This document shows, piece after piece, positions 1 through 64,000 of a stretch of 64,000 bases of DNA. The DNA is taken from the IMG/VR virus record IMGVR_UViG_3300045988_123515, positions 15,468-79,467 of that record; one strand, 5' to 3'. Positions within the stretch are counted from its first letter, which is position 1. Each line of letters starts with the position of its first letter. The translations under genes and the position numbers were made by a program. Source of the DNA: a virus. The notes under the pieces are model-generated. The model did no database searches, was not told the DNA's origin, and saw only the letters and a program-made list of their open reading frames with translations.

Positions 1-957
1 ATTCTGACTGCACAAAAGTTAGGATATCCAGTTTACAACTTTAAGAGAATCGTTCGCAGCATGAGAAAACAGATAGGTGTTGTCGAAAGTCTTATGTCTG
101 CCGGTAAGTGGAACGAGATTAAATATCCAGAAGTTCCAAGCCGTGCAATGATGATTTATCGTAGAGCCTTTGCAAAGCATGATTCAGATGGATTCAGCGA
201 ATTTATCAATAAAGCTGATAAAGGAGAAGTTAAAATCAATGCTTCAACCTTGTATCCATACGACATCGTAGAAAAAATCCTTTATGGAAGAGAAAATAAC
301 AAAGTTCTTGAAGCACAGTGGAAAGCATTTCCAGATTATGTTGAGCAGAGAACAAATGCACTGATAATGGCTGATGTATCTGGTTCAATGTCTTGGAATG
401 GTGGCAGACCGCTAGCCACTGCAATAGGATTGGCGATTTACTTTGCAGAAAGAAATGTTGGAGCATATCATAATCTGTTTATGACATTCTCTAGCAAGCC
501 ACAGATCGTCGCATTAAAGGGCGAAACGCTTCACCAGAAAATAATCAATGTTGCAAAAGCAAATTGGGGTGGTAGCACAAACCTTAAAGCTGCATTTGAG
601 AAAGTACTTGATATTGCTGAAGAGAACAACGTTTCACAAGAAGAGATGCCGAAAGCTATAGTTATTATCTCTGATATGGAAATTGATTACTGCGGGAATA
701 AGGACTGGACTTTCTATGACAAAATGGCAAACAAATTCCAAAAAGCTGGATACATCATTCCGAATGTTATCTTCTGGAATGTCAACAGCAGACATGATGT
801 GTTCCATGCAGATGCTACAAGAAAAGGTGTGCAGCTTGCAAGCGGTCAGTCGGTAACAGTATTCAAACAGGTATTACAGAACCTTGGATACAATCCGATT
901 GAGGCTATGGAAAACACAATCAATTCAGAGAGATACGATTGTATCACTGTTGAATGA
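1..957 (+). CDS. vWA-domain protein (DUF2828/UCP015417-like), 5' end lies outside the window
   Basis: The frame is open from nt 1 to the stop at 955-957. It has a MIDAS-like DVSGSMS motif and a later IVIISDME strand, as in von Willebrand A folds. Confidence 0.7.
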   Translation: MLTAQKLGYPVYNFKRIVRSMRKQIGVVESLMSAGKWNEIKYPEVPSRAMMIYRRAFAKHDSDGFSEFINKADKGEVKINASTLYPYDIVEKILYGRENNKVLEAQWKAFPDYVEQRTNALIMADVSGSMSWNGGRPLATAIGLAIYFAERNVGAYHNLFMTFSSKPQIVALKGETLHQKIINVAKANWGGSTNLKAAFEKVLDIAEENNVSQEEMPKAIVIISDMEIDYCGNKDWTFYDKMANKFQKAGYIIPNVIFWNVNSRHDVFHADATRKGVQLASGQSVTVFKQVLQNLGYNPIEAMENTINSERYDCITVE

Positions 958-1008
958 AATATAAGGTGAAAATCAACTCAGTTTTTTAACTGGCCGTGAC
1001 AAGCGGTA

Positions 1009-1077
1009 CGGAATGTAGCTCAGGTGGGAGAGCGCACTACAAAAGTGAGGTCGCAAGTTCGAATCTTGCCTTTCCGA
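1009..1077 (+). tRNA. tRNA-like element with a truncated 3-bp anticodon stem (non-canonical, possibly not a decoding tRNA)
   Basis: Acceptor CGGAATG/CTTTCCG has 1 mismatch. The D arm is GCTC-AGGTGGGA-GAGC and the T arm is GCAAG-TTCGAAT-CTTGC. Only 19 nt lie between the D and T arms: a CAC/GTG stem, loop TACAAAA with A at position 33, then AGGTC. No CCA is encoded. Confidence 0.5.
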
Positions 1078-1140
1078 TTCCGGTGAATTGCTAGCACTGG
1101 ACAAGTTTCATTTTGAAACTCCTTACGTCTATTTAATGGT

Positions 1141-1193
1141 TTCCAGTATTCCACGTTGGGTGGCTAGTTACGGTTCAAGTCCGTGTACTGGAA
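1141..1193 (+). ncRNA. 53-nt tRNA-like minihelix lacking an anticodon arm
   Basis: It has an 8-bp stem TTCCAGTA/TACTGGAA, a D-like arm CCAC-GTTGG-GTGG and a T arm ACGG-TTCAAGT-CCGT. Only CTAGTT stands where the anticodon arm should be. TTTTT follows. Confidence 0.45.
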
Positions 1194-1215
1194 TTTTTGC
1201 TTAATGAGGTGACTT

Positions 1216-1377
1216 ATGGAAGAAAAAGATTATTGTTGTACATGTAAATGGTACGCAACATACGAAGGTGTCTGCTGTAATGGTGAAAGCAAACATCGTG
1301 CAGATTTCAGATGCTTGGATGATAGTTGCGAATGTTGGGAAGAAATTGAAGATGAAGATAATGGGGAAAGAAATTAA
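1216..1377 (+). CDS. small Cys-rich protein (53 aa, 9 Cys)
   Basis: A GAGGTG RBS lies 5 nt before the ATG. Hand translation gives MEEKDYCCTCKWYATYEGVCCNGESKHRADFRCLDDSCECWEE... It is below the 60-aa cutoff of the ORF track. Confidence 0.5.
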   Translation: MEEKDYCCTCKWYATYEGVCCNGESKHRADFRCLDDSCECWEEIEDEDNGERN

Positions 1378-1516
1378 CGATGAATGTTCCAAATGCGGGA
1401 ATATCCTTGAATGCGAATTATTCCGACAAGGACATGGAATAAAGCAGGAACGTGAGAATGTAGCAAAGATGATCGAGTGCCAGATGAAGCACAGGGAGGA
1501 AAGAGAAAATGAATAA
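1361..1516 (+). CDS. small CxxC protein (51 aa)
   Basis: Internal ATG of ORF 1268..1516 that overlaps the end of the previous gene. Sequence MGKEINDECSKCGN... Confidence 0.35.
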   Translation: MGKEINDECSKCGNILECELFRQGHGIKQERENVAKMIECQMKHREERENE

Positions 1517-2216
1517 ACCGGAAGTTTTTAAAAATGCAGAATTAGGTTCTGTACGTGTAGTGATGGTTGAGGAAGTGCCATATTTCGTTGGAAAAGACGT
1601 TGCAGAAATATTGGGATATAAAGATACATCAGATGCAATAAAGAGACATGTGGATGATGAAGATAAGCTGACAAGGCGTTTCACCGACTCAGGTCAAAGC
1701 CGTGAAATGTACATCGTTAATGAATCTGGTCTTTACAGCCTTATTCTTTCGAGCAAGCTTCCGTCCGCTAAACATTTTAAAAAGTGGGTAACATCGGAAG
1801 TGTTACCGTCAATCCGCAAACACGGCATATATGCCACTGATAACGTGATTGATAACATTCTGAACAATCCAGACTTCGGCATCGAGCTTCTGACTAAACT
1901 AAAAGAAGAACGTGCTGCAAGAGTAGAATCCGAAAGGAGGAATGCTATTCTGATGCACGTAAACAAAACTTATACCATTACCGAGATTGCAAAGGAACTG
2001 GGACTGAAATCAGCGATGCAGCTCAACCGGATTCTGGCAGAGAAAAAGATACAGTATCAGGTGAACGGTACGTGGTTGATGTACTCCAATTACAGTGACT
2101 GCGGATATGAAGAAATCAAACAGGAAGTGTTGGATTCAGGAAAGGTAATCTACCATAGACGGATTACACAAATGGGACGGGAGTTCATTCTTGGATTATT
2201 TGAGAAGACGGATTGA
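1509..2216 (+). CDS. phage antirepressor, BRO-N plus KilAC/ANT domains
   Basis: The N-terminus FKNAELGSVRVV..PYFVGKDVAEILGY fits the BRO-N pattern. The C-terminus ITEIAKELGLKS..LNRIL..GTWLMY fits the KilAC pattern. Confidence 0.8.
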   Translation: MNKPEVFKNAELGSVRVVMVEEVPYFVGKDVAEILGYKDTSDAIKRHVDDEDKLTRRFTDSGQSREMYIVNESGLYSLILSSKLPSAKHFKKWVTSEVLPSIRKHGIYATDNVIDNILNNPDFGIELLTKLKEERAARVESERRNAILMHVNKTYTITEIAKELGLKSAMQLNRILAEKKIQYQVNGTWLMYSNYSDCGYEEIKQEVLDSGKVIYHRRITQMGREFILGLFEKTD

Positions 2217-2235
2217 GTGTGAATGGAGGATTGTT

Positions 2236-2577
2236 ATGAGAATTGAAGATTTGAAGAGTTGGACAGTAGATCAGTTGAAAGAAGAGGTTGTTCGATTGGC
2301 TGATGAGAGCGAAGCAAAGCAACATGAAATTCTGAACAAAAATAAGAAAATCAATGAGCTTCAGGCTAAACTGGATAATATGTGTGCTTATAATAACGAG
2401 TTAAAAAGACAGGCGGACGAAAAGACAGATACACCATTTTACGACGAATCTATAGAAATCGCAAAATATCACAGACAGCATCAGTCCGATTGCATCACAA
2501 TCAATCAGCTTCAGACTGCATTGGACGTAATAGTTGACCGATATGCAAATCTAAGAAAGATTCATGGGGTGAGCTGA
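2236..2577 (+). CDS. hypothetical coiled-coil protein
   Basis: A GGAGG RBS precedes the internal ATG of ORF 2191..2577. Confidence 0.5.
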   Translation: MRIEDLKSWTVDQLKEEVVRLADESEAKQHEILNKNKKINELQAKLDNMCAYNNELKRQADEKTDTPFYDESIEIAKYHRQHQSDCITINQLQTALDVIVDRYANLRKIHGVS

Positions 2578-2578
2578 T

Positions 2579-2884
2579 ATGGGCGAGAAAGACAAATCAA
2601 AGCTTTTCTTTATAGGCGATAAAGAGGTAGAAATTTCTGGAATACCAGAATTTCCGGGAGATTTGATTGAGTGTTCACTACGATCTGTTGAAAAAGAAGA
2701 TAATTTGCTTTTATGCGACGGAAAAGCAGTCAAACTTGAAATGAAACATGCATTATCAAACAAAATATTGTATTCGTTAATTTTCCCAAATCGAATAAAT
2801 CAGAATAATTTTCGCAGAATGCATGGAATCCCTATGATACGTAGAGTTGCAGGACGAAAAGGAGTGAGAAAAAAGGAGCATTAA
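2579..2884 (+). CDS. hypothetical protein
   Basis: ORF packed tightly against its neighbour (ATG 2 nt after the previous stop). Confidence 0.5.
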   Translation: MGEKDKSKLFFIGDKEVEISGIPEFPGDLIECSLRSVEKEDNLLLCDGKAVKLEMKHALSNKILYSLIFPNRINQNNFRRMHGIPMIRRVAGRKGVRKKEH

Positions 2885-2924
2885 ATCAGCATTTGAATCC
2901 GAAGGAATAAATTTTTCTGAATAC

Positions 2925-3107
2925 ATGAACCCACCTGAGCTGTGGGACGGACGGGCATTAATAAAGAACATCAATGGCAAACTGTGGTATTGTTGCCCTT
3001 TTTGCGAGAAGAAAGCACTTCTGATTAGCCAAGAGACAAAAATTCGGCATCTTAAATTGAAATGCAAGGGTAGCAACTGCAAGAAAGAGTTTGAGGTGAA
3101 TGTATGA
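2925..3107 (+). CDS. small zinc-ribbon protein (Com-like?)
   Basis: Paired Cys motifs CCPFC and CKGSNC in a 60-aa protein. Confidence 0.4.
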   Translation: MNPPELWDGRALIKNINGKLWYCCPFCEKKALLISQETKIRHLKLKCKGSNCKKEFEVNV

Positions 3108-3126
3108 AACTTGGAGGAAGTATTAA

Positions 3127-3762
3127 ATGCAGAGTATTAGGCTAATTGATAGAGATACAGACATTTCCAAATTAAAAATGCGTCAAATGGACTGGGACAC
3201 AGTAATTAATAGGAAACCGTATTTTGTCGTTTTAATAGAAGGTTATATACATACAATCGGTGGAAAATACGGAAATAACAATTTATGGGCTTATCCAAGA
3301 AATGAAAAACCAAGTTGTGAGAATCTTGTTCAATTCAATGGAGAGCCTGTATGTTGGGGCATAAATTATGCGCCTTACAATCATGCAAGATACAGACACG
3401 ATGAATTTGAAGCAATAACAATTGGAAACGTGTTTATAACCAGAAACGGTGAAAAATTCTGTGATGTAAGAGGCAGTATTGAACGTGCGAAGTGCATGAT
3501 TAATGATTTTTTAGATCACCCAATGAATTTGAATGAAATTGATTTTGATAAAAATGTTATCGGAAGAAAAGTTTGGTGGCGTAGCGAACCAGCCGTTGTA
3601 ACAAGATATATTTCTGGACAGGCGTGTGTCATATTGGAACCAGATGGAATACCACAATTTACAACACCGGCAGAATTTGCAGGTGATGGGTGTGAATATT
3701 ATGTTGATGGTGATGTAAAAGCAGATATTCTTGATAAACATATTTGGTGGTTTAGAAAATAA
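3127..3762 (+). CDS. hypothetical protein
   Basis: 211-aa ORF in the + strand gene array, with no recognisable motif. Confidence 0.55.
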   Translation: MQSIRLIDRDTDISKLKMRQMDWDTVINRKPYFVVLIEGYIHTIGGKYGNNNLWAYPRNEKPSCENLVQFNGEPVCWGINYAPYNHARYRHDEFEAITIGNVFITRNGEKFCDVRGSIERAKCMINDFLDHPMNLNEIDFDKNVIGRKVWWRSEPAVVTRYISGQACVILEPDGIPQFTTPAEFAGDGCEYYVDGDVKADILDKHIWWFRK

Positions 3763-3786
3763 TGTAAATTTATTCGAGGTGAATGT

Positions 3787-4065
3787 ATGATATGGAACGA
3801 AGAAATATCCTTTGATGGCTTTCAAAAGAAGATTGATGAGTGGTACAAGGATAAAGACTTTGAGCTGTGCGACCCACCTATCAGTGCTCAGTTTGCTTTA
3901 GACTTAATTTTCAAGACATTAGTAGATGATAGAGAAGATTATCCGTATCTCACAACTATGTCAGAAAACACAGAACAAACAAATAGCATCATGCTTGATT
4001 TGATTCTTCGGAAATACAGTCGTAAATATAGAAAATACTTGAAATTAAAAAAGAAAAATAAATAA
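3787..4065 (+). CDS. hypothetical protein
   Basis: 92-aa ORF with a GAGGTG RBS. Confidence 0.5.
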   Translation: MIWNEEISFDGFQKKIDEWYKDKDFELCDPPISAQFALDLIFKTLVDDREDYPYLTTMSENTEQTNSIMLDLILRKYSRKYRKYLKLKKKNK

Positions 4066-4086
4066 ACCAGTCAAAGAGCCACATGA

Positions 4087-4130
4087 GAGCCAGACTAAAT
4101 CCTAAAAGAAAGGAGGTCTGGCTCTATTTT
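4087..4130 (+). terminator. hairpin plus T-run immediately upstream of terL, enclosing the terL Shine-Dalgarno
   Basis: GAGCCAGAC (4087-4095) pairs with GTCTGGCTC (4116-4124). AGGAGG (4111-4116) lies at the loop/stem edge. TATTTTT then leads to the ATG at 4132. Confidence 0.55.
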
Positions 4131-4131
4131 T

Positions 4132-5820
4132 ATGCAAAAATTCACAGAAGGTTCGCTTGAATGGTATCGGGCAGTCTTAAATCAAATCATCAGTGGTGAT
4201 ATGACAATCTTACAGAATCAGAAGGATTGCCTTGATTTACTTCTGAATATGAATATTGACCTTCCTTTTAAGGAAAACCTGGATGCACGGAACATGGCAA
4301 TGAAAGTAAGCAAGTATGCTCATAATACAGCCGCAAGGCAAGCTGCATTGACGGGAAGTGGCAATTTTGACGATATTTACTGGCAGTATTTATTGATGGA
4401 AGCACCATGGCTGTTCGAGAGTTATCTGTACTACATGGAAAAGAACAGACAGCCACGCAGAAAATTCTATGAGCCGAGAAAAAAGACGTTGAAAGTTCTC
4501 GTGCAGGACTTGCAGGACTTAGAAGACAGGAAGATTGAATTTCTGGGTGTATCAATGCCACCCCGAACGGCTAAATCCACTACATGTATTTTCTTCTTGT
4601 CCTGGATAATGGGAAAAAGACCAAACAGCCATAACGCTATGAGTGGGCATAGTGGAATCCTTGCCGATGGTTTCTATGGGGAAATCCAGAATCTGATTTC
4701 AACACCAGAATATACATTTAGTGAAATTTTTCCAACATCAACATTGGAAAGAAAGTCAGCGGATAAAAAAGAAATCAACTTAGGAGCACCAGACCGATTT
4801 TCAACTCTTACTTGCCGTGGTATTGATGGAACATGGACAGGTTCCGTAGATATATCTTCGGACGGATATCTTTATGTCGATGACCTTGTTCGCGACAGAA
4901 CCGAATCTTTAAGCCCTACTCGATTGGAAAACCGGTATCAGGATTATCTGAACGTTCTGGTTGACCGTAAAAATGACGGTTCAAGAGAATTGATGGTTGG
5001 TACTCGATGGAACGTTATGGATCCTCTTGGGAGAGTAGAAACAGAGAATCAAAGCAATCCATTATACCGATTTAGAAAGATTCCAGCATTGAACGAAGAT
5101 GGAGAATCTAATTTTGATTACGATTACGGAGTTGGCTTTTCTACAAAGTATTACGTAGATATGAAAGCCAGACTGGATTCAAATGAATGGCAAGCTAAAT
5201 ATCAGCAGAATCCGTTTATCCGTGAAGGGCTTCTGTTTCCAACTGATGAACTTAGATTATACAATGGTGTTCTTCCTGATGGAGATAGCAGAGTAGTTAC
5301 CGCTTGCGACGTTGCATGGGGTGGTGGAGATAGTCTTTCAATGCCTATTGGGCGAGAATACGAAAATGGAGATGTTTATATTTTTGATTGGGTATTCAAT
5401 AAAGGCACAAAAGAAACAACACTTCCAATAGTTGCCGGAAAAATCATGGGAAATGAAATACGGCAGATTAACTTTGAGGCCAATAATGGTGGAGATATGT
5501 ACAAGATGTACATTGATGAGAAATTAAAGGAACAGAAGTATAAATGTAGTTGCACTTCAAGCAGAGCACCTGGGAATATGGAAAAAATGTCAAAGATTAT
5601 CGCATATTCAGATGATATAAAAAGAAACTTTATTTTTTTGGATGCTGAGCATCGGAGCAAAGAGTATCAAGCAGCAATGGATGAACTTACCTTCTTTGTC
5701 CAACTCGGAAAGAACACTCATGACGACTCCCCAGACTCGCTCACTCAGCTTCAAATGTTTATTGAAAAAGGAAATGGATCAGTTGTAAAAGCAGTTCAAA
5801 ATCCTTTGTGGAGAAGATAA
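4132..5820 (+). CDS. terL: terminase large subunit
   Basis: Walker A-like PPRTAKST, Walker B-like YLYVDDLV and a GTRW coupling motif. The C-terminal acidic nuclease region (ACDVAWGGGDS) and the 562-aa size also fit. Confidence 0.9.
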   Translation: MQKFTEGSLEWYRAVLNQIISGDMTILQNQKDCLDLLLNMNIDLPFKENLDARNMAMKVSKYAHNTAARQAALTGSGNFDDIYWQYLLMEAPWLFESYLYYMEKNRQPRRKFYEPRKKTLKVLVQDLQDLEDRKIEFLGVSMPPRTAKSTTCIFFLSWIMGKRPNSHNAMSGHSGILADGFYGEIQNLISTPEYTFSEIFPTSTLERKSADKKEINLGAPDRFSTLTCRGIDGTWTGSVDISSDGYLYVDDLVRDRTESLSPTRLENRYQDYLNVLVDRKNDGSRELMVGTRWNVMDPLGRVETENQSNPLYRFRKIPALNEDGESNFDYDYGVGFSTKYYVDMKARLDSNEWQAKYQQNPFIREGLLFPTDELRLYNGVLPDGDSRVVTACDVAWGGGDSLSMPIGREYENGDVYIFDWVFNKGTKETTLPIVAGKIMGNEIRQINFEANNGGDMYKMYIDEKLKEQKYKCSCTSSRAPGNMEKMSKIIAYSDDIKRNFIFLDAEHRSKEYQAAMDELTFFVQLGKNTHDDSPDSLTQLQMFIEKGNGSVVKAVQNPLWRR

Positions 5821-5822
5821 TT

Positions 5823-6392
5823 ATGGTAAATACATTGAACAAGCCAGAAGAAGTCGAGTTTAACGGAAAAACATATCGACTTATGGGAGCAAGAAAATAC
5901 TATCTTTCTTCGTCTACTAAAAACGAAGAACGCAGACATGCAAAAGGACTTCATGTAGCCATATGGGAATTTTATCATAATCAAAAAGTGCCAACAGAAT
6001 GCTGCATCCATCACAAAGACGGAAATCCTTTTAATAATGATATTAATAACTTGGAATGCGTGAATAAGTCTGAGCATTTTTCTAAACATTCTTTAAATAA
6101 TTGGAAAAACCCAGAGTTCCGAAAACTTGGCGTAATAAGCCTAAATAATATACGCAATAAAGCGTCTGAATGGCATAAATCGCCAGAAGGATTGAAATGG
6201 CATCAGAAAAATAAAGAAAATTATTCTAAGCCAGTTGATATGTTTGACACAAACGGAAATAAATTGAATTCTTTTGCAAGCTTGACTGATGCGTCAAGAG
6301 AAACAGGAATATCATATTCCGGAATTGCTAAATGTGCAAAAGGTGACCTGAAAACATCTGGTGGATTTGTTTGGAAATATAGTAAAAATTGA
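5823..6392 (+). CDS. HNH homing endonuclease with a C-terminal NUMOD/IENR-like DNA-binding motif
   Basis: HHKDGNPFNNDINNLECVNKSEH is an HNH motif. The C-terminus FASLTDASRETGISYSGIAKC...GGFVWKY is typical of free-standing phage HNH enzymes. Confidence 0.8.
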   Translation: MVNTLNKPEEVEFNGKTYRLMGARKYYLSSSTKNEERRHAKGLHVAIWEFYHNQKVPTECCIHHKDGNPFNNDINNLECVNKSEHFSKHSLNNWKNPEFRKLGVISLNNIRNKASEWHKSPEGLKWHQKNKENYSKPVDMFDTNGNKLNSFASLTDASRETGISYSGIAKCAKGDLKTSGGFVWKYSKN

Positions 6393-6415
6393 TTCTTTGG
6401 GGAAGGAGATAAGAT

Positions 6416-6835
6416 ATGACAACTCGTCAATATTTAAGCCAGATTGAAAAATATGACAATTTGATTCACAACAAAATAATTGAAGAAGAACAACTTAATA
6501 TCTTATCCATGAGTGTAAAATCCGTCCCGATTGGAGAAAAAGTGCAGACTTCTTCAAAACAAGACCCAATGGGAGATATGGTTGCAAAGATTATTGATTT
6601 ACGAGAAGAGATTTCAAAAATGGCAACAGATTTCTTGGAGCAAAAGCAAGAAATTATCAGAACGATAGAAACGGTAGAAGACCCGATTTTGTACGATGTT
6701 CTTTTCAAACGTTATGTGGAATACAAAACGCTTCTCAATATCGCAGATGAACTTGGATATTCCGAAGTGACTATCAAACGATTACATCTAAAGGCGGTAA
6801 AAGCAATAAAAAACATAAAAGGTTTTGAAAGTTGA
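6416..6835 (+). CDS. sigma-70 region-4-like late regulator (RinA/ArpU/DUF1492-type)
   Basis: C-terminal HTH LLNIADELGYSEVTIKRLHLKAVKAIKNI. Its stop codon overlaps the first GATAC repeat of module A. Confidence 0.5.
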   Translation: MTTRQYLSQIEKYDNLIHNKIIEEEQLNILSMSVKSVPIGEKVQTSSKQDPMGDMVAKIIDLREEISKMATDFLEQKQEIIRTIETVEDPILYDVLFKRYVEYKTLLNIADELGYSEVTIKRLHLKAVKAIKNIKGFES

Positions 6836-6876
6836 TACCTTTTGATACTGAATGATACTTACCAAATATGTATAAT
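6832..6876 (+). promoter_or_regulatory. GATAC-repeat module A: three GATAC at 10-bp phasing plus a -10 box
   Basis: GATAC at 6834, 6844 and 6854, with TATAAT at 6871-6876, 12 nt after the third repeat. The core is near-identical to modules B and C. Confidence 0.6.
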
Positions 6877-6883
6877 GTAAAGT

Positions 6884-6917
6884 AAAGCATTGGGCACAAA
6901 AACCTGATGCTTTTTTT
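6884..6917 (+). terminator. intrinsic-terminator-like hairpin directly after the module A -10 box
   Basis: AAAGCAT (6884-6890) pairs with ATGCTTT (6907-6913), followed by a T7 run. Confidence 0.6.
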
Positions 6918-6944
6918 ATTTAATGAAAGGAGTGTGTAGGTTTA

Positions 6945-8381
6945 TTGGCGAATAAAAGTAATTTCATAAATTTATGCCGTGGGGATTTTGGCAGGAAGAT
7001 AGCCTACACAGGCATTGAGCAAATTACTTCCGACAATGTGGTAAAAGTCGTTTCAGATACTATTGGTACACACAACAGAAACCGAACCATGATTGATTAT
7101 CTGTACAGGTACTACAAGGGCGATCAGCCTATCTTGTATCGTGAAAAGCTAGTACGTCCGGAAGTCAATAATAAGGTTTCTGAAAATCATGCACTTGAAA
7201 CAGTCAAATTCAAGGCAGGACAGATATATGGCGAACCAATTCAGTTTGTCTGTAAAAAGAAGAATACAAATGCAGAAACTAATGAACAAGTTGATTTGTT
7301 GAATGATTATCTGGATGAAGCCAATGCAGATGCCAGAAACATCCAGCTTGGAATTTACCAAAGTGCAATAGGAACTGCTTATAAAGCCATACTCAGAGAA
7401 GACGATTGGACGGAAGACAGCGATATGCCCCCATTCAGAATTTTTATTCCATATCCGGGCGATTGCTACATTGTGTATTCCAGAAAAAATGGTAAAGCAA
7501 TGCTATCCGTACAAGTCCTCAAAGACGAAAACGAAGAGCAATATTACTTATGCTATTCCAAGAATCAGTTTTATGAAATACAGAATGGAAAAGTAAAAAG
7601 GGTTGGAATTAATGGTTTTGGTGGAATTCCAATCATCGAATATCCGAACAACCATGACAGGCTATCTGATATTGAAATTGCAATCACATTGTTTGATGCA
7701 ATTAACAAGTATCAGTCTGATAGGCTGAATGGTGTTGAGCAATTTGTACAGGCATTCATGAAATTCAAGAACTGCGAGATAGATGAGAATGAATTTCTCA
7801 AGATGGTAAAACTTGGCGCTATTTCCGTGAAAGATACTGGAAGTGGTTGCCAGTCAGATGTTGAATTAATGACTGCCGAGTTGAATCAGTCTGAAAGCCA
7901 GGTTGCCAAAGATGATATATACAACAATATGCTGATTGTCGAAGCAATGCCAAATAGGCAGAGTAACACAGGAGGCGATACTGGAAACGCAGTGTATCTC
8001 AGGAATGGATGGGATTTTGCTGAACGTGATGCAAAGCTGGTAGAAGCATTTACCAAAGAAGCCGAGAAAGCATCAGTTAGGATTATTCTTAATATCATCC
8101 GCAAAACTACCAAAGATATTAAAATAACCACAAGAGACTTTGATGTAAAAATTACCAGAAACCCAACAGACAACATGCTCGTGAAAGCACAGGCGCTGGA
8201 TTATCTGGTTAAAAACAAAATACATCCACTCATTGCATTGATTACTTGCGGATTATTTAGTGATCCGCAGAAAGTATATGAAATGAGTTTCCCATACATG
8301 CAGTCTTTGTATGAGAATCCAGAAGAGGAAGTGCAGAAAGCACAAGCTCTACTTTCCGGTAAGGATGTGAAAGAAGAATGA
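6945..8381 (+). CDS. portal protein (SPP1 gp6-like)
   Basis: 478 aa, positioned after terL and before a MuF-like gene. TTG start. Confidence 0.8.
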   Translation: MANKSNFINLCRGDFGRKIAYTGIEQITSDNVVKVVSDTIGTHNRNRTMIDYLYRYYKGDQPILYREKLVRPEVNNKVSENHALETVKFKAGQIYGEPIQFVCKKKNTNAETNEQVDLLNDYLDEANADARNIQLGIYQSAIGTAYKAILREDDWTEDSDMPPFRIFIPYPGDCYIVYSRKNGKAMLSVQVLKDENEEQYYLCYSKNQFYEIQNGKVKRVGINGFGGIPIIEYPNNHDRLSDIEIAITLFDAINKYQSDRLNGVEQFVQAFMKFKNCEIDENEFLKMVKLGAISVKDTGSGCQSDVELMTAELNQSESQVAKDDIYNNMLIVEAMPNRQSNTGGDTGNAVYLRNGWDFAERDAKLVEAFTKEAEKASVRIILNIIRKTTKDIKITTRDFDVKITRNPTDNMLVKAQALDYLVKNKIHPLIALITCGLFSDPQKVYEMSFPYMQSLYENPEEEVQKAQALLSGKDVKEE

Positions 8382-9013
8382 GTGCAATAACTAACTTTGA
8401 TGAAATAAATGCACTTGATCAATCCAGACGGAGTGAGCCATACGAAGAGTATTTTGACAAGATGTCTATTTCTGATAAGCAAAAGAAATTAAGGATAACT
8501 TTTTCTGAACGAATGGAAGAAGTTATCCTTTATGTTTTGTCACTCATAGACACGATGGTTGAAAATGAAGAGGTTGACCAAGAATATATAGAGAACAGCT
8601 TGTACGATGAGTATATCGCAATAGTGGCTGTGTATTTCACAGTTGATAGCTACATATCGGGTTATGTTAGGCAGTTCTCACATGATGTTGTCCAATCAAC
8701 ATTCGATCACATTAAAGAAGAATATTATCTTTCCAGAGACAGAGCAATGTTTATTTCCGAATGCGAAGCCAATACTTCCTTAAATTACAAGGAATATACG
8801 GACGCAATCAAAGCAGGAAAAACGCATAAAACATGGAAAGACATTGGAGACAGAAGGGAGCGCAGAACACACCTTGAAGTTGGTGGGACAACGATTCCTA
8901 TAAGAGAGTTATTTGTGGTAGGAAACAGTTTAATGCTCTTTCCAAAAGACAATTCCCACAATCCAAGCGCAAAAGAGGTCGTGAACTGCCGATGCTCAAT
9001 TCAATACAGCTAA
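8378..9013 (+). CDS. head morphogenesis protein (SPP1 gp7 / Mu F-like)
   Basis: The C-terminal pattern RTHLEVGG...FPKD...NCRCS is characteristic of the Mu F domain. It follows the portal gene. Confidence 0.75.
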   Translation: MSAITNFDEINALDQSRRSEPYEEYFDKMSISDKQKKLRITFSERMEEVILYVLSLIDTMVENEEVDQEYIENSLYDEYIAIVAVYFTVDSYISGYVRQFSHDVVQSTFDHIKEEYYLSRDRAMFISECEANTSLNYKEYTDAIKAGKTHKTWKDIGDRRERRTHLEVGGTTIPIRELFVVGNSLMLFPKDNSHNPSAKEVVNCRCSIQYS

Positions 9014-9015
9014 TC

Positions 9016-9040
9016 AGAGACGAGAAATCGTCTCTTTTTT
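9016..9040 (+). terminator. rho-independent terminator
   Basis: AGAGACGA-gaaa-TCGTCTCT followed by TTTTT. Confidence 0.85.
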
Positions 9041-9139
9041 AATACATAAAAATAAAATGCATCCCGATAGCGTAATCATGGGAGACACCTTGTGCTGAGC
9101 GAACAGCGTTAAAAAGCGTACTGGTGATAGGAGATTTCA

Positions 9140-17995: not shown

Positions 17996-18388
17996 ATGAG
18001 AGGATTAAAACGTCAAAAGCAAACAATATACTGGTCTAGGATAGTCGAAGAACTTGACGGTATAGATACTAAACCAAAATATCAAAACCCAGAATTACAC
18101 AAATTTTCCGTATCAGCAACAGCAGGGACAAGTGAAGAACTGGCATCGGGTTATGTGCCTGAATACGATAGGTACATCACAAGTTTTGATCGAAATTTTA
18201 ATCCGCAGGAATCAGATGTTTTCTGGATTGATAAAATTCCAGAAATCAATGAGGATGGTTCTTTGGTTCTTGATGAATCCGGAAAGCCAACCGTTCCACC
18301 AGATTATGTTTTGGTTAAAATTATAAACAGCCAAAAGTCAAATGTGGCACGATACGGAATTTCAAAAATAGGTTCAGAAAATGGCTAG
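17996..18388 (+). CDS. putative head-tail joining protein
   Basis: 130 aa, assigned by position upstream of the tail tube gene. Confidence 0.3.
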   Translation: MRGLKRQKQTIYWSRIVEELDGIDTKPKYQNPELHKFSVSATAGTSEELASGYVPEYDRYITSFDRNFNPQESDVFWIDKIPEINEDGSLVLDESGKPTVPPDYVLVKIINSQKSNVARYGISKIGSENG

Positions 18389-18896
18389 AAAAATTATTAA
18401 ATGTAAGCTGAATGAAAAATCAATCCAGAGTGCAATTGATGAATTGAACAAGTATAAGGAAAACCTTATACGAAAGAACAAAATATTCGTTGATAAGCTT
18501 GCGGAAATTGGGTTGAATGTTGTACAAGTCACAATGGAATCAATACCTGATGAGGAAAAAGGTTCTTATTATACCGAAACCATAAATAACAGTAGTGGCG
18601 ATATAGTTGGTGTTGGTATTAGGCTTACAGGGGAAAATGTTCTTTTCATCGAGTTTTCGGCAGGTATTACTTATGGAACAGACACATATCCATTGCCCTC
18701 TGGCGAGCCGTATGGAGTTGGTACGTATCCTGGTCAAACACATGCTTATGACCCAAACGGATGGTGGTACATTGATAAAAGTGGACAGAAGCATCATTCC
18801 TATGGTAACAGGGCTTACATGCCTATGTATCATGCAGAAGAAGCTATTGTTTTGGCTGTTCATTCGGTTGCAAAAGAAGTATTTTCTGGTTCGTAA
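18381..18896 (+). CDS. putative neck/tail-completion protein
   Basis: 171 aa, assigned by position only. Confidence 0.3.
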   Translation: MARKIIKCKLNEKSIQSAIDELNKYKENLIRKNKIFVDKLAEIGLNVVQVTMESIPDEEKGSYYTETINNSSGDIVGVGIRLTGENVLFIEFSAGITYGTDTYPLPSGEPYGVGTYPGQTHAYDPNGWWYIDKSGQKHHSYGNRAYMPMYHAEEAIVLAVHSVAKEVFSGS

Positions 18897-18898
18897 AG

Positions 18899-18943
18899 TT
18901 GATACTAGATGATACTGAATGATACGGATATCTTTGGTATAAT
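18899..18943 (+). promoter_or_regulatory. GATAC-repeat module B
   Basis: GATAC at 18901, 18911 and 18921, with TATAAT at 18938-18943. Confidence 0.6.
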
Positions 18944-18952
18944 GTAATGTAT

Positions 18953-18985
18953 AAAAGCATCTACCTGATTGGTGGGTGCTTTTTT
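18953..18985 (+). terminator. intrinsic-terminator-like hairpin directly after the module B -10 box
   Basis: AAAAGCATCTACC-tgatt-GGTGGGTGCTTTT followed by a T run. Confidence 0.7.
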
Positions 18986-19009
18986 CGTACTCAAAATGAG
19001 GTGATGCAA

Positions 19010-19417
19010 ATGCTAGATACAGTAAAAAATCCAGTATCGGATACTTTTTCTTATTGGGGGAAATCCGTTGAAAAAGTTGTTGGAAAAGGCAATTACTCAA
19101 TGGATAGAAGTAAAACCTTAGCATCAAATAAAACAGCATACGCAAGGCTTTATATGCTCGGAAATCCTACATCACGTAGCGACCTTGAGGGGAATGAATG
19201 TGCCACTACACCATCGTTTCAGGTGGATAGTTTTGCATCGGGAACAAAACCATTAACTAAGGTATACAAGATAGACGATGCAAGCCACAAAGCTATGGTT
19301 GATATGGGGTATCGTAGAACATATGGCCCGGAATTAATGGAGAATGCTGATGGCAGTATAAAACGTGTTGTCAGCAGGTACAGCCGTGTATATGCAGGAA
19401 AATTATTAAACGAGTGA
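19010..19417 (+). CDS. hypothetical structural protein
   Basis: A GAGGTG RBS precedes the ATG at 19010. The longer ORF-track start would overlap the terminator hairpin. Confidence 0.45.
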   Translation: MLDTVKNPVSDTFSYWGKSVEKVVGKGNYSMDRSKTLASNKTAYARLYMLGNPTSRSDLEGNECATTPSFQVDSFASGTKPLTKVYKIDDASHKAMVDMGYRRTYGPELMENADGSIKRVVSRYSRVYAGKLLNE

Positions 19418-19438
19418 ACGCTTATGCGTTCTTTTTTT
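19416..19438 (+). terminator. rho-independent terminator
   Basis: GAACGC-ttat-GCGTTC followed by T7. Confidence 0.85.
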
Positions 19439-19467
19439 ATGCTTAAAACGAAAGTGAGGTGAGAACT

Positions 19468-19761
19468 TTGGAGCAGATTTTGAATTATGTAAAACCAGAA
19501 CTCCTGATTGTGGCAGTTGTGCTTTACTTCATTGGAATGGGAATCAAGAAATCTGAAACGATTTCTGACAAATACATTCCGGCAATCTTGGGTGTACTTG
19601 GAGTTTTGATTTGCGGAATATACGTTATTGCAACATGCAGTATATCTGGTGGTCAGGAAATCGCAATGGCTATTTTTACCGCAATCACGCAGGGAATCCT
19701 TGTAGCAGGACTTAGTAATTACGTGAACCAGATAATTAAGCAGGCAGGCAAAGAAGATTAG
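19468..19761 (+). CDS. holin-like protein (3 TM segments, charged C-terminus)
   Basis: TM segments LLIVAVVLYFIGMGI, IPAILGVLGVLICGIYVIA and IAMAIFTAITQGILVAGL, ending KQAGKED. TTG start 8 nt after GAGG. Confidence 0.55.
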   Translation: MEQILNYVKPELLIVAVVLYFIGMGIKKSETISDKYIPAILGVLGVLICGIYVIATCSISGGQEIAMAIFTAITQGILVAGLSNYVNQIIKQAGKED

Positions 19762-19840
19762 AAAGGACGGTGATCCTTTACATCTCCCAGCACAGGGTTA
19801 CGTGCAACAGTTCACTATTCACAATTATTGAAATGGAAAT

Positions 19841-19865
19841 GGCAGGTAAAATCCTGCCTTTTTTA
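19841..19865 (+). terminator. rho-independent terminator
   Basis: GGCAGG-taaaat-CCTGCC followed by T6. Confidence 0.8.
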
Positions 19866-19900
19866 TTGCATAAAATTCTTTTGAAGAAAGGAGATAAATA

Positions 19901-20383
19901 ATGTCTAGACTTACAACCCTTGGGGTGACGTTTGGTTATGGAGTTGAAACAATTGCTGGAACCAAACCTACAAAATTTACACAACTTGAATTACCATCGT
20001 CCATTGGCGGTATTTCCCTTGATACAGAGCAGATTGACGTTTCCGCTCTGGAAGATTTTATAACTCAGTATGCCGCAGGCAGACAGGATACAGGCGGTAC
20101 ATGGGAAGTCGAATTTATCATGGATCCAGACAAATCTGTTAAGCAGATTAAGAAACTGTATGAAGAATCCAAAACCGCAAAAACTGGCGGTAAAGCAACA
20201 TGGTTCCAGGTTAATTTCCCAGATATGACAGATGCATTTTTTGTAATTGCAGAGTGTGGTAGGGAAATCCCGATGCCGGAAATTGGCCAGAATGAGGCTG
20301 CTACAATGTCTATTTCTCTTATCATTTCAGAGTATAAGGGACTTGACACAAAAGTAGAGTGGACACCGGCAACAGACGTTTAA
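19901..20383 (+). CDS. major tail (tube) protein
   Basis: 160 aa, immediately upstream of the G/GT chaperone pair and the tape measure gene. Confidence 0.7.
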   Translation: MSRLTTLGVTFGYGVETIAGTKPTKFTQLELPSSIGGISLDTEQIDVSALEDFITQYAAGRQDTGGTWEVEFIMDPDKSVKQIKKLYEESKTAKTGGKATWFQVNFPDMTDAFFVIAECGREIPMPEIGQNEAATMSISLIISEYKGLDTKVEWTPATDV

Positions 20384-20409
20384 TATCATGAATTTCAGGG
20401 AGGCTAAAC

Positions 20410-20820
20410 ATGATAACTTTAAAAGTAAATGGCAAAGATTACAAACTTGTATTTGGATACGGAGCACTGTTAAAAACAGATATTCTGGACAGAATCCAGA
20501 ACTCAAACAAAGAAGGACTGAAAGGGGCAATTTCATTACTTCCAGAATTACTTCTTGTTGGTCTGCAAAAAAGACACAAAGATGAATTTGGATGGGAAAC
20601 AGAATCTGAAAAAGAAGTTGCTCTTGATAAGGTATACGACCTTCTGGATGAGTACGAAAGCGAAAGTACAGAGGATAATCCGCAGGATGGATTTATGCTT
20701 CTTCAACAAATGAATGATGAACTTGGTAAAAATGGTTTTTTATCCAGAATCATGAAGATAGCGGAAGCAGAGAGCCAGAATGCGACCAAGATTCCGCAGG
20801 ATCACAAGAAGAAATCCTAA
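20410..20820 (+). CDS. tail assembly chaperone (gpG analogue)
   Basis: 136-aa acidic protein before the tape measure gene. It contains a slippery site near its 3' end. Confidence 0.75.
   Translation: MITLKVNGKDYKLVFGYGALLKTDILDRIQNSNKEGLKGAISLLPELLLVGLQKRHKDEFGWETESEKEVALDKVYDLLDEYESESTEDNPQDGFMLLQQMNDELGKNGFLSRIMKIAEAESQNATKIPQDHKKKS
20736..20742 (+). promoter_or_regulatory. -1 programmed frameshift heptamer T_TTT_TTA
   Basis: In the G frame the codons are GGT TTT TTA. The -1 frame is open from 20730 to 21227. Confidence 0.7.
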
Positions 20821-21227
20821 CTTTTCATGATGCTGTTTATCAGCACATTCTTCCATTGTACTTGTCTTTAGGGGTTTCAAAAGCTGAGTTTATGGATTCC
20901 ACGCCATCGGAGTTGAAACCTTATTTGGATGCTGAAAAGCTACGCCAGGAACGCAAAGACGCAGAATTGTGGCAGGCAGGTATTTATACTACGTCTGCTA
21001 CTTTTACAGCAGTAGCCAATGCTCTTATGGGTAAAAAGTCCAAAGCCAAGTATTATGAGAAGCCACTATTGGAACAAGCGGAAGAAAAGAAAAGAGAAGA
21101 GGATGGGATTCTTTCTGAAGAAGAAAAGAAAAAGAGAAGAAATGCACTTCTTACAAGCCTACAGCTTATGCAGGCGAACTTTGAATTGAATCATAGTGAT
21201 GATGAAAAGGGCAGGCAGGATGAATAG
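20742..21227 (+). CDS. gpT-like extension of the tail assembly chaperone (GT fusion via -1 frameshift)
   Basis: The -1 frame overlaps the G gene 3' end by about 90 nt. It has no ATG start; the ORF track uses TTG 20856. Confidence 0.65.
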   Translation: MQNHEDSGSREPECDQDSAGSQEEILTFHDAVYQHILPLYLSLGVSKAEFMDSTPSELKPYLDAEKLRQERKDAELWQAGIYTTSATFTAVANALMGKKSKAKYYEKPLLEQAEEKKREEDGILSEEEKKKRRNALLTSLQLMQANFELNHSDDEKGRQDE

Positions 21228-21267
21228 TCTTGTCTGCCCTTATTTTTGATGAAAGGAGGGAGAATAC

Positions 21268-24200
21268 ATGGCTGAAAATACCATTGATACCCTTGAACTA
21301 CAAATTAGTAGTACAGCGGATGCGGCAGTCAAATCCATTAATAATATGTCCAGGGCATTGCAGAGTGTAAACAATACCATTACTGGTTTGAATTCTCATG
21401 GCTTACGTAGCTACGCAAAAGGTATTGGACAAGTTACCGCAGCTATTCAATCCCTTAATTCTGTAAATACCGGAAACATTGCCAAAGCGGTAACACAGCT
21501 TAAAGCACTAAGCAATATAGATTTTAGTAAATTTGAAAATAAGAAACTGAAAATAGATGTTGAGATTTCTGGTGGTGATGCTGCAAAGAAAATGCAGTAT
21601 GCCATTGAAAAATCTCTTGACCAAACCAAAATCGACACATCCAAAATTTCTGCACAGCTGATTAACGCTTTTGACTTAAAAGGTGGTGCTGCTTCCAGAT
21701 TGAGAAAGCAGATGGAAACGCTGGCAGAACAGCTTACAGCTTCTTTTGATGGAAAATCGTCTTTTAATTCTGGCGAATGGGGAAAAACCTTAGACCAGAT
21801 TGGAAATGATATTGTTAAAAGCGGTAAAACTGCAAGAAGTGAGTTGGGTAGTTATTTGGCAGGAGCGGAGCAGGAATGGATTGATTTTTATGATTTCTTC
21901 AAGAATAAGAAAATCTACGTTTCTGATATGCTTAAAAACGATGTCGGAAAGGGTGAATATCAGGATATTTTAAAGAACAATCTTGGTAATATCACAGTAG
22001 ACCCACTTAAAGGAATTAATCTGGATAAATCATGGAGTGAACTTGCTGATAAATTCCCAACCCTGATTTCACAAGACACAATTAATCAGGCAGATCAGCT
22101 TATTACAGTTCTTGAAACTTTAAAAAAAGTAAGAGATCAGATTAAGCCTATCAGCATTCAGGATTTATCCGGGGATGATTTATCATCTGCACAAAGCAAA
22201 GTATTTAGTCAGGTATCCGATACTGCAAGCCAGATAGGTACAAATATTGCCAAAAACATTCAGGATGCAGCAAAAACAGCAGATGGTCAATTTCCAATTG
22301 ATATTAAAATCAATCAAGATAAGATTGTGCATGATATTAAAAGTGCGATCAGTAAAGCATCTTCAATTACTTATGACCCCGTAAAAGTAACCCTTGATGT
22401 CGATACGAAAGAAATTAAGGATTCGATCAGTCAAAAGTTAAACAGCATTGATGCAGGGCAACTTCCACAAGTATCAGATGGACTTGAAAAAATTAAAAAC
22501 GCTTTGCAGTCAATGGCTGGATTGGATTTAAAGAGCACTGGAATCAATTCCACAATCAATGCTTTACAGAGGCTTGCCAGCACTGATTTGACGAATTTTG
22601 ATACTGCTAAGATATCTGGTATTTCTGATGCTTTATCAAAATTTGCAAATATACCCGACATTTCATTAAGCGTAAATCGTTTAGTTTCCTCTTTGGCTAA
22701 ATTATCTGCATCTGGTGGAAGCATCGGAACCGTAACATCTACTCTTCCTGTACTAGGCGATGCAGTCAGTAAGTTTGTGGCTAATGCATCAAATGCCGGA
22801 GCAGTTTCTGGACAATTAAATACATTTATTGCATCGTTGGCCAAATTAGCAACTGCCGGAAATAAGACTGGGCAAACAGCATCTCAGTTAGATTCCTTGT
22901 CGCAAGCAACATTGAATTTCTTCAACGTGATGAAAAATGCGCCTGAAATAAGTGCGAATACATTACGAATGACAGAAGCACTTGCACAACTGGCAAATTC
23001 GGGAAGTAAAGCGAATACAGCTACTAATATGGTTGCAAGCGGATTTAACCGATTATCTAGTGCAGGCAGAGGAATTACCGGTATTGGCAGTAAAATTGCT
23101 TCTGCGGTTTCCGGAGCAAGTAATTCATTGCTTAGTTATGGTAATACTGCGACAGGCACAGCAAAGAAAACAGGTAATCTGGTATCACGGCTTACCAGTC
23201 TTTATATAAAATTTTTTACGCTTAGTCGAATTATAAAATCTGTTTGGAAATCCGTTTCGTCTGCATCTGATTATGTTGAAACACTCAATTACTTCAACAG
23301 TGCTTTTGACCAAGTGACCGATGGCTTGGACACAAGCGGATGGGAAGATGCAGGAGCAAAATCAGCAGAGGAATATGTAGGCTCTTTTGAGAAACGTGCA
23401 AAAGAATTAACAAAAAAGCTCACCGGATTTGAAGTATCCGACGCAGGTGATCTAATGCGTTCTCAAAGCGGTAGCCTTGGCTTAAACCCTAATGATACGA
23501 TGAATTATCAAGCCACATACGCACAGATGGCATCTTCCATGGGAGCCACTGCCGATAATGCCACAAAACTTTCACAGGTATTAACTGAGATTGGTGGTGA
23601 CCTTGCGTCTGTAAAGAATCTTGACTTTAACGATGTATGGCAAGACATGGCATCCGGTATTGTGGGCATGAGCCGGGCATTGGATAAATACGGAATTAAT
23701 ATCCGTGTCGCAAACTTGCAGCAGGAACTTTACAATCTTGGAATTGATACAACTGTAGCAAAATTGAATCAGTCAGACAAGGCTATTTTAAGAACCATTG
23801 TAATCCTCAATAGTTCAAAATACGCCTGGGCGGACTTAGCTGAAACGATAAATCAGCCCGCTAATCAAGTCCGTATGCTCAAATCAAATTTTGAAGCACT
23901 GGCACGCTCAATTGGTACACTATTATTGCCTATTGTTGCAAAAGTGTTGCCATATTTGAACGGAATTACAATTGCAGTAGAACGAGTATTTTCTGGGATT
24001 GCAAGACTTTTAGGAATCAAACTTTCAGACTATGTATCATCCACAAAAAGTGCATCTATAGACATGGATTCCATGGCAGATGCATCTGATAATGCGGCTT
24101 CTGGGCTTGGAAATGCAGACAAAAACGCAAAGAAATTAAAGAAGTCTCTGTCTGTCTTACCATTTGACGAACTGAATCAGCTGAATAGCGATAAAGATTC

Positions 24201-27200
24201 TAGTGGTAGTTCTTCATCTGGTTCCGGTGGTGCAACACCACATATTCCGGCACTTGATGATGCACTTGCCGATGCTATTTCAAACTATCAAAAGGTTTGG
24301 GATGAAGCATTTGGGGGTATGGAGAATAAGGCTCAACAGGTTGCCAATAAAATTACTGATGCTTTTGAAAAAATCAGAAAAGCAGCAAAACCTACAACCA
24401 ATGCAATCAAAAAATTATGGAATGAGGGGCTTAGTAAGCTCGGTAATTTTTCTATTAATGCATTGAAAAATCTTTGGAAAAATTACTTAAAGCCAATGGG
24501 TAACTGGGTGCTTTCTGACAATTCAGGGCTTCCAAGATTCTTTAAAATTACTAACGACATCCTCAATAAAATCAATTGGTCAAAGCTTCAAACTGTTCTG
24601 AAAAATTTCTTTGAAATGCTTCAAAAACCAACGAAATTTGTCTGGACAGGACTTATGGATTTTTATGAAAATTTCTTAAAACCCATTTCTGCTTGGACAA
24701 TGAATGAAGCTATTCCAAGACTTGTTGACGCACTCACACGATTTGGAAACGCTATTCACTGGGATGAACTGAATGCAGCACTTTCAGATTTTTGGAGTGC
24801 GCTGGCACCGTTCGCTCAAAACGTAGGTGAGGGGCTTGTATCATTCTTTGAAAATCTTCTTAAAATAGGAGCGGATTTCATTAATGATAAGGTTCCGAAT
24901 GGCTTAAAATCCATTTCCGAAGCGTTAAAGAATATTGATCCAGAAACAGCCAAACAAATCGGTGTAGGGCTTGTAAAAGTAGCTGTTGCAATCGCAGGAT
25001 TTAAAGGCCTGACGTTTATCGGTAGCATAATTGGAAAAGATAGTCCTTTAGCAAAAGGTTTAGCATTACTATCTGGGCATCCGTATATCGCTATCGCATT
25101 TGGGTTGGCAGGTGTTGTGGCGGCATTGGATAATTTTGGCATCATAGACGTTGATTGGGAGTGGCTTTCCGGAGAAATTGGCAAGGTCAAAGATGCTATT
25201 TCCAATTTTATTGATAAAGTTGATTGGGATGCAATCGGTACATCAATCGGTAAATTTGCAGATGCATTTGCACCGTTTGCAGCAGGTTTTGCAGATAGTT
25301 TAATTGCTGGATTACAAGGGCTTCTTGATTTAGGTGCAGACCTCTTAAATGCAATCGGTAATGCAATTGGATGGCTGGGTGATGCCCTCGGAAAAGTTGA
25401 TCCAGAAATACTTCAAAAGTTAGGAAATGCGCTTGGTGTATTCGTGGAAGTCAAATTGACTTTTGCTATCGTCAGCAAATTAACAGGGTTAGCTGGAGCA
25501 ATTGTGACTTTTGGAAATTCTTTGGGAAACGGAAAAGTTGCTACCAATACTTCCACATTCGCAAAAACATTAACGCTTTTAAAGGGAGCAATTACTGGTT
25601 TGGCAGTTGGCATGGCTTTGACAGAAGAAACAGTGGGCGAAGCAAAGGATGCGGAAGGCTATGGACAGGACATGGAAAAAGGTTTTTCCTATTTGAGTGC
25701 AGCTGTGGAAGACCTTGGAGTAAAAGCAGGTGTTTCTGATGGACAAATGCAGCAATTGAATAGTCAACTTCAAAGTATGAAAGACCAAGGACTTATATAC
25801 GATCCCTCCGCACTCCAAAATTTTGCAGATAAATTATATGATGCAGGAATTAAAGCGGGAGATTTAAAAGATTCTGCTTTGAATACATCAGAAGTAGTTG
25901 ACCAGTTGCGAATTAGCCTTGGAGATTCTGAAAAAGCAGCTAACTTTGTAGGGAAAAATGGATTCACGTATTTATCTGGTGCGTTAAATTTAATGTATCA
26001 AAAAGGTAAAATAAGTCTTGACCAGTACAAACAATTGAATGAGTATCTAAACACAGAAGATGGTGCTAAAACTGCTGCCGAGAAATATAGGACGCTCTCT
26101 GATAAAATTTCAAAAATGGGAATAAATTCAGATGAACTCTACAATAATATGCCAAGTACCATCGAGTCCGCACTCAATCTTGCTCAAACAAGTATTGACA
26201 ATTTTAATGTATCTCCTGTAGTTGAAGGATTGCAATCGCTTACATCTGAGGCACAAAAAGTAGAATTTGCAAATCTTATAACGCAATCATCAAATGCCAT
26301 TGACGGCATGGGCGGCATCTGGAAAAATGGAAAACAAATCCTGGGTACTGATGCACTTGCTATACACAATGCCATTCAGGCCGGACTAGAGCCGGATAAA
26401 GATGGTTATTATGACCTTGGAAACGGTCAGATGGTACAATACGGTAAATCAATCAAGGACAATAAAGAACCAATCAAATCCACATTAGACGATACCTTGA
26501 AGTCAATACTTACAGACAAAGATCTGATGGGAGAGGGCTACAATCTTATGTATGATATATCCGGATATCATATTGACGGATATGTAGAAGGCATGGCAGG
26601 ATTAGGATATAAAGAGGTTAAGAAAGCTTATGAAGCTGCCTTTAACATAGATCAAAATGTTAAAGATAACACCAAAAAAGATGGAGAATCACTCGCTCGA
26701 AATACCGTTGCAGGATATAACGATTATTTGAAAAAGGATGGAGTGACAAATACTTCTCTTGTTACAGAGCAGTGGGCTAAGCAAGGAATCACTGATCCGG
26801 CAGAAAACAAGCTGGAGATTCATTCTCCATCCAAACTTTTTGCCCGATATGCAGAATATGTCGAAAAAGGCTACTCTGATAAAATCAAGAGCCTTGCGAC
26901 AATAACTGCTGCATCCATGAATACTTGGATTTTACAGGGAATCCAGACACCAATAATTAGTAAACTGAGGATTGAAAAAGGTAGTTCCGGTCTGGCAAGT
27001 GATTATGGCACAGCTTTTGGAAAAGGGTTATCTTCTGGTATACTTGAAACCAAAGATAAAAATGAATCCGCTGTCGGCACAGTTCTCTCCGCATTGAAAA
27101 CCAAGCTGAACACCTACAATACCTCATTTGAGAATATTGGTGGAAAGTACATGAGAAAGCTTAATTCAGGAATCAATTCTGAAAAGAATGATCTTGAAAA

Positions 27201-27735
27201 CAATGTAAAAAACATTACAGGAAGCGTTAAAAGTGCATTTGGTTCTATCCAAGATTCAATGTGGTCATATGGCCATAACGCAATCCAGAATTTTGCCAAC
27301 GGTATCCAATCAGTGCATATCAACCTTCCACACCTTAAAATGGATTATACTGATTGGCAGGATGGCGACAACCATAGATGGCGCTGGAACTCTTCTGTAG
27401 ATTGGTATGCTAAAGGCGGTCTGTTTAATGGCGCACAAGTAATTGGTGTTGGTGAAGCCGGACGAGAAGCTGTTCTTCCTCTGGAAAACCGCCGTACCAT
27501 GAACATGATTGCAGATAGCATTGTATCCAGTTCAGACAATACAATGGGATTGACCAAAGAAGAAATGGCACAAGCTGTAGCCCAAGGAGTTGCCATGGCA
27601 ATGATGAACAACTCTGGAAATAACCCGAAATATATCATGAACAGTATAAATGTCAATGGACGAGAGATTATGAAAGCAGTGACCGAAGCTGAAAACGATG
27701 CTAATTATCGTTTGAATCCGTCACCAGCTTATTGA
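21268..27735 (+). CDS. tail tape measure protein
   Basis: 2155 aa, alpha-helical and repetitive, positioned after G/GT. Confidence 0.9.
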   Translation: MAENTIDTLELQISSTADAAVKSINNMSRALQSVNNTITGLNSHGLRSYAKGIGQVTAAIQSLNSVNTGNIAKAVTQLKALSNIDFSKFENKKLKIDVEISGGDAAKKMQYAIEKSLDQTKIDTSKISAQLINAFDLKGGAASRLRKQMETLAEQLTASFDGKSSFNSGEWGKTLDQIGNDIVKSGKTARSELGSYLAGAEQEWIDFYDFFKNKKIYVSDMLKNDVGKGEYQDILKNNLGNITVDPLKGINLDKSWSELADKFPTLISQDTINQADQLITVLETLKKVRDQIKPISIQDLSGDDLSSAQSKVFSQVSDTASQIGTNIAKNIQDAAKTADGQFPIDIKINQDKIVHDIKSAISKASSITYDPVKVTLDVDTKEIKDSISQKLNSIDAGQLPQVSDGLEKIKNALQSMAGLDLKSTGINSTINALQRLASTDLTNFDTAKISGISDALSKFANIPDISLSVNRLVSSLAKLSASGGSIGTVTSTLPVLGDAVSKFVANASNAGAVSGQLNTFIASLAKLATAGNKTGQTASQLDSLSQATLNFFNVMKNAPEISANTLRMTEALAQLANSGSKANTATNMVASGFNRLSSAGRGITGIGSKIASAVSGASNSLLSYGNTATGTAKKTGNLVSRLTSLYIKFFTLSRIIKSVWKSVSSASDYVETLNYFNSAFDQVTDGLDTSGWEDAGAKSAEEYVGSFEKRAKELTKKLTGFEVSDAGDLMRSQSGSLGLNPNDTMNYQATYAQMASSMGATADNATKLSQVLTEIGGDLASVKNLDFNDVWQDMASGIVGMSRALDKYGINIRVANLQQELYNLGIDTTVAKLNQSDKAILRTIVILNSSKYAWADLAETINQPANQVRMLKSNFEALARSIGTLLLPIVAKVLPYLNGITIAVERVFSGIARLLGIKLSDYVSSTKSASIDMDSMADASDNAASGLGNADKNAKKLKKSLSVLPFDELNQLNSDKDSSGSSSSGSGGATPHIPALDDALADAISNYQKVWDEAFGGMENKAQQVANKITDAFEKIRKAAKPTTNAIKKLWNEGLSKLGNFSINALKNLWKNYLKPMGNWVLSDNSGLPRFFKITNDILNKINWSKLQTVLKNFFEMLQKPTKFVWTGLMDFYENFLKPISAWTMNEAIPRLVDALTRFGNAIHWDELNAALSDFWSALAPFAQNVGEGLVSFFENLLKIGADFINDKVPNGLKSISEALKNIDPETAKQIGVGLVKVAVAIAGFKGLTFIGSIIGKDSPLAKGLALLSGHPYIAIAFGLAGVVAALDNFGIIDVDWEWLSGEIGKVKDAISNFIDKVDWDAIGTSIGKFADAFAPFAAGFADSLIAGLQGLLDLGADLLNAIGNAIGWLGDALGKVDPEILQKLGNALGVFVEVKLTFAIVSKLTGLAGAIVTFGNSLGNGKVATNTSTFAKTLTLLKGAITGLAVGMALTEETVGEAKDAEGYGQDMEKGFSYLSAAVEDLGVKAGVSDGQMQQLNSQLQSMKDQGLIYDPSALQNFADKLYDAGIKAGDLKDSALNTSEVVDQLRISLGDSEKAANFVGKNGFTYLSGALNLMYQKGKISLDQYKQLNEYLNTEDGAKTAAEKYRTLSDKISKMGINSDELYNNMPSTIESALNLAQTSIDNFNVSPVVEGLQSLTSEAQKVEFANLITQSSNAIDGMGGIWKNGKQILGTDALAIHNAIQAGLEPDKDGYYDLGNGQMVQYGKSIKDNKEPIKSTLDDTLKSILTDKDLMGEGYNLMYDISGYHIDGYVEGMAGLGYKEVKKAYEAAFNIDQNVKDNTKKDGESLARNTVAGYNDYLKKDGVTNTSLVTEQWAKQGITDPAENKLEIHSPSKLFARYAEYVEKGYSDKIKSLATITAASMNTWILQGIQTPIISKLRIEKGSSGLASDYGTAFGKGLSSGILETKDKNESAVGTVLSALKTKLNTYNTSFENIGGKYMRKLNSGINSEKNDLENNVKNITGSVKSAFGSIQDSMWSYGHNAIQNFANGIQSVHINLPHLKMDYTDWQDGDNHRWRWNSSVDWYAKGGLFNGAQVIGVGEAGREAVLPLENRRTMNMIADSIVSSSDNTMGLTKEEMAQAVAQGVAMAMMNNSGNNPKYIMNSINVNGREIMKAVTEAENDANYRLNPSPAY

Positions 27736-27795
27736 TTTTCTCGTAACCGTGTGTTATTATATTAGCATATAAGAGGAGACACGGTTTGAAGTTTT

Positions 27796-27860
27796 GAGCC
27801 GCTGAGAAACTTAATATTTCTCTATTTGAGGAATTTTTTGTTTACTTGGCGGCTCTTTTT
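27796..27860 (+). terminator. long-loop hairpin plus T-run after the tape measure gene
   Basis: GAGCCGC (27796-27802) pairs with GCGGCTC (27849-27855), then TTTTTATTT. Confidence 0.4.
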
Positions 27861-27920
27861 ATTTAACCGTTAATTTTGGTAAAACCAGTGGGATAGGGTA
27901 GCTCCCGAAAAGCGTAAACC

Positions 27921-27949
27921 TTGATACGCCTGTCCACTGTTTTTATAAA
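27921..27949 (+). promoter_or_regulatory. sigma-A-type promoter for the inserted three-gene unit
   Basis: TTGATA, a 17-nt spacer, then TATAAA. Confidence 0.55.
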
Positions 27950-28005
27950 TCAAGGATTCTGGCATATTACGGAGACGCCAACGACCAACAAGGAGGTTAT
28001 CTATT

Positions 28006-29082
28006 ATGAGAAAAGAACAGTCTATTTCCGAAAAAAGAGAACGAGATTTCACGGGTGTTTTTATACCTTCACGATTATATCTTACGAATAAATTCAGCCC
28101 TAGAGAAAAATTTTTATTAGTAGAAATATATAGTCTTCGCAAGAAAGATAAAAATGGAGATTGTTTTGCAAGTAATCGGCATTTCGCGGATTTTATTGGT
28201 GTATCTGAGCGTACTGTCCAGTCAATGCTTAATGGATTAAAAACAGAGGGATATGTAGAAGCATGGTATGAATATGAAAAAGAGAACCCGAAAGTTATTC
28301 ATTGTAGACACCTTGTTTTGACAGAAAAATTTTATGAAGAATTTATTAATGAACATGAGATAAAACAATCTTCTGAACAAGGTGAGAAAAAACACATGGG
28401 GGACGGTGAGGAAAAACGCACCTCCCGTGGTGAGGAAATCTGCATGTATAAGTATAACAAGAGAATAAGTATAACAGAAGAAAAGAATACAGATAAAAAC
28501 TGTATTTTATCAAATACAGAAAAAGAGACTTTACCAAGTGCTGGTAAAGACAATCAGACTTCTGCTCCTAATAATTATAATAAATTAAATATATATAATA
28601 TACCCCCTAGAACAAAGGAGCAGAAAGCCAACCGTTATAATACCAGGAACCAATCATCCCTCTTTGATTATAAAGACGAGGATGTTGAGAATTTGGTAAC
28701 CGAGATATACGAAAGTATTTACGGAGCCAAGGAGAATATTTTTGAAGACCACGACATTTGCCTGTCCATATTTTTGATTACAGAGTTTTTTAAGAAATAT
28801 CAAAAGTACCGTGAAGAGAAACATCCGATGGTTACGCAAAATCAAGCAGAAAATATTCTGAAAATGATTCGTAACCCAGATACAGACATGGCGAAAGATG
28901 ATTTGGTGGACGATAAAGAAGAACCGCTGGTTTATCTTGAAATGATGGAAGAACACTTTAAAACCAAGTGGGGGAAGAAAAATGGTGGTGATTTCAATTA
29001 TCGTATTATGCTGTTTTTTAAGGATACCACGCAGAACCTGTTGTACCAAAGAGTGAAACATAAAAGGGAGGACGCACTATGA
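28006..29082 (+). CDS. winged-HTH DNA-binding protein (DnaD-N/replication-initiator-like N-terminus) with an N/K/E-rich tail
   Basis: FSPREKFLLVEIYSL...FASNRHFADFIGVSERTVQSMLNGLKTEGYVE. Confidence 0.4.
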   Translation: MRKEQSISEKRERDFTGVFIPSRLYLTNKFSPREKFLLVEIYSLRKKDKNGDCFASNRHFADFIGVSERTVQSMLNGLKTEGYVEAWYEYEKENPKVIHCRHLVLTEKFYEEFINEHEIKQSSEQGEKKHMGDGEEKRTSRGEEICMYKYNKRISITEEKNTDKNCILSNTEKETLPSAGKDNQTSAPNNYNKLNIYNIPPRTKEQKANRYNTRNQSSLFDYKDEDVENLVTEIYESIYGAKENIFEDHDICLSIFLITEFFKKYQKYREEKHPMVTQNQAENILKMIRNPDTDMAKDDLVDDKEEPLVYLEMMEEHFKTKWGKKNGGDFNYRIMLFFKDTTQNLLYQRVKHKREDAL

Positions 29083-29220
29083 GGTATACGAGGGCAAGTA
29101 ACAGACATAATAAAACGCTGAAATTTGATTTAAAATTTGCCACTTGATAAAATATAGGCACAGCCCAGAAAAACCGATTCTAGGCGAAAAATCATAAGCA
29201 ATTGATGGAGAAGTGAACAA

Positions 29221-29553
29221 ATGAGTAGAGTAGGTAGAGAACTTCCGGCAGAATATTCTGATCGGTTTGACGAATTACGTCAAAACAGAGTAGAAATTAG
29301 TTATTACAAGTACGGTACTGCCAGAGATAACTTTGGTGAAAAGTTAGTAAATGCTCTGGAAACGCATGATATGTGCATAAAAAAATATCAGGAAACTGGA
29401 AACACCGAATATTTATGTGATGCTGCTAATTACCTGATGTTTGAGTTTATGTACCCACAAAAGCATGGAGCATATTTTAAAGCTACCGACAGTGGGGGAA
29501 GTGCAGGTGTTGCCGGTACGCCAATAAATCAATTGAGAGAAAAATGGTACTAA
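29221..29553 (+). CDS. hypothetical protein
   Basis: 110-aa ORF with a GGAGAAG RBS. Confidence 0.5.
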   Translation: MSRVGRELPAEYSDRFDELRQNRVEISYYKYGTARDNFGEKLVNALETHDMCIKKYQETGNTEYLCDAANYLMFEFMYPQKHGAYFKATDSGGSAGVAGTPINQLREKWY

Positions 29554-29617
29554 AGTATTCCCTTAAATATCCTAATGTGGTACAATATATTTACCAATTT
29601 CAAGGGAGGAAAGGGAT

Positions 29618-30487
29618 ATGAAAAAAAGCAAAAAGTTATTATCAATTATGACTGTGTTGTTACTGATTGTGTGCATGGCAGTTCCTGTGTCCGCTGCAAC
29701 AAAAATCAGTAAGAAAAAAGCAACATTAAAAGTCGGGCAAACATTGCAATTGAAAGTAACTGGAACGAAAAAGAAACCAAAATGGACAAGTAGCAAGAAG
29801 TCTGTGGCAACAGTATCTTCTAAAGGGCGAGTTAAAGCCAAGAAAAAAGGGACTGCCACAATTACTGCAAAAGTAGGCAAAAAGAAATACACTTGCAAAG
29901 TCACCGTGAAAAATGCAAAAAATAACACAAATAAAAAGCCACAGAATTATGGTGTGACATATTACACTGAATCTACAGACTATGGAGCTATAGCCATATT
30001 TGAAAACCACTATGATTACCCTGTGAGTTTAAGTGCAGAATTTGTATATTATCTAAATGGATACATGGTGGGAGCAGAAAGGGATACAAACTATGCGTTT
30101 GCGCCACATACAAAGTGTGCGCTTCAAGGGTGGAATTATGATAAGGAGTGGGATTCATACAAAATAAACCTCACAATCAAGAAAGCTGGATCAAACCTCA
30201 TTTACAACAATTCCGGAATACGCTATAAAGCAAATTTTGGCATGGGAAATGTTATGGTTCAGGTTGATAATAAGGGAAAGAAAAATTATTTTACAGAAAT
30301 TGCGGTTGTATTTTATCAGAACGGAAGAATGGTTGGGTATGAGCATCGGTTTGCAGATGTAAAAACACCTGGCTCTACAGCGTATCTTGAATTTAGTTTT
30401 CCTCACGGGAGAGATTACAAAACTATAACACCAGACCGATACGAAGTGTACGTAAACAGTTCGTATACATATGATTGGATTAAATAA
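29618..30487 (+). CDS. secreted protein with a Big_2 (bacterial Ig-like) domain
   Basis: Signal peptide MKKSKKLLSIMTVLLLIVCMAVPVSAA. The Big_2-like stretch is ATLKVGQTLQLKVTG...WTSSKKSVATVSSKGRVKAKKKGTATITA. Confidence 0.7.
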   Translation: MKKSKKLLSIMTVLLLIVCMAVPVSAATKISKKKATLKVGQTLQLKVTGTKKKPKWTSSKKSVATVSSKGRVKAKKKGTATITAKVGKKKYTCKVTVKNAKNNTNKKPQNYGVTYYTESTDYGAIAIFENHYDYPVSLSAEFVYYLNGYMVGAERDTNYAFAPHTKCALQGWNYDKEWDSYKINLTIKKAGSNLIYNNSGIRYKANFGMGNVMVQVDNKGKKNYFTEIAVVFYQNGRMVGYEHRFADVKTPGSTAYLEFSFPHGRDYKTITPDRYEVYVNSSYTYDWIK

Positions 30488-30524
30488 ACCAAAACAGCAA
30501 AAAGTCACGAAGCAAGAATATTAA

Positions 30525-30570
30525 TTGATACTTAAAGATACTGAATGATACTGCTGTTTTGTGATAAAAT
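30525..30570 (+). promoter_or_regulatory. GATAC-repeat module C
   Basis: GATAC at 30527, 30537 and 30547, with a -10-like ATAAAAT at 30564-30570. Confidence 0.55.
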
Positions 30571-30580
30571 ATAGAATCAT

Positions 30581-30614
30581 AAAGCGTTTACCTGTACGGG
30601 TAGGCGCTTTTTTT
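30581..30614 (+). terminator. intrinsic-terminator-like hairpin after the module C -10 box
   Basis: AAAGCGTTTACC-tgtac-GGGTAGGCGCTTT followed by a T run. Confidence 0.7.
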
Positions 30615-30633
30615 ATATCACGAAACTGTTTAA

Positions 30634-30656
30634 GGGAGCAAATGCTCTCTTTTTTT
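30634..30656 (+). terminator. second tandem hairpin plus T7 run
   Basis: GGGAGCA..TGCTCTC followed by TTTTTTT, just before the RBS of the Dit-like gene. Confidence 0.5.
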
Positions 30657-30670
30657 ATGGAGAAAATCAC

Positions 30671-31036
30671 ATGGCAGCAGAAATAATGTTGAAAGTAAAT
30701 GGTGTAGCGGTTAGATGCCCGTCAAAATTTGAGTGGGGCTTGCAAGATGTATCTGCATCTGAATCAGGGCGAACCGATGATGCTTTGATGCATAAAAACA
30801 GAGTTGCACAAAAAAGGAAAATAAGTCTTGGGTGGAACGGTCTTGGATGGGCTGAAACATCCAAAGTATTACAAGTGTTTAATCCTGAATACATAAGCGT
30901 AACATATCCCGATATGTTGTCTGGAAAATACGAAACCAGAACATTTTATGTTGGAGATCGTTCAGCACCAGTCAAATGGTGGTGGATTGGGAATCAAAGA
31001 ACTGAATCTGTTGAATTTGATATTATTGAAAGGTAG
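30671..31036 (+). CDS. putative distal tail protein (small Dit-like)
   Basis: 121 aa, the first gene after the tape-measure/insert region and before the large Tal-like protein. Confidence 0.4.
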   Translation: MAAEIMLKVNGVAVRCPSKFEWGLQDVSASESGRTDDALMHKNRVAQKRKISLGWNGLGWAETSKVLQVFNPEYISVTYPDMLSGKYETRTFYVGDRSAPVKWWWIGNQRTESVEFDIIER

Positions 31037-31039
31037 AAA

Positions 31040-33877
31040 ATGAGAAGTATTTCAAGCGATTTTAAAAATGAGCAAGATTCCGGGAATAGAAATTATCTAA
31101 AGTATGCAGATGTAACACTAATTGATGGAACAGTATTTAATTTCACAAATAAGGAATTATGGCAAAATGGTCTGTCGTTTGAAAGTGATACATCCAATTC
31201 AGGGAGTTTTGACATCGGGTCTGCAATGATAAGTAAGCTTACTTTGCAAATTAACAATTTTGATGGGACGTACTCAAAATATGATTTTAACAACGCTAAA
31301 GTTGTGGCATATGTTGGATTGCAACTCACGGATAGAATAGAAAAAATAAAAATCTGTACAGCCACAGTAACAGATGCACCATATCAGAACAATGTAATCC
31401 TGTCGCTTACGTGCGAAGATAACATGGCAAAATTTGACCGTGATTATTCTGAAAGCAAACTGATATATCCGGCAACCAGATTGCAGATTGTTCAGGATAT
31501 TTGCTCTGTTTGTGGTGTTTCTTTGCAAACAACATCTTTTGCAAATAGTGATTATATCGTTCCTGAACGTCCAGAGGATGAAAACCTTACGTGCAGACAA
31601 GTTTTAGCATGGGTGGCGCAGATTGGATGCCAGTGGGCTAAATGTGATGCAGATGGAAAACTTAATATTGGATGGTACAAAACAGAACCACTTGATTCTG
31701 ACTATATCAGCATTGAGCATACTAATGGCTTTACACCATATTTGGATGATGTTGTAATTACAGGGATCCAGGTTACTGAATACCTGAAATCAAATTCATC
31801 TGAGAAAAAAGCAAAATCATACCTATATGGAAAAACAGGATACGTGCTGAGCATCAGTGATAATAAATTAATTCCAGAGGGCACTGGCGAAACAGTAGCA
31901 TCTATGATTGGCCAGAAATGTATTGGAATGTCTTTTAGACCGTTTACAGCCCAATGCTTGACAGATATATCACTGGAAGAGGGAGATCCGGTAAAAATCA
32001 TATCCAGAGATGGAACAGAATACAAAAGTTATCTTACATCTGTTAGATTACAGCCTGGTACATTTGAGGACATATCTTGTGAAGCCAAAAGTCCGGCAAG
32101 GAACAGCCGAAAGCAATACTCGTTACTATCACAAGCAATGGTAGAAGCTAGGCAATCCGTACACCAGGAAAAGACAGCAAGAGAACTAGCAATTGAACAG
32201 CTTGGACAAAAAATAGAAGAATCATCTGGTGTGTATACAACTGTTGTAAAACCAGAAACAGGCGGTAATATCTATTATTTGCACAATAGACCCAAACTAG
32301 AAGATTCTGATATGGTGTGGAAAATGACCGCAGAAGCATGGGGAGTGTCTACTTCTAAAGATTCAGACGGTAATTTTATCTGGAATGCCGGAATGACAGT
32401 GGATGGAGATACCATTGTTCGTATTTTGACTGCAACCGGAGTAAATGCAGACTGGATTAACGCAGGTGAAATCCTTGTGAAGGACAATAACGGTAATACT
32501 ATTTTCTCTGTCAATATGGACACAAAATCCGTATATATTGATGGTTCTTCCGTGACTATCGGTGGGAAGCCTCTTGAGCAGACGTTATCCGAACTTAACA
32601 GCAAAATTTCTGACAGTTTGCCAATAGCAATGTCTTTAACCTGTGATTTTAAAGGGATTACAGTAGATGCAGATGGAAATTATGAAACATTTCCAGACGG
32701 GATTTCAACTTCCCCAATAGTGGTTTTAGGGGCACAGGATATTACAGCAAATTGTGCTTATACAATCACAAAATCAGATTCAATTACTGGAACATGGAAC
32801 AATGCTACAAGAACATACACGGTTACTGGATTGACTGCTGATGATGGATGGGTGGATATCAGGGCAACATATCTGACCAATATTATTATCACAAAACGTT
32901 TTTCGGTATCTAAGGTGTACAGTGGGCAGAGCGGCGTAACATACGGATTAATGACTTCAAGCCCAATTATCAAAAAAACGTCACAATCAGAACTAACACC
33001 AACATATGTTGATTTTACGGCATATTACACAATTGGAAAAGACATGACAAAATATTTTCTCAATGGCCGGTTTGTTATTGAAGAAGTATTGAATGATGAT
33101 GGTGTATGGAGAACGGTATACACCAGTACACAGGATGAATCAGAAGTGCGCCGGTCGCTGTATACGGTTCTGACTACCAAGGATGGAAAAGTCCCTGTAA
33201 CAAAAGACGGAAAATATGCGCTTGGATATTCCCGGAATGTTACCTCTATCAGATGCAGGTTCTATGCAGCAGGCGGTACAACTCAGCTTCTGGGAGAACA
33301 GACATGTGCTGTTGTAGCAGATGCAACCGCTCAGCTGTCACAGTCAGATATCGTTGAGATATTAAGTGATGGCGGTAGGTGGAACGGACTGTATTACATT
33401 GATGGCAAGTTGTATATTTCATTCAGTGCGATGCTTGGTGGGGCACTTACACTTGGTGGAGCTAATAACGGAAACGGTCTGTTAAGACTATTAGATGAAA
33501 ATGGAGATACAATAGCTACATTGGATTCTTCAGGTGCAAGTTTTACAGGACAATTCGTAAATAGAAAAGGCAAAGAATGGATAAAAATTCTGGATTCTAT
33601 CATAACATCAGGATATGACGAATATGTAGATGGTCGTATTGATCTATCAGCACAGTATGGGGATGGGACAAGAAAAGTAGTTTTGGAATCTCTGACAAGT
33701 GATCTTGTGCTGAAAAGCGCAAGTGGGAAAATTCTCACAGGCGATGGAAGGGCTCTGATTGGAACAGATGTTTCAGGAGTGTATATATCAGAAATAAGCT
33801 ATATGGATGATGTTGAAACAGGAGAAAGAAGCATAATTTTTACATTTAGTGATGGAACAGTAAAAACTCTTGCATAA
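31040..33877 (+). CDS. tail-associated (Tal / prophage tail endopeptidase-like) baseplate protein
   Basis: 945 aa, assigned by position after the Dit-like gene. Confidence 0.6.
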   Translation: MRSISSDFKNEQDSGNRNYLKYADVTLIDGTVFNFTNKELWQNGLSFESDTSNSGSFDIGSAMISKLTLQINNFDGTYSKYDFNNAKVVAYVGLQLTDRIEKIKICTATVTDAPYQNNVILSLTCEDNMAKFDRDYSESKLIYPATRLQIVQDICSVCGVSLQTTSFANSDYIVPERPEDENLTCRQVLAWVAQIGCQWAKCDADGKLNIGWYKTEPLDSDYISIEHTNGFTPYLDDVVITGIQVTEYLKSNSSEKKAKSYLYGKTGYVLSISDNKLIPEGTGETVASMIGQKCIGMSFRPFTAQCLTDISLEEGDPVKIISRDGTEYKSYLTSVRLQPGTFEDISCEAKSPARNSRKQYSLLSQAMVEARQSVHQEKTARELAIEQLGQKIEESSGVYTTVVKPETGGNIYYLHNRPKLEDSDMVWKMTAEAWGVSTSKDSDGNFIWNAGMTVDGDTIVRILTATGVNADWINAGEILVKDNNGNTIFSVNMDTKSVYIDGSSVTIGGKPLEQTLSELNSKISDSLPIAMSLTCDFKGITVDADGNYETFPDGISTSPIVVLGAQDITANCAYTITKSDSITGTWNNATRTYTVTGLTADDGWVDIRATYLTNIIITKRFSVSKVYSGQSGVTYGLMTSSPIIKKTSQSELTPTYVDFTAYYTIGKDMTKYFLNGRFVIEEVLNDDGVWRTVYTSTQDESEVRRSLYTVLTTKDGKVPVTKDGKYALGYSRNVTSIRCRFYAAGGTTQLLGEQTCAVVADATAQLSQSDIVEILSDGGRWNGLYYIDGKLYISFSAMLGGALTLGGANNGNGLLRLLDENGDTIATLDSSGASFTGQFVNRKGKEWIKILDSIITSGYDEYVDGRIDLSAQYGDGTRKVVLESLTSDLVLKSASGKILTGDGRALIGTDVSGVYISEISYMDDVETGERSIIFTFSDGTVKTLA

Positions 33878-33900
33878 TTAATTAAAGGAGGCACAGAACA

Positions 33901-34401
33901 ATGGCAACAAGCTTTGAACCAATTAAATTTGCAAATTTGACAGAAAAGACAACCGCACCGTCTGATGCAGACATTATTGTGATCGAGGATTCCACGGCAA
34001 CCAAGAAAGCAAAATGGAGCAACCTGATAAGCTGGATTAAAACCAAACTAAATATCGGGTCAGCTGATATTTCCAGTATTGGTGACGGAACAGTGACAGG
34101 AGCAATAAATACGCTAAACACGAAGATAGACCTAAAAGGAACTTATCGGGCAAATGTGCCTGCCGTTGTTGCAGGAAACTTTGTGGGATTTCCATTTATT
34201 TCAATTCCTAACGCCAATTTATATAATATTGAGATCACGGAAATCGCTATATTCGGCGGTGCTGATAAACCACATTTCGGTTGGAATATCTCCAAAAGTA
34301 AATTAGGGATTGGAATTGAAACAAACAATTCTGATGCTGCGTTCTATTTTGGTACAACGCATCCGAATTGTTTTTGGACATTAACAATTAAGATATCATA
34401 G
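33901..34401 (+). CDS. tail fibre / receptor-binding tip protein, currently expressed C-terminal variant A
   Basis: 166 aa. The inverted-repeat crossover site lies at codons 73-76 (NTKI). Confidence 0.55.
   Translation: MATSFEPIKFANLTEKTTAPSDADIIVIEDSTATKKAKWSNLISWIKTKLNIGSADISSIGDGTVTGAINTLNTKIDLKGTYRANVPAVVAGNFVGFPFISIPNANLYNIEITEIAIFGGADKPHFGWNISKSKLGIGIETNNSDAAFYFGTTHPNCFWTLTIKIS
34116..34128 (+). repeat. left inverted repeat of the invertible segment
   Basis: AAACACGAAGATA. The exact reverse complement is at 34704-34716. Confidence 0.85.
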
Positions 34402-34403
34402 TG

Positions 34404-34694
34404 TTATTGAACCCCATATACAGTTATCTGCCGCCCAGAACCACCGATATATAATCCGACCTGTATGTCGCTATTATAACAAGCATAACATTTGATTGTA
34501 TCGTACTCACTTAACATTGCAGTGCGGTTTGTACTATTACAAGTTTTAAAAATGCTGATCGGATAGATCGCGGGTGGGAATTGAGACATATTTCCGTCAT
34601 TGATGCAGAATATAATGTATCTGTACTGCGTTAATGATGGAACATTAAAATTCATCCATGCGCCAGCAGTAGTTGTGGCAACTAACTGTACCAT
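34404..34694 (-). CDS. promoterless alternative fibre C-terminal cassette (variant B)
   Basis: No RBS is present. Upstream of its ATG the frame stays open through the right inverted repeat, reading QNTKI-NAS-MVQL in the same NTKI codon phase as the + strand fibre ORF. Confidence 0.55.
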   Translation of the reverse strand: MVQLVATTTAGAWMNFNVPSLTQYRYIIFCINDGNMSQFPPAIYPISIFKTCNSTNRTAMLSEYDTIKCYACYNSDIQVGLYIGGSGRQITVYGVQ

Positions 34695-34703
34695 AGACGC
34701 ATT

Positions 34704-34716
34704 TATCTTCGTGTTT
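34704..34716 (-). repeat. right inverted repeat of the invertible segment
   Basis: TATCTTCGTGTTT on the + strand. Confidence 0.85.
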
Positions 34717-34753
34717 TGTGAATTAACAAACCACCTCCTACATTCTAAAATGT

Positions 34754-35773
34754 TTGTGGGAGGTGATCTTTATGACAGACATACGAAACACAATAATTAA
34801 TAACGTGCTACAGGCGGTACAGCCATTGCTAGATAGTCAGCAATTACAGGCTGTACAGGACGCACTCTGCATCCAGCTTGGCAATTGTGAAGTGCAGGAA
34901 AGGCACACGGAAATAACTGTAACAGATAATACGCCAGATGCAATGCTGGCCAGATATGTTGCCACAAAACGGATAGAGGGCAAGGCGGAATCTACTATCA
35001 AACGGTATCGTGATATCTGTTATATGATGATACATACCATATGCAAGCCTTTGCATGAGATTACAACCTATGATCTCAGATTCTATTTGGCAACTTATAA
35101 AGAGCACAGAAAAGTAAGCAACTGCACACTGGATGGAATGCGAAGATGTTTCGGCAGCTTCTTTTCATGGTTGTCTGCTGAGGGAATGATCGGAAGGAAT
35201 CCATGTGCAGCGCTGACACAGATCAAGTACACAAAAATAATGAAAAAGCCGTACTCTGCCCCTGAAATGGAGCGCCTGAAACAGGCATGTACATCCATCA
35301 GAGATCTTGCATTGATAGATTTCCTGTACGCTTCCGGATGCAGGGTATCAGAGGTAGTGCGACTTAACAGGACAGATATTAATTTCCAGACGCAAGATGC
35401 AGTAGTTTTGGGCAAAGGAAACAAAGAGAGGAAAATCTATCTCACTCCTGTAGCACTTATGCATCTGCAAGATTATCTGAATACACGGACGGATACGGAT
35501 CCGTGCCTATTTGCAAGCCTGAGAGCACCGCATAAGCGATTGTCAAAAGCAGGGATTGAGAGAACGCTAAAGAAGCTTGGGGAGAGCGCTAAAGTTACAA
35601 ACGTACATCCTCACAGGTACAGGAGGACACTGGCAACCAATCTGTTAGACCGGGGAGCCAACATACAAGATGTGGCATCAGTCCTTGGCCATGCCGATCT
35701 TAAGACTACTCAAGTATATTGCTATATCAGTCAGAGCAACGTGAGAGCATCGTACAATAGATATACTGCATAA
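34754..35773 (+). CDS. tyrosine recombinase (XerC/D- or Rci-like): candidate fibre invertase and/or integrase
   Basis: ASGCRVSEVVRL (catalytic R), HPHRYRRTLATNLL (HxxR) and LGHADLKTTQVYCY (H, Y) motifs. Confidence 0.85.
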   Translation: MWEVIFMTDIRNTIINNVLQAVQPLLDSQQLQAVQDALCIQLGNCEVQERHTEITVTDNTPDAMLARYVATKRIEGKAESTIKRYRDICYMMIHTICKPLHEITTYDLRFYLATYKEHRKVSNCTLDGMRRCFGSFFSWLSAEGMIGRNPCAALTQIKYTKIMKKPYSAPEMERLKQACTSIRDLALIDFLYASGCRVSEVVRLNRTDINFQTQDAVVLGKGNKERKIYLTPVALMHLQDYLNTRTDTDPCLFASLRAPHKRLSKAGIERTLKKLGESAKVTNVHPHRYRRTLATNLLDRGANIQDVASVLGHADLKTTQVYCYISQSNVRASYNRYTA

Positions 35774-35879
35774 CATACAAATCCAATTTTTACTCTGGGG
35801 AGTGCTCCAGAGTTGTTGTTGTGCCTGAAAATAGAAAACGAATGTTGATGCAAGAACAACGAGAAAAGAGGTATCTAAC

Positions 35880-37301
35880 TTGGAAATAAAAGGAATTGAT
35901 GTGTCAAGCTATCAAAAGAAACCAGACTGGAAGAAAGTGAAACAATCAGGTGTGAAATTTGCAATATTGCGGATTCATCAACGCTCAGGGATTGATGCTA
36001 GCTTTGAGCACAATTACAAAGGGTGCTGTGATAATGGTATTCTGGTTGGTGGTTATAAACTAAGCTATGCAACCACTGTCGCAGAAGCTGAAAAAGAAGC
36101 CAATGAAACTTTGGCAGTATTAAAAGGACGAAAACTTGATTTTCCTATCTTTTATGACCTGGAATGGGAAACACAAAGAAAATTTAGCAAGTCCAAACTT
36201 GAAGCAATTACTTTAGCATTTTTACGTAAAATCCATTCTGCCGGATACAGGGTGGGAATTTACAGTAACGTAGATTGGTTCAATAATTTGTTCACACCAG
36301 CAATGAGGGATTATGATTGCTGGATTGCAAGGTATCCGGCAACTGATAATGGCAAAATCGTTGAACGCCTTAGACCAGCGCAAGGAATTGGCTGGCAGTA
36401 TTCCAGTAAAGGAAAAGTCCCAGGAATTGATGGTAATGTTGATATGGATGTATTTTACAAAGACTACAGGGATACAGAAACGAAAGGGGATGTAAGTGAA
36501 ATGACAAAGAAAGAAGCGATTAATAAAGTGTTGTCTGTCGCAAAAGCAGAGATCGGATATCTCGAAAAGAAAAGCAACAGTCAGCTTGACAGCAAGACTG
36601 CCAACGCCGGAAGTAGAAATTACACCAAATATTGGCGTGATGTAAAGCCGTCCTATCAGGGACAGCCTTGGTGTGCATGTTTTGTCTCATGGTGCTTTAT
36701 GAAAGCATTTGAGCAAGATAAAGCAAAGAAATTATTGAGACATTGGCCATATGTTTATTGTCCAACATTAGGGAACCTTTTTGTAAAGAATGCTAATCCG
36801 AAAGTTGGTGATATTGTCATTTTTTACCACGGTGGAAGATTTACTCATACTGGAATTGTAACATCGGTAAACGGTGACAAATTTTCAACAGTTGAGGGCA
36901 ATACTTCCGGGGCATCAGGAATTATCCCGAATGGCGGTGGTGTCTGTGCAAAAAGCTATTTAAACAGCAAATTGCCGGGAACAAAATTCTGTACGCCGGA
37001 TTGGAGTATTGTAGCCGATACATCTACGGATAATTCAGGAAATACAGCGGCTACAAAAGAAGATTCTAAACCGTCTAAAACGCCTAAGTTTGTCGGTAAG
37101 GTTACTGCTAATTCCCTTAATGTCCGTACATGGGCAGGAACAGAAAACGCAAAGCTTAAAAGCTATCCTATGCTTGCAAAAGGGAATCTGATTGATGTAT
37201 GCGATACAGTTAAATCCAAAGACGGGAATCCTTGGTACTACATCCGTATTGCCGGAAAGTATTTCGGATTTGTATCTGCAAAATATATTAAAAAAGCGTA
37301 A
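35880..37301 (+). CDS. endolysin: GH25 muramidase, CHAP and SH3b domains
   Basis: N-terminus IKGIDVSSYQ..DW..VK..GVKFAILR (GH25). Central QPWCACFVSW...HTGIV (CHAP Cys/His). C-terminus LNVRTWAGT...GNPWYYI (SH3b). TTG start. Confidence 0.85.
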   Translation: MEIKGIDVSSYQKKPDWKKVKQSGVKFAILRIHQRSGIDASFEHNYKGCCDNGILVGGYKLSYATTVAEAEKEANETLAVLKGRKLDFPIFYDLEWETQRKFSKSKLEAITLAFLRKIHSAGYRVGIYSNVDWFNNLFTPAMRDYDCWIARYPATDNGKIVERLRPAQGIGWQYSSKGKVPGIDGNVDMDVFYKDYRDTETKGDVSEMTKKEAINKVLSVAKAEIGYLEKKSNSQLDSKTANAGSRNYTKYWRDVKPSYQGQPWCACFVSWCFMKAFEQDKAKKLLRHWPYVYCPTLGNLFVKNANPKVGDIVIFYHGGRFTHTGIVTSVNGDKFSTVEGNTSGASGIIPNGGGVCAKSYLNSKLPGTKFCTPDWSIVADTSTDNSGNTAATKEDSKPSKTPKFVGKVTANSLNVRTWAGTENAKLKSYPMLAKGNLIDVCDTVKSKDGNPWYYIRIAGKYFGFVSAKYIKKA

Positions 37302-37306
37302 AATTT

Positions 37307-37338
37307 AAGCCCCTTGGAGTTAATCCTTGGGGCTTTTT
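37307..37338 (+). terminator. rho-independent terminator
   Basis: AAGCCCCTTGG...CCTTGGGGCTT followed by TTT. Confidence 0.7.
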
Positions 37339-37372
37339 GCCATGCCAAGTCTTAAAAAAGTTAAAATAATAG

Positions 37373-37426
37373 TTGACTTCTAAATGACTTCATAGTATAT
37401 TATAAGTAAGAAGTCAATATGACTTC
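37373..37426 (+). promoter_or_regulatory. promoter with four GACTTC operator half-sites
   Basis: TTGACT, 17-nt spacer, TATATT. GACTTC at 37375 and 37386 are direct repeats. GAAGTC-N5-GACTTC at 37410-37426 is a palindrome. Confidence 0.6.
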
Positions 37427-37444
37427 AAGAAAGGGGAAGTGCTA

Positions 37445-37642
37445 ATGATGAGTATCAAAACATTTACGTTAAGACTGACAGAAGAACAACTTGATTTTGT
37501 CGGTGAGAAGGCAAAAGAAATGGGGGTGAGCAAAAACGATTATATTCGCAGATTAATTGATGGAGATATTCGTGCGGACAAAGAGGATAAAATTTTACAG
37601 GAAATTATCGAAATCAAGAATATGTTAAAAGCAAATAAATAA
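37445..37642 (+). CDS. ribbon-helix-helix (Arc/CopG-type) regulator
   Basis: KTFTLRLTEEQLDFVGEKAKEMGVSKNDYIRRLI. Confidence 0.6.
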   Translation: MMSIKTFTLRLTEEQLDFVGEKAKEMGVSKNDYIRRLIDGDIRADKEDKILQEIIEIKNMLKANK

Positions 37643-37763
37643 AAAAGGATTCCTGCACCCTGGAAAAGTCGGAACCCTTTAAGCACTCAACGCACCGAGG
37701 TGGTCGGTATTGTCATTATATCTCCCTTCGGTGCATTTGTAAACACTGAAAGGAGATTTTTTT

Positions 37764-38570
37764 ATGGCAGATTTAAAGGTTATCGAAAATGAATTAGTTC
37801 CTGTGTACGAGACAAGTACAGGAGAAAAAGTTGTGTATGGTTCAGAATTACATAAAGTATTAGAAGTAAAAAGCCGTTATCGTGAATGGATTGAAAGAAG
37901 ATTCGCTGATATTGAAGCCACAGAGAATGAAGATTTTCAAGCCGCCGAAATTTCGGCACCTTCTGGACAGACCAAGAAAGATCACATTATCAAACTTGAC
38001 ACCGCAAAAGAAATGGCAATGCTTGAGCGCAACGACAAAGGGAAACAGGTTCGCAAGTATTTCATCCAAGTGGAAGAGAAATATAAACAGACAGCAATTA
38101 ATATCAATCAGCTGTCCCCAGAATTGCAAATGTTCAATCAGATTTTTCAGCAAGTAGCTAAGACTGAACTGGAACAGAAAAAACTTGCGGAACGTGCCGA
38201 CCAACAAGAGAAGAATATGAAAACCATCATTGATACTTTCAAGGGGACGGATTCTGATGTTGGCACAGAAAAGTGGGTGAACAGATGTATTTCAAAGATT
38301 GCCGAGAGTGACGATTTCTCTTACTCGTTCGGAAATAAATACGCCGCCGCCAGAAATGAAAGCTATCGCAGACTGACAGACAGAGCTGGTTGCCGTTTAG
38401 ATCAGCAACTTAGAAATGCGATTTCAAGAGCCGAGGAAAGAGGTTGCACTAAAGCACAGACCAGCCAGATTAACAAGTTGTCTGTGATTATGCAGAATAA
38501 GCGGTTGAAAGATATTTATGTTAGTGTGATTAAAGAAATGATGATTGCATACAGAGTAGAAATTGCATAA
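37764..38570 (+). CDS. antirepressor-like protein (AntA N-terminal plus ORF6C-like C-terminal domain)
   Basis: LVPVYETSTGEKVVYGSELHKVLEVKSRYREWIERR. The C-terminus is paralogous to that of 40065..40874 (RAGC.L...LRN....E.GCTK). Confidence 0.65.
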   Translation: MADLKVIENELVPVYETSTGEKVVYGSELHKVLEVKSRYREWIERRFADIEATENEDFQAAEISAPSGQTKKDHIIKLDTAKEMAMLERNDKGKQVRKYFIQVEEKYKQTAININQLSPELQMFNQIFQQVAKTELEQKKLAERADQQEKNMKTIIDTFKGTDSDVGTEKWVNRCISKIAESDDFSYSFGNKYAAARNESYRRLTDRAGCRLDQQLRNAISRAEERGCTKAQTSQINKLSVIMQNKRLKDIYVSVIKEMMIAYRVEIA

Positions 38571-38641
38571 TTTAAAAAAATATAGAAAAATATACATCCA
38601 TGGGTCAACTGTTTTTTTCTTAAATTGGAGGGATTTTCTAT

Positions 38642-38956
38642 ATGAACGAAATCACAATTAACACAGCAAATCAGACACCTATTGAAACAGCACTTGGTAT
38701 TGATGAAGAGGGAATGACTACCGCTGGTACACTCTTTGATTTTCTCAGAATGGATAGAAGCAATTTCTCAAGATGGTTTAGAACAAATATTATCGGTAAT
38801 GGTTTTGCCGAGGAAAATACCGACTATTTTCTGTTCGTCATCAATGACGAGCAAGCGTTTGGTTCTATTCCCCACAAGTCAAGCATATACTGTTATCATA
38901 AATCATTGATCGGGAGGAGAAGCATATGGATTACAAAAAGGAAATTATGGAGATGA
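38642..38956 (+). CDS. AntA-like fragment, possibly truncated
   Basis: LFDFLRMDRSNFSRWFRTNII...ENTDYF, followed by a non-conserved tail. Confidence 0.4.
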   Translation: MNEITINTANQTPIETALGIDEEGMTTAGTLFDFLRMDRSNFSRWFRTNIIGNGFAEENTDYFLFVINDEQAFGSIPHKSSIYCYHKSLIGRRSIWITKRKLWR

Positions 38957-39024
38957 TACAAAAGATACATAATGTCCGTTGGCTAAGGTCGATATACATT
39001 TTTGTTAAAACACTAATAGAATAG
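38926..39024 (+). CDS. possible 32-aa ORF
   Basis: A GGGAGGAG RBS lies 7 nt before the ATG. Confidence 0.25.
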   Translation: MDYKKEIMEMIQKIHNVRWLRSIYIFVKTLIE

Positions 39025-39077
39025 CATTACTAAGTAGAAAAAAGACAAGGGCTTGCGCATTACCCTTGTCTTTTCTG

Positions 39078-39443
39078 CTATGACTTCTTTGAAATTGTGT
39101 CTATGAGTTTTTCTAAGTTGTCCCATCCGGAATCATCAAGCCTTGCTAAAGCATTTACGAGACGATATTTAAAATCGTCATCGTCAGCTTTTGTAACATA
39201 TCCAAGTAATTTCGAAATTTCATCATTCCTTTTAGCTGGATAAAACATCTCGCCTTCGCCATCTTTAAGCCATTCTTCACGAACATTAAATTCTTTACAA
39301 ACATCATCAATTGTTCGATCTGAAGGAACTTTGTTTCCTATTTCAATTTGCGCTACAAAATTCCTACTTATTTTCAGCTTATCTGCAAATTCTTGCTGAG
39401 TTACGTTCAATTTTTTTCGCAACTCTTTAAATCTGTCTTTCAA
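39078..39443 (-). CDS. XRE-family HTH repressor (CI-like)
   Basis: LNVTQQEFADKLKISRNFVAQIEIGNKVPS. TTG start 7 nt after AAGGAGG. It is divergent from the early promoter. Confidence 0.75.
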   Translation of the reverse strand: MKDRFKELRKKLNVTQQEFADKLKISRNFVAQIEIGNKVPSDRTIDDVCKEFNVREEWLKDGEGEMFYPAKRNDEISKLLGYVTKADDDDFKYRLVNALARLDDSGWDNLEKLIDTISKKS

Positions 39444-39480
39444 TTTAATTCCTCCTTTCTGAAAATATAGTACCATAAAA

Positions 39481-39552
39481 TGTTTACAAAGTCAACAAAA
39501 AACTATTGACAAATGTTATCCCAGGGACTATACTGTGTTTACAAGGTAAACA
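39481..39552 (+). promoter_or_regulatory. immunity-region early promoter flanked by two 17-bp operators
   Basis: TTGACA (39506), 17-nt spacer, TATACT (39529). Operators are TGTTTACaaaGTCAACA (39481) and the perfect palindrome TGTTTACaagGTAAACA (39536). Confidence 0.7.
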
Positions 39553-39572
39553 AAGAAAGGAGGCAAGTTAAC

Positions 39573-39824
39573 GTGTTGAAAGGATTTTTAAAAAGAATAT
39601 TCGTACCGCAGATTGTAAAAATTCCAGATAAAACAAGAGTTATGTGCTTTTCTAAAGATGGGAACAAGTACTTAAAAGTATTTAATACCGAAAGCGGCGC
39701 GAACATCTGCTTCCAGGTGAAATCCATAGATTATGAAAACAGTGATTTAAAGAATGAATATCACCCAGAAACGATGTTCTCAGATATTGAAAGCGATCAA
39801 AGCGTTACGATTTTGAACCAGTAA
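39573..39824 (+). CDS. first early-operon protein, not an obvious HTH
   Basis: GTG start 9 nt after AAGGAGG. Confidence 0.45.
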   Translation: MLKGFLKRIFVPQIVKIPDKTRVMCFSKDGNKYLKVFNTESGANICFQVKSIDYENSDLKNEYHPETMFSDIESDQSVTILNQ

Positions 39825-40003
39825 GTATAATCGTTACATTTTGAACACTTTGGAATGGTTTTACCGGACTTTACAGTTCTTTTTGAATTGCAATTACAAC
39901 AAGTGAAAACAGTAGTTTCAGAAACTTTTTCACCAGAACGGTAAAAACCATCCATGTAAGGAAGCAATATCAATTTCTTATCTCCTTTCAAGTTACTTGG
40001 CAT
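39797..40003 (-). CDS. possible zinc-ribbon protein
   Basis: CCNCNS...CSKCN. The RBS is poor and it overlaps its convergent neighbour. Confidence 0.3.
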   Translation of the reverse strand: MPSNLKGDKKLILLPYMDGFYRSGEKVSETTVFTCCNCNSKRTVKSGKTIPKCSKCNDYTYWFKIVTL

Positions 40004-40064
40004 GGTAGTGCCTGTACTTACATTATAAAGAGATAAGAAGTCAAACTCAACAGAAAGGAGACTA

Positions 40065-40874
40065 ATGGGCGGATTAATACACATCGGAAATTCAGATATT
40101 TCCATAAAAGAGTATAACGGTCAGCGAGTGGTTACATTCAAAGACATTGATGCAGTTCACGGCAGACCAGACGGAACAGCAAGGAAGCGTTTTAATGATA
40201 ATCGCAATCGTTTCATTGAGGGAGAGGATTTTTTCAAAATTAGCGCGTCCGAAATTCGGACAACCAAATTATTTGACATTCCAGACAAGGCAACTTCTGA
40301 TTATGCCCTTATGACAGAACAAGGATATCTAATGTTAGTAAAGTCTTTCACAGATGATTTAGCATGGGATGTTCAGAGACAGCTTGTGAATGGATATTTC
40401 AAAACCAGAGAAAAAGTAAAAAAGGCATTGTCACCGGAACTTCAAATGTTACAGGGACTACTTTCACAAATGGTAGAGAAAGAACTTGCTGACAAGGAAA
40501 GAGACCGGCAGATTTTAATTGCCAAAGAAACAGCAGATAAAGCTGTTGCAACTACAGAGAATATTAAAGAAGCAGTCAAACCAGTATTTGATAACTGGCG
40601 TTCAGAAATCAATTTGAAATTCAATCGTATACAGAAATGTGCAGGAGCAGAGTTCAAAACGCTCCGGTCAGAAATGTATCAAGAATTGGAATATCGGGCT
40701 GGATGTGATTTGAGTACCAGGTTGAGAAACAAACGTAATCGCATGGTGGAAAACGGATGCACAAAGACGGCGGTTAATGCACTCAACAAAATGGATATCA
40801 TTGACGATGATAAAAAGTTACGAGAGATTTTCTCGAAGATTGTAACTGAATATGAAATTAAATATTGTGCGTAG
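40065..40874 (+). CDS. ORF6N/ORF6C (KilA-N-related) antirepressor-like protein
   Basis: YNGQRVVTFKDIDAVHGRPDGTARKRFNDNRNRFIEGEDFFKI. Confidence 0.7.
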   Translation: MGGLIHIGNSDISIKEYNGQRVVTFKDIDAVHGRPDGTARKRFNDNRNRFIEGEDFFKISASEIRTTKLFDIPDKATSDYALMTEQGYLMLVKSFTDDLAWDVQRQLVNGYFKTREKVKKALSPELQMLQGLLSQMVEKELADKERDRQILIAKETADKAVATTENIKEAVKPVFDNWRSEINLKFNRIQKCAGAEFKTLRSEMYQELEYRAGCDLSTRLRNKRNRMVENGCTKTAVNALNKMDIIDDDKKLREIFSKIVTEYEIKYCA

Positions 40875-40889
40875 AAAGGAAGTGAGAAA

Positions 40890-41039
40890 ATGTCAGAAAA
40901 AGAAAAACGTATTGTCGAGAAGCTTAAAGATGCCATTCCGAAAATGTCTGATTTTGATAAAGGTTACATTCTCGGAAAAGTAGAAAGCCTTTCTTCTGAT
41001 AAGAAAGACGATGATTCTGATAAGAAAGAAAGTTCTTAA
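40890..41039 (+). CDS. small acidic protein (49 aa)
   Basis: Hand-translated, below the ORF-track cutoff. GGAAGTGAG RBS. Confidence 0.4.
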   Translation: MSEKEKRIVEKLKDAIPKMSDFDKGYILGKVESLSSDKKDDDSDKKESS

Positions 41040-41057
41040 CTGAAAGGAGGTAATCAA

Positions 41058-41141
41058 ATGGATTTGTACGATGTAGCACTTTTGTTTTCGATTGCAGCAA
41101 TTATTCTAAATATAATCACTTTTTTCTTAAATCGAAAGTAA
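41058..41141 (+). CDS. 27-aa single-TM peptide
   Basis: AAGGAGG 7 nt before the ATG. Sequence MDLYDVALLFSIAAIILNIITFFLNRK. Confidence 0.4.
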   Translation: MDLYDVALLFSIAAIILNIITFFLNRK

Positions 41142-41666
41142 ATCTTTACTTTCTTTTGGTACTTGAAGAGTATATATTTTATTCTTCTTGTTTGTGATTA
41201 TTTTTAATGTGATAAAATCTTTGCTCAATTTAATATTAGCAGGAATGTCAAACAAGACAATTTCAAATATTCCTTGTGATGGTTGCAAAGAGATCGGAAA
41301 ATCCGCACTGAATATTCTTTCAGTGATGGGAATATCTGTTTCGTTGTACTTTGGATAATAACGTTCAGCAACCCATCTATGGGTTAGAACACATGAATAC
41401 GAAGCGCGATGATTCAAAAGTAAAGAAACTCTGGTAATAATTATAGGAGAAGATGAATTGTTCTGAAAGATTAAACCTAGTTTGATAGACTGTTCGTTTT
41501 CTGCATTTAAAGTGCACAGTGTTTCCAATGAAACAGAAATATTTGTCCGTTTACTCCAAAGTGAATGAATGAATTGAAATAGAGAAAGAACAAATCCTGC
41601 AATCGCAATAACGGTTGTAAGCAAAGACTTGTTTTCTGCAACAAATTTAACAATGGTACTCAGCAT
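41127..41666 (-). CDS. N-terminally membrane-anchored protein: candidate superinfection exclusion or abortive-infection factor
   Basis: Minus-strand gene in the immunity region with TM LLTTVIAIAGFVLSLFQFI and a GGAGG RBS before MLST. Confidence 0.45.
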   Translation of the reverse strand: MLSTIVKFVAENKSLLTTVIAIAGFVLSLFQFIHSLWSKRTNISVSLETLCTLNAENEQSIKLGLIFQNNSSSPIIITRVSLLLNHRASYSCVLTHRWVAERYYPKYNETDIPITERIFSADFPISLQPSQGIFEIVLFDIPANIKLSKDFITLKIITNKKNKIYTLQVPKESKDLLSI

Positions 41667-41717
41667 AATTAAAACCTCCATTTTTTTAATTAGAGTATAC
41701 CACAGAAAGGAAATGAT

Positions 41718-41918
41718 ATGTTGGAAGAAACAAATGCATTACTCGAGCAGATTTTGGAAGAACTTAAAGCCATTCGGAAAGAAGTCACCCCTACGAGAAC
41801 AAAAAAAGTAACGCACACGGCAAATATTGACGGGGAGACAATTGTCGAATGCGTTACAGATGGAATTCAAAACGCCTTATACGGGAAACGAGCGTTTAAT
41901 CCGAAAGATTCTGAATAG
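41718..41918 (+). CDS. hypothetical protein
   Basis: 66-aa ORF. Confidence 0.4.
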   Translation: MLEETNALLEQILEELKAIRKEVTPTRTKKVTHTANIDGETIVECVTDGIQNALYGKRAFNPKDSE

Positions 41919-42072
41919 CAAAATCATATGCACGTTTTAAATATTGAATTTCGTCATTTGACATAGAAGTATTTCCAGCCAATGGAGCTTCTCTTTTATC
42001 AAGAACGTATTCATTTAATTTAGACTTTGCATAAGTAATTGCTAAATCATGAATTATTTGTTCTTTATTCAT
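41896..42072 (-). CDS. hypothetical protein (58 aa)
   Basis: GGGAGGTG RBS before MNKEQIIHDL. Confidence 0.45.
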   Translation of the reverse strand: MNKEQIIHDLAITYAKSKLNEYVLDKREAPLAGNTSMSNDEIQYLKRAYDFAIQNLSD

Positions 42073-42264
42073 AATACACACCTCCCTTCGAGGAAAATTA
42101 TACCACAAAAAAAGGAGGCGAATCAAAATCAAAGACTTCATATATGAATTATTTTTCAAGAAAAGATATTCAATAGTGGATATATTAAGCAGGGTTATTG
42201 GAATTATTATTGGACTTTATATTTTCAGCAGATATATTTTACCAATGATGTAAGAAAGGAGAAA

Positions 42265-42489
42265 ATGCAAATGGAACTTGAGGAATACTTATCTCAAAAG
42301 CTATCGAGCCGTGAAGGACAACGGTATTTGGAATTTAGAAGAAGGAACGGACAGAAAGCAGATGATCTTTACAAAAAGGTAAAAGATGAAATTGCTGAAT
42401 GCCATCTGTCCGTTACCGAAGCAAAAGGTTTTTTGGATTTTATGAAGTTGGTTGTTGAAGAAGCTTCATATATTCCAATTAAGAAATGA
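42265..42489 (+). CDS. hypothetical protein
   Basis: 74-aa ORF with an AAGGAG RBS. Confidence 0.5.
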   Translation: MQMELEEYLSQKLSSREGQRYLEFRRRNGQKADDLYKKVKDEIAECHLSVTEAKGFLDFMKLVVEEASYIPIKK

Positions 42490-42605
42490 CAGAAGTAGTA
42501 ATGCAGAAGCATATTTACACCCCCTTTTCCTACAGAAAAGTATACCACGAAAACGAGGGGTGTGAGAAATATAAAAAATTATCAAATCAAGGAGGAAAAA
42601 ATATC

Positions 42606-42893
42606 ATGATTAGTTGCAACAAAGGAAATGTAAAACTCGAGGGAACAGTATCAAGGCTCTACGCAGAACTTGCAACCATAGTGCATTGTTTAAAGGAATC
42701 TGCTCTTGAGAAAGGAATTGAAGATAAAGAAGCTGATAAAGACCTTCTGTCTGCATTTGAATCCGGCCTTAAAACAGAGCAGGAACTCAATGAAGAGCTC
42801 AAAAAGAAAATAAAACAACTTGATGGTCTTATCCCAGACCTTATCATGGATGGCATTGCAACTACATTAAAAGCTAATGACAAGGAGGACTAG
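42606..42893 (+). CDS. hypothetical protein
   Basis: A strong AAGGAGG precedes the internal ATG of ORF 42486..42893. Confidence 0.5.
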   Translation: MISCNKGNVKLEGTVSRLYAELATIVHCLKESALEKGIEDKEADKDLLSAFESGLKTEQELNEELKKKIKQLDGLIPDLIMDGIATTLKANDKED

Positions 42894-42895
42894 GC

Positions 42896-43075
42896 ATGGA
42901 GGAAAACAAGAGTACGGATTTCGTTCCCGAAAATTCAAATGAGGAATACGCAATGCTCATTGGCAGACTAAAAGCATTTGAGGCATGGGCAAGAAATGTA
43001 TCTGAATTTGACTTCAAAAAGGATATGTGTTTCAGAATGCTGGGATTAGAAATTGATGATCCGGAAGAAGAATAA
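42896..43075 (+). CDS. hypothetical acidic protein (59 aa)
   Basis: Hand-translated, with an AAGGAGG RBS. Confidence 0.45.
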   Translation: MEENKSTDFVPENSNEEYAMLIGRLKAFEAWARNVSEFDFKKDMCFRMLGLEIDDPEEE

Positions 43076-43201
43076 AAAAGTTGCCCTGGACGGTGCTGGA
43101 ACACCAACCAGAGCAGAATTTAACTAAGGCAGTTAAATACAGGGTAATTATAACATATCCTCCTGTATTTGACAAACAAAAATACAACAGGAGGAATTTT
43201 T

Positions 43202-43345
43202 ATGCGAAAAAACAAAGGAAATGAGCCACTTTCCAGTGAAATTATCGCAAATCTGGAAGAAAAAGTGGTGTTACGGAACGTATGGATTGTCATTATGATA
43301 ACAGCTTTGATTGTGGTGTTAATCAAGAAAGAGAGGACAAAATGA
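43202..43345 (+). CDS. 47-aa single-TM protein
   Basis: CAGGAGG RBS. TM segment VWIVIMITALIVVLI. Confidence 0.4.
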   Translation: MRKNKGNEPLSSEIIANLEEKVVLRNVWIVIMITALIVVLIKKERTK

Positions 43346-43515
43346 AATTAGTAGCAGAACTTCTTGTATTTACTGGGATGTTAACCTTGATATTCTTCGG
43401 ATTATGGTTTTTCACAGCCAAGGATTTGTTGGAAATATTTGTATTATCCAGTTTCGGGGCATTCTTTGTAGCAATCCCTGTAATGATATATTTGGAGGAA
43501 AAATTAAATGGGTGA
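43342..43515 (+). CDS. 57-aa two-TM protein
   Basis: ATGA overlap with the previous ORF. Sequence LLVFTGMLTLIFFGLWFF...FGAFFVAIPVMIY. Confidence 0.4.
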   Translation: MKLVAELLVFTGMLTLIFFGLWFFTAKDLLEIFVLSSFGAFFVAIPVMIYLEEKLNG

Positions 43516-44131
43516 GAACAAAATAGTAATTTCAGGTGTTGCATCAAGCGTAGCCTTTCATCATGAAGCATTCGGTATTTATTATTATCAAACATCTGTT
43601 GCAGTAACAAGAAGAAGTGGGAATATTGATTACCTTGACGTAGTTGCAAGTGATGAAACTTTCGGGGCTTATGATTACGAGGGAAAAAAAGTTGTGGTGC
43701 ATGGTGCAATTCGCTCAAGGATTGAGAAGAAACAGGCGAGAGAAGCATATGTTGCAGCGGACAATATAGAAATATTGGATGCCCCTGTTGCAGGCGGAGA
43801 TTTAAACAAGGTTGAGGTAGAGGGATTCATTTGTAACAAAAACATTGAGGGAAAATATACGCCGGTAACAAGAAGATATATTCTCAATCTGTTCTTGGCA
43901 ATTCACAGAAATAATAAGAGGAACGGAAGAGCAGATTATATTCCCTGCTGCATTTGGGGGGAAAACGCAAAAGAAATTGAGAAACAAGTTGAGCAAGGCT
44001 CAAAAATTAAAATAACAGGAATGCTCCTTTCCAGGGAGTTATACAAAAATGGCGAATTTGTAAGTGTATCTGAGATTTCAGTAAATTCAGTGGAGGTATT
44101 GGATGAAAACAATAGAGTTAAAAAGAATTGA
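43508..44131 (+). CDS. tandem OB-fold, SSB-like protein
   Basis: Two SSB-like halves, for example ADYIPCCIWGENAKEI...GSKIKITGMLLSRE. Confidence 0.45.
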   Translation: MGENKIVISGVASSVAFHHEAFGIYYYQTSVAVTRRSGNIDYLDVVASDETFGAYDYEGKKVVVHGAIRSRIEKKQAREAYVAADNIEILDAPVAGGDLNKVEVEGFICNKNIEGKYTPVTRRYILNLFLAIHRNNKRNGRADYIPCCIWGENAKEIEKQVEQGSKIKITGMLLSRELYKNGEFVSVSEISVNSVEVLDENNRVKKN

Positions 44132-46079
44132 GCTTGAGAACTATAAAAAGTATTCCAGCAAAACAGTTGAGTTATATAAAAAGACCAAGATTTCAGGACG
44201 CAATAAAGCAGGAAAATCCACGCTGATGGATGCGTATTTTGATACGCTAACAGGAAAATTAGCTGATGGTACATTGCCAAATGAAGTAAGAAAAAAAGAC
44301 AATGGAGTTGAAGTTGATAATCCAGTAGTCCGTGAGATTACGCTTTCTGTTGACGGTCAGGAAATGGTTATTCGAAAAGAAATCAAAAAAGGCAAGAACA
44401 ATAACACAACTTCCTATGAAATTGATGGTTTCAAAAGCAATAAAACGAAGTTTGAAGAGTTTTTAAAAGAGAATATTGCTGATCCGGATACGCTTCTGAT
44501 GTGTAGTAATGCCCGGGCATTTATCAATGAAATCTCAAAATCTACAGCTGATGCAAGAAAGACTTTATCAGATATTTCTGGATTTGATGAAAAGCAGATT
44601 GAAGGCTATGCAGATATTCAGAATATCACAAAAGGGCATCCGGTTGAGGAAGTTTTGAGGACATTGAGGGGTAATTTACGGAAGCAGGATAAAGCCGTTT
44701 CTAATAAGAAAGCAGTTATTAATAATGCAGAGGAAGAACTTTCAAAGATAAGTTCAGAATCTGTTGCAGATAAAGAATCCTTGCTGAAAGATAAAGCAAT
44801 TATTGATGAAAAAGAAGCTAAAATCGCCGATTTATCAAAAGCCTATGAAACAGCCCAGGGTGAAATCGAAAGTCTTAAAAAAGCAAGAAATGATTTTGAA
44901 AGAGCATCCGGTGAACAGCTTGGAAAGAAACATTCTGAAATTTTAAACATCGTTTCTGATAGAAAAATCAAGTTACAGGCTGACCAGAACGATTTAAGAA
45001 CTGCCAGAACAATCTTGTCCAACATGGAATCAGATGATGATTTAAAAAATAACGTTACAGATTTACAGGCACAGTATAAAGCAGTTTTTTCATCTGCATG
45101 GAATGATTCTGCATTAAAAGCTATCGAAGTAGAAGAATTTAATGAAGCAGAAGCCGTATGCCCGACTTGTGGACAGAAGTTGCTCCCAGAACAGGTTGAA
45201 AAATTAAAGGTAACATTTGAAGAAAACAAGCAGAAGAGAATCACTGAACAGTTTGAAGCAAAAGCTAAATTCGAACAGGACAAGAAACTCACTCTTGAAG
45301 AAATTACCAAAAGAGGAAATGAAGCCGTTAAACACAGAAAACAATGTTCAGAAGATCGCACAAAGCTGGAATCTGATATTTTAGAGATTGAGAAGCGTAT
45401 TGCAACTCTGACGGAAGAAATTCAGGCAAAAGAGAATGAATTGGAAGAAATTCCTACAAAAGTTGATTTATCTGCAAATGCTGAGTATCAGCAGATTCTG
45501 GCAGATATACAGAAGAAAGAAACTGAGCTTGCTGGGCTGAATAATTATTTTAAAGAGAGACAGGAAATCGCAAATAAGAAACTGGAACTTGCTAAAAAGA
45601 TTGCGGAAATCGAAACCACGGAGAAACTTATAAAAAAGCAGAAAGCAGACAAGCAGCAGTCAATTGCCAGTATGAAAGAAGAATTAAAAACATTAGGGCA
45701 GCAGTCAGCTGATATTCAAGGACAGATTGACAAGGTGATGAATTTTTCAATTCTGAAAAACAAGTTACTTGCCGAAAAGATTAATCCTTATTTCAAGCAT
45801 TTCCAGTTTAAATTCCTGGATTACACATCGGATAATGAACCGATTGAAACTTGCCGGATGATCTGCAATGGCATTGATTATATGAATGGCTTGAACCACT
45901 CTGATCAGATTTTGTGCAACATTGATTTAGTGGCAGGATTGCAGGAATTGAACGGATTAAAACTTCCAATTTGGGTTGATGATGTGGAATCCGTGAACGA
46001 AGAAAGATTGCCGGAATTAGAACAGCAGGTTATTTACTTGGAAGTATCAAAAGAAGAATTAAAAGTGGAGGAATTTTAA
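44103..46079 (+). CDS. Rad50/SbcC-like AAA ATPase with a CxxC zinc hook
   Basis: Walker A GRNKAGKST and a long coiled coil containing CPTCGQ. The C-terminus LPIWVDDVES is Walker B-like. Confidence 0.7.
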   Translation: MKTIELKRIELENYKKYSSKTVELYKKTKISGRNKAGKSTLMDAYFDTLTGKLADGTLPNEVRKKDNGVEVDNPVVREITLSVDGQEMVIRKEIKKGKNNNTTSYEIDGFKSNKTKFEEFLKENIADPDTLLMCSNARAFINEISKSTADARKTLSDISGFDEKQIEGYADIQNITKGHPVEEVLRTLRGNLRKQDKAVSNKKAVINNAEEELSKISSESVADKESLLKDKAIIDEKEAKIADLSKAYETAQGEIESLKKARNDFERASGEQLGKKHSEILNIVSDRKIKLQADQNDLRTARTILSNMESDDDLKNNVTDLQAQYKAVFSSAWNDSALKAIEVEEFNEAEAVCPTCGQKLLPEQVEKLKVTFEENKQKRITEQFEAKAKFEQDKKLTLEEITKRGNEAVKHRKQCSEDRTKLESDILEIEKRIATLTEEIQAKENELEEIPTKVDLSANAEYQQILADIQKKETELAGLNNYFKERQEIANKKLELAKKIAEIETTEKLIKKQKADKQQSIASMKEELKTLGQQSADIQGQIDKVMNFSILKNKLLAEKINPYFKHFQFKFLDYTSDNEPIETCRMICNGIDYMNGLNHSDQILCNIDLVAGLQELNGLKLPIWVDDVESVNEERLPELEQQVIYLEVSKEELKVEEF

Positions 46080-46313
46080 ATGGCTACTTATAACATTAAA
46101 GAAGCAATCAAAGCACAGGAACAGTATTGTGAAGAACATGAATTACCGCATTTTGCACCACGTAGCGGGGTTTGCTGGTCTTGTCATCAAAACATCTATT
46201 CAGAAAACGGATTCACAAGGTTTGGTGAGAAAACGAGTGGAATTTCAGTTGAGGGAGCAGGAAGTCATATGATTACCGGATGCCCGTTCTGTTACAGAAG
46301 CTATTGTGATTAA
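46080..46313 (+). CDS. small zinc-binding protein
   Basis: CWSC and CPFC pairs. Confidence 0.5.
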   Translation: MATYNIKEAIKAQEQYCEEHELPHFAPRSGVCWSCHQNIYSENGFTRFGEKTSGISVEGAGSHMITGCPFCYRSYCD

Positions 46314-46693
46314 GTAATTATTCTTTGCATGGCATTGGAATTGAATAGAACTGTATAGGCATGGAATGGTAACGCACAGTAACGATTAGTGGTGAAAAGG
46401 CAAAGTAAAGATTAGCAGAGGAAGGGCAAGGCAACGTAGCGACGGGAGATGAGCAGAAATGGAATTGAATAGCGCAGCACAGCCAAGGAACAGAACAGAA
46501 CAGATTGGCTTAGTAATGCATGGGCAGTGAATAGTACCGCAAAGTAACGGAAACGCATTGTAGAGTTGAGCCATGCGCGGCAGAGGAGTTGATAGGTGAT
46601 GCATGGCAATGTATTGGAAAAGCGTCGTCTGGCGCTGCGCCGGAGAAGCCTGGTTTAGAGCAGTATTAAAAAATAATAAAGGAGAAAATTGAG
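46314..46693 (+). other. 380-bp non-coding, C-poor, motif-rich region R1
   Basis: No + strand ORF. TGGAATTGAATAG occurs twice (46336, 46460). Recurrent GCATGG, ATTGG and GAATAG words are shared with R2. Confidence 0.6.
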
Positions 46694-47290
46694 ATGAAAG
46701 AAATGAAAGTTAGATTAACATTTTTAGAGGAAGTTTTGGGAACAGCAAATGCGGAAAAAGATATTCATGAGAAGTTTATTGCATCAAAAGCACCAGATGC
46801 ACCTTCCAGAGAACAGGAAGTTGAAGCTTTAGGAATTGAAGAAGTTATCGAAAAAGGTCGAACAGTATTTCCGAAAGATGAAAATGGCAATCCGTTCCTT
46901 TGGGACTACCAGATCAGGGGATTCTTTAAGTCAGCTGCACAGGCCGGTTCCTATATCGGAGGAGCAAAGAAACTTGCAGCTTATAAGAAAAAAATTGACT
47001 TACTGGTATTTGTAAACGAACGCAAAATTCCGTTTATTCTTCCAGAAGGTACATTGCTTTCTGACTGTCAAAGGCCACTAAGAGCGCAGACAGCACAGGG
47101 CGAACGAATTTCGTTGGCAGATAGTGAAACAGTACCAGCAGGATCAACAGTAGAATTTACAATCAGGGTACTTGATGATTCGCTCATGAAATATGTAATC
47201 GACTGGCTTGATTATGGAAGATACAACGGTATTGGTCAGTGGCGAAACTCAGGGAAAGGCCGATACACATGGACTGAAATCACCGAATAA
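46694..47290 (+). CDS. 198-aa protein of unknown function with a C-terminal glycine-rich loop
   Basis: Strong RBS. The C-terminal GIGQWRNSGKG resembles the GhGxxxxxGhG loop of RAMP proteins. This rests on a single motif only. Confidence 0.6.
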   Translation: MKEMKVRLTFLEEVLGTANAEKDIHEKFIASKAPDAPSREQEVEALGIEEVIEKGRTVFPKDENGNPFLWDYQIRGFFKSAAQAGSYIGGAKKLAAYKKKIDLLVFVNERKIPFILPEGTLLSDCQRPLRAQTAQGERISLADSETVPAGSTVEFTIRVLDDSLMKYVIDWLDYGRYNGIGQWRNSGKGRYTWTEITE

Positions 47291-47738
47291 GCTACGGCAT
47301 GGCTGAATGTAGCTATGACAGGCAAAGCAAAGGTGTGGAATCGCGGTGATTAGACATGCTATGGAGTAGATTGGATATGTAACACATTGAGTTGTAACGG
47401 AATTGCTTAGAATTGAGAGGCATGGGCAGAGCAAGGCATAGAGAAGTTATGGAATAGTAAAGAGCCGATACGTTTTGGCGAAGCATTGCAACGAATTGTT
47501 GTGTATTGGCAAAGTATGGAGAGGCACAGCAAGGCAGAGGTGTTGAGTAGTTAAGATGGGAACCGCTTTGGAACAGTTGTGCTAAGTGAAACGTTGTGAT
47601 GGATTGGCGTAGTTCAGCACTGTTTTGCTGTGATTTGTTTGGGAGTGGAGGAGTTTTGAAATGCAAAAGCGAAGTGTAGTGCTAAACAGAAATGCAAACA
47701 AAAAATGAGTTAATCAATATAAGAAAAGGAGAATTAAA
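47291..47738 (+). other. 448-bp non-coding, motif-rich region R2
   Basis: It shares with R1 the words GCATGGGCAG, GATTGGC(T/G)TAGT, TGTATTGG(A/C)AAAG and GGCAGAGGnGTTGA. Confidence 0.6.
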
Positions 47739-48842
47739 ATGGCGGAAAACACACAGGTAGCAAATTTTAACACACAGCTTTCCTACTACACAAATCGTTA
47801 TGTCGATTTAATGGAAAGAGATTTAACTTCAAGAGGAATGGAATTTGATTCTTACTCAAAAGATTGTGTAGTGGCAGCAATGGGATCTATTTTCCAGATG
47901 GTGCATGAGAGCGGCGTCAATTTTGACACAATCAACGGTTCTAATCTTAAATTTATTCTGAGCAAGGTAGCAGCATTGAAATTGAACGCAAACGCACAGC
48001 CAAGAGAATGCTATTTCCAGATTAGAAACGTAAATGTAGCAGCGAAAGGGCAGAAACCTCAGTGGGAAAAGAAAATTGAGTTTGCGATTGAAGGCGACGG
48101 AAACGATGCTCTTGTAAGTAGATATGGTGTCAATGTAGCTAAAGTATTTCCATATTGGAAAGTCAGAGAGGGTGATAAGTATATCCCACCGAGACATAAA
48201 GGTGTGGAGATTACACCGCCGGAATGGGAAGAATCTGGAATTGGAAAAGTAGTTCGCGTCGTATATCCAATTCAGTACAAAGATGGTCACGTTGAATACC
48301 TTTCTTGTGAAAGAGCAGATGTATTAAAAAATCTTGCAGCACATATCAAGAATAATCTTCAGAACGAAACATTTGGTATTTGTGCGGACAGATACAAAGC
48401 TACAGATGCACAGAAAGCTCAGATTGAAGCAAAGAAAAAAGAAGTTATGAAAAAGGTTGCTGATATTGGGGAACTGGAAGCAATCATTGATTGCGAGGAG
48501 TTAAGACCGTATATTTCACCGTCTTATTATGAAACACAATCCAGAGAATCTATGATTATCCGCAAAATGCGTAACAACATCATGAAGTCTATTCCTAAGA
48601 AATGGGATAATCCGGTGCAAGCTTATGAATATAACACGATGGACGCTACATACAGAGAAGTACAGGAAGAAATCGAGCAGAACGCTAACACCGAAGAATT
48701 TATTCCAGAGCCAATGGCAATCGAAGAACAGCCGAAACAGCCGACAGTTGCAGAAGTCGTTAAGAAAGCCGAGAAAGGACCAGTTCCAGCAGCAGTTGTC
48801 GAGCCAGAGATTCCGGATTTTATGAAGCAGGAGGAAATGTGA
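47739..48842 (+). CDS. RecT/Red-beta-like single-strand annealing protein
   Basis: QPRECYFQIRN...IEFAIEGDGNDALVSRYG...VREGDKY follows the RecT core pattern. Confidence 0.55.
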   Translation: MAENTQVANFNTQLSYYTNRYVDLMERDLTSRGMEFDSYSKDCVVAAMGSIFQMVHESGVNFDTINGSNLKFILSKVAALKLNANAQPRECYFQIRNVNVAAKGQKPQWEKKIEFAIEGDGNDALVSRYGVNVAKVFPYWKVREGDKYIPPRHKGVEITPPEWEESGIGKVVRVVYPIQYKDGHVEYLSCERADVLKNLAAHIKNNLQNETFGICADRYKATDAQKAQIEAKKKEVMKKVADIGELEAIIDCEELRPYISPSYYETQSRESMIIRKMRNNIMKSIPKKWDNPVQAYEYNTMDATYREVQEEIEQNANTEEFIPEPMAIEEQPKQPTVAEVVKKAEKGPVPAAVVEPEIPDFMKQEEM

Positions 48843-48843
48843 T

Positions 48844-49449
48844 ATGAACAATAAAGAAATTTTACAGAAAGCAAAGGAACTCGTTGAACTGTTGGAAAAA
48901 CAGGAAGAAGCTGGCAAGGTTGCACTGTCAACATTGAATCCTGGTGATGTGTTCCAAACCACCGGAAAACGCAAATACAAGGTTCTGGAACAGTATGGAG
49001 ATACAACGAAAATTATTTCGCTTGATCTGGTGAAAGAAAATGTGAGATTCGGAGACAACACGGATTACAACAAATCAAATGTAAAGAAATTGTGTGATAC
49101 AGAAATCTTAAAGGATTTTGAGAAAGAATTTGGTGCTGAAAGCATCGAAGAGCATACGGTAGATATTATTACCGCGGATGGACAGAAAGTAGGAAACACT
49201 GAATGTAAAATCCGTCCGATTACATTTGATGAAGCACGAGAATACACAGATATTACACCGAATAAGAAGTTGAACGACTGGTATTGGACACTATCACCGT
49301 GGTCAACGGAAGAACGTGGATGGAAGAACTGTTTAGCCGTTGTTTCCCCTTCGGGCGATTTCTTCAGGCTCAGTTACGTCATTGTAAACGGTGTTCGCCC
49401 AGTTTGTATCTTAAAATCTAATATCTTTGTATCTAAGGTGGAGGAATGA
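48844..49449 (+). CDS. DGR target protein 1 (C-terminal variable ligand-binding fold, DUF6273/CLec-like)
   Basis: WYWTLSPWS...AVVSPSGDFFRLSYVIVNGVRPVCIL. No signal peptide. Confidence 0.8.
   Translation: MNNKEILQKAKELVELLEKQEEAGKVALSTLNPGDVFQTTGKRKYKVLEQYGDTTKIISLDLVKENVRFGDNTDYNKSNVKKLCDTEILKDFEKEFGAESIEEHTVDIITADGQKVGNTECKIRPITFDEAREYTDITPNKKLNDWYWTLSPWSTEERGWKNCLAVVSPSGDFFRLSYVIVNGVRPVCILKSNIFVSKVEE
49337..49401 (+). repeat. VR1
   Basis: Versus TR it has 11 substitutions at TR adenines plus 1 at a T. Confidence 0.9.
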
Positions 49450-49451
49450 AA

Positions 49452-50051
49452 ATGAAGAAAAATCTGAAATATTTTGAAGATGAATTATCCAGATTAAGTA
49501 AAGAGTTTACGGAATTCAAGAAAAAGCACATCGGAAAGCCGGAAATCGGAAAAGCTATTGAACTTGCAGGTATGGAATGGCTGATTCTGGATAAGACAGA
49601 AAAAGGATATTTTGCCATTTTGAATGGATTTGATGGAAAAGAAAGAACATTTGATTCAGATTCAAATAACTGGATTTCGAGTAAACTGAGAAATGAGTTA
49701 AATACTCGTTTTCTTAAAAAAATTACGGACGAGTTGGGAGAAGATGCAGTTGTTGAGTTTGATCGTGATTTGCTTTCTTTGGACGGGCAGACAGAATATG
49801 GACATTGTAAAGATAAGATTTCGTTTTTGACGGTGGATGAATACCGGAAATACAGAAAACTTCTTCCAAATATGAGCGAATGGTGGTGGCTTATTACTCC
49901 ATGGAGTACACCAGCAAATAATTACAGTACAATAATTGCCGTTGTTTCCCCTTCGGGCATTATCTACGGGAGCGGTTACTACGGTGGGGACGGTGTTCGC
50001 CCAGTTTGTATCTTTTCTTCTTCAATCTTTGAATCAGGAAGTGATGATTGA
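49452..50051 (+). CDS. DGR target protein 2 (paralogue)
   Basis: WWWLITPWS...AVVSPSGIIYGSGYYGGDGVRPVCIF. The start was chosen 7 nt after GGAGG. Confidence 0.8.
   Translation: MKKNLKYFEDELSRLSKEFTEFKKKHIGKPEIGKAIELAGMEWLILDKTEKGYFAILNGFDGKERTFDSDSNNWISSKLRNELNTRFLKKITDELGEDAVVEFDRDLLSLDGQTEYGHCKDKISFLTVDEYRKYRKLLPNMSEWWWLITPWSTPANNYSTIIAVVSPSGIIYGSGYYGGDGVRPVCIFSSSIFESGSDD
49939..50003 (+). repeat. VR2
   Basis: Versus TR it has 12 substitutions at TR adenines plus the same T-to-G change. Confidence 0.9.
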
Positions 50052-50422
50052 TGGCGAATGAAGATTTAAAGGTAATAACAAAGGCCAAGCAACTTGCAAA
50101 GCATACATTAATAGTTACGAGTAATGCCAGACGCTACCCAAAGAAATACAGGTTTTCACTGGTAGATAAAATGCAGAACAAAGCTCTTGAAATATATGAG
50201 ATGCTTTTTGAAGCCAACAGAACCGACTTGAAAGATTATAAAAGAGAGCGCTTGGAACTCCAAACAAGAGCAATTACTCACTGCGATGAACTGATGTATT
50301 TTATAGAACTTTCATATGAATTAGGAATTATCAATTCTGGCGGAATGGAAGCCTGGTCGCAAATGGTTAAGGACATAAAGTACATGACTATTTCGTGGAG
50401 GACTAAAGACAGGAACAGATAA
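50051..50422 (+). CDS. avd: accessory variability determinant (Avd-like four-helix bundle)
   Basis: 123-aa basic helical protein between the targets and the TR. Sequence ITKAKQLAKHTLIVTSNARRYPKKYRFSLVDKMQ. Confidence 0.7.
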   Translation: MANEDLKVITKAKQLAKHTLIVTSNARRYPKKYRFSLVDKMQNKALEIYEMLFEANRTDLKDYKRERLELQTRAITHCDELMYFIELSYELGIINSGGMEAWSQMVKDIKYMTISWRTKDRNR

Positions 50423-50447
50423 TTTTACAGGTTGTGCACTGCGAATA

Positions 50448-50512
50448 CCGTTGTTTCCCCTTCGGGCAATATCAACAGTAACAATTACAACAATGAAAAC
50501 GGTGTTCGCCCA
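50448..50512 (+). repeat. DGR template repeat (TR)
   Basis: The core reads AAT ATC AAC AGT AAC AAT TAC AAC AAT GAA AAC, with 19 adenines in 33 nt. It is non-coding, and ORF 50432..50746 across it is spurious. Confidence 0.9.
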
Positions 50513-50571
50513 ACATGGATCACATGCAGACAGAGTAAGCATAAAGCTGAAATCAGTAAAGATACAAGCAA

Positions 50572-51636
50572 ATGCATAACCTTTCCGCAATGGATAAATA
50601 TAAAGGAACAAAGCAGATGGATAAAGAAATTGTTGCAAATTTTGAGAATTTATATTGTTCTTACAAAAAGGTTAAGAGCGGTAAGAAATTCAATTCAGGA
50701 ACTGCAAGGTTTTCTAATTTGTCTCTTGAAGGTATTCATCTTCTGAAGGAACAATTGGAAAGCCAAACGTATACCATAAATCCGTATAATAAATTTCAGA
50801 TTCATGAGCCGAAAGAACGAACGATAGAATCATGCGCATTTAAGGACAAAGTAGTGCAGAGATGCTTTTCTGATTACATTCTGACACCAAAACTTGAAAA
50901 TATCCTGATTAAATGGAACACTGCCGGACAGCAAGGAAAAGGACACCACATGGCAATGGACGGGCTAAGAAATCAGATGTTGGATTTCTACAAAATGAAT
51001 GGGTTGAATGGCTGGATTGTAAAATGTGACATTCATAAATATTTTTACAGCATAGATCATGAAATCACGAAAGATGTTTTGGATTATTACTTTAATGATG
51101 ATTTTACAGTCTGGTTGAACCATTTGTTTATTGACAGCACAGATAATCCAGGATTGCCATTAGGAAATCAAGTAAATCAGAAATACGCATTGTTACTGCT
51201 TCATTCGTTAGATCAAATGATAACGATTGAATTTGGAAATCCATATTACGGACGATACAACGATGATTTTTACACAGTGTGTAAAACGAAAGAAGATGCC
51301 AGAGAAATCCTTGAAGCAATCCGAATGATGGTCGAAAGCCTTGGACTGGAATTAAACCCAAAGTCGCAAATCGTACCATTTCGCATGGGCTTGTGTTATC
51401 TGGGCTTTCACCATTACGTGACTGATGAAGGAAAATATATCAGAAAATTGCGGGGTGATAAGAAAAGAAAAACTCAGAAAAAGGTTCGTAGATGGGTTCG
51501 TGCATTAAATGAAGAAAAGATGCCGATAGAAAAATTCAATGAAAAATATGAAGCATGCAAGAATCATATGCTTCATGGAAACTGTATCAAATTATGCCAT
51601 AGTATGGATTTGGAAATTGAAAGGAGAACGAAATGA
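50572..51636 (+). CDS. DGR reverse transcriptase
   Basis: HEPKERTIESCAFKDKVVQ, LPLGNQVNQ (DGR-type GxxxSQ-like) and YGRYNDDFY (YxDD box). The start is uncertain, with alternatives at 50590 and 50617. Confidence 0.85.
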   Translation: MHNLSAMDKYKGTKQMDKEIVANFENLYCSYKKVKSGKKFNSGTARFSNLSLEGIHLLKEQLESQTYTINPYNKFQIHEPKERTIESCAFKDKVVQRCFSDYILTPKLENILIKWNTAGQQGKGHHMAMDGLRNQMLDFYKMNGLNGWIVKCDIHKYFYSIDHEITKDVLDYYFNDDFTVWLNHLFIDSTDNPGLPLGNQVNQKYALLLLHSLDQMITIEFGNPYYGRYNDDFYTVCKTKEDAREILEAIRMMVESLGLELNPKSQIVPFRMGLCYLGFHHYVTDEGKYIRKLRGDKKRKTQKKVRRWVRALNEEKMPIEKFNEKYEACKNHMLHGNCIKLCHSMDLEIERRTK

Positions 51637-51875
51637 GATTAATTAGTCAGAATGGAGAATTTGATGTTCCTTATGAAATTACATCGTTAAGCAGAACTGG
51701 AAATATCATAAGAGCATATGTACCGATGGTAGGTGAAAAAGGAACAGTCATGGCTTGTTATTCGACAGATGAAAAAGCCATGCAGGTTATGGAAATGTTA
51801 CACGATGCTTATCATGATGTAAAAAAATCCAATAATTCATCAGCATTGTATTTTCCAAAGGATGATGAAGTATGA
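51633..51875 (+). CDS. hypothetical protein
   Basis: 80-aa ORF with an overlapping start. Confidence 0.5.
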   Translation: MRLISQNGEFDVPYEITSLSRTGNIIRAYVPMVGEKGTVMACYSTDEKAMQVMEMLHDAYHDVKKSNNSSALYFPKDDEV

Positions 51876-52060
51876 AATGCAAGTATTGCAGGCCTGTCAG
51901 AGATGATAACGAAGAATTGATTTATACAGAAGTTAATGGAGACTGCATTAATTTTACGCAAATCAGATATAAAGGTGGAGAATACAGACTTTATACATCG
52001 AATGCATTCATCAAGATTAATTACTGTCCGATATGTGGAAGAAAATTGAAAGCGAGGTGA
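51872..52060 (+). CDS. zinc-ribbon protein
   Basis: CKYC...CPICG. Confidence 0.5.
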   Translation: MKCKYCRPVRDDNEELIYTEVNGDCINFTQIRYKGGEYRLYTSNAFIKINYCPICGRKLKAR

Positions 52061-52066
52061 TGTCGT

Positions 52067-52834
52067 TTGTTCATGCGAGTAATTTCAACAGGAAGTACCA
52101 AAGGAAATTGTTACGCTTTGCAGTCAAGTACAGGCGAGATTGTTCTTCTTGACTGCGGATGCAATTACAAAAAAATTCTTAGAGGGATTGATTACCAGAT
52201 AAGCAATGTTGAAGCTGTACTTCTTTCGCATGGGCACGGAGATCATACCGAAGCATTCAAGGAAATAATGGATGCAGGCATTCAGATTTACACCAATGAT
52301 GAAACAATGGAACATTTAAAAATCATCACAGGTGAATTGATGAAAAGTGTTCTGGAAAGATATCCATTTAGAGTCGGTTCGTTTAACGTGATTCCATTTG
52401 AATTGCCGCATACGACATATGATAAGGAAGCAAATCAGCTTATCCCTTGCTCGAACTATGGATATCTGGTGGAGCATAAGGAAATGGGGAAACTTCTGTA
52501 TATGACTGATTTCGAGTATTGCATATATAGTTTCCGCAAGATGAAAATTGAACATCTGGTAATCGAATGCAATTACTGCGAAGAATTGGTGGACAAGGCA
52601 GAAGCTAATTACAGTCATAGATTAAAGGGGCATTGCTCTTTATCAACTTGTAAGCAATTCATTAAGCAAAACCGCACAGAATCACTTCGGACGGTAACAC
52701 TGGTGCATTTGAGCGGTCAAGCGTCAGATGCCCATAAAATACAGCAAGAAATACAAGAAGTCGTAGGAAACAATGTTCTGGTTCAGATCGGACGGGCTGG
52801 ACTGGAAGTTGATTTGAATTTATGCCCGTTCTGA
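52067..52834 (+). CDS. metallo-beta-lactamase-fold hydrolase
   Basis: The LLSHGHGDH motif. Confidence 0.75.
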   Translation: MFMRVISTGSTKGNCYALQSSTGEIVLLDCGCNYKKILRGIDYQISNVEAVLLSHGHGDHTEAFKEIMDAGIQIYTNDETMEHLKIITGELMKSVLERYPFRVGSFNVIPFELPHTTYDKEANQLIPCSNYGYLVEHKEMGKLLYMTDFEYCIYSFRKMKIEHLVIECNYCEELVDKAEANYSHRLKGHCSLSTCKQFIKQNRTESLRTVTLVHLSGQASDAHKIQQEIQEVVGNNVLVQIGRAGLEVDLNLCPF

Positions 52835-52845
52835 AAGGAGATAGG

Positions 52846-53115
52846 ATGACAAATTTTAAAAATTGGAAAGAGGTTACGAAAGGGCTTTACAGATACGTTG
52901 TTTCATCAAATGTTGCATACGAAATTCACATCAAATATTGGGACATGGACACAGACGTTTTAACTGCGAATGCAAGTCTGTACATTGTTGGTGATTGGCG
53001 TTCGAGAGATGGAAAAAACACAAGAGAAAGAAAGTGTTTACTTGAATCTGCGCCTGTCATGGCTTGCTTAGCCAAAGCAGAAGAAGATGATTTGGAAAAT
53101 AATACTGAATCATAA
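52846..53115 (+). CDS. hypothetical protein
   Basis: AAAGGAG RBS before MTNFKNW. Confidence 0.5.
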   Translation: MTNFKNWKEVTKGLYRYVVSSNVAYEIHIKYWDMDTDVLTANASLYIVGDWRSRDGKNTRERKCLLESAPVMACLAKAEEDDLENNTES

Positions 53116-53128
53116 AAGGAGAATAACT

Positions 53129-53296
53129 ATGGAACATTTCTTAGAATCACTTAAAAAATTAAAGAAGCCGTCAACTCACAGCAATCCAGAGGAAGTTGAC
53201 CCGCTGTTCTGTCGGTATAACAAGGGTTGGAACGATGCAATCGAAAAGGTCGAGAAACTGTTTGCAACGATTTCTAAGGAGAATAAGGATGAATAA
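53129..53296 (+). CDS. hypothetical protein (55 aa)
   Basis: AAAGGAG RBS before MEHFLESL. Confidence 0.45.
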   Translation: MEHFLESLKKLKKPSTHSNPEEVDPLFCRYNKGWNDAIEKVEKLFATISKENKDE

Positions 53297-53717
53297 AGTA
53301 ATTTTGATCGGACGGTTGATTAAAGATCCAGATGTCCGAATGGGAACAAACAATACTGCAATTGCTAGATACACGCTTGCAGTCGAAAGACAGTATCGTA
53401 AAAATAACGAACGCACATCAGACTTCATAAATTGCGTTGCACTTGGAAAGAATGGTGAGTTTGCCGAAAAATACTTGCACAAAGGCATGAAAATTGCAAT
53501 TGTCGGTTCATGGCAGACTGGAAATTACACTGACAAGGACGGTAAAAAAGTTTACACAAATGACTGCCTTGTTGCATCACAGGAATTTGCAGAAAGCAAA
53601 AAGAGCCAGTCAGAATCACAGCCACAGCAACAGCCACCGATTCCAAGCCCAGAGCAGGATGCAGATGGGTTTATGGAGATTCCGGCAATCATGGATGATG
53701 AATTTCCATTTAGTTAA
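53289..53717 (+). CDS. ssb: single-stranded DNA-binding protein
   Basis: MNKVILIGRLIKDPDVR...TSDFINCVALGKNGEF, Q/P-rich linker and acidic tail DDEFPFS. Confidence 0.85.
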   Translation: MNKVILIGRLIKDPDVRMGTNNTAIARYTLAVERQYRKNNERTSDFINCVALGKNGEFAEKYLHKGMKIAIVGSWQTGNYTDKDGKKVYTNDCLVASQEFAESKKSQSESQPQQQPPIPSPEQDADGFMEIPAIMDDEFPFS

Positions 53718-53720
53718 GGA

Positions 53721-55100
53721 GTGATGATGGAGAATCTAATTATAGACTGCTTTGCCGGAGGTGGCGGTGCATCCGTTGGAATCGAGATGGCACTCGGTAG
53801 ACAGGTAGACATAGCAATTAACCATGATCCAGACGCTATCTTAATGCACAAGACGAACCATCCGGGAACGCTGCATCTGACAGAAGATATTTTCAAAGTA
53901 GATTTGCAGAAATATGTCGGAAATCAGCACGTAGCGTTGATGTGGGCTTCCCCGGACTGCACAAGCCATTCAAAAGCGAAAGGCGGTCAGCCGAGGAAAC
54001 AGGGGCTTCGTATTCTTCCGTGGGCTGTATATAAGCACGCAAAAGCAATTCTGCCAGATGTAATTATTATGGAGAACGTGGAAGAAATACAACAATGGGG
54101 ACCATTAGACAAGAAAGGGCATCCGATCAAGGAAAAGGCTGGTGAAGATTATCGAAAATTCATTTCAGCAATGGAAAATATTGGCTATGAATTTGACAGT
54201 CGTGAACTGGTAGCTGCGGATTATGGAGCACCGACAACGAGAAAAAGATGGTATGCGGTATTTCGCAGAGACGGAAAGCAGATAGTGTGGCCAAAACCTA
54301 CGCATAATCGTTTTGGTACAGACGGTCTGAAGCCATATGAACAGTGTGGAGATTATATTGATTGGTCAGACTTAGGAAAGAGCATTTTTGACCGCCCAAA
54401 ACCACTGGCAGAAGCAACACAGAAACGTATCGCAAATGGAATCAAGAAATATATCATTGATAATCCAGATCCATACATTGTGAAGAACAAAGATGCATTG
54501 GCATTTATTATTCAGTACCACGGAGAAACCAGACAAGGTGATTCCAGAGGTCAATTGCTGACTGAGCCGATTAAGACCATTGATACTTCAAACAGATATG
54601 GGCTTGTGACTGCTTTTATCACAAAGTATTACAAGACGGGAATCGGTCAAGGATGTGACGAACCACTGCATACGATAACAACTTCTCCTGGTCACTTCGG
54701 AATAATATCTGCATTTCTAGTTAAGTATTACGGAACAGGATGCGGACAAGTACTTAACGAACCGCTTGGAACTATTACCACAAAAGACAGGTTCGGACTT
54801 GTGAATGTTCTGGTTGATATTCATGGAGAGAAATACATTATTTCAGATATTTTTCTTAGAATGTTAAAGCCGGAAGAATTAAAGGTAATGCAGGGATTCC
54901 CGAAAGATTACATCATTGATCGGGATTACAAATGGAGAAATTACCCGATTGCAAAACAAGTAGCAAGAATCGGAAACAGTGTGGTGCCGGTTATGGCAGA
55001 AGCACTTGTAAAAGCAAATTGTCCGTATCTGAAAGTTGGAGAACGCAAAGCTGCACCGATGATTTATATGCAAAATAACGGGCAGGTGGCATTTGGATAG
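53721..55100 (+). CDS. DNA (cytosine-5) methyltransferase
   Basis: DCFAGGGGAS (motif I), SPDCTSHS (PC motif IV), ENV (VI), QGFP and GNSV (X). Confidence 0.9.
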   Translation: MMMENLIIDCFAGGGGASVGIEMALGRQVDIAINHDPDAILMHKTNHPGTLHLTEDIFKVDLQKYVGNQHVALMWASPDCTSHSKAKGGQPRKQGLRILPWAVYKHAKAILPDVIIMENVEEIQQWGPLDKKGHPIKEKAGEDYRKFISAMENIGYEFDSRELVAADYGAPTTRKRWYAVFRRDGKQIVWPKPTHNRFGTDGLKPYEQCGDYIDWSDLGKSIFDRPKPLAEATQKRIANGIKKYIIDNPDPYIVKNKDALAFIIQYHGETRQGDSRGQLLTEPIKTIDTSNRYGLVTAFITKYYKTGIGQGCDEPLHTITTSPGHFGIISAFLVKYYGTGCGQVLNEPLGTITTKDRFGLVNVLVDIHGEKYIISDIFLRMLKPEELKVMQGFPKDYIIDRDYKWRNYPIAKQVARIGNSVVPVMAEALVKANCPYLKVGERKAAPMIYMQNNGQVAFG

Positions 55101-55116
55101 GAAGGAGTGATGCTAA

Positions 55117-55704
55117 AGGAACTACAAGGACATTCGGAAGAGAAAAGCAATCGAAGCCAATAACAAGAAAAGACTTCTGAAAGTCAATTCAAAACTCGAC
55201 GATGGAAGCGGTATCTACTTTCTGACCAGAGTTGACGAAAATGGAATTCCATTCTTTTATATCGGGCAGGCCGTACATATAATCCAGAGGATGTGTTCAC
55301 ACCTCACGGGTTATCAGCACATTGACCTGTCAATAAAGAAAAGAGGGTTCTGCAGTGAAGATAATCCTTTTGGATGGAAAATTAATTTCATTCATTATCC
55401 AATAGATCAGCTTGATAAAATGGAGCAGTTCTGGATTCTTGAATATACGAAAAAAGGTTATCAATGCAGATACAATAAGACATCTGGAAGTCAAGGCGAG
55501 GGGAAAGAAAAAATCAATGAATTTAAACCTGTCAAAGGCTATAGGGATGGAATCAGGCAAGGCAAAATAACCCTTGCAAGAGAATTAAAACACATCATTG
55601 ATACTCACTTAGATGTATCAATCAGACCAGACAAAGCAAATAATAAAGTTTCCATCAAGGCATTGGAAAAATTCAATAGCCTGCTGGACGAGGATAATTA
55701 TTAA
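55117..55704 (+). CDS. GIY-YIG nuclease with no canonical start in frame (frame break at an A4 run?)
   Basis: SGIYFLTRVDENGIPFFYIGQA is a GIY-YIG motif. The only nearby ATG (55110) is in the adjacent frame and stops at 55161. Confidence 0.55.
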   Translation, partial: RNYKDIRKRKAIEANNKKRLLKVNSKLDDGSGIYFLTRVDENGIPFFYIGQAVHIIQRMCSHLTGYQHIDLSIKKRGFCSEDNPFGWKINFIHYPIDQLDKMEQFWILEYTKKGYQCRYNKTSGSQGEGKEKINEFKPVKGYRDGIRQGKITLARELKHIIDTHLDVSIRPDKANNKVSIKALEKFNSLLDEDNY

Positions 55705-55811
55705 ATACTTCTGACTACCCCAACAATTCTGTTGGGAAAATTCCAAAACAAAATAAGGGAAAGGAGCTTGCCTTCATATGACGCAAGGGTGCACCGGGCT
55801 TCTTTTGAATC

Positions 55812-56102
55812 ATGAATTATACAAATGAAGAATTAAATAAAAATTCAATAGACACATTTAAACACCGAAGACATATGGAATGGAAGCAAAATCGTAAAGA
55901 TATTTATTATTTCATTCTGAAATACACGAAAACGCATAAAGGAACTCCTGATACCAGAACCATAGCAGATAAACTCGAACTTAGTATGACTTCCGTACAA
56001 AGACATCTGAGGCAGTTTGAGGATGATGGTTTAATTATATTTCATGGTTCCGGCTCTCACAGAATGTATGAACTGATTGGAGTTAAAAAGCGTGAAAAAT
56101 AA
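55812..56102 (+). CDS. winged-helix DNA-binding protein
   Basis: RTIADKLELSMTSVQRHLRQFEDDGLI. Confidence 0.5.
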   Translation: MNYTNEELNKNSIDTFKHRRHMEWKQNRKDIYYFILKYTKTHKGTPDTRTIADKLELSMTSVQRHLRQFEDDGLIIFHGSGSHRMYELIGVKKREK

Positions 56103-56152
56103 TAAAGATTGATTCTTTGTTACATAGGATAAGGAGGCTTCAAAAAACAGAC

Positions 56153-56545
56153 ATGAATAAAATGCGTGAATACGAAAGAGGCAGGGAAGATGGTCTTGAC
56201 CTGGCAAGGAGAATTGTCCGTGACGGTGGTCTTGAAGCATTGGAAAGAGAATGCGTATTTCGCAATGTAACAGGCATTCACACATCGCTTGCTTCAAAAG
56301 ATCTTGGCAAAGCGTCTGAAAAAATGAAAGAATTATTTGCAGATTCATTCATGATTTTGTCATTGGCAGTGCTACACGATGAATTTGGCTTTGGTGAAAA
56401 GCGTTGTCAGAGATTCCGAACCGGTCTTGATAGAGCAGCAGACTACATTAATGATGGGCTTGCCGAATGGGTTGATTATGTTCAAAGCATCAAGGATGAA
56501 TTAAACATTGAATTGGTTGAACCAGGTAAGAGATACGGATCATAA
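56153..56545 (+). CDS. hypothetical protein
   Basis: ORF 56117..56545 with an internal ATG downstream of AAGGAGG. Confidence 0.45.
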   Translation: MNKMREYERGREDGLDLARRIVRDGGLEALERECVFRNVTGIHTSLASKDLGKASEKMKELFADSFMILSLAVLHDEFGFGEKRCQRFRTGLDRAADYINDGLAEWVDYVQSIKDELNIELVEPGKRYGS

Positions 56546-56564
56546 AAATAGGAGATGTAATGAT

Positions 56565-56906
56565 ATGGCAGAAAATTGCAATGAATGCAGTATCGCATGG
56601 ATACGTGGAAGTGATTATGCTGAGATATCGGCATACAACGGAAGTACTTTAAAGAATCGAACACTTAAACTGAAAGAAGAAAACCCGGAAGATGTGAAGA
56701 TTCTAGCTACAAACAAAGATGGTTCCATATTTGCTCATGTTCCAATTAAGTATGTGAAATTACGAGCCCCGAGAAAACTGACGGAAGAGCAGAGAGAAAA
56801 ACTGATTGAACGTGGCAAGAATATATCGAGAAACAAAGCAATTGATTGTGAAGAAACGTCAGATTTAGATTCTGATGATGAAGATGAGGAAATGTTCACG
56901 TTTTAA
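56565..56906 (+). CDS. hypothetical protein with an acidic tail
   Basis: GGAG RBS before MAENCNEC. Confidence 0.45.
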   Translation: MAENCNECSIAWIRGSDYAEISAYNGSTLKNRTLKLKEENPEDVKILATNKDGSIFAHVPIKYVKLRAPRKLTEEQREKLIERGKNISRNKAIDCEETSDLDSDDEDEEMFTF

Positions 56907-56923
56907 AGAAAGGCGGTTTTAAG

Positions 56924-57151
56924 ATGAGTAAAGTAAAATCTTACGGATTAAAAGCGCATATATCCAATGCATTCGATTTACATGTTGGAAAAAGAATCAA
57001 ATACGTAGAACGTGGTGAATACGGGAAAGAACATATCTACGAAGTGAAAAAGATGTATCCACATTGTATCTCACTAGAAGATATTTACGATCACACAAGA
57101 ATTTGCCCTTGTTACAGTAAATTAAGTTTGATGTTAAGGGGGATTGAATAA
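56924..57151 (+). CDS. hypothetical protein
   Basis: 75-aa ORF. Confidence 0.45.
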   Translation: MSKVKSYGLKAHISNAFDLHVGKRIKYVERGEYGKEHIYEVKKMYPHCISLEDIYDHTRICPCYSKLSLMLRGIE

Positions 57152-57153
57152 AT

Positions 57154-58272
57154 ATGAAACAGGGAGTAAGTAAAGTGTTTTTAGATAGACCAGCTTATGC
57201 TGATTTTGATTCACCACATAAATTTAATGCAATCCAGAGTATTGTAGGTAAACATCTTAAAGAACATCCGAATGCGGTGTGTTCATATTCTGGCGGATCT
57301 GACAGCGATATTATGATTGATATTATCGAAAAAGCAAGGCATATATTCAATCTTCCGCCAGTAAAGTATGTGTTTTTTAATACAGGGCTTGAAATGAAAG
57401 CAACAAAAGACCATGTAAAAAGAACTTCTGAAAAATACGGAATAGAGATTGAGGAATGCAGGCCAGACATTAACATTGTGCAAGCTTCAAGAAAATACGG
57501 GATTCCGTTCGTGTCAAAGATTATGTCAGGAGGGTTATCTGACTGGCAAAGGAAAGAAATCCCACTATCTATCGCAGAGGAATATGATCAGGCAGAAGAC
57601 AAAGCGGCAAAGCGTCAGGAACTGAGAGAAAGATACCCAAAATGCGAAAGCGTAATTAATTTTATTTGCTGTTGTAATAAAGATGGGGAGCCAAGGCCAA
57701 ACATTCAGTTGGTTATTAATTCATCAAAATATATGCGTGATTTTATTGGAGAATACCCCCCCCAATTCAAGATAAGCGCAAAATGCTGCGATTATTGCAA
57801 GAAGCAAGTTGCACACAGGGTTCAAAAAAATTATGAAATGATAATCACCGGAGAGCGGCGTGACGAGGGTGGAATGAGATCAGTTCCAAGGAAAGATAAT
57901 ACATCATTATGTTTTACTGAAACAGCTTCAGGACAGTTCAGGCTTAGGCCGTTATATTATGTTTCCGATAAAGATAAAGCGTGGTACAAGGAACGCTATG
58001 GAATCAGATACTCAGATGCTTACGAAGTGTACGGATTGACTAGAACGGGTTGCTGCGGATGCCCCATCTCATACAAAGCAGTGGATGATTTGGAGCTGAT
58101 TAGGCCGTATGAGCCGAACGTAGTAAAAGCTGCGTGGAATATTTTCGGAAAGAGTTACGAATACCGAATGAAATATAACGAATACAAGAAGCAGAGAAGA
58201 GAACAAGAAAAAGCAAAGTCACTTGATGATACTGAAATCAAGGGACAGATGAATATTAATGACTTCATTTAA
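57154..58272 (+). CDS. PAPS-reductase-family (PP-loop ATP pyrophosphatase) protein with a C-terminal Cys cluster
   Basis: CSYSGGSDSD PP-loop, and GLTRTGCCGCP. Confidence 0.7.
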   Translation: MKQGVSKVFLDRPAYADFDSPHKFNAIQSIVGKHLKEHPNAVCSYSGGSDSDIMIDIIEKARHIFNLPPVKYVFFNTGLEMKATKDHVKRTSEKYGIEIEECRPDINIVQASRKYGIPFVSKIMSGGLSDWQRKEIPLSIAEEYDQAEDKAAKRQELRERYPKCESVINFICCCNKDGEPRPNIQLVINSSKYMRDFIGEYPPQFKISAKCCDYCKKQVAHRVQKNYEMIITGERRDEGGMRSVPRKDNTSLCFTETASGQFRLRPLYYVSDKDKAWYKERYGIRYSDAYEVYGLTRTGCCGCPISYKAVDDLELIRPYEPNVVKAAWNIFGKSYEYRMKYNEYKKQRREQEKAKSLDDTEIKGQMNINDFI

Positions 58273-58277
58273 AAATC

Positions 58278-58856
58278 ATGTACCAACTGTACAATAGTAT
58301 GTCAGTTGCTTACATGGGGAAAGTGAGGATGGAAATGGATTATAAGCACTGTAGATGTGAATGCGGTGGAATTATAGGACAATACAGTAAAGCGAAAGGA
58401 TTTACCTGTGAAAAATGCAATAAAGAGTATCAATTATCAGAGCTAAATTTTGATTGGATTGCATTGAACGAAAAGACCGGATGGCTATTTACCGATGTTG
58501 GAAAAGGAGGACACAAAATGAAATTATATTTCTACATTTTGTACAGTGACAGAAAAACAAAAAAATGGAATCTTCGCCTTGAAGAATGTGAAGTGATAGA
58601 AAAGCCGAAGACATACAAACCAGTAACTAAATTCCCTGACGGAATCTACGCTTCGTTTATAAAAAAAGAATCAATAGGCAATTTCATTAGCGAATACAGC
58701 AAAGTGGTTGTACTATATGCACCTAATTATGAAAAAGCAAAGGAAGTATTTTTTAAAAAATACGATAATGAATTAAATACGCTAAGAAAAAGCATTAATT
58801 TCTATGAGGAACTTAAATCTGCGATCGAAGATTACAAGGAGGACACGAAATGTTAA
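58278..58856 (+). CDS. zinc-ribbon protein, with a possible in-frame internal restart at 58518
   Basis: CRCECGG...CEKCN. A strong AAGGAGG lies before the in-frame MKLYFY. Confidence 0.45.
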   Translation: MYQLYNSMSVAYMGKVRMEMDYKHCRCECGGIIGQYSKAKGFTCEKCNKEYQLSELNFDWIALNEKTGWLFTDVGKGGHKMKLYFYILYSDRKTKKWNLRLEECEVIEKPKTYKPVTKFPDGIYASFIKKESIGNFISEYSKVVVLYAPNYEKAKEVFFKKYDNELNTLRKSINFYEELKSAIEDYKEDTKC

Positions 58857-59101
58857 TCAGAAGTCAGGATAAAACAGCACTGGTAAAGTTTGAAAACATT
58901 GTAGTCAATCTAAAACTCCCAGATTCATTGAATGTTATATGTTGGAGTTTGCAGGATGCACAGAGAAGTGGAGGCTATTTTGTTTTGGGAGAATATTCCA
59001 CAAAAGCAAAAGCCATGAAAGCACTGGATATGATTCAGGAAGCATATGTAAATGGACATATTGATTATCAGATGCCAGCGGATAGTGAGGTGGTTGTATG
59101 A
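58850..59101 (+). CDS. hypothetical protein
   Basis: 83-aa ORF overlapping its neighbours. Confidence 0.5.
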   Translation: MLIRSQDKTALVKFENIVVNLKLPDSLNVICWSLQDAQRSGGYFVLGEYSTKAKAMKALDMIQEAYVNGHIDYQMPADSEVVV

Positions 59102-59316
59102 AGTATAAATGCGTGAAAGCGTTCACGTTAGATACATACGATGGTGATGGATTTTACGTTGACGGATACATGGAAATTAAAGCAGGTGAAGTTTATGAAG
59201 TTGGAAATACAAAAATTATTGATGGAGAAATCCATCTTGACGGAGCAAATGTTAACAGATGGATTGAGATATCAAAAGAAACTTTAGAAAAGTATTTTGT
59301 AGAGGTGGAAGGATGA
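59098..59316 (+). CDS. hypothetical protein
   Basis: 72-aa ORF with an ATGA overlap. Confidence 0.5.
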   Translation: MKYKCVKAFTLDTYDGDGFYVDGYMEIKAGEVYEVGNTKIIDGEIHLDGANVNRWIEISKETLEKYFVEVEG

Positions 59317-59660
59317 GCGATAAACGTAAAATATACGATTACATAAAAAGAACAATAAATCCATACGGGAAACCTTTTGAAGGAACGGCTTACGAGTTGG
59401 GACTTAAAATCATGGATTATATCGAAAATATGGATGACGAGAAAGAAAATGGTTGGATTCCGGTCAGTGAGAGATTACCAGAGATCAAAATGGCTTATAG
59501 AAAATGTTTTTTGGTTACAAATGGAAGATTTTGTTGGATGGCATACTGGACATTTGAAAAAGAATGGATTCTTGCGGATTGCACAGATTGTAAAAATAAA
59601 ATTGATTGGACAGATATTGTAGCATGGCGACCACTTCCAAAACCATATAAGGAGGACTAA
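59313..59660 (+). CDS. DUF551-like protein
   Basis: GWIPVSERLPE...WRPLPKPY. Confidence 0.4.
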   Translation: MSDKRKIYDYIKRTINPYGKPFEGTAYELGLKIMDYIENMDDEKENGWIPVSERLPEIKMAYRKCFLVTNGRFCWMAYWTFEKEWILADCTDCKNKIDWTDIVAWRPLPKPYKED

Positions 59661-59819
59661 ATGGGAAGATGTAAATTAGAATGCCCGGACGGTGAAACAG
59701 AGTGCTGCATCTGCTGTGCTAAACAGGATTCCTGCCAGTGTAGATGTGATGATATGGACAGTTATGAATATGCGGAGGAATGCGAAAATTATATCGCAGA
59801 GGGAGAAAATAATGAATAA
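59661..59819 (+). CDS. small Cys-rich protein (52 aa, 10 Cys)
   Basis: AAGGAGG 5 nt before the ATG. Sequence MGRCKLECPDGETECCICCAKQDSCQCRCDD. Below the ORF-track cutoff. Confidence 0.5.
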   Translation: MGRCKLECPDGETECCICCAKQDSCQCRCDDMDSYEYAEECENYIAEGENNE

Positions 59820-59875
59820 ATATTTTGCATTAGTTTTAGGCATTGCAAATGCTGGATGCATTGTTGTGAATATAA

Positions 59876-60226
59876 TCAATCAGAAATGGATTATACTTTA
59901 TTTATAGTATTGTAAATTCAGAATCATGCAGACAAAACAATTATGAAATTGTTCCAGAAACGCTCTGCCAGTTCACGGGACTTTGCGATAAGAACGGGAA
60001 CAAGATTTGGGAGAATGATATCGTTAATCATAACGGAGAATATGCCCCGGTAAAATTTGGAATGTATTGTTCGAGTTTTGATTACGGAAACTATAATTTT
60101 GGATTTTATGTTGATTTTCCAGAAGAGACATTTTACCGAAAAGAACTGGGTTATTGGTGCAGAAAGGTTGAATCTGCCGGGAACATTTTCGACAATAAAG
60201 AATTATTACAGGGGGAAACACGATGA
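59876..60226 (+). pseudogene. YopX-family C-terminal fragment lacking an N-terminal half and start codon
   Basis: ETLCQFTGLCDKNGNKIWENDIV...GNIFDNKELL matches the YopX C-terminal pattern. The frame opens at 59876 and has no ATG/GTG/TTG before the internal M. Confidence 0.45.
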
Positions 60227-60951
60227 CGATGCAGAGAGATTTTATCTTTGGCGACTGTATGAAATTCCTTCCAAACTTCTCAGATAATTATTTTGATGTA
60301 GCAATTGTGGACCCGCCATATGGAATCAAGGAGCATGGTGGTAAAAACCGGAGCAAATATGTAAAGCAGAAAAATGGAAGTTCTATTTATGTTCCTGATG
60401 GCGGCTATAAGAATTATGGTTGGGATAATAAACCGCCAGATCGAGAGTATTTTAAACAGCTGTTCAGAGTATCAAAGAATCAGATTATCTGGGGATGTAA
60501 TTACTTTGACTACACAATGGCAGGTGGCTTGATAATCTGGGATAAATGCAATGATGGTTCAGATCAATCAGACGCAGAAGTCGCTTACTGCAGTCTTACA
60601 AGAAGGGTTGACATTTTTCGCTATATGTGGAGAGGAATGTTTCAAGGAAAATCAATAATTGAAGGAACAATACAGCAGGGCAACAAAAAACTGAATGAAA
60701 AGCGAATCCACCCAACTCAAAAGCCTGTAAATTTATATCGTTGGATATGTCATAAATATCTGCAGAAAGGAATGAAGATTCTTGATACCCATGTGGGGAG
60801 TGCAAGCTCACTGATTGCATATGAGGAATACGGTCTGGAATATGTTGGTTATGAAATCAATAAAGATTATTACGATTCAGCTCAAAAACGGTTGAACGAG
60901 TTCAGATCACAATTAACATTATTTGATTTAGGAATGGAGGTGACGGAATGA
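60223..60951 (+). CDS. DNA N6-adenine/N4-cytosine methyltransferase (DPPY type)
   Basis: VAIVDPPYG (motif IV), then HPTQKP and ILDTHVGSASS (motif I). Confidence 0.85.
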   Translation: MTMQRDFIFGDCMKFLPNFSDNYFDVAIVDPPYGIKEHGGKNRSKYVKQKNGSSIYVPDGGYKNYGWDNKPPDREYFKQLFRVSKNQIIWGCNYFDYTMAGGLIIWDKCNDGSDQSDAEVAYCSLTRRVDIFRYMWRGMFQGKSIIEGTIQQGNKKLNEKRIHPTQKPVNLYRWICHKYLQKGMKILDTHVGSASSLIAYEEYGLEYVGYEINKDYYDSAQKRLNEFRSQLTLFDLGMEVTE

Positions 60952-61229
60952 GTAAATCAGTATTAGCAATGGATACGCCAGAAGATTGTGAATCATGTGT
61001 TTTACACGGTGGAATATTCCATTCTTTTTGTAAAATAAATTGTAGATATATCGAAGACTTAAGCGCAAAGCCAGATTGGTGTCCGTTGAAACCACTGCCG
61101 GAGAAAATGAAATTAACAGGAGTGTACGGAAGAGAGTATTTTCAAAACAATGGGAAAATGCCTAGTTACAAGATTGGTTGGAACGATTGCATTGATGCGA
61201 TTACAGGAGGAGGGGATTCTGATGATTAA
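60948..61229 (+). CDS. hypothetical Cys-containing protein
   Basis: 93-aa ORF. Confidence 0.5.
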   Translation: MSKSVLAMDTPEDCESCVLHGGIFHSFCKINCRYIEDLSAKPDWCPLKPLPEKMKLTGVYGREYFQNNGKMPSYKIGWNDCIDAITGGGDSDD

Positions 61230-62007
61230 TTTAACTGGGAAAAGCGTGTTTGTAAAGACGCAGGAAGAATATTTGAGTGTTCTGAAAATGGCAAAGCTTC
61301 AGGGATTCACATGGGCAATAGAAAACCATTTAAACCCTATCGAAATTCCATTTCCAAACATATTGATTTTTCGCAACAGCAAGATCGTTACTTACAGAGA
61401 CGATGAAAAGGCATTGTATGAAGCATCTGAAATCATTGAAGATGAAGAAAAAATCAAGGAAGCAATAGCCCGCGTTAAGTATTTTGCGAATAACAAAAAC
61501 AGAATGTCATTAACAGATAAAGTTATTGAATCAATGTTATTACTTGCAGATACTATAGAAAGTCAGATGGAAGAGGTGAAGCAGATGGAGAGATTAACAG
61601 AAAGAATAAAAAGACTGCAAAAGGATGACTTGATTGTGTATACAAATGGGAAATATGAAGATACGATTCCAACAGAAATGACAAATGATGATATAAGGGC
61701 AGTATTGAAAAAACTTGCTGATTATGAAGACTTAGAAGAACAGGGGTTGCTTGTGAGGTTGACGTGTAAGGTTGGAGATACGGTTTATAGAGTGGATGCC
61801 GGAGCCAAGCAACCGATTATTCCGATGACTGTTTCAGAAATTCATTTTCTTTGTTACAAAAATGAACGTGCTGTAAGGTTTGACGCAATAGGCAAAGAAG
61901 ATATGGGAGAAAGTTGCTACCGTTTAGAAGATATTGGAAGAATAGTATTTCTCACCCACGAGGAAGCTGAGAAGAAGCTGGAGGAGTCACAAAATGACAA
62001 GACCTGA
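61222..62007 (+). CDS. hypothetical protein
   Basis: AGGAGGAGGGG RBS before MINLTGK. Confidence 0.5.
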   Translation: MINLTGKSVFVKTQEEYLSVLKMAKLQGFTWAIENHLNPIEIPFPNILIFRNSKIVTYRDDEKALYEASEIIEDEEKIKEAIARVKYFANNKNRMSLTDKVIESMLLLADTIESQMEEVKQMERLTERIKRLQKDDLIVYTNGKYEDTIPTEMTNDDIRAVLKKLADYEDLEEQGLLVRLTCKVGDTVYRVDAGAKQPIIPMTVSEIHFLCYKNERAVRFDAIGKEDMGESCYRLEDIGRIVFLTHEEAEKKLEESQNDKT

Positions 62008-62488
62008 GATTACAACAGAATTATCTGCCATGCTGGAAAAGAAAATAAATCCTCACAATGATCCACGTATTTATTGGGCTAAGGAAGTTACATTTGATTA
62101 TTCGACAGATCATGCCGTAAGAGTGGATTATATGCGGTTCGTGCCAGCAAATAACAGCGTGTCCGGGATAGAAAAAGGCGATTTCTATTGCTATGAAATT
62201 AAGTCGTCTGTTGAAGACTTCCGATCTGGACACGGGTTAAATTTCATTGGCGATTACAATTATCTGATTCTGCCAGAAATAGTATGTGCGACAATATCAC
62301 TGGTAATTCCACATGATGTAGGGATATATGTTCCAGAAGGTAATGAGCTTACATGCATCAAAAAGGCTAAGCGCAGGAACAGGACAAGGCCTGTGTCTGA
62401 AATGCTCTTGATGATGTTCCGGTCAGCGAATAGAGATTATAGAAAAGCAGTAAAACAGTTGGAGGGGGTAAGGAATGACAAAAGGTGA
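61994..62488 (+). CDS. PD-(D/E)XK nuclease-like (MmcB-like) protein
   Basis: RVDYM...FYCYEIKSS fits a D...E-x-K arrangement. Confidence 0.35.
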   Translation: MTRPEITTELSAMLEKKINPHNDPRIYWAKEVTFDYSTDHAVRVDYMRFVPANNSVSGIEKGDFYCYEIKSSVEDFRSGHGLNFIGDYNYLILPEIVCATISLVIPHDVGIYVPEGNELTCIKKAKRRNRTRPVSEMLLMMFRSANRDYRKAVKQLEGVRNDKR

Positions 62489-62648
62489 AAAAGAGTATAT
62501 CTATGATGAAATAGACAATGTTGCTGTATTACCATCCAGACCTATGAACTTGGAAGAACTAGAGGCATATGTCGAGGGCTATAAAGATGCAAGAAATGCG
62601 TTTCTTGATAAGTTTGAGGAATGCTATTTTAACGTAAAAACAGACTGA
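62475..62648 (+). CDS. hypothetical protein (57 aa)
   Basis: Hand-translated, with GGAGGGGG upstream. Confidence 0.4.
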   Translation: MTKGEKEYIYDEIDNVAVLPSRPMNLEELEAYVEGYKDARNAFLDKFEECYFNVKTD

Positions 62649-62658
62649 GAGGCGACTT

Positions 62659-63072
62659 ATGGAAGCAAACAAAACCTGCAGAACATGCAAAGACAATGAC
62701 AACGGCTTATGCGACCGCACAGGACAGCTGATTGACGATGATGATCATTGCGGTGTGCGTCACACTAGCTCAAAAGTAGAGATGCAAATAGTACACAATA
62801 TTGATAAAGAAATTATTATGAAAAGCATTCACCATTACAAACAAGACAATCAAAGCACCGTCTGCATGGAAGAATGTGCGGAACTGATCCAGGCAATTAG
62901 CAAGGCAAAGCGTGGAAAAATCGACAGAAACAACATGGAAGAGGAAATTGCAGACGTACTTATTTGCGTTGAAATGTTGAAGCTGATGTATATGATATCC
63001 GATGAGAAAATTAATAAGTGGATTGAGAAGAAACAGGCGAGAGAAGCAGAAAGGATGGAAAAGAATGAATAA
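62659..63072 (+). CDS. MazG-like nucleotide pyrophosphohydrolase
   Basis: MEECAELIQAISKAKRGK...MEEEIADVLICVEMLK. Confidence 0.5.
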   Translation: MEANKTCRTCKDNDNGLCDRTGQLIDDDDHCGVRHTSSKVEMQIVHNIDKEIIMKSIHHYKQDNQSTVCMEECAELIQAISKAKRGKIDRNNMEEEIADVLICVEMLKLMYMISDEKINKWIEKKQAREAERMEKNE

Positions 63073-64000
63073 GAAAGAAATCGCAGAAATTAAGAAACAG
63101 TTTACTCCAGCCAATTGCACAATCACACGCATTTGTGGTTGTTATGTGGACGCAGAAAAGAACAAGAAAACCAAAATTAAAGAAGCATTCCTGTCTCTTC
63201 CAGAGGAAGAAATGTTTAAGTATTTTGACATTTTCAAGAAAACCATGTCTGGCAGACTTGGAAAAAACCTTATGAGCCTTGATTTTCCATTATCACAGGA
63301 AAAAGAGGGTGGAACACAAGAATTTCTTATGCAGATCAGAGCAAGTAAGCTTAAAGATGATGAGCTTTTGGACGAGTTCTACGACAAAGTGATTGAAAAT
63401 TACGATTATCACGAAAATTACTACATAGTTCTCATTCATGCAGTATATGACATTCCCGGAAAAGCTTCTGATGGAACCGAAATGCACGATGCATCAGAAG
63501 AAATTTATGAACACATTCTGTGCAGCATTTGTCCAGTAAATCTTTCAAAGGCTGGGCTTAGCTATGATGTGGCTGAAAATAACATCAAAGACAGAATTCG
63601 TGATTGGGTAGTCTCAAGACCAGAAACAGGATTCTTATTCCCTGTATTCAATGACAGAAGCACTGATATTCATGGAACCTTGTATTTCAACAAAAACATA
63701 AAGAATATTCATCCTGACTTCATCGAAAATGTTCTTGGCACACCAATTCCACGTATACCCGGAAACGAGATCAATGTCTTTTCAGATTTTATCATGGACA
63801 ATTTCGAAGGAAATATAACATTCAATTTCGCGGAAAGTCTGGTTGAATCTTTGCATGAAATAAGAGAACAGAAGAAAGACATCCCGGAGATGGTAACCGT
63901 GTCATGTGATGAAATGGAACAGATTTTTGGATATTGCGGAGTTCCAGACGAGAAGTTGTCGGATTTCAAAGAAAAGTGGGAAATGTATTTCAGCAATGAG
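63065..64000 (+). CDS. DUF4317-like protein, 3' end outside the window
   Basis: The frame is open from ATG 63065 to the window edge. The N-terminus is MNKKEIAEIKKQFTPANCTITRICGCYVD. Confidence 0.45.
   Translation, partial: MNKKEIAEIKKQFTPANCTITRICGCYVDAEKNKKTKIKEAFLSLPEEEMFKYFDIFKKTMSGRLGKNLMSLDFPLSQEKEGGTQEFLMQIRASKLKDDELLDEFYDKVIENYDYHENYYIVLIHAVYDIPGKASDGTEMHDASEEIYEHILCSICPVNLSKAGLSYDVAENNIKDRIRDWVVSRPETGFLFPVFNDRSTDIHGTLYFNKNIKNIHPDFIENVLGTPIPRIPGNEINVFSDFIMDNFEGNITFNFAESLVESLHEIREQKKDIPEMVTVSCDEMEQIFGYCGVPDEKLSDFKEKWEMYFSNE

What the first reader, a model, noticed from the sequence alone, without database searches (positions are those of the whole stretch)
1..1200. vWA protein followed by two tRNA mimics with a crippled or missing anticodon arm
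Directly downstream of a vWA/MIDAS protein (5'-truncated, DUF2828-like) lie two elements with unmistakable tRNA T-loops (GTTCGAATC and GGTTCAAGTCC) and D arms. Neither is a normal tRNA. Element 1 (1009-1077) is 4 nt short, with a 3-bp anticodon stem and loop UACAAAA carrying A33 instead of the near-universal U33. Element 2 (1141-1193) has acceptor, D and T arms but only 6 nt in place of the anticodon arm. A perfect 7-bp hairpin AGTTTCA-TTT-TGAAACT (1104-1120) sits between them. Established precedent exists: bacterial and phage Ro60/Rsr proteins (TROVE plus vWA) are encoded next to Y RNAs (YrlA) that contain a tRNA-like module. My inference is that this could be an analogous vWA-protein/tRNA-mimic RNP. 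Alternatively these could be decoy tRNAs against host anticodon nucleases or tRNA-modifying defences. The topology differs from YrlA because the acceptor stem is open here, so any relationship is not simple homology.
Basis: partly seen in the sequence, partly recalled or inferred. Interest (0 to 1): 0.7.

Follow-up and report, generated by a model that had tools for sequence, protein, structure and literature searches.

The report
Armless tRNA mimics ending a phage tRNA array
Both odd tRNA-like elements are real, conserved RNAs at the end of a gut phage's tRNA gene cluster, next to a Ro60-like protein gene, but they persist in related phages that lack that gene, so its RNA partners are probably other small RNAs lying upstream of the window.

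Summary
Element 1 (1009-1077) is a canonical tRNA body with a 3-bp anticodon stem and no U33. Element 2 (1142-1193) has acceptor, D and T arms joined by 5 nt, with no anticodon arm. Both are kept by selection: 8 of element 2's 16 pairs show compensatory changes, and element 1's short stem covaries.

The vWA protein has a Ro60/TROVE fold (pLDDT 94.8; top PDB matches are phage Ro60, Xenopus Ro and Rsr), a link already reflected in phage annotation.

The proposed pairing of protein and elements is not supported. A conserved hairpin (1079-1101), element 2 and a U-tract form the 3' end of the tRNA array, and they also do so in at least 14 related contigs with no vWA gene. Element 1's slot holds ordinary 72-nt tRNAs in many relatives.

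My best reading is that element 2 is a minimal RNase P/Z substrate and 3'-end signal. This is inferred, not shown.

A different RNA family tracks the gene: a 7-bp stem, ACAGCAA, a variable interior, then the 3' strand and G. It occurs in gut, Listeria, Mycobacterium, Vibrio and Felix-like E. coli phages and is absent from the window and from vWA-less relatives. I found no Rfam or literature description of it.

The parts
1..957 (+). 3' part (318 codons plus stop) of a 486-aa Ro60-like protein: a helical DUF2828 region followed by a DUF7788/vWA domain with a DxSxS MIDAS motif
   Evidence: Pfam DUF2828 3.8e-42, DUF7788 7.7e-41, VWA_2. PHROG 850 'RNA-binding protein' 1e-138. AlphaFold pLDDT 94.8. 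Foldseek top matches are TROVE/Ro60 structures.
958..1008 (+). Leader before element 1 (GUGAAAAUCAACUCAGU...GGCCGUGACAAGCGGUA). A second copy of this leader precedes the long-arm tRNA-like RNA upstream of the vWA gene.
   Evidence: Alignment of window 955-1016 with L001 1500-1577. Homology with some vWA-less relatives starts near 959.
1009..1077 (+). Element 1: a 69-nt tRNA-like RNA with canonical acceptor, D and T arms and variable loop, but a 3-bp anticodon stem (CAC/GUG) and loop UACAAAA without U33
   Evidence: ARAGORN and Rfam tRNA 47 bits with a 4-nt gap. Eight distinct short variants, with compensatory changes in the 3-bp stem (CGC/GCG in L019) and in the T stem (window versus L001).
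1079..1101 (+). Conserved hairpin after the tRNA: 7-bp stem with a 9-nt loop AAUUGCUAG (family consensus AAnUGCnAU)
   Evidence: 98.8% of cells paired and 5 of 7 pairs with compensatory changes in 12 variants. Present in every relative that carries element 2.
1104..1120 (+). Perfect 7-bp hairpin AGUUUCA-UUU-UGAAACU inside a variable pyrimidine-rich spacer. It is lineage-specific.
   Evidence: Present only in the window, L001, L003 and L129. Other relatives have different spacers of 20-39 nt.
1142..1193 (+). Element 2: a tRNA body without an anticodon arm. It has a 7-bp acceptor, a 4-bp D arm with loop GUUGG, a 5-nt linker, a 5-bp T arm with loop UUCAAGU, and discriminator A1193. U1141 is the conserved N-1.
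   Evidence: Covariance model R1 scores 80 bits, with one copy in 64 kb. 99.7% of cells paired and 8 of 16 pairs with compensatory changes. N-1 is U in 35 of 35 variants, while the discriminator is A, U or C.
1194..1198 (+). U-tract directly after element 2
   Evidence: At least 3 T in the 6 nt after the discriminator in all 35 distinct variants, and usually 4-7.
1207..1377 (+). Ribosome-binding site (GAGGUG, 1207-1212) and a 53-aa Cys-rich ORF (1216-1377), the first gene after the array
   Evidence: ORF list. Conserved downstream in most relatives but replaced by another gene in some. No Pfam or PHROG hit.

Best explanation
Bases 1-1200 are the 3' end of a phage tRNA-gene array that carries an inserted Ro60-like gene cassette.

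Element 1 occupies the last tRNA slot of the array. In this lineage it is a structurally maintained but non-decoding tRNA-like RNA, with a canonical body, a 3-bp anticodon stem and no U33.

The conserved hairpin (1079-1101), a variable spacer, element 2 and a U-tract together form an array-terminal module that does not depend on the Ro-like gene.

Element 2 is a minimal tRNA body. It keeps a 12-bp acceptor/T coaxial stack, an intact D-loop/T-loop elbow and a U at position -1. I infer three consequences:
- RNase P cuts at 1141/1142.
- RNase Z, or termination at the U-tract, forms the 3' end at about 1193-1198.
- This separates the tRNA transcripts from the downstream mRNA, whose 22-nt leader starts at the U-tract, and releases a stable RNA of about 52 nt that could receive CCA.

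Shown here: the structures, their covariation, their position, their independence from the vWA gene and the Ro60 fold of the protein. Inferred: the cleavages, the termination and the stability of the product.

The Ro-like protein's own RNA partners are more likely the ACAGCAA stem elements and the long-arm tRNA-likes upstream of the gene.
For: - Element 2 covaries in all three helices: 8 of 16 pairs have compensatory changes.
- There is one copy per locus, always on the gene strand at the end of the array, in the window and 71 other loci.
- It keeps the same position in at least 14 relatives without a vWA gene.
- N-1 is U in 35 of 35 variants, a U-tract always follows, and the discriminator is not conserved (A 16, U 13, C 6), which argues against a specific aminoacylation identity.
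- The ribosome-binding site and start codon of the next gene lie about 14-23 nt after the U-tract, and the variable spacer holds no conserved promoter.
- Other tRNAs of the array are also followed by hairpins.
- There is no match in bacterial genomes, so it is not an attachment-site fragment.
- The ACAGCAA-element model R2 gives no hit in the window or in 14 vWA-less loci, but does hit beside DUF2828 genes in very diverse phages.
Against: - No expression or end-mapping data exist for this phage.
- The first five acceptor pairs and both loops are nearly invariant across types whose flanks no longer align. That is more sequence constraint than RNase P/Z processing alone needs, and it hints at a specific binding partner.
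- The simple terminator scan does not flag the site, because the 'loop' is a branched 37-nt interior.
- Only one such element exists in 64 kb, so it is not a general punctuation device.
- Element 1's short forms were seen only in vWA-positive loci. The sample is too small to be significant, but a link to the Ro-like protein is not excluded.
Confidence: 0.45

Rival explanations
1. One reading: elements 1 and 2 are the Y-RNA-like partners of the Ro60-like vWA protein and form a tRNA-mimic RNP with it.
For: - The protein has the Ro60 fold.
- Bacterial YrlA RNAs carry acceptor-like, D and T arms and lack an anticodon arm (PMC4201824), much like element 2.
- The elements lie 52-185 nt after the gene.
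- Short-stem forms of element 1 were found only in vWA-positive loci: about 6-8 distinct variants against 0 of 8 vWA-negative.
Against: - Element 2 and the hairpin are retained in at least 14 relatives lacking the gene.
- They are missing from the 85%-identity vWA group and from all distant DUF2828 phages tested.
- The stretch has no GNCGAAN0-1G motif, no closing stem with ACAGCAA, and no Rfam YrlA or Y RNA hit.
- The co-occurrence of short element 1 with the gene is not statistically significant.
Confidence: 0.12
2. Element 2, and possibly element 1, is a stable tRNA-body decoy or sponge. It titrates a host factor that recognises the acceptor stem and elbow, such as a tRNA-targeting toxin, a modification enzyme or a defence sensor.
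For: - Acceptor pairs 1-3 and 5, the D loop GUUGG and the T loop UUCAAGU are nearly invariant while other stems covary.
- The element sits in a phage tRNA array, a kind of locus linked to evading tRNA-targeting defences (established knowledge).
- The upstream ACAGCAA elements often display anticodon-loop mimics, which suggests the locus deals in tRNA mimicry.
Against: - There is no anticodon loop, so it cannot act as a decoy for anticodon nucleases.
- No candidate target is identified.
- The family is restricted to one phage clade.
- The conserved U-tract and U-1 are explained more simply by processing or termination.
Confidence: 0.2
3. The elements are decaying tRNA pseudogenes with no function of their own.
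For: - The slot of element 1 holds normal 72-nt tRNAs with the same acceptor and T arm in many relatives.
- A 4-nt shortening of the anticodon stem could be a simple deletion.
Against: - Eight distinct short variants keep the cloverleaf, with compensatory changes in the 3-bp stem and the T stem.
- Element 2 shows 8 compensatory pairs and 99.7% pairing across three divergent types.
Confidence: 0.03
4. The feature acts at the DNA level, as an attachment-site fragment of a host tRNA gene or as a palindromic protein-binding site.
For: - Phage attachment sites often carry tRNA 3' fragments (established knowledge).
- TTCCAGTA...TACTGGAA is an inverted repeat.
Against: - There is no match in 185,579 bacterial and archaeal genomes.
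- Both halves of the acceptor are present.
- Compensatory changes occur in the internal D and T stems.
- Every copy is on the transcribed strand.
Confidence: 0.02

Closest known systems
Ro60/Rsr with Y RNAs, especially YrlA (Rfam RF02553)
   Same: - The protein has the Ro60 HEAT-ring plus vWA fold.
- Small RNAs with tRNA-like modules lie beside the gene.
- YrlA's tRNA-like domain also lacks an anticodon arm (PMC4201824).
- The Enceladus homologue is followed by a YrlA-like RNA scoring 39.8 bits.
   Different: - Elements 1 and 2 have open acceptor stems, no Ro-binding stem and no GNCGAA motif.
- They occur without the gene in related phages.
- The protein matches Pfam DUF2828, and TROVE is not among its Pfam matches at E <= 0.1.
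tRNA-like processing signals: plant mitochondrial t-elements and MALAT1 mascRNA (from my own knowledge)
   Same: A tRNA-like fold without a decoding function lies at a transcript boundary and is expected to recruit RNase P/Z. The acceptor/T stack and the elbow are retained.
   Different: This one is bacteriophage-encoded, the anticodon arm is removed exactly while a true D arm remains, and a U-tract follows. Cleavage has not been demonstrated.
Stable non-tRNA RNAs in the phage T4 tRNA cluster, species 1 and 2 (rnaC, rnaD) (from my own knowledge)
   Same: Small structured RNAs of unknown function are encoded within a phage tRNA cluster and are presumably matured along with the tRNAs.
   Different: There is no sequence relationship. 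The T4 RNAs are 120-140 nt and are not anticodon-armless tRNA bodies.
tRNA-like domain of tmRNA
   Same: An acceptor stem and T arm without a normal anticodon arm.
   Different: There is no mRNA or pseudoknot domain. ARAGORN finds no tmRNA, and Rfam finds none at E <= 10 in 940-1260. Element 2 has a proper D stem.
Dictyostelium Class I RNAs (Rfam RF01414). This comparison applies to the upstream ACAGCAA elements, not to the window elements.
   Same: Both have a short stem closing the 5' and 3' ends that starts with G, a motif CUUACAGCAA(UUA) next to the 5' strand, a variable interior, a 3' strand followed by UG, and a length of about 60 nt. RF01414 is the best non-tRNA Rfam match for these elements in the two phage lineages scanned, at 24.3 and 23.1 bits (PMC7919456).
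   Different: The scores are well below the gathering score of 41.5. I could not check whether dictyostelids encode DUF2828 proteins. The resemblance may be convergent or a matter of chance.

Membership tests
Canonical elongator tRNA (element 1) | 7-bp acceptor stem; D arm with G18 G19; T arm with a UUCRA loop | tested here: met
   Read from the sequence. Rfam tRNA scores 47 bits against a gathering score of 29. ARAGORN calls it. There is one U-U mismatch in the acceptor.
Canonical elongator tRNA (element 1) | 5-bp anticodon stem with a 7-nt loop carrying U33 and a purine at 37 | tested here: not met
   The stem is 3 bp (CAC/GUG), with a 4-nt gap in the Rfam alignment. The loop is UACAAAA with A33. 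Relatives have UGUAAAA or UACAAAU, and none has U33.
Canonical tRNA (element 2) | Presence of an anticodon arm | tested here: not met
   A 5-nt linker joins the D and T arms. ARAGORN and Rfam give no call.
YrlA / bacterial Y RNA | Stem formed by the 5' and 3' ends carrying the Ro-binding motif GNCGAAN0-1G | tested here: not met
   The motif is absent on both strands of 957-1215. The termini of elements 1 and 2 form acceptor stems instead.
YrlA / bacterial Y RNA | Match to Rfam RF02553 | tested here: not met
   No hit at E <= 10 in 940-1260.
YrlA / bacterial Y RNA | Conserved adjacency to a Ro60 orthologue | tested here: not met
   Adjacent in the window, but element 2 and the hairpin are kept in at least 14 vWA-less relatives and are absent beside distant homologues.
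YrlA / bacterial Y RNA | Binding by the Ro60 orthologue | not testable with these tools
   Needs RIP or EMSA.
Ro60/TROVE protein (the vWA protein) | Ring of HEAT-like helices followed by a vWA domain with MIDAS | tested here: met
   The model has pLDDT 94.8. Full-length Foldseek matches are 9kop (E 5e-8), 1yvr (TM 0.60) and 2nvo. D293, S295 and S297 are invariant in 65 homologues.
Ro60/TROVE protein (the vWA protein) | Sequence-level match to Pfam TROVE or to solved Ro60 chains | tested here: not met
   The Pfam matches at E <= 0.1 are DUF2828, DUF7788 and VWA families, and TROVE is not among them. A profile search of PDB sequences finds only vWA domains. The relationship is visible only at the level of fold.
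RNase P/Z tRNA-like processing element (element 2) | 12-bp acceptor/T coaxial stack, D/T-loop elbow, and a pyrimidine at -1 | tested here: met
   7 + 5 bp. GG in the D loop and UUCAAGU in the T loop are close to invariant. U-1 in 35 of 35 variants.
RNase P/Z tRNA-like processing element (element 2) | Cleavage at the predicted sites | not testable with these tools
   Needs enzymology or end mapping.
Intrinsic terminator (element 2 plus U-tract) | Stable stem immediately followed by a U-run | tested here: inconclusive
   The U-tract is conserved in all variants, and the stem base is GC-containing and invariant. The 'loop' is a 37-nt branched interior, and the consensus scan does not call it.

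The most novel reading that the evidence does not exclude
The locus encodes a modular tRNA-mimicry system built around a phage Ro60-like protein. It would comprise:
- ACAGCAA-stem RNAs that display anticodon-stem-loop mimics (Lys UUU, Asn GUU, Ser, Cys).
- Long-arm tRNA-likes.
- A short-stem tRNA (element 1).
- An anticodon-armless tRNA body (element 2).

Together these would bait, sense or buffer host tRNA-targeting defences or tRNA quality control. The ACAGCAA elements would be the cognate 'Y RNAs' of all DUF2828 proteins, and possibly evolutionary relatives of the Dictyostelium Class I RNAs, whose function is unknown.
Probability: 0.12. Interest if true: 0.9.

Novelty: new variant of a known kind. 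Interest (0 to 1): 0.6.

Why it matters
Phage tRNA arrays are usually read as codon-usage or anti-defence supplements made only of tRNAs. This locus shows that they also carry conserved, covarying tRNA derivatives: a body without an anticodon arm and a tRNA with a 3-bp anticodon stem. Standard tools either miss these or mislabel them; ARAGORN calls element 1 'tRNA-Cys(ACA)'.

The check also points away from the flagged elements and towards an apparently undescribed small-RNA family. That family accompanies Ro60-like DUF2828 genes in phages of Firmicutes, Actinobacteria and Proteobacteria, and 710 phage records carry the gene.

This gives a concrete, testable candidate for the RNA ligand of a widespread phage protein, and a lead on why Ro-like proteins sit inside tRNA arrays.

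Tried and rejected
- **tmRNA or YrlA identity for the window elements.** ARAGORN finds no tmRNA, Rfam gives no such hit at E <= 10 in 940-1260, and the GNCGAA motif is absent.
- **Attachment-site or host origin.** A degenerate element-2 pattern found nothing in the GTDB genomes.
- **Wider distribution of element 2.** Model R1 found no full-length copy in 55 more divergent DUF2828 loci, nor in P100, KVP40, Felix-like or Enceladus phages. A generic descriptor for anticodon-armless tRNAs found essentially only this family.
- **Alternative pairing between the hairpin at 1079-1101 and element 2's acceptor.** Both share TTCC...GGAA, but the hairpin stem covaries (AAT/ATT, TAC/GTA) while element 2's stays fixed.
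- **A promoter in the spacer.** The spacer is not conserved and has no consistent -35/-10.
- **Hairpin loop as a detached anticodon loop.** UGC is central and invariant, but position 33 varies and a detached arm has no precedent, so I dropped this.
- **Kissing interaction between the hairpin loop and the linker.** Only a palindromic CUAG in the window lineage supports it, and it is not conserved.
- **Sequence-level link to Ro60.** Single-sequence and profile searches of PDB sequences found only vWA domains. Only the fold search showed it.
- **Dictyostelium link.** The literature gave no domain information for the Class I RNA-interacting protein DDB_G0281243 and no evidence of a TROVE or DUF2828 protein in dictyostelids. 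In a 63-kb search the RF01414 hits fall below E = 1.
- **Host or taxon of the phage.** No close named relative was found.
- **Expression evidence from the Listeria phage CKA15 paper.** Its top ncRNA region (26,236-26,727) is not the ACAGCAA cluster (25,290-25,552). I could not establish whether one of its two other hot regions is.
Full report
**Setting**

The window is an uncultured human-gut tailed phage with all genes on the + strand. Terminase, portal, tail protein and endolysin lie downstream of the region. The only close public relatives are unannotated faecal contigs.

Bases 1-957 encode the C-terminal 318 residues of a 486-aa protein. The full-length gene is in MT838485 (locus L001, 97.5% identical). 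Its domains are DUF2828, DUF7788 and VWA_2, and it belongs to PHROG 850 'RNA-binding protein'.

Yes.

Element 1 (1009-1077) is a textbook tRNA body. It has a 7-bp acceptor with one U-U mismatch, a D arm with G18 G19, G26, variable loop AGGUC and a T arm with loop UUCGAAU. Its anticodon stem, however, is only 3 bp (CAC/GUG), and its loop UACAAAA lacks U33. ARAGORN calls it tRNA-Cys(aca), and Rfam tRNA gives 47 bits with a 4-nt gap in the anticodon stem.

Element 2 (1142-1193) has:
- a 7-bp acceptor;
- a 4-bp D arm with loop GUUGG;
- a 5-nt linker, CUAGU;
- a 5-bp T arm with loop UUCAAGU;
- a discriminator, followed by UUUUU.

Neither detector calls it.

The hairpin at 1104-1120 exists but is confined to the window's nearest relatives. 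A different hairpin, at 1079-1101, is the conserved one.

**Are the elements maintained?**

I fetched 80 related loci through the protein and 59 through a 22-mer of element 2.

Element 2 occurs in three divergent types, A, B and C. An alignment of 18 distinct sequences gives 99.7% paired cells. Eight of 16 pairs have changes on both sides, spread over all three helices, while both loops and acceptor pairs 1-3 and 5 are invariant. Slid-register controls collapse to 28-53% pairing. A covariance model finds exactly one copy per locus, always on the gene strand, in the window and 71 other loci.

The hairpin stem covaries (UUCCAAUG/CAUUGGAA, UUCCUACG/CGUAGGAA, UCUGGCA/UGCCAGA) around a constant loop AAnUGCnAU.

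Element 1's short form exists in eight distinct variants. One carries a compensatory change in the 3-bp stem (CGC/GCG), and the window differs from L001 by another in the T stem.

These are therefore not decaying pseudogenes.

**What occupies the slot of element 1 elsewhere?**

About 52 nt after the vWA stop codon, relatives carry one of the following:
- normal 72-nt tRNAs with the same acceptor and T arm (Thr UGU, Ile UAU);
- a second scaffold with anticodon UGA or UCA (opal-suppressor-like, some with C33);
- tRNA-Ser(GCU) or tRNA-Met.

The central part of this tRNA is highly variable between close relatives, while its ends are nearly identical.

**The protein**

An AlphaFold model built on 65 diverse homologues has pLDDT 94.8. 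Its three best full-length PDB matches are the Thermus phage Ro60 (9kop), Xenopus Ro (1yvr, TM 0.60) and Deinococcus Rsr (2nvo). Only vWA domains follow. Sequence and profile searches of PDB sequences do not see this relationship.

The family is large. It has 6,621 clusters at 50% identity and occurs in 710 phage records, many annotated 'Ro-like RNA binding protein'. The Ro60 link is therefore already known in annotation. A P100-like Listeria phage study reached it by HHpred and also found the protein in virions (PMC12282133).

**Do the elements belong with the protein?**

This is the key test, and the answer is no for element 2 and the hairpin.

At least 14 related contigs have the same array (Gln-Met-...-Thr/Met/Ser/Ile), the hairpin and element 2, but no vWA homologue within 4.5-10 kb.

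Conversely, element 2 is missing from:
- the 85%-identity vWA group (L002, L072-L082), which has a plain hairpin downstream instead;
- Listeria phage P100, Vibrio phage KVP40, a Felix-like E. coli phage and Mycobacterium phage Enceladus;
- 55 more divergent loci.

The window stretch also has no YrlA motif and no Rfam Y RNA hit.

Short-stem element 1 was seen only in vWA-positive loci, but with only 8 distinct vWA-negative lineages this is not significant.

**What does track the protein?**

Upstream of the gene, outside the window, L001 carries several structured RNAs:
- a 121-nt 'tRNA' whose anticodon arm is replaced by a 65-nt arm;
- a second aberrant tRNA-like;
- two stem-enclosed elements, the last of which ends just before the Shine-Dalgarno sequence.

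All carry (U/C)UAC(A/U)GCAA.

The same architecture appears in 48 loci at 39-71% protein identity and in four cultured phages. It consists of a 7-bp closing stem, two variable nucleotides, ACAGCAA, a variable interior, the 3' strand and then G.
- Among 82 distinct TACAGCAA sites, 56 have a perfect 7/7 partner, against 7.9 expected from shuffled strands.
- Of those 56, 53 are followed by G.
- The stems covary freely.

P100 and CKA15 have three copies in the unannotated gap directly upstream of the gene. Enceladus has two copies flanking a YrlA-like RNA directly downstream. The Felix-like phage has three, and KVP40 has the motif 29 nt before the start codon.

A covariance model of the family hits beside the gene, on its strand, in most remaining loci. 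It gives no hit in the 64-kb window or in the 14 vWA-less relatives.

Other features of the family:
- Of 75 short elements, 29 contain an anticodon-stem-loop-like hairpin (expected 6.4). The loops include CUUUUAA, CUGUUAA, CUGCUAA, CUUGAAA and CUGCAAA.
- Long versions carry a T arm followed by a D arm, the YrlA order.
- Rfam 15 has no family for them. The best match is a sub-threshold hit to Dictyostelium Class I RNA, which shares the stem, the CUUACAGCAA motif and the 3' UG (PMC7919456).
- A literature search for the motif found nothing relevant.

**Mechanism for the window elements**

Four features fit a processing and 3'-end module that separates the array from the downstream mRNA and releases a small tRNA-body RNA:
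- U-1 in 35 of 35 variants;
- the 12-bp acceptor/T stack and the conserved elbow;
- a discriminator that is not conserved;
- an invariable U-tract, with the next gene's ribosome-binding site about 14-23 nt downstream.

This mechanism is an inference. The near-invariance of the acceptor base pairs and of both loops leaves room for a specific binding partner, which is the decoy or sponge rival. Element 1 cannot decode normally, and its role is open.

**Verdict**

The Ro60 analogy holds for the protein and for the locus as a whole. The specific assignment of elements 1 and 2 as its RNA partners is not supported.

Element 2 is a new, clade-restricted variant of a tRNA-like element. The more important lead is the ACAGCAA element family, which lies upstream of the window.

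Noticed in passing
Outside the window: L001 1787-1846 and 1854-1920; L141 (P100) 2656-2922; L142 (Enceladus) 4452-4507 and 4654-4701; L144 (Felix-like) 4716, 5189, 5276; many of L158-L224: A widespread small-RNA family lies beside DUF2828/Ro-like genes. Its form is a 7-bp closing stem, NN, ACAGCAA, a variable interior, the 3' strand and then G. I counted 88 distinct examples with freely covarying stems. It is absent from the window and from vWA-less relatives. I found no description of it in Rfam 15 or in the searched literature.
   Followed up: yes
Same elements, e.g. L176 5853, L179 2313, L213 2334, L002 2069: Of 75 short ACAGCAA elements, 29 contain an anticodon-stem-loop mimic with U33 and R37 (expected 6.4). 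The anticodons are UUU, GUU, GCU, UGA and GCA. With the 7-bp closing stem they resemble tRNAs lacking both D and T arms.
   Followed up: partly
L001 1570-1690; L171 2233-2347; L174 4004-4133; L178 2203-2322; L179 2193-2308: These are 'tRNAs' of 114-130 nt (Rfam tRNA 42-49 bits) with normal acceptor, D and T arms. A long arm bearing the UACAGCAA motif replaces the anticodon arm. They look like YrlA with an unpermuted topology.
   Followed up: partly
L001 1855-1919; L141 2657-2712 and 2745-2800: The best non-tRNA Rfam match of the ACAGCAA elements in the two phage lineages scanned is Dictyostelium Class I RNA (RF01414) at 24.3, 23.1 and 19.1 bits, against a gathering score of 41.5. Both share a stem starting with G, CU(U/A)ACAGCAAUUA and a 3' CUG. 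Class I RNAs are reported as unique to dictyostelids and their function is unknown.
   Followed up: partly
Loci L022-L075, about 52-61 nt after the vWA stop: The last tRNA slot varies between close relatives. One scaffold carries Thr UGU, Ile UAU or the short stem. Another 72-nt class-I scaffold carries anticodon UGA or UCA (opal-suppressor-like), some with C33 instead of U33.
   Followed up: partly
L141 (P100) 5774-7057; L225 (CKA15): In P100-like Listeria phages an RtcB-type 'tRNA splicing ligase' lies four genes downstream of the Ro-like gene, recalling the bacterial rsr-yrlA-rtcBA operon. The CKA15 Ro-like protein was detected in purified virions (PMC12282133).
   Followed up: no
L142 (Enceladus) 4535-4643: A YrlA-like RNA (RF02553, 39.8 bits, E 1.6e-7 in a small search, below the gathering score of 69) sits between two ACAGCAA elements just after the Ro-like gene.
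   Followed up: no
L029 and L034, between the slot tRNA and the hairpin: An insertion of about 110 nt inside a hairpin-like stem (UUCCAUAUAG...CUAUAUGGA) contains further T-arm-like pieces. It is followed by a 76-nt odd tRNA that ARAGORN cannot assign.
   Followed up: no
window 27886-27955 (+): An int-alpA RNA motif (RF02996) scores 51.4 bits, above its gathering score of 35.8.
   Followed up: no
window 1216-1377 (+): A conserved 53-aa Cys-rich ORF (CC-x-C...CC...C-x4-C-x-C) is the first gene after the array in most relatives. It has no Pfam or PHROG match.
   Followed up: no
L205 6126-6188; L179 5488-5652; L176 4469-4732: Other structured RNAs occur in DUF2828-containing tRNA arrays: a Pistol ribozyme (63.6 bits, above its gathering score), a HEARO-like hit and a group I intron-like hit (both below their gathering scores).
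   Followed up: no
window 958-1008 and L001 1508-1569: The same leader of about 50 nt (GUGAAAAUCAAC[CU]CAGU...CCGU.A.A.GCGGUA) precedes both the long-arm tRNA-like upstream of the vWA gene and element 1 downstream. The vWA cassette is therefore flanked by direct repeats, which may explain its presence or absence among relatives.
   Followed up: partly

Follow-up and report, generated by a model that had tools for sequence, protein, structure and literature searches.

Late-gene modules in the window

The window, a stretch of 64,000 nucleotides of viral DNA, holds exactly three copies of a compact regulatory module, located at 6832-6917 (module A), 18899-18985 (module B) and 30525-30656 (module C). 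The common plan consists of three GATAC boxes in a 10-bp phase, a gap of 12-13 bp, a TG-extended -10 box and, 7-10 nt further, a hairpin followed by a T-run. The preliminary description had reported three such modules, and exact GATAC-N5-GATAC-N5-GATAC arrays are indeed found at 6834, 18901 and 30527, on the plus strand in all three cases, with only 0.08 expected by shuffling. Looser searches revealed no fourth module, and none of the three corresponds to an Rfam family. The copies share 77% identity per column over 105 nt, and the box-promoter-hairpin unit appears to have been duplicated as one piece.

The full array reads TTGATAC-N5-GATAC-TGAAT-GATAC in module A (6832-6858), module B (18899-18925) and module C (30525-30551); TT precedes the boxes in every copy, and CTGAAT is invariant between boxes 2 and 3. 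In modules A and B, TATAAT lies 12 bp past the third box. The promoter core of module A (6869-6883) comprises TG, this -10 box (6871-6876) and a -10-like TAAAGT (6878-6883), and that of module B (18935-18950) comprises TGg, the -10 box (18938-18943) and TAATGT (18945-18950). For module C, the -10 box originally proposed, ATAAAA, gives way to a better one, TAAAAT at 30565-30570, which lies 13 bp past the box and is preceded by TGTGa, forming a TRTGn-type extended -10; the core (30560-30577) ends with TAGAAT (30572-30577). The second -10-like hexamer, 1 nt past the first, is conserved and lies at about -5 to +1 of the predicted start. It had been stated that there is no good -35 element. No full -35 is present, but its position, between two boxes, is occupied by a conserved cTGAat with three of the six consensus bases.

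That each promoter is followed at once by a terminator is confirmed by T-runs of six or seven residues and hairpins of -12 to -20 kcal/mol. The module A hairpin (6884-6913, -12 kcal/mol) with its T7 spans 6884-6917 and begins about 0-4 nt past the predicted start. In module B, the hairpin (18954-18982, about -17 to -20 kcal/mol) and T6 span 18953-18985, and in module C the first hairpin (30581-30610, about -17 kcal/mol) and T7 span 30581-30614. The tandem second terminator noted earlier in module C is also present (30632-30656; hairpin 30632-30651, T7), and its T-run ends 14 nt ahead of the ATG at 30671. The module hairpins have what defines an intrinsic terminator, namely a G+C-containing hairpin, a U-run directly after it and a conserved structure. 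Compensatory double changes are present in five of nine hairpin pairs, and for module A compensatory changes are found in relatives; on this sequence evidence, the hairpin structure is under selection.

Genes downstream of the modules

The modules are carried by a temperate gut phage. All three gene blocks that they would serve lie on the plus strand. Block A (6945-18896) contains the portal, head morphogenesis and major head genes and further genes. Block B (19010-30487) contains an unknown gene, a holin-like gene, the major tail, chaperone and tape-measure genes, and an inserted island. Block C (30671-37301) encodes a DUF6711 protein, a large tail protein, further proteins, an integrase and an endolysin, and ends at a terminator at 37307-37335; its tail-tip genes match DUF6711 and a 'tail protein' family, with Dit and Tal, the names given earlier, as putative identities. 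The placement of the modules ahead of structural blocks stands for portal/head, tail and tail-tip genes, except that block B opens with the unknown and holin-like genes.

The stretches from the last T-run to the start codon are 27, 24 and 14 nt long for blocks A, B and C, respectively, and each includes the ribosome-binding site (RBS). No -10 box fits in any of them, so late transcripts have to cross the terminator; this is plainest at module C. Other intergenic terminators without room for a promoter are found at 19416, before the holin-like gene, and at 21207, before the tape-measure gene. A strong terminator at 4086-4125 also precedes terL and has no box module, so the phage tolerates terminators before essential genes by other means.

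The regulator gene ltrB

The gene at 6416-6835 (plus strand), ltrB, encodes a 139-residue late transcriptional regulator with a DUF1492 domain and a helix-turn-helix (HTH) resembling sigma-70 region 4. LtrB matches Pfam DUF1492 (PF07374) with 29 bits (cut-off 21.5) and Sigma70_r4 with 25.5 bits (cut-off 24.1), and matches phrog_36, 'transcriptional regulator', with an E-value of 1.9e-18. An AF2 model has a helical hairpin and a three-helix C-terminal domain with pLDDT above 90; the best local fold matches of the latter are to sigma region 4 (SigF, sigmaE region 4 on -35 DNA, and SigD4). By its sequence, LtrB is a DUF1492 member of the Ltr superfamily (RinA, ArpU, LtrA-C), the late activators of Gram-positive phages. 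With a pI of 5.5 (20 K+R versus 23 D+E), it departs from the 'small basic protein' trait of that family.

A place for LtrB and its modules among the lambdoid Q systems was considered and is largely refuted by Pfam, PDB sequence and fold comparisons and by a promoter that has no -35. LtrB contains no Q Pfam domain, comparison with PDB sequences gives nothing significant, and no Q structure is among the best 50 fold matches listed; the HTH part has a weak match to phrog_79, 'Q-like' (E = 8.8e-5).

Module A starts within the stop codon of this gene, as described previously: the TGA at 6833-6835 lies inside TTGATAC, the first box. No gene stands between ltrB and a terminator, past which come the portal and head genes, but ltrB is itself downstream of terL.

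Conservation among related phages

A search of related phages, as the preliminary description had advised, recovered the same grammar in 16 divergent lineages, where boxes at the stop codon of ltrB are followed by N12, a -10 box, a terminator and an RBS. The boxes keep their place relative to the ltrB stop, while their sequences differ (GATAC, AAGAC, AGCAA, AGCAT, CCCAC, GAGAY, GAGCA, six copies of CCTAT or four of CGCAAC). The N12-13 gap to the -10 box is constant, whereas the spacer sequence varies. A canonical terminator past the -10 box was scored by script in 13 of the 16 lineages, and L243 adds a fourteenth by eye. Orthologous modules B and C lie upstream of homologues of the genes at 19010 and 30671. 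One lineage (L262/263/282) has the promoter at the C position without a hairpin.

In a sister lineage whose LtrB is 43% identical, modules occupy the same three positions, but all three carry lineage-specific boxes of the AACAC/CTTAC/ATAAC type in place of GATAC. This indicates that the boxes co-vary with the regulator. In this small sample, the residues of the recognition helix do not visibly track the box sequence.

A proposed mechanism of late-gene activation

The regulator family, the Ltr-like place of the boxes, the fixed N12-13 gap and the concerted change of the boxes together lead us to read the late promoters as LtrB-dependent, and the earlier suggestion of promoters dependent on an activator or a sigma-like protein is well supported. 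It is very probable that the three modules are LtrB-dependent promoters. For the whole explanation, in which the modules are the late promoters of the phage, are controlled together as a regulon by its LtrB and most likely owe terminator passage to LtrB, the probability is put at roughly 0.7.

LtrB would be produced as the last gene product of the preceding operon. Several copies may then bind the three phased boxes from the same side of the helix. The boxes span about -49 to -25, the usual place of a -35 element, and bound LtrB would enable the host sigma-A RNA polymerase to use the TG-extended -10 box. The hairpin would halt polymerases arriving from upstream, namely from the ltrB operon and, at module C, also from the inserted island, so that the head, tail and tail-tip/lysis blocks would stay silent until LtrB is present. 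Polymerases starting at the LtrB promoters would pass the same hairpin, most likely with LtrB riding on or altering the early elongation complex. This scheme would resemble that of lambda Q in logic, and not in ancestry.

Antitermination that depends on LtrB in such a Q-like manner is plausible, though rated as less likely than not. The earlier proposal of Q-type processive antitermination keeps its layout argument, which is valid, but LtrB is not a Q homologue, the promoter has no -35, and the second -10-like hexamer is not where a pause element would be expected. The strong box-free terminator before terL speaks against the proposal as well. With full processivity, three points of re-initiation would be needless.

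Alternative explanations

The most serious alternative has a substantial chance of being correct, if somewhat short of even: LtrB might only recruit polymerase to a promoter followed by a leaky terminator, with no factor-dependent antitermination. The partly efficient hairpin would end the upstream unit and dampen leakage, and the surviving RNAs would gain a 5' stem-loop against 5' exonucleases. The distance of 0-4 nt between the predicted 5' end and the hairpin agrees with this, since the known 5' stabilisers of Firmicutes have their hairpin at the very 5' end. The box-free terminators directly before terL, the holin-like gene and the tape-measure gene also fit, as does the lineage that manages without a hairpin at position C, and having three promoters is sensible if each unit truly ends at the next hairpin. 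However, strong terminators (T6-T7, and in tandem at module C) just past a promoter would waste most of the late RNA. The order of promoter and terminator is moreover kept in all LtrB lineages examined as well as in 80alpha (RinA) and TP901-1 (Alt), and the hairpin has been duplicated along with its unit.

It is very improbable that the true late starts lie downstream of the terminators, with LtrB acting from afar, as has been suggested for the RinA phages phi11 and 80alpha. The idea draws on a RinA-dependent 5' end mapped 23-24 nt before the terS ATG, which puts it beyond the terminator, with over 155 bp separating it from the region bound by RinA (PMC3152322), and on 80alpha having the same order of repeats, -10-like sequence and terminator. 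The short promoterless stretches before the late genes here speak against it, as does Phi13, where the start adjoins the repeats and the TATA box is essential (PMC13123087). Downstream starts would also leave unexplained the fixed N12 spacing of the TG-extended -10 box.

Still less credence is given to the GAUAC repeats acting in RNA from upstream, where a bound protein would block terminator formation, although the succession of repeats and terminator broadly recalls attenuators controlled by a protein (TRAP, HutP or PyrR type) and module A is co-transcribed with ltrB. That reading, which the preliminary description had also raised, is not supported, as the three copies share no alternative pairing between repeats and terminator arm, the modules match no Rfam family, and the grammar is anchored to the -10 box: the fixed distance, the TRTGn and the 10-bp helical phasing are properties of DNA. 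The modelled regulator fold is that of a DNA-binding, sigma-4-like HTH, and gel shifts place Ltr proteins on repeat DNA (PMC3753634). A true lambdoid Q system, with a constitutive promoter that yields a short terminated RNA and a Q homologue that is loaded during a sigma-dependent pause, shares the promoter-then-terminator layout and would gain from the weak 'Q-like' match, but is the least probable of all given the Pfam and fold comparisons, the missing -35, which makes a constitutive promoter unlikely, and a second -10-like hexamer that lies at about -5 to +1, outside the transcribed +1 to +25.

Comparison with known late-gene switches

The closest parallels are found in the Ltr superfamily (Quiles-Puchalt et al. 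2013, PMC3753634; Phi13 Ltr 2026, PMC13123087). Direct repeats immediately past the gene of an Ltr protein are bound by that protein, also in the case of a DUF1492 member, and Ltr proteins are alone needed to switch on the late genes; the intergenic region with the repeats also contains a terminator (PMC3753634). The phage analysed here shares with these systems a small regulator whose HTH is C-terminal, apparently encoded last in the pre-late operon, direct repeats that overlap its stop codon or begin right past it, a -10 of the sigma-A type that lacks a -35 and depends on an activator (as predicted here), a terminator between regulator and late genes (here 6884-6917), and morphogenesis and lysis genes downstream. 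It differs in having three promoter modules, where a single late promoter is reported for 80alpha, in the position of ltrB between terL and portal rather than before terS, and in an acidic regulator where Ltr proteins are described as basic. Its boxes are short 5-mers in exact 10-bp phase that reach -25; relative to sigma-A type starts, the repeats lie at -107 to -42 in Phi13 and at -76 to -32 in TP901-1 (PMC13123087). Its hairpin begins essentially at the predicted start.

In TP901-1, the activator Alt binds the direct repeats at -76 to -32, and the late promoter has a -10 and no -35 (as cited in PMC3152322 and PMC13123087). A terminator-like hairpin is found there too, directly ahead of the terS RBS. 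Unlike the present phage, TP901-1 has one promoter, which is separated from the hairpin by a leader of about 500 nt that contains two tRNA genes.

The layout is also similar to PR'-tR' of lambda, and to phages 21 and 82, where a DNA site lies at the promoter and a terminator soon past the start. The late genes are reachable only by polymerases that pass the terminator, and further terminators exist inside the late region. Lambda PR' carries both hexamers and needs no activator to fire, whereas the promoters here have no -35 and are probably activator-dependent rather than constitutive. Pfam and PDB sequence comparisons and the best 50 fold matches listed reveal no resemblance of LtrB to Q, the second -10-like hexamer lies upstream of where a sigma-pause element is expected, and the terminator lies at about +3 to +35 and in three copies, compared with about +190 in lambda.

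In the middle promoters of T4, a MotA box at -30 is used together with AsiA in what is called 'sigma appropriation'. Here, too, a phage-protein site near -30 is predicted to replace the -35 beside a good extended -10. In contrast to T4, LtrB itself is sigma-region-4-like, the boxes are repeated, a terminator follows, and no AsiA-like partner has been identified in this phage.

Implications for the Ltr superfamily

The kind of late-gene switch described here is already known; it is the compact layout that shows late transcripts facing a terminator. A wider proposal is doubtful at present: LtrB and, more broadly, all of the Ltr superfamily (RinA, ArpU, LtrA-C and perhaps Alt) may be, rather than simple activators, sigma-region-4-derived, promoter-loading proteins that recruit sigma-A polymerase without a -35 and also make it terminator-resistant. 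If true, this dual role would explain the order of repeats, -10 and terminator in LtrB phages, 80alpha and TP901-1, and why the RinA site seems so far from the mapped 5' end. Ltr proteins would then do for Gram-positive phages what Q does for lambda, without common ancestry.

LtrB and the late modules

The three GATAC modules in the window are best read as late promoters that depend on the regulator LtrB, a reading to which a probability of roughly 0.85 is assigned. They lie at 6832-6917 (module A, ahead of the portal and head block), 18899-18985 (module B, ahead of the tail block that begins with the gene at 19010) and 30525-30656 (module C, ahead of the tail-tip and lysis block that begins with the gene at 30671). 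The stop codon of the ltrB gene (6416-6835, + strand) is found inside the first box of module A, in agreement with the overlap given in the preliminary description.

The product of this gene matches Pfam DUF1492 above the cut-off, and also Sigma70_r4 and PHROG 36 ('transcriptional regulator'). DUF1492 corresponds to family III (LtrB) of the Ltr superfamily (Quiles-Puchalt et al. 2013, PMC3753634). The AlphaFold model of LtrB (pLDDT 80) joins a long helical hairpin at the N terminus to a C-terminal domain of three helices, and the best local structural matches of the latter are sigma region 4, including sigmaE region 4 on -35 DNA. Foldseek E-values are all weak, and the meaningful matches are these local sigma-4 ones only; Q protein is absent among the top 50 fold matches listed, and a profile search against PDB sequences gave no significant match. 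In sub-threshold NCBIfam matches, residues 42-133 align with the C-terminal third of sigma factors. The exact protein is present on 140 contigs. In bacterial genomes (Faecalibacterium, Lachnospiraceae and Oscillospiraceae), only distant relatives of ltrB were found. One cultured relative is a Faecalibacterium prausnitzii prophage (NZ_CP186691, 652-655 kb). A second sigma-region-4-like ORF (85 aa) is located at 12155-12412, with a strong terminator (12356-12376) inside its 3' end and a sigma-A-like promoter, TTTAAA-17-TATAAT (12418-12446), on its 3' side; no link between this gene and the GATAC modules was found.

Architecture of the modules

The pattern GATAC-N5-GATAC-N5-GATAC occurs on the + strand at 6834, 18901 and 30527, as first described, against 0.08 occurrences expected by chance in the window, and looser box patterns revealed no fourth module in the 64 kb. 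Each module opens with TTGATAC, and the CTGAAT between the second and third boxes is invariant. In modules A and B, TATAAT follows 12 bp 3' of the third box, as had been proposed; for module C, the ATAAAA suggested earlier gives way to TAAAAT preceded by TGTGa, a TRTGn-type extended -10 located 13 bp 3' of the box. The hairpin lies 7-10 nt 3' of the -10 and is followed by a run of 6-7 T, with free energies of -12 (A), -17 to -20 (B) and -17 kcal/mol (C). The second terminator reported for copy C is present, its T-run ending 14 nt 5' of the ATG of the next gene. The whole control region of boxes, -10 and terminator fits in about 85 bp. Per-column identity among the modules is 77% over 105 nt, a stretch that takes in the hairpin arms, so that the unit seems to have been duplicated as a whole and not put together three separate times.

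Tandem -10-like hexamers offset by 7 bp, such as TATAAT-G-TAAAGT and TAAAAT-A-TAGAAT, are seen at 6871-6883, 18938-18950 and 30565-30577. They recur in loci L214, L231, L365, L436 and L423, and nearly all modules as well as distant LtrB lineages contain them; a plain promoter does not account for them, nor does the Q paradigm. Two further candidates from a promoter scan, TTGATA-16-GATACT (the first box as -35 and the third as -10) and the minus-strand TTTACA-18-TATCAT, were rejected, being unconserved in copies B and C and in lineages with other boxes.

Conservation across lineages

Homologues of ltrB were gathered from annotated phages, IMG/VR contigs, IMG/VR contigs carrying the box pattern, and bacterial genomes. 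The search of related phages proposed in the preliminary description was fruitful: ltrB is followed by a common order in each of 16 distinct lineages, whose proteins are as little as 24% identical. Short boxes, two to six of them and phased at 10 bp, begin at or over the stop codon; 12-13 bp after the last box comes a -10 hexamer, often TG-extended, and 6-90 nt further 3' a terminator hairpin, then the ribosome-binding site of the first late gene. The boxes themselves are lineage-specific (GATAC, AAGAC, AGCAA, AGCAT, CCCAC, GAGAY, GAGCA, CCTAT x6 and CGCAAC x4). When scored by script, 13 of the 16 lineages showed a canonical terminator 3' of the -10; in L243 one can be seen by eye, and in the L139 group the hairpin is followed by a weak T-run. 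The phage collection lists relatives as Ca. Heliusvirales of human faecal origin, with hosts in Oscillospirales or Ruminococcus. Scans of collections with GATAC-N5-GATAC-N5-GATAC and GATACTGAATGATAC yielded mostly chance matches in coding DNA and a handful of true modules.

Modules of the B and C types also stand upstream of homologues of the 19010 and 30671 genes in related phages of 60-80 kb. In a sister lineage with the order TerL, LtrB (43% identical), module and portal, modules occupy the same three positions (three matches, for example on an 81-kb contig), and AACAC/CTTAC/ATAAC-type boxes replace GATAC in all three. A third lineage has CATAC boxes at positions B and C. The boxes thus change together with the regulator at three dispersed sites, as a regulon predicts, and this co-variation is the strongest in silico support for the boxes as predicted LtrB sites. 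A comparison of recognition-helix residues with box sequence, in a small sample of 15 sequences, gave no clear link. Among 19 module hairpins, compensatory double changes affect five of nine pairs, indicating that the hairpin structure is under selection.

Comparison with known Ltr systems

Ltr proteins bind direct repeats 'immediately distal' to their own coding sequence, and no other phage protein is required for activation of the late operon; the intergenic region 3' of the ltr gene contains a terminator (PMC3753634). In Phi13, the repeats lie at -107 to -42 from a sigma-A type start and the TATA box is essential, and the Alt repeats of TP901-1 are cited at -76 to -32 (PMC13123087). RinA binds upstream of the mapped 5' end at a distance of more than 155 bp, and the terminator lies between the two (2011 paper, PMC3152322). 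In the 80alpha sequence, the order is TGGCAG x2, TAAAAT/TATTAT, terminator and terS; in TP901-1, the hairpin is immediately 5' of the terS ribosome-binding site. Both have the same promoter-before-terminator order as the window modules.

The window module belongs to this kind of late promoter, but LtrB is not basic, unlike described Ltr proteins, and the position of its gene after terL is atypical. A new feature is the presence of three promoter copies that form a probable regulon, whereas a single late promoter is reported for 80alpha. 

Some similarities concern smaller elements. Downstream of the RinA repeats of 80alpha (L359, 225-365), the -10 is followed by GA and TAGTGTAG, as TATTATGATAGTGTAGG; the core string recurs as TAAAATGATAGTGTAG or TAAAATGATAGTGTGG 3' of the boxes in two LtrB lineages (L243/L246), which hints at a promoter-core element common to Ltr families. 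TP901-1 has tRNA genes in the leader that separates the Alt-dependent late promoter region from terS (L360, 1135-1376), and a Clostridia genome has them next to an ltrB locus (L367, 1510-1771). The window has one tRNA, at 1009-1077.

Passage of the terminator

With the first hexamer as -10, transcription would start 0-4 nt before the hairpin, and each late RNA would begin with a complete terminator. Termination could be escaped by a start inside the hairpin, but the second hexamer removes the stem only in copy A; the whole hairpin still falls within the transcript in copies B and C and in most relatives. A promoter 3' of the terminator is rejected as well: only 27, 24 and 14 nt (A, B and C) are left before the start codons, and these stretches contain ribosome-binding sites. 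As no promoter fits there, RNA for portal, tail and tail tip must, on the predicted starts, cross the module hairpins, two of them at C. What is new here is a terminator so close to the putative start site that a downstream promoter is excluded, together with a precise predicted module grammar: boxes reaching -25, N12, extended -10 and tandem hexamers.

How the hairpins are crossed is the point on which explanations diverge. Q-type late antitermination had been suggested in the preliminary description; the promoter-then-terminator order on which it rested holds, while a relation of LtrB to Q does not, though the module may work like a Q system. Literature searches found no published proposal of antitermination by RinA, ArpU, Alt or Ltr. 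Passage of the terminator with the help of LtrB, over a short range or processively, is a tentative proposal that would explain why the promoter-before-terminator order is conserved, as a plain activator would be simpler with the reverse order. The duplicated unit includes the hairpin, the terminators are strong and double at C, and the design fits temperate phage biology: unmodified polymerases that started in the early operon, or in the island that separates tape measure and tail tip, would be excluded from the holin, tail and lysis genes.

Several observations weigh against it. Besides the lack of relation to Q, the promoter has no -35 and for that reason is probably inactive in the absence of LtrB; lambda PR', in contrast, fires without an activator. 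The second hexamer, 7 bp after the first, falls at about -5 to +1, which is not the position of a sigma-dependent pause. Three promoters would be redundant under fully processive antitermination, and in one lineage the position-C promoter has no hairpin. Finally, a box-less terminator of -22 kcal/mol stands 5' of terL, and terminators without room for a promoter precede the holin-like and tape-measure genes. The phage thus tolerates terminators ahead of essential genes, either as leaky attenuators or because its late polymerases resist them throughout. A leaky module terminator with a role as 5' stabiliser is about equally likely as LtrB-dependent passage.

The alternative that the GAUAC repeats act as an RNA attenuator is unlikely, since the conserved features (10-bp helical phasing, a fixed box-to--10 distance across a variable spacer, and the TRTGn motif) have the character of DNA features, folding of A, B and C gave no pairing of repeats with the terminator arm common to the three copies, and no Rfam family matches the modules.

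Intergenic + strand terminators inside the late blocks are located at 9016-9035, 14177-14204, 15292-15323, 19416-19431, 19841-19858 and 21207-21241. Those at 19416 (holin-like gene) and 21207 (tape-measure gene; -24.5 kcal/mol) have a ribosome-binding site directly 3'. Immediately 5' of the terL start codon, 4086-4131 forms a -21.8 kcal/mol hairpin with a T-run, with the terL ribosome-binding site in its loop and 3' side and LtrB boxes absent upstream. Its role could be either termination or translational control of terminase.

Genomic context

The temperate-phage genes include an integrase (34754-35773), a repressor (39078-39476, minus strand) and several anti-repressors. The integrase gene is inside the late region, between the tail genes and the endolysin (35880-37301; region 34754-37335); if attP is next to int, the integrated prophage would have its endolysin parted from promoter C.

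Between the tape-measure gene and module C, the segment 27886-30487 carries an int-alpA RNA (Rfam RF02996, 51 bits), a replication-initiator-like gene (28006-29082), a small ORF and a gene for a Big_2 Ig-domain protein (29618-30487). It looks like an island inserted within the tail operon, and module C with its double terminator is at the downstream edge.

An HNH/NUMOD1 homing-endonuclease gene (5808-6392) overlaps the end of terL, whose product here has 562 aa. Close relatives have a terL of 578 aa with ltrB right next to it, which marks the HNH gene as a recent insertion. A near-identical terminator and leader precede an HNH gene in the gut phages PV036449 and PV036417, and likewise in Streptococcus phage Javan630, where the HNH ORF lacks annotation (L209 2985-3040, L211 2930-3025 and L212 3010-3075). 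The leader reads GCCTTGYRGG...CCYGCAGGGCTTTT...ATGCC, then a ribosome-binding site, then ATGCCA; its recurrence suggests either that the HNH cassette is mobile or that the leader RNA is conserved.

Implications for late gene control

The packaging, virion and lysis genes of a very large group of Firmicutes phages are under the positive control of Ltr-type regulators; the group includes mobilisers of staphylococcal pathogenicity islands and abundant human gut prophages. Three modules of about 85 bp per genome, together with natural specificity variants, provide a grammar for late promoters in uncultured phage genomes. They are also a compact object with which to test whether Ltr proteins activate only, or also suppress termination. 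With such a design, a temperate phage can insulate its lethal late genes from read-through on both sides of inserted islands.

Follow-up and report, generated by a model that had tools for sequence, protein, structure and literature searches.

Does the short stretch between the tail and lysis genes of this gut phage act as a switch that exchanges the C-terminal domain of a small protein by DNA inversion, and is the tyrosine recombinase encoded beside it the enzyme responsible? In the window (the whole stretch of DNA analysed, 64,000 nucleotides), the locus is very probably a switch that works by site-specific DNA inversion, a shufflon in its smallest form, with the adjacent recombinase as its presumed invertase.

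Anatomy of the invertible segment

The tail module ends with the gene of a 945-aa tail protein (31040–33877, plus strand; phrog_6616 ‘tail protein’, E 8e-176), located directly upstream of the switch gene, while the lysis module begins with an endolysin (GH25 and CHAP by domain matches) at 35880–37301 on the plus strand. In relatives, the counterpart of the 945-aa gene overlaps the 5' end of the switch gene and yields a weak Peptidase_S74 match. The switch gene itself is a 166-aa ORF (33901–34401, plus strand) comprising a constant part of 76 codons (aa 1–76, 33901–34128, plus strand), an N-terminus which is found 83–99% identical on at least 12 different C-termini, and cassette C1, a 90-aa C-terminal domain with its stop codon in the expressed orientation (34129–34401, plus strand). 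Cassette C2, an alternative 99-aa C-terminal domain with stop codon, lies silent on the minus strand (34404–34703) and has no start context of its own. As the first-pass annotation had described, the convergent 96-aa ORF within it (34694–34404) ends 2 nt from the plus-strand stop and lacks a ribosome-binding site, nothing AGGAGG-like being present before its ATG.

The 601-bp invertible segment (34116–34716) is bounded by two crossover sites. The left site, s1 (34116–34128, plus strand; core AAACACGAAGATA), covers codons N73-T74-K75-I76 of the 166-aa ORF, and the right site, s2 (34704–34716, minus strand), is its perfect inverted copy; both the 13-bp repeat and the placement of its left copy on the N-T-K-I codons were recovered as originally reported. 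Similarity extends beyond the core (86% over 21 nt, or about 19/23 with two more bases). Allowing up to one mismatch, the core occurs only twice in 64 kb (s1 and s2) against 0.13 expected. By itself, the 13-bp repeat is within chance expectation and has no significance: the window holds three perfect inverted repeats of at least 13 bp within 1 kb versus a mean of 1.9 in first-order Markov simulation, and the repeat was hence dropped as statistical proof of a switch. Since the repeat alone is not significant, the case is carried by codon phase and comparative data. With respect to phase, the C2 frame stays open upstream through the right repeat and reads QNTKI-NAS-MVQLV, in line with the earlier reading, and inversion of 34116–34716 in silico produces the proposed 175-aa protein of 76 + 99 aa. 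The junctions expected after such a flip are ...AATACGCTAAACACGAAGATAAATGCGTCTATGG... for N-C2 and ...TTCACAAAACACGAAGATAGACCTAAAAGG... for the reciprocal (in-silico orientation).

One distance had to be corrected. The right repeat had been placed 38 bp from the recombinase ATG, while the actual gap is 55 bp to the ATG at 34772, which is the start in the public 333-aa gene call and is preceded by GGGAGGTG; a distance of 38 bp fits only an in-frame TTG at 34754, upstream of this ATG. A consensus scan places a promoter-like site (TTAACA-17-TAAAAT; 34723–34751, plus strand) beyond the invertible segment, in the stretch from s2 to the recombinase gene, and the outer flank of s2 matches the recombinase-promoter-side flank found in two relatives (L007 and L020). 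A terminator-like hairpin (35792–35813, plus strand) lies 3' of the recombinase gene and is found there in relatives as well. A candidate remnant third site downstream of the recombinase, at about 35838–35860 (aaaacgaatgttgatg), was rejected, as its alignment needs three gaps and the identical sequence precedes the lysin in a relative without the recombinase (L010). As a separate observation, the same phage also has a DGR and thus carries two independent diversification devices.

Natural variants and their breakpoints

Comparison with related assemblies, suggested at the outset as a means of finding the flipped form, did uncover it, with breakpoints exactly at the cores. The predicted 175-aa fusion is present in public assemblies, with C2 expressed within it in six of them (L001–L006). 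In these, positions 34116–34724 of the window align in reverse at 99–99.5% identity, the 601-bp segment itself being 99–100% identical, while 33883–34128 align forward, so the upstream flank keeps its orientation; all inversion breakpoints in relatives lie on the 13-bp core. Protein P0019 differs from the predicted fusion only by T47S, a variant that also occurs in unflipped alleles; the 175-aa form with the T47 of the window was absent from the protein collection searched. L001 and L008 share a 6228-bp flank without a single mismatch, and their 601-bp segments are 100% identical but inverted relative to each other, so that their inversion appears to be a recent event. L003 and L013 differ by inversion of the cassette pair and of the recombinase gene, each on its own, with 2 mismatches in 2.5 kb. 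The claim that a segment flip swaps the C-terminal domain of the protein via a tyrosine recombinase is thus supported by natural variants. These alternative orientations with repeat breakpoints are seen between assemblies and not within a single sample; among the contigs retrieved, both orientations were not found in one sample, flipped and unflipped contigs coming from different samples.

Of the contigs with this locus, several are short and L004 ends at a core, as would suit an assembly artefact arising from the inverted repeat. Nevertheless, it is hardly credible that the flipped contigs arose in this manner: the 13-bp repeat is shorter than the k-mers given in the contig records (k113, k141), the flipped form occurs in at least six samples with different assemblers and in contigs of up to 17 kb, and a cultured-strain genome, that of Blautia ammoniilytica Sanger_23 (L020), harbours a four-cassette shufflon prophage in a different state, with N fused to C4.

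Larger forms of the locus place these variants in context. Relatives contain four sites and as many cassettes around a central recombinase gene, in the order N-s1-C1> <C2-s2-<rec-s3-C3> <C4-s4-holin in L007, and every inversion product is seen among such four-site relatives, plus deletion between direct sites. For instance, the cassettes of L039 and L043 are permuted among the same four outer flanks, with 0 mismatches over 3 kb of shufflon, L050 and L054 differ by an inverted distal cassette pair, and in L011, L001 and L002 the left flank of s2 is joined to the right flank of s4 exactly at TATCTTCGTGTTTT, a deletion product. A single N-terminus is joined at LNTK|I to at least 12 unrelated C-termini, about 30 cassette clusters are distributed across 60 loci, and the silent cassettes are all open and in frame with the N-T-K/N codons. 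The family site consensus is C[A/T]AAACA[C/T]GAAnAT, as obtained with a search pattern that forced AACA[CT]GAA and left the surrounding positions free. Phages and prophages of Lachnospiraceae, Blautia included, commonly carry a shufflon of this family. With two sites only, and with C3 and C4 missing, the window holds a reduced two-cassette member of this four-site, four-cassette family.

Shufflon DNA is 99.5–100% identical between backbones whose flanks are 94–97% identical; being more conserved than its flanks, it indicates that the modules move between backbones. Such mobility would also be in keeping with general or illegitimate recombination between related phages, i.e., tail-module mosaicism in which the recombinase is uninvolved. 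This is nevertheless a very improbable source of the variants, since the breakpoints all fall on one 13–14-bp core, too short for homologous recombination, the cassettes permute among four fixed flanks, and pairs with 0–2 substitutions differ by one or two inversions. Furthermore, the linkage of recombinase and sites holds across homologues of 52–92% identity with different constant regions.

Site-specific inversion being the preferred reading for the family, it may be asked whether the switch in the window is a fossil, i.e., whether the family inverts or has inverted while this two-cassette copy is now fixed in one orientation. On this reading, the second cassette pair would be gone, perhaps along with factors that the switch requires to be active, and the window does have two sites only, without C3 and C4. 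Moreover, the flipped form of the exact window allele is not on record, and a contig from another sample (L017; ERR1776111) is 100% identical to the window and in the same orientation. Against fixation, both cores are perfect, the recombinase gene is an unbroken ORF that retains every catalytic residue, the frame of the silent cassette is likewise open throughout, and near-identical two-cassette segments occur elsewhere in both orientations. A fixed copy is therefore considered quite unlikely, and inversion is probably still ongoing in this phage. L001 and L002 are flipped although they lack the recombinase; their flip may have taken place before loss of the recombinase gene or may have been made in trans.

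The recombinase as presumed invertase

The gene at 34772–35773 (plus strand) encodes a 333-aa Xer-like tyrosine recombinase, the presumed invertase (Phage_integrase, 4.5e-33; Phage_int_SAM_4, 7.3e-8). All six residues aligning with the catalytic residues of XerD (R191, K215, H281, R284, H307 and Y316) are present, whereas the first 56 aa match nothing. Its best matches are Xer models and structures. Assignment as a XerC, XerD or XerA chromosome-dimer resolvase was rejected, as the scores are below the curated equivalog cut-offs (XerA, 208.7 bits versus 220; XerC, 166 versus 335; XerD, 158 versus 330) and the gene is phage-borne and associated with a position between shufflon sites. Similarly, a serine DNA invertase (Gin/Cin/Min/Pin/Hin) was set aside because Pfam places the enzyme in the tyrosine recombinase family alone. 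A phage integrase of the Lambda-Int type was also discarded: Pfam and NCBIfam profile searches recognised no arm-type DNA-binding domain, and the gene lies between tail and lysis genes. Homologous recombinases are consistently flanked by crossover sites and cassettes, which argues for this enzyme as the invertase; in Terrisporobacter phage TPELB_ph1 and C. perfringens phage phiCp-D, which have a homologous recombinase, a search for a comparable inverted repeat returned AT-rich noise only.

The first-pass annotation had seen no other integrase in the window and had suggested that the enzyme may serve as both integrase and invertase. The former observation stands: the 35 plus-strand ORF proteins of at least 170 aa that were scanned included no further tyrosine, serine or DDE recombinase. 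Four further window ORFs (5808–6392, 8378–9013, 9140–9766 and 10149–11183) lay outside this direct scan, and their counterparts in a relative (L071) carry no recombinase annotation; likewise, no integrase was seen in 8.7 kb of upstream sequence in another (L072). These results would favour a recombinase that is also, or mainly, the phage integrase and acts at an attP elsewhere. The suggestion of a dual role nevertheless found no positive support. Prophages integrated beside cotJ genes (L001, and L076 from a Blautia isolate) do not have the recombinase gene. Furthermore, the window searched covers all but about 15 kb of the 79.5-kb source contig, the enzyme is devoid of a recognised arm-binding domain, the core is found nowhere else in the window, and the gene of the relatives sits between shufflon sites and is itself flipped. 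TPELB_ph1 has its homologue between tail and holin genes together with a separate 528-aa integrase. Integration as a function of this enzyme is thus unlikely, and the role of invertase is preferred.

Exchangeable heads, comparable systems and implications

The description of the switch product as a tail-fibre protein finds weak support. The position of its gene, after the tail protein gene and before the lysis genes, and modest fold matches to tail proteins are consistent with it, whereas no family or PDB match was obtained. The 166-aa protein and the silent cassette gave nothing significant in Pfam, PHROGs and NCBIfam. In the structure model of the 166-aa form, C1 is a beta-sandwich from aa 80 (pLDDT 90–96) and a helix at aa 65–75, modelled with low confidence, lies just N-terminal of the junction, which would thus fall between helix and head. 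Despite the confident head, a PDB fold search with this form gave no significant match (best E 0.078), and the match to lactococcal receptor-binding-protein heads that had been hoped for was not obtained. In a BFVD fold search the matches were to a ‘baseplate component’ at E 3e-5 and, at E about 1e-3, to tail-fibre proteins, the TM-scores being low (0.3–0.5); the 175-aa form is modelled with low confidence (mean pLDDT 58.5), hence its tail-fibre matches in BFVD are only hints. A tail-fibre or receptor-binding role of the 166/175-aa protein is therefore weakly supported. GenBank phage DNA searched with 33000–36500 gave weak matches to the lysin region only, and GenBank phage proteins searched with the 166-aa protein gave none, i.e., no annotated close relative is present there.

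Taken as a mechanism, the locus would encode a small structural protein at the end of the tail module, with a constant 76-aa N-terminus (presumably the anchor to the tail tip), a short helix and an exchangeable beta-sandwich head of about 90–100 aa, the N-T-K-I codons of the core lying at the helix/head boundary. On the opposite strand, an inverted core in the same phase fronts a second head cassette, which is silent and lacks a start. The Xer-like recombinase would bring the two cores together and invert the enclosed 601 bp, splicing the constant part either to head C1, for a protein of 166 aa, or to head C2, for one of 175 aa. As only the joined cassette would be translated, each genome and virion would have one head type while the population would hold both, and the swap of heads, which may bind receptors, would probably alter which host surface structure is bound.

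Several known systems share elements of this arrangement. In the R64/IncI shufflon, the tyrosine recombinase Rci recombines multiple short, asymmetric sites and thereby exchanges the C-terminus of the PilV adhesin, which sets partner specificity. The likeness, a tyrosine recombinase and short sites swapping the C-terminal segment of a surface protein, is functional only: R64 involves a plasmid pilus gene, its sfx sites and Rci are of a different lineage, and rci lies outside the shufflon. In Mu G/Gin, P1 C/Cin, p15B Min and e14 Pin, inversion similarly swaps a tail-fibre C-terminus on a constant N-terminus, only the joined cassette is expressed and host range is changed. These phages, however, use serine invertases with an enhancer and Fis and co-invert a chaperone gene, whereas the window has a tyrosine recombinase, single small-domain cassettes and no accessory gene. 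Inverting hsdS loci comprise half-gene cassettes in convergent pairs on either side of a tyrosine recombinase gene, and their short inverted repeats are in frame. Such loci of type I restriction-modification systems with tyrosine recombinases have been surveyed (PMC9881135). The four-cassette relatives share the convergent pairs flanking an embedded recombinase gene, while the target differs, being a DNA-specificity subunit in bacterial chromosomes for hsdS and a presumed virion protein for the window family.

The earlier comparison with the Mu G segment and R64 is apt. A closer precedent, which it did not name, is the Rin shufflon described by Mavrich et al. (2018; PMC6109161) in prophages of Bifidobacterium breve/longum and also reported from Eggerthella lenta prophages (PMC8778435). 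Both systems have a phage-encoded XerD-like tyrosine recombinase without arm-binding domain, which adjoins the receptor-binding-protein gene in Rin and the switch gene in the window. In both, variable C-terminal cassettes that lack promoters are attached to a constant N-terminal part, short repeats (11 bp in Rin, 13 bp in the window) lie at cassette 5' ends and inside the expressed gene, and inversions were detected by genome comparison. Deletion between direct sites, raised as a problem in the Rin paper (PMC6109161), is seen as a natural product in relatives of the window. The differences lie in the hosts (Actinomycetota versus Bacillota/Lachnospiraceae), in the position of the recombinase gene (rin at one end of the array, that of the four-cassette relatives between convergent cassette pairs and itself flipped) and in the two cassettes only of the window. 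Membership of the Rin lineage proper was rejected by site sequence, the rix core TTCCCTAACCC (PMC6109161) being unrelated to the window core AAACACGAAGATA; the organisms or hosts listed for the 30 GenBank phage records with matches at E ≤ 1e-20 include no Bifidobacterium phage. Given its constant part with promoterless cassettes, in-phase repeats, XerD-like enzyme and both orientations (between assemblies), it is well supported by these sequence traits that the window locus would work like a Rin shufflon, a mechanism already known in other phages. It is a well-supported new example and not a new principle, extending the tyrosine-recombinase shufflon from Actinomycetota prophages to Bacillota phages.

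A broader role is conceivable, though doubtful, in which the shufflon is a shared exchange system of Lachnospiraceae phages, serving cassette trading, the formation of locked derivatives and maybe genome maintenance. The same 13-bp core and closely related recombinases are found in phages with different constant regions and, as near-identical shufflons occur across backbones, core and recombinase acting in trans could permit trading. If so, co-resident phages and prophages could trade heads from a pool of about 30 families, deletion between direct sites could yield recombinase-less ‘locked’ derivatives, and the enzyme might also serve genome maintenance in a roughly 80-kb phage in which no integrase was found.

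For annotation, the locus illustrates how silent cassettes are broken up by gene callers into ‘hypothetical’ ORFs and how the invertase goes under the name ‘XerD’ or ‘integrase’, and flips will confound both host-range prediction and strain tracking in metagenomes. At least 12–30 interchangeable heads on one scaffold constitute a natural phage-retargeting toolkit, and the natural deletion products mark a route of shufflon decay into locked forms. Blautia and other Lachnospiraceae abound in the human gut, and their phages have been little characterised; for these phages, the locus provides a sequence-defined way to keep several alternative tail tips, and probably receptor specificities, per genome.

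An inverted repeat in codon phase

The perfect 13-bp inverted repeat reported in the first-pass annotation is present in the window, with the core AAACACGAAGATA at 34116-34128 and its reverse complement at 34704-34716 (86% match over 21 nt; about 19/23 with two more bases). The left core lies on codons N73-T74-K75-I76 of a 166-aa ORF (33901-34401). A convergent 96-aa ORF (34694-34404), separated from the plus-strand stop by 2 nt, has nothing resembling a ribosome-binding site before its ATG, and belongs to a frame that stays open upstream across the right core, reading ...QNTKINASMVQLV..., all as initially described. The right core is located 55 bp before the recombinase ATG (34772), which is preceded by GGGAGGTG and is the start in the public 333-aa gene call; the 38 bp given earlier fits an in-frame TTG at 34754. 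The exact core occurs twice in the window (0.13 expected), and perfect inverted repeats of at least 13 bp within 1 kb number three, against a mean of 1.9 in a first-order Markov simulation. The 13-bp repeat by itself is within chance expectation, and the case is carried by the codon phase and the comparative data. Another inverted repeat (27 nt, 81% complementary; 34195-34221 and 34299-34325) inside C1, the cassette currently joined to the constant part, was seen as a breakpoint in none of the relatives and is probably incidental.

In-silico inversion of 34116-34716 puts an alternative C-terminus of 99 residues after residue 76, yielding the 175-aa fusion that had been proposed, and exact-sequence look-up places 175-aa proteins in the cluster containing the 96-aa ORF. 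The public protein P0019 is this predicted fusion apart from T47S, a variant also found in unflipped alleles (for example, P0004), and is encoded on contigs L001-L006 from six samples and several assemblers. These contigs match the window forward over 33883-34128, but from 34116 to 34724 the match (99-99.5%) runs in the reverse direction, which puts the breakpoints at the two cores. Contigs L001 and L008 are free of mismatches over 6228 bp of upstream flank, and their 601-bp segment is 100% identical and inverted, while L003 and L013 (2 mismatches in 2.5 kb) have opposite orientations of the cassette pair and, as a separate inversion, of the recombinase gene. These inversions are recent and do not reflect ancient mosaicism. 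The observation is confirmed and is unusually well supported by natural variants, and a recombinase-driven switch of the C-terminal domain, the main interpretation put forward at the outset, is very probable.

A four-site shufflon and its cassettes

Relatives were retrieved by two routes, via the recombinase and via the 166-aa protein, and show the window locus to be a reduced version of the four-site shufflon that they carry. In the relative L007, the order is the constant N-terminal part, crossover site s1 (+), cassette C1 (rightward), C2 (leftward), s2 (-), the recombinase gene (leftward), s3 (+), C3 (rightward), C4 (leftward), s4 (-) and the holin gene. All expected inversion products are present among the relatives: s1 x s2 (L001 versus L008), s3 x s4 (L050 versus L054), s2 x s3 with the recombinase gene flipped (L003 versus L006 and L013; the window itself versus L007), and inversion of the whole array, which places C4 on the constant part in the Blautia ammoniilytica Sanger_23 genome (L020). 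Between loci L039 and L043 the cassettes have changed places among four shared outer flanks, with 0 mismatches over 3 kb of the shufflon and flanking sequence only 97% identical. Furthermore, in three loci (L001, 6790-6970; L011, 4056-4235; L002) the recombinase gene, C3 and C4 are all missing, and TATCTTCGTGTTTT marks the exact point at which the s2 left flank meets the s4 right flank (reference L007, 6790-8745); this junction looks like the product expected of deletion between directly oriented sites. Locus L010 belongs to the window's phage type, its tail protein being 98% identical, yet lacks the recombinase gene. In three comparisons (L039/L043, window/L001, L007/L020), cassettes and recombinase are 99.5-100% identical where flanking tail genes are only 94-97% identical; whether by exchange or by conservation, the module seems to be independent of the phage backbone.

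The homology search with the 166-aa protein gave 77 clusters. Their common N-terminus (83-99% identical) continues, from a constant position (LNTK|I, or LNT|N for C3), into at least 12 unrelated C-termini ranging from 75 to 101 aa. Other Lachnospiraceae phages have different constant regions (...AQLKEALGINAL|NT..., ...VAKNLQDQITAQ|NTKI...) with the core in common and homologous recombinases (52-92% identity). A pattern search, with a few possible false positives, gave ~30 cassette clusters in 60 loci, where all silent cassettes are open frames in phase with the N-T-K/N codons.

The switch protein and its recombinase

Upstream of the switch gene is the gene for a 945-aa tail protein (phrog_6616, E 8e-176), and downstream of it the endolysin gene; its counterparts in relatives overlap the end of a 1060-1078-aa tail protein with a weak Peptidase_S74 match. 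In the form A (166-aa) model, an N-terminus of low confidence leads into a helix at 65-75, and a beta-sandwich begins at residue 80 (pLDDT 90-96); form B (175 aa) has the same layout at lower confidence; the modelled crossover site is thus at the neck/head boundary. The PDB fold search gave no significant match. Against BFVD, form A matched an uncharacterised siphovirus protein (E 7e-7) and a 'baseplate component' (E 3e-5), and form B several tail-fibre proteins (E ~1e-3, TM-scores 0.3-0.4). The tail-fibre identity suggested earlier agrees with gene position and finds limited support in fold matches; receptor binding is the best reading as a candidate role. A 358-aa HTH_36 protein (28006-29082) is encoded in an odd place for a DNA-binding protein, with the distal tail genes on one side and, on the other, a 2155-aa ORF (21268-27735) whose size and position make it the probable tape measure.

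The recombinase (34772-35773, +) has a SAM-like core-binding and a tyrosine-recombinase catalytic domain; no arm-type domain was recognised, and the first 56 residues have no match. It matches Xer models and structures best, with scores below curated Xer cut-offs, and R191, K215, H281, R284, H307 and Y316 align with R148, K172, H244, R247, H270 and Y279 of XerD (1a0p). By consensus match only, there is a promoter-like TTAACA-17-TAAAAT (34723-34751) ahead of the ATG, past the right core and hence not within the invertible segment, and a terminator-like hairpin 3' of the gene. Xer-like homologues (31-33% identical, annotated 'integrase') occur between tail genes and holin in two cultured phages, Terrisporobacter phage TPELB_ph1 (PP197244, 17645-18640) and Clostridium phage phiCp-D (MW478291, 21639-22616); no convincing inverted repeat was found at either locus.

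The enzyme had also been proposed to double as the integrase of this roughly 80-kb phage, there being no other visible. The latter holds among the ORFs scanned: no second recombinase was found among 35 plus-strand proteins of at least 170 aa, nor any other integrase, serine recombinase or transposase in window 1-64000 (~15 kb of the source contig lies outside). Four ORFs fell outside the direct scan (5808-6392, 8378-9013, 9140-9766, 10149-11183); their counterparts in the relative L071 carry no recombinase annotation, and the 8.7 kb upstream in L072 contains no recombinase. Nothing, however, supports the dual role, and several observations speak against it: prophages integrated beside cotJ genes (L001; L076, in a Blautia isolate) lack the recombinase gene, TPELB_ph1 encodes a separate 528-aa integrase besides its homologue, and in relatives the invertible array includes the recombinase gene. 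A dual role is improbable for this phage.

As for lifestyle, the window has three antirepressor-type genes (Bro-N/ANT, 1509-2216; AntA, 37764-38570; ORF6N, 40065-40874). A cultured Blautia genome (GCA_040929965.1; L076, 10001-12700) and a metagenome contig (L001, 6001-9300) each have a holin/amidase-type prophage that ends ~40-70 bp past the amidase gene, beside Mn-catalase/cotJB/cotJA genes, which points to Blautia as a likely host and to a conserved integration locus.

Relation to known inversion systems

The logic of the window locus is common to serine-invertase systems (Mu Gin, P1 Cin, p15B Min) and the R64/Rci shufflon, in line with the likeness to the Mu G segment and R64 first noted. 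Nearest to it is the Rin shufflon found in Bifidobacterium prophages, described as the first case of a tyrosine-family invertase, encoded by a phage, that acts on the gene of a receptor-binding protein; it uses 11-bp rix sites (PMC6109161) and was later seen in Eggerthella lenta prophages (PMC8778435). Surveys of gene-altering inversions have found tail-fibre genes and tyrosine recombinases enriched (PMC9881135). Functionally, the window locus has the attributes of a Rin-type shufflon, with the receptor-binding target as a candidate, but its family differs in core sequence, host phylum and gene order, the recombinase being nested between two convergent cassette pairs. No description of this Lachnospiraceae shufflon came up in the literature searches.

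The window also contains the diversity-generating retroelement (DGR) noted earlier (48844-51636), with an RVT_1 reverse transcriptase (50572-51636), an A-rich template repeat (~50447-50544) and two variable repeats (49336-49433, 49938-50035), one at the 3' end of each of a tandem pair of DUF6273 ORFs; one phage thus carries both a DGR and the inversion switch. Although the principle is already established, the family is widespread in abundant gut bacteria and has a large cassette pool, and in the window phage the switch co-occurs with a DGR.

What the first reader, a model, noticed from the sequence alone, without database searches (positions are those of the whole stretch)
46314..47738. Two long, C-poor, motif-sharing non-coding regions flanking a 198-aa protein with a RAMP-like glycine loop
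Most gene junctions in this genome overlap or are shorter than 30 bp. Here there are gaps of 380 bp (46314-46693) and 448 bp (47291-47738) with stops in all three + frames. Cytosine is only about 14% in the first gap. The two gaps share a vocabulary of short words: TGGAATTGAATAG twice (46336, 46460), GCATGGGCAG (46518; 47420), GATTGGC[T/G]TAGT (46503; 47602), TGTATTGG[A/C]AAAG (46610; 47502) and GGCAGAGGnGTTGA (46579; 47533). In addition there are about six ATTGG and many (C/G/T)ATGGA/GAATAG words. The word order is only partly colinear, so this looks like a binding-site array rather than a simple duplication. The gaps bracket a well-expressed-looking gene (46694-47290) whose C-terminus GIGQWRNSGKG resembles the GhGxxxxxGhG loop of Cas5/6/7-type RAMP proteins. 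That resemblance rests on one short motif, so the evidence is weak. Possible explanations are iteron-type replication origins flanking an origin-binding protein, a pair of structured or protein-sponging ncRNAs, or substrates of an RNA-processing protein. I cannot assign either region to any known RNA family by eye.
Basis: partly seen in the sequence, partly recalled or inferred. Interest (0 to 1): 0.7.

Follow-up and report, generated by a model that had tools for sequence, protein, structure and literature searches.

The report
Phage VIPR locus with guide arrays
The two odd non-coding stretches are long arrays of five-base repeats (a G every fifth base) flanking a small Cas7-like protein. Together they form a phage 'VIPR' RNA-guided DNA-recognition system, a kind first described in 2026 preprints, here in a version built from 31-base modules.

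Summary
Both gaps are phase-perfect arrays with a G every 5 nt and one 6-nt step per 31 nt. There are 10 full modules in 46334-46643 and 12 in 47298-47669. They lie on the + strand only and occur nowhere else in the 64 kb.

The 198-aa protein has a Cas7/Csm3-like RAMP fold (Foldseek E about 1e-7). It keeps the thumb Arg and G-loop Trp that hold the second G of each repeat in the published SUSP1 Vipr structure.

In 85 of 88 related loci the same gene adjoins such arrays, always on its own strand. Among phages whose protein is 93-96% identical, the periodic G is kept and the other four positions vary. Twenty of the window's 22 modules are unique.

This matches VIPR systems (bioRxiv 10.64898/2026.04.26.720920 and .720927): a phage RAMP polymerises on pentanucleotide-repeat vrRNAs and reads DNA non-contiguously to silence competing phages.

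The locus differs from the characterised type II in four ways: an NNNNG rather than YNNGG repeat, 31-nt modules (six repeats plus one), no 3' tail, and no conserved accessory gene. Expression, targets and the reading rule could not be established here.

Verdict: a new member of a known, very recent kind.

The parts
46323..46667 (+). Upstream pentanucleotide-repeat array (candidate vrRNA array). It has 10 complete 31-nt modules at 46334-46643, plus partial modules at both ends. Each module is 5 x (NNNNG) followed by NNNNG and one extra nucleotide.
   Evidence: Cyclic-HMM scan and parse with zero indels. G autocorrelation is 2.1 at lag 5 and 2.0 at lag 31. Fourier scan. No Rfam match.
46679..46684 (+). 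Ribosome-binding site (AAGGAG) of the vipr-like gene. The array runs to within about 25 nt of the start codon.
   Evidence: Read directly from the sequence. In most related loci the arrays also end just before the next gene's RBS.
46694..47290 (+). vipr-like gene: a 198-aa single-domain RAMP with a Cas7/Csm3-like fold.
   Evidence: AF2 model, pLDDT 78.7. The top 50 Foldseek PDB hits are all Cas7-type RAMPs, E 1e-7 to 1e-5, TM 0.45-0.57. BFVD hit to a 'Cas system-associated RAMP superfamily protein', 55% identical. No model in Pfam, PHROG, NCBIfam or PADLOC.
47072..47077 (+). Codons for R127-P128 in the predicted thumb hairpin. R127 is the proposed counterpart of SUSP1 Vipr R138, which salt-bridges the second G of each repeat.
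   Evidence: R127 is invariant in 50 diverse family representatives. The match of QRPL here to YRPI in SUSP1 is a by-eye motif match. The role of R138 comes from 10.64898/2026.04.26.720927. The correspondence is inferred.
47228..47260 (+). Codons for the glycine loop G179-G189 (GIGQWRNSGKG). W183 and R184 align with SUSP1 W178 and R179. Q182 replaces D177, the residue that contacts the first G.
   Evidence: hhalign alignments (the best has probability 55%, E 1.2e-4). W183 is invariant. SUSP1 residue numbering was checked.
47289..47697 (+). Downstream pentanucleotide-repeat array (candidate vrRNA array). It has 12 complete 31-nt modules at 47298-47669, plus partial modules at both ends.
   Evidence: The first module and the last one or two modules are conserved in close relatives, while the middle is replaced.
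47298..47317 (+). Small hairpin (CAUGGCUG-AAUG-UAGCUAUG) inside the conserved first module of the downstream array. Its function is unknown; it could be a processing or boundary element.
   Evidence: Predicted in both the MFE and the centroid fold. The sequence is conserved with G-U-compatible changes in relatives.
47615..47630 (+). Weak terminator-like hairpin inside the downstream array. It is no more than chance would give.
   Evidence: 1 found against 1.0 expected in shuffles.
44103..46079 (+). Context only: an SbcC/LmuB-like ATPase. With SSB (43508-44131) and RecT (47739-48842) it forms the recombination module in which the locus sits. It is not shown to be an accessory (vap) gene.
   Evidence: Pfam, PHROG and PADLOC hits. 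The order SSB, ATPase, [array], vipr, [array], RecT recurs in several clades, but no neighbour is universal.

Best explanation
This is a VIPR (Viral Interference Programmable Repeat) system carried by a gut phage.

The two gaps are most likely transcribed with the surrounding + strand operon, giving RNA made of tandem pentanucleotide repeats (NNNNG). The 198-aa Cas7-like RAMP (Vipr) polymerises along this RNA, one protomer per repeat. Its thumb Arg (R127) and G-loop Trp (W183) grip the periodic G. The remaining bases, which vary between phages, are presented to read a DNA target non-contiguously. The resulting filament binds and silences genes of competing phages or prophages.

In this clade the repeats are grouped in 31-nt modules of six repeats plus one nucleotide. 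That equals one turn of the six-protomer-per-turn filament seen for SUSP1 Vipr.

Shown here: the fold, the arrays, their strand and phase, their link to the gene across lineages, and their hypervariability.

Inferred by homology to the published SUSP1 and P. fulva systems: transcription, filament formation, DNA targeting and the biological role.
For: Protein:
- The fold is Cas7/Csm3-like. Weak sequence hits over the G-loop also go to RAMPs, namely Cas7 and Csm4.
- Three motifs are colinear with SUSP1 Vipr at residues that are functional there: GAK..K.ID at the helix-1 tip (K82, K88), RP in the thumb (R138), and G.G.WR..G in the G-loop (W178, R179).
- In SUSP1 the first G is contacted by H17 and D177. 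D177 aligns with Q182 here (hhalign), and H17 appears to correspond to T17 (my own by-eye alignment of the N-terminal strand). Accordingly only one G per repeat is conserved in these arrays.

Arrays:
- G occupies the periodic positions in 77-96% of cases, with a period of 5 nt and a 31-nt superperiod. The arrays are on the + strand only and occur only in R1 and R2.

Comparative evidence:
- 85 of 88 loci encoding a homologue carry such arrays next to the gene and on its strand, across clades down to 53% identity.
- Periodic-G columns have entropy 0.13-0.17, against 0.39-0.72 for the four N positions.
- The gene is 89-94% identical to relatives at the DNA level, but the arrays are mosaic and 20 of 22 modules are unique.

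Literature:
- VIPR is defined as a phage-encoded small RAMP flanked by long intergenic regions encoding pentanucleotide-repeat vrRNAs.
- Alternative NNNNG consensus repeats and tail-less 'staggered' arrays are mentioned.
- The binary filament has six subunits per turn.
Against: - No expression data exist. No promoter or terminator is predicted above chance.
- The canonical YNNGG consensus is absent, as is the invariant 3' tail or pseudoknot of type II vrRNAs.
- No conserved accessory gene was found.
- The sequence link to SUSP1 Vipr is weak: hhalign probability 4-55%, and only 36 columns in the best case.
- No target was found under any tested reading rule, either in 0.76 Mb of related phage DNA or in a few exact-pattern scans of IMG/VR and GTDB genomes.
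- All four N positions vary equally, so the two-base reading rule cannot be confirmed for this clade.
Confidence: 0.82

Rival explanations
1. The same protein-RNA pair, but not a guide. The long G-periodic RNA would act as a scaffold, decoy or sponge. For example, it might titrate a competitor's Vipr or a host Cas7-type complex, or regulate the flanking recombination genes in cis. The N positions would then drift neutrally.
For: - No target was found under any rule.
- All four N positions vary equally, with no sign of selection on particular positions.
- The arrays are continuous, lack discrete tails or promoters, and sit inside an operon.
Against: - Neutral drift does not explain mosaic, cassette-like turnover in which 20 of 22 modules are unique beside a 92-94% identical gene.
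- The homologous SUSP1 and P. fulva systems are experimentally programmable guides.
- The target searches here had very low power: they required exact matches and used small databases.
Confidence: 0.08
2. A DNA-level element. The arrays would be an origin, a recombination hot-spot or a protein-coating site for the adjacent SSB, ATPase and RecT module. A G every 5.17 bp would mark each half-turn of B-DNA (31 bp is about three turns).
For: - The locus lies in the replication/recombination module in several clades.
- 31/3 = 10.3 bp is close to the DNA helical repeat (arithmetic).
Against: - The element follows the RAMP gene, not SSB, RecT or the ATPase, all of which are absent from many loci.
- It is always on the RAMP gene's coding strand, in 85 of 85 loci with arrays.
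- There is no conserved iteron sequence and no AT-rich unwinding element.
- The sequence is hypervariable between near-identical phages.
- The partner protein has an RNA-binding RAMP fold.
Confidence: 0.04
3. Not a functional element. The gaps would be slippage-generated simple sequence, or mis-called coding DNA such as the antisense ORFs 47313-47666 (117 aa) and 46386-46604 (72 aa).
For: - Long antisense ORFs exist.
- Tandem short repeats can arise by replication slippage.
Against: - The antisense ORFs are low-complexity and not conserved. Only 2 of about 38 close relatives give a 37% match.
- Indels of 5, 10, 31 and 36 nt would break any reading frame.
- The phase is maintained over hundreds of nucleotides in more than 80 loci while the sequence diverges. 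That pattern is selection, not slippage.
Confidence: 0.01

Closest known systems
VIPR type II systems (Escherichia phage SUSP1, Pseudomonas fulva prophage); bioRxiv 10.64898/2026.04.26.720920 and 10.64898/2026.04.26.720927
   Same: - Phage-encoded.
- A protein of about 20 kDa with a single RAMP domain, a thumb and a G-loop.
- A gene flanked upstream and downstream by long intergenic regions on the same strand, made of tandem 5-nt repeats with conserved G and hypervariable other positions.
- Conserved counterparts of the G2-binding Arg and Trp and of the lysines that clamp the non-target strand.
- The six-repeat grouping equals the six-subunit turn of the binary filament.
   Different: - The repeat is NNNNG (the first base after G is never G) rather than YNNGG. 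The residues that contact the first G are replaced.
- The arrays are continuous, 345 and 409 nt here and up to about 1.7 kb in relatives. SUSP1 instead has discrete vrRNAs of about 100 nt with 9-16 repeats.
- One extra nucleotide follows every six repeats, giving 31-nt modules.
- There is no invariant 3' tail or pseudoknot and no promoter per vrRNA.
- There is no vap1-like neighbour.
- Profile-level sequence similarity is confined to the G-loop.
[quoted passage not shown]
   Same: A single conserved G per pentamer, and back-to-back units without tails whose registers are offset by 1 nt. This is what a 6-nt step every 31 nt produces.
   Different: The match could not be verified. The figures and supplementary data are not available as text. 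The preprint's main text mentions neither a 31-nt module nor this gut-phage family. Which of the seven types this locus belongs to is unknown.
Class 1 CRISPR-Cas backbone subunits (Csm3 of type III-A, Cas7 of type VII, Cas7-11)
   Same: These are the best structural matches: RRM core, thumb, G-loop, and polymerisation along a guide RNA with periodic base displacement.
   Different: There is no CRISPR repeat-spacer array, no other cas genes, and no Cas6, Cas5, Cas10 or Cas11. The periodicity is 5 nt rather than 6 nt. The system is encoded by a phage. No Cas HMM reaches significance.
Repeat-motif protein-binding RNAs and iteron origins (for example TRAP-binding (G/U)AG repeats, CsrB GGA repeats, plasmid or phage iterons); comparison from general knowledge
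   Same: They are arrays of short, regularly spaced protein-binding units in non-coding sequence.
   Different: Here the period is exact (5 nt, with a 31-nt superperiod) over hundreds of nucleotides, only one base is fixed, the partner is a RAMP, and the intervening bases turn over like CRISPR spacers.

Membership tests
VIPR system | A small (about 20 kDa) single-RRM RAMP protein with a thumb and a glycine-rich loop, outside any CRISPR-Cas context | tested here: met
   198 aa. The AF2 model has a beta-alpha-beta-beta-alpha-beta core with a long hairpin at residues 123-147 and the G-loop at 179-189. All top Foldseek PDB hits are Cas7-type RAMPs. There are no cas genes or CRISPR repeats nearby.
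VIPR system | Tandem pentanucleotide repeats with conserved G and hypervariable other positions, in long intergenic regions flanking the gene on its own strand | tested here: met
   The period is 5 nt, G occupies the periodic positions in 77-96% of cases, the N positions are variable, and the arrays are on the + strand only.
VIPR system | Canonical YNNGG (GGY/NN) repeat consensus | tested here: not met
   The consensus is HNNNG. The position before the G is G in only about 25% of repeats, and the position after it is A, C or T. The preprint itself lists NNNNG as an alternative consensus, so this excludes type II but not VIPR as a whole.
VIPR system | Discrete vrRNAs, each capped by an invariant structured 3' tail (a pseudoknot in the SUSP1 clade) | tested here: not met
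   The arrays run to the next gene's RBS with no conserved 3' element. There is no significant global structure and no Rfam ribozyme.
VIPR system | Placement of the protein within the Vipr clade, or detectable homology to a published Vipr | tested here: inconclusive
   hhalign against the SUSP1-type profile gives E 0.0099, 0.005 and 1.2e-4, with probability 4-55%. Motifs at functional residues are colinear. The published reference sequences other than SUSP1 were not available.
VIPR system | Conservation of the residues that hold the repeat's G (SUSP1 R138 in the thumb, W178 in the G-loop) | tested here: met
   R127 and W183 are invariant in 50 diverse representatives. W183 aligns to W178 in hhalign; R127 is matched to R138 by eye through the RP motif. 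The correspondence rests on alignment, not on a solved structure.
VIPR system | An associated accessory gene (vap1-6) | tested here: not met
   No neighbour is conserved across clades. SSB, an SbcC-like ATPase and RecT are frequent but not universal.
VIPR system | Predominantly encoded by phages or prophages | tested here: met
   The window carries phage recombination genes and a DGR. There are 110 confirmed hits in IMG/VR, 80 of them fetched as loci, and 4 uncultured gut phage records.
VIPR system | vrRNAs are expressed and co-purify with the Vipr protein | not testable with these tools
   This needs sRNA-seq and pull-down experiments.
VIPR system | Non-contiguous recognition of DNA targets (NN read, 1 nt skipped) in competing mobile elements | tested here: inconclusive
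   Twenty-two reading rules were tried on 0.76 Mb of related DNA, and real guides scored the same as decoys. Five exact-pattern scans and one BLAST search found nothing. These searches had low power.
CRISPR-Cas (class 1) | A repeat-spacer array with conserved direct repeats, plus a multi-gene cas operon | tested here: not met
   There are no conserved direct repeats and no other cas genes.
Iteron-type replication origin | Several copies of a conserved repeat of about 17-22 bp, usually with an AT-rich region, conserved among related replicons | tested here: not met
   Only degenerate families at 60-77% identity were found. The sequence is hypervariable among relatives. The asymmetry is strictly confined to one strand.

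The most novel reading that the evidence does not exclude
This very large gut-phage clade may be a mechanistically distinct VIPR variant. It comprises 1,975 clusters at 50% identity.

In this reading only one base per repeat is sequestered by the protein. Up to four bases per pentamer would then be available for pairing. Guides would be organised as 31-nt, six-protomer, single-turn modules arrayed without tails.

That would be an intermediate between the '2 read / 3 hidden' code of type II VIPR and the '5 read / 1 flipped' geometry of CRISPR Cas7 backbones. The modules would turn over like spacers.

The evidence here (equal variability of all four N positions, loss of the first-G contacts, the exact 31-nt phase) allows this reading but does not demonstrate it.
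Probability: 0.2. Interest if true: 0.8.

Novelty: new member of a known kind. Interest (0 to 1): 0.6.

Why it matters
VIPR is a newly reported mode of RNA-guided DNA recognition, proposed to be ancestral to CRISPR. This locus shows that it is abundant in human-gut phages, where it sits in the recombination module with very long, rapidly turning-over arrays.

The 31-nt module (six repeats plus one nucleotide) and the single conserved G give concrete hypotheses that can be tested. They bear on how filament geometry sets guide length and on how the reading code evolved.

For annotation, the result explains a recurrent class of 'empty' intergenic regions and spurious antisense ORFs in gut phage genomes. 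It also shows that no current HMM library recognises the protein.

Tried and rejected
- **Rfam.** Neither the gathering-threshold search nor a permissive search found anything in R1 or R2.
- **Alternative genetic code.** Rejected, because all three stop codons occur in every + frame.
- **Intron or homing-endonuclease layout.** Rejected. The flanking genes are complete, with their own stop codon and RBS.
- **Link to the neighbouring reverse transcriptase.** Rejected. The RT belongs to a separate DGR with its own TR and VRs, and homologous loci lack an RT.
- **6-nt (Cas7-like) periodicity.** Not present. The period is 5 nt, with a 31-nt superperiod.
- **Global RNA structure.** None: z-scores are +1.5 and -1.4.
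- **Promoters and terminators.** Not above chance.
- **Antisense ORFs as genes.** Not conserved.
- **Curated protein libraries (Pfam, PHROGs, NCBIfam, PADLOC).** No model hits, apart from a chance-level Cas6 hit at E 0.028.
- **Inferring which repeat positions are read.**
  - Entropy and mismatch spectra are flat across the four N positions.
  - A comparison with codon composition only weakly favours positions 2-3 as codon positions 1-2 (KL 0.14 against 0.18-0.59).
- **Target search.**
  - Twenty-two reading rules were run against the window plus 88 loci, and real guides scored the same as decoys.
  - Exact gapped patterns were scanned four times in IMG/VR and once in GTDB genomes, and the arrays with the periodic Gs removed were searched by BLAST against the phage collection. 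All were negative.
- **Supplementary data of the VIPR preprint.** Not held as text, so the VIPR type could not be assigned.
Full report
**1. The observation**

- 46314-46693 (R1) and 47291-47738 (R2) have stop codons in all three + frames.
- They bracket a 198-aa ORF (46694-47290) with a good RBS.
- Every quoted word is at the quoted position.

Cytosine is 13.9% in R1 and 11.2% in R2. The whole window is already C-poor at 16.1%, so G enrichment (31% against 22%) and GC skew are the larger anomaly. Rfam finds nothing in either region at either threshold.

**2. What the regions are**

The shared words are a symptom of something else.
- The G-G autocorrelation peaks at lags 5, 10, 15/16, 21, 26 and 31, then at 36 through to 62. 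At lags 31 and 62 it is as sharp as at lag 5.
- This means a G every five bases, with one six-base step per 31 bases.
- A cyclic profile trained on these regions has G at 77-96% of the periodic positions. The base after the G is almost never G. The other positions are weakly A-rich.

Scanned with a background state over both strands of the whole 64 kb, this profile finds exactly two arrays, 46323-46667 and 47289-47697, both on the + strand. A model-free Fourier scan gives the same answer.

Parsed, R1 holds 10 complete 31-nt modules (46334-46643) and R2 holds 12 (47298-47669), without a single indel. Each module is five NNNNG units followed by NNNNG and one extra base.

The periodicity is about 10 sd (lag 5) and 8 sd (lag 31) above Markov shuffles. 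The word sharing between R1 and R2 is reproduced by a shuffle that merely keeps each base in its phase class. The 'vocabulary' is therefore explained by the phase constraint. It is not a set of specific binding words.

**3. The protein**

No Pfam, PHROG, NCBIfam or PADLOC model recognises the protein, but it is far from an orphan.
- More than 7,900 clusters at 90% identity match it.
- 1,975 clusters at 50% identity match its profile.

A profile search of PDB sequences gives only weak hits, and they are all RAMPs (type VII Cas7 and Csm4), falling over the C-terminal glycine loop.

An AlphaFold model (pLDDT 78.7) matches Csm3 of type III-A, Cas7 of type VII and Cas7-11. E-values run from 1e-7 to 1e-5, the probability is 1.0 and the TM-score is about 0.45-0.57. 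The top 50 hits are all of this kind. In BFVD, a 55%-identical member of the family is already labelled 'Cas system-associated RAMP superfamily protein'.

**4. Comparative evidence**

I fetched 88 loci encoding homologues, at 53-97% identity.
- In 85 of them the profile finds arrays. They are always on the gene's own strand, usually immediately upstream and/or downstream of it, and 100 to about 1,700 nt long.
- In the L074-L084 clade a second array lies about 1.6-2 kb upstream, with three other ORFs between it and the gene.
- The 31-nt superperiod holds in every clade.
- The only exceptions are three copies of one chromosomal lineage (L006-L008).
- No neighbouring gene is universal. The order SSB, SbcC/LmuB-like ATPase, [array], gene, [array], RecT recurs in several clades.
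- In most loci the arrays run to within 10-40 nt of the next start codon, with no shared 3' element.

Among 38 phages whose protein is 93-96% identical to the window's:
- The periodic-G columns are nearly invariant (entropy 0.13-0.17), while all four N positions vary (0.39-0.72).
- Indels of 5, 10, 31 or 36 nt are seen.
- The arrays are mosaics of shared and private modules. Only 2 of the window's 22 modules recur in any relative.
- The gene itself is 89-94% identical at the DNA level.

This is how guide or spacer cassettes behave. It is not how an origin, a structured RNA or junk sequence behaves.

**5. What is known**

A full-text search led to two 2026 preprints from one laboratory.

The preprints report that VIPR systems have these properties:
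- A phage-encoded RAMP of about 20 kDa (Vipr), flanked by long intergenic regions.
- Those regions encode vrRNAs made of 9-16 tandem pentanucleotide repeats (YNNGG) plus a structured 3' tail.
- One protomer binds per repeat. The thumb and G-loop sequester GGY.
- The NN dinucleotides pair with DNA, skipping every third target base.
- The filament silences competing phages and satellites.
- The binary filament has six protomers per turn.

Seven types are reported. The methods mention alternative NNNGG, YNNNG and NNNNG repeats, 'staggered arrays' whose vrRNAs abut with a 1-nt offset, and types with different accessory (vap) genes.

I retrieved SUSP1 (KT454805.2). Its locus layout, and the residue numbers quoted in the structural paper, match the record. 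My period-5 scan flags that locus as a positive control.

**6. Mapping onto this locus**

Profile-profile comparison with the SUSP1-type family is weak. The best result is probability 55%, E 1.2e-4, over 36 columns spanning the G-loop. The preprint itself notes that RAMPs share little sequence similarity.

Even so, three motifs line up in order at residues that are functional in SUSP1:

| SUSP1 motif and residues | Role in SUSP1 | Counterpart here |
|---|---|---|
| GAKLNKLGKVID (K82, K88) | Clamp on the non-target strand | GAKKLAAYKKKID |
| YR138P | Thumb Arg on the second G | QR127P |
| GVGD177W178R179 | G-loop | GIGQ182W183R184 |

R127 and W183 are invariant in 50 diverse representatives.

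The two residues that read the first G in SUSP1 are not kept. D177 aligns with Q182 in hhalign, and H17 appears to correspond to T17 in my own alignment of the N-terminal strand. The purine-excluding pocket residues E71 and M72 align with A82 and Q83. This fits the repeat seen here: only the second G is conserved, the preceding base is free, and the following base may be A, C or T. These correspondences rest on alignment and are inferences.

**7. Most likely mechanism**

The arrays are transcribed with the + strand operon. No separate promoters or terminators are predicted, and the RNA is predicted to be essentially unstructured.

Vipr-like protomers coat the RNA, one per pentamer, each holding the periodic G. 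The exposed variable bases recognise DNA of rival phages or prophages. Binding then represses those elements.

The 31-nt module equals six protomers plus one nucleotide, which is one turn of a six-per-turn filament. I cannot tell which of three things the extra base marks:
- a boundary between independent six-repeat guides;
- strain relief in a long filament;
- the 'staggered' architecture of the preprint.

**8. Differences from the characterised systems**

- The repeat is NNNNG rather than YNNGG.
- The arrays are continuous, with 10-12 modules here and up to about 55 elsewhere, rather than discrete RNAs of about 100 nt.
- There is an exact 31-nt module.
- There is no 3' tail.
- There is no conserved accessory gene.
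- All four variable positions evolve alike. The two-base, one-skip code therefore cannot be assumed for this clade.

**9. What failed**

I could not find targets.
- Twenty-two reading rules applied to 0.76 Mb of related phage DNA gave real guides the same scores as decoys.
- Four exact gapped-pattern scans of IMG/VR, one of GTDB genomes, and a BLAST of the arrays with the periodic Gs removed against the phage collection were all empty.
- These searches need perfect matches or use small databases, so the negative result says little.
- Codon-composition comparison only weakly favours positions 2-3 as the read pair.
- The preprint's supplementary data are not available as text, so I could not assign a VIPR type.

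**10. Rivals**

- A decoy or scaffold RNA bound by the same protein is not excluded (about 8%).
- A DNA-level role in replication or recombination is unlikely (about 4%). The element tracks the RAMP gene and its strand, and it has no conserved repeat sequence.
- Junk sequence or antisense coding is excluded. The phase is conserved, indels would break any reading frame, and the antisense ORFs are not conserved.

**11. Verdict**

It is best filed as a new member of the recently described VIPR kind. It carries variant traits that are worth experimental follow-up: a single conserved G, 31-nt modules, no tail and no vap gene.

Noticed in passing
window 48844-51636: A complete diversity-generating retroelement lies just downstream.
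- The reverse transcriptase is at 50572-51636.
- The template repeat is at 50447-50544.
- There are two variable repeats, at 49336-49433 and 49938-50035, in the 3' ends of two tandem DUF6273 genes.
- 12 of 13 and 13 of 14 TR-VR mismatches fall on TR adenines.
- The 124-aa ORF at 50048-50422 is probably the Avd accessory protein.
- The DGR is not part of the VIPR locus; homologous loci lack it.
   Followed up: yes
window 27886-27955: A match to the Rfam int-alpA RNA (RF02996), 51.4 bits against a gathering score of 35.8. It suggests an integrase or excisionase region, and so a temperate phage.
   Followed up: no
window 1009-1077: A tRNA gene that ARAGORN calls tRNA-Cys with anticodon ACA, rather than the usual GCA. 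Rfam scores it at 47 bits as a tRNA.
   Followed up: no
window 47313-47666 (-) and 46386-46604 (-): Long antisense ORFs (117 and 72 aa) lie inside the arrays. They exist because the minus strand is G-poor. They are Leu/Ser/Pro-rich and are not conserved in relatives. Gene callers could annotate them as hypothetical proteins.
   Followed up: yes
window 43508-48842: The VIPR locus is inserted in a recombination module: SSB, an SbcC/LmuB-like ATPase (PADLOC LmuB 9.8e-14), a 77-aa Cys-rich protein (phrog_20040), then vipr and its arrays, then RecT. The same order recurs in several distant clades. The ATPase could be an accessory factor, but this was not tested.
   Followed up: partly
L006-L008 (P0116 lineage, a contig of about 1 Mb): A 229-aa homologue with a C-terminal extension sits in an apparently chromosomal context (RecJ and SecY nearby). 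No pentanucleotide array is detectable within 5 kb on either side. It may be an orphan or repurposed Vipr.
   Followed up: partly
L085 3411-5108; L087 4601-6406; L074-L084 about 1.6-2 kb upstream of the gene: Some relatives carry far larger or split arrays. L085 has about 1.7 kb of nearly continuous repeats. L087 has four arrays. One clade has a second array separated from vipr by three other ORFs.
   Followed up: no
SUSP1 record KT454805.2 (L089), residue 175 of the Vipr protein: The structural preprint names T175 in the pyrimidine pocket, but this GenBank record has V175. All twelve other named residues match.
   Followed up: no
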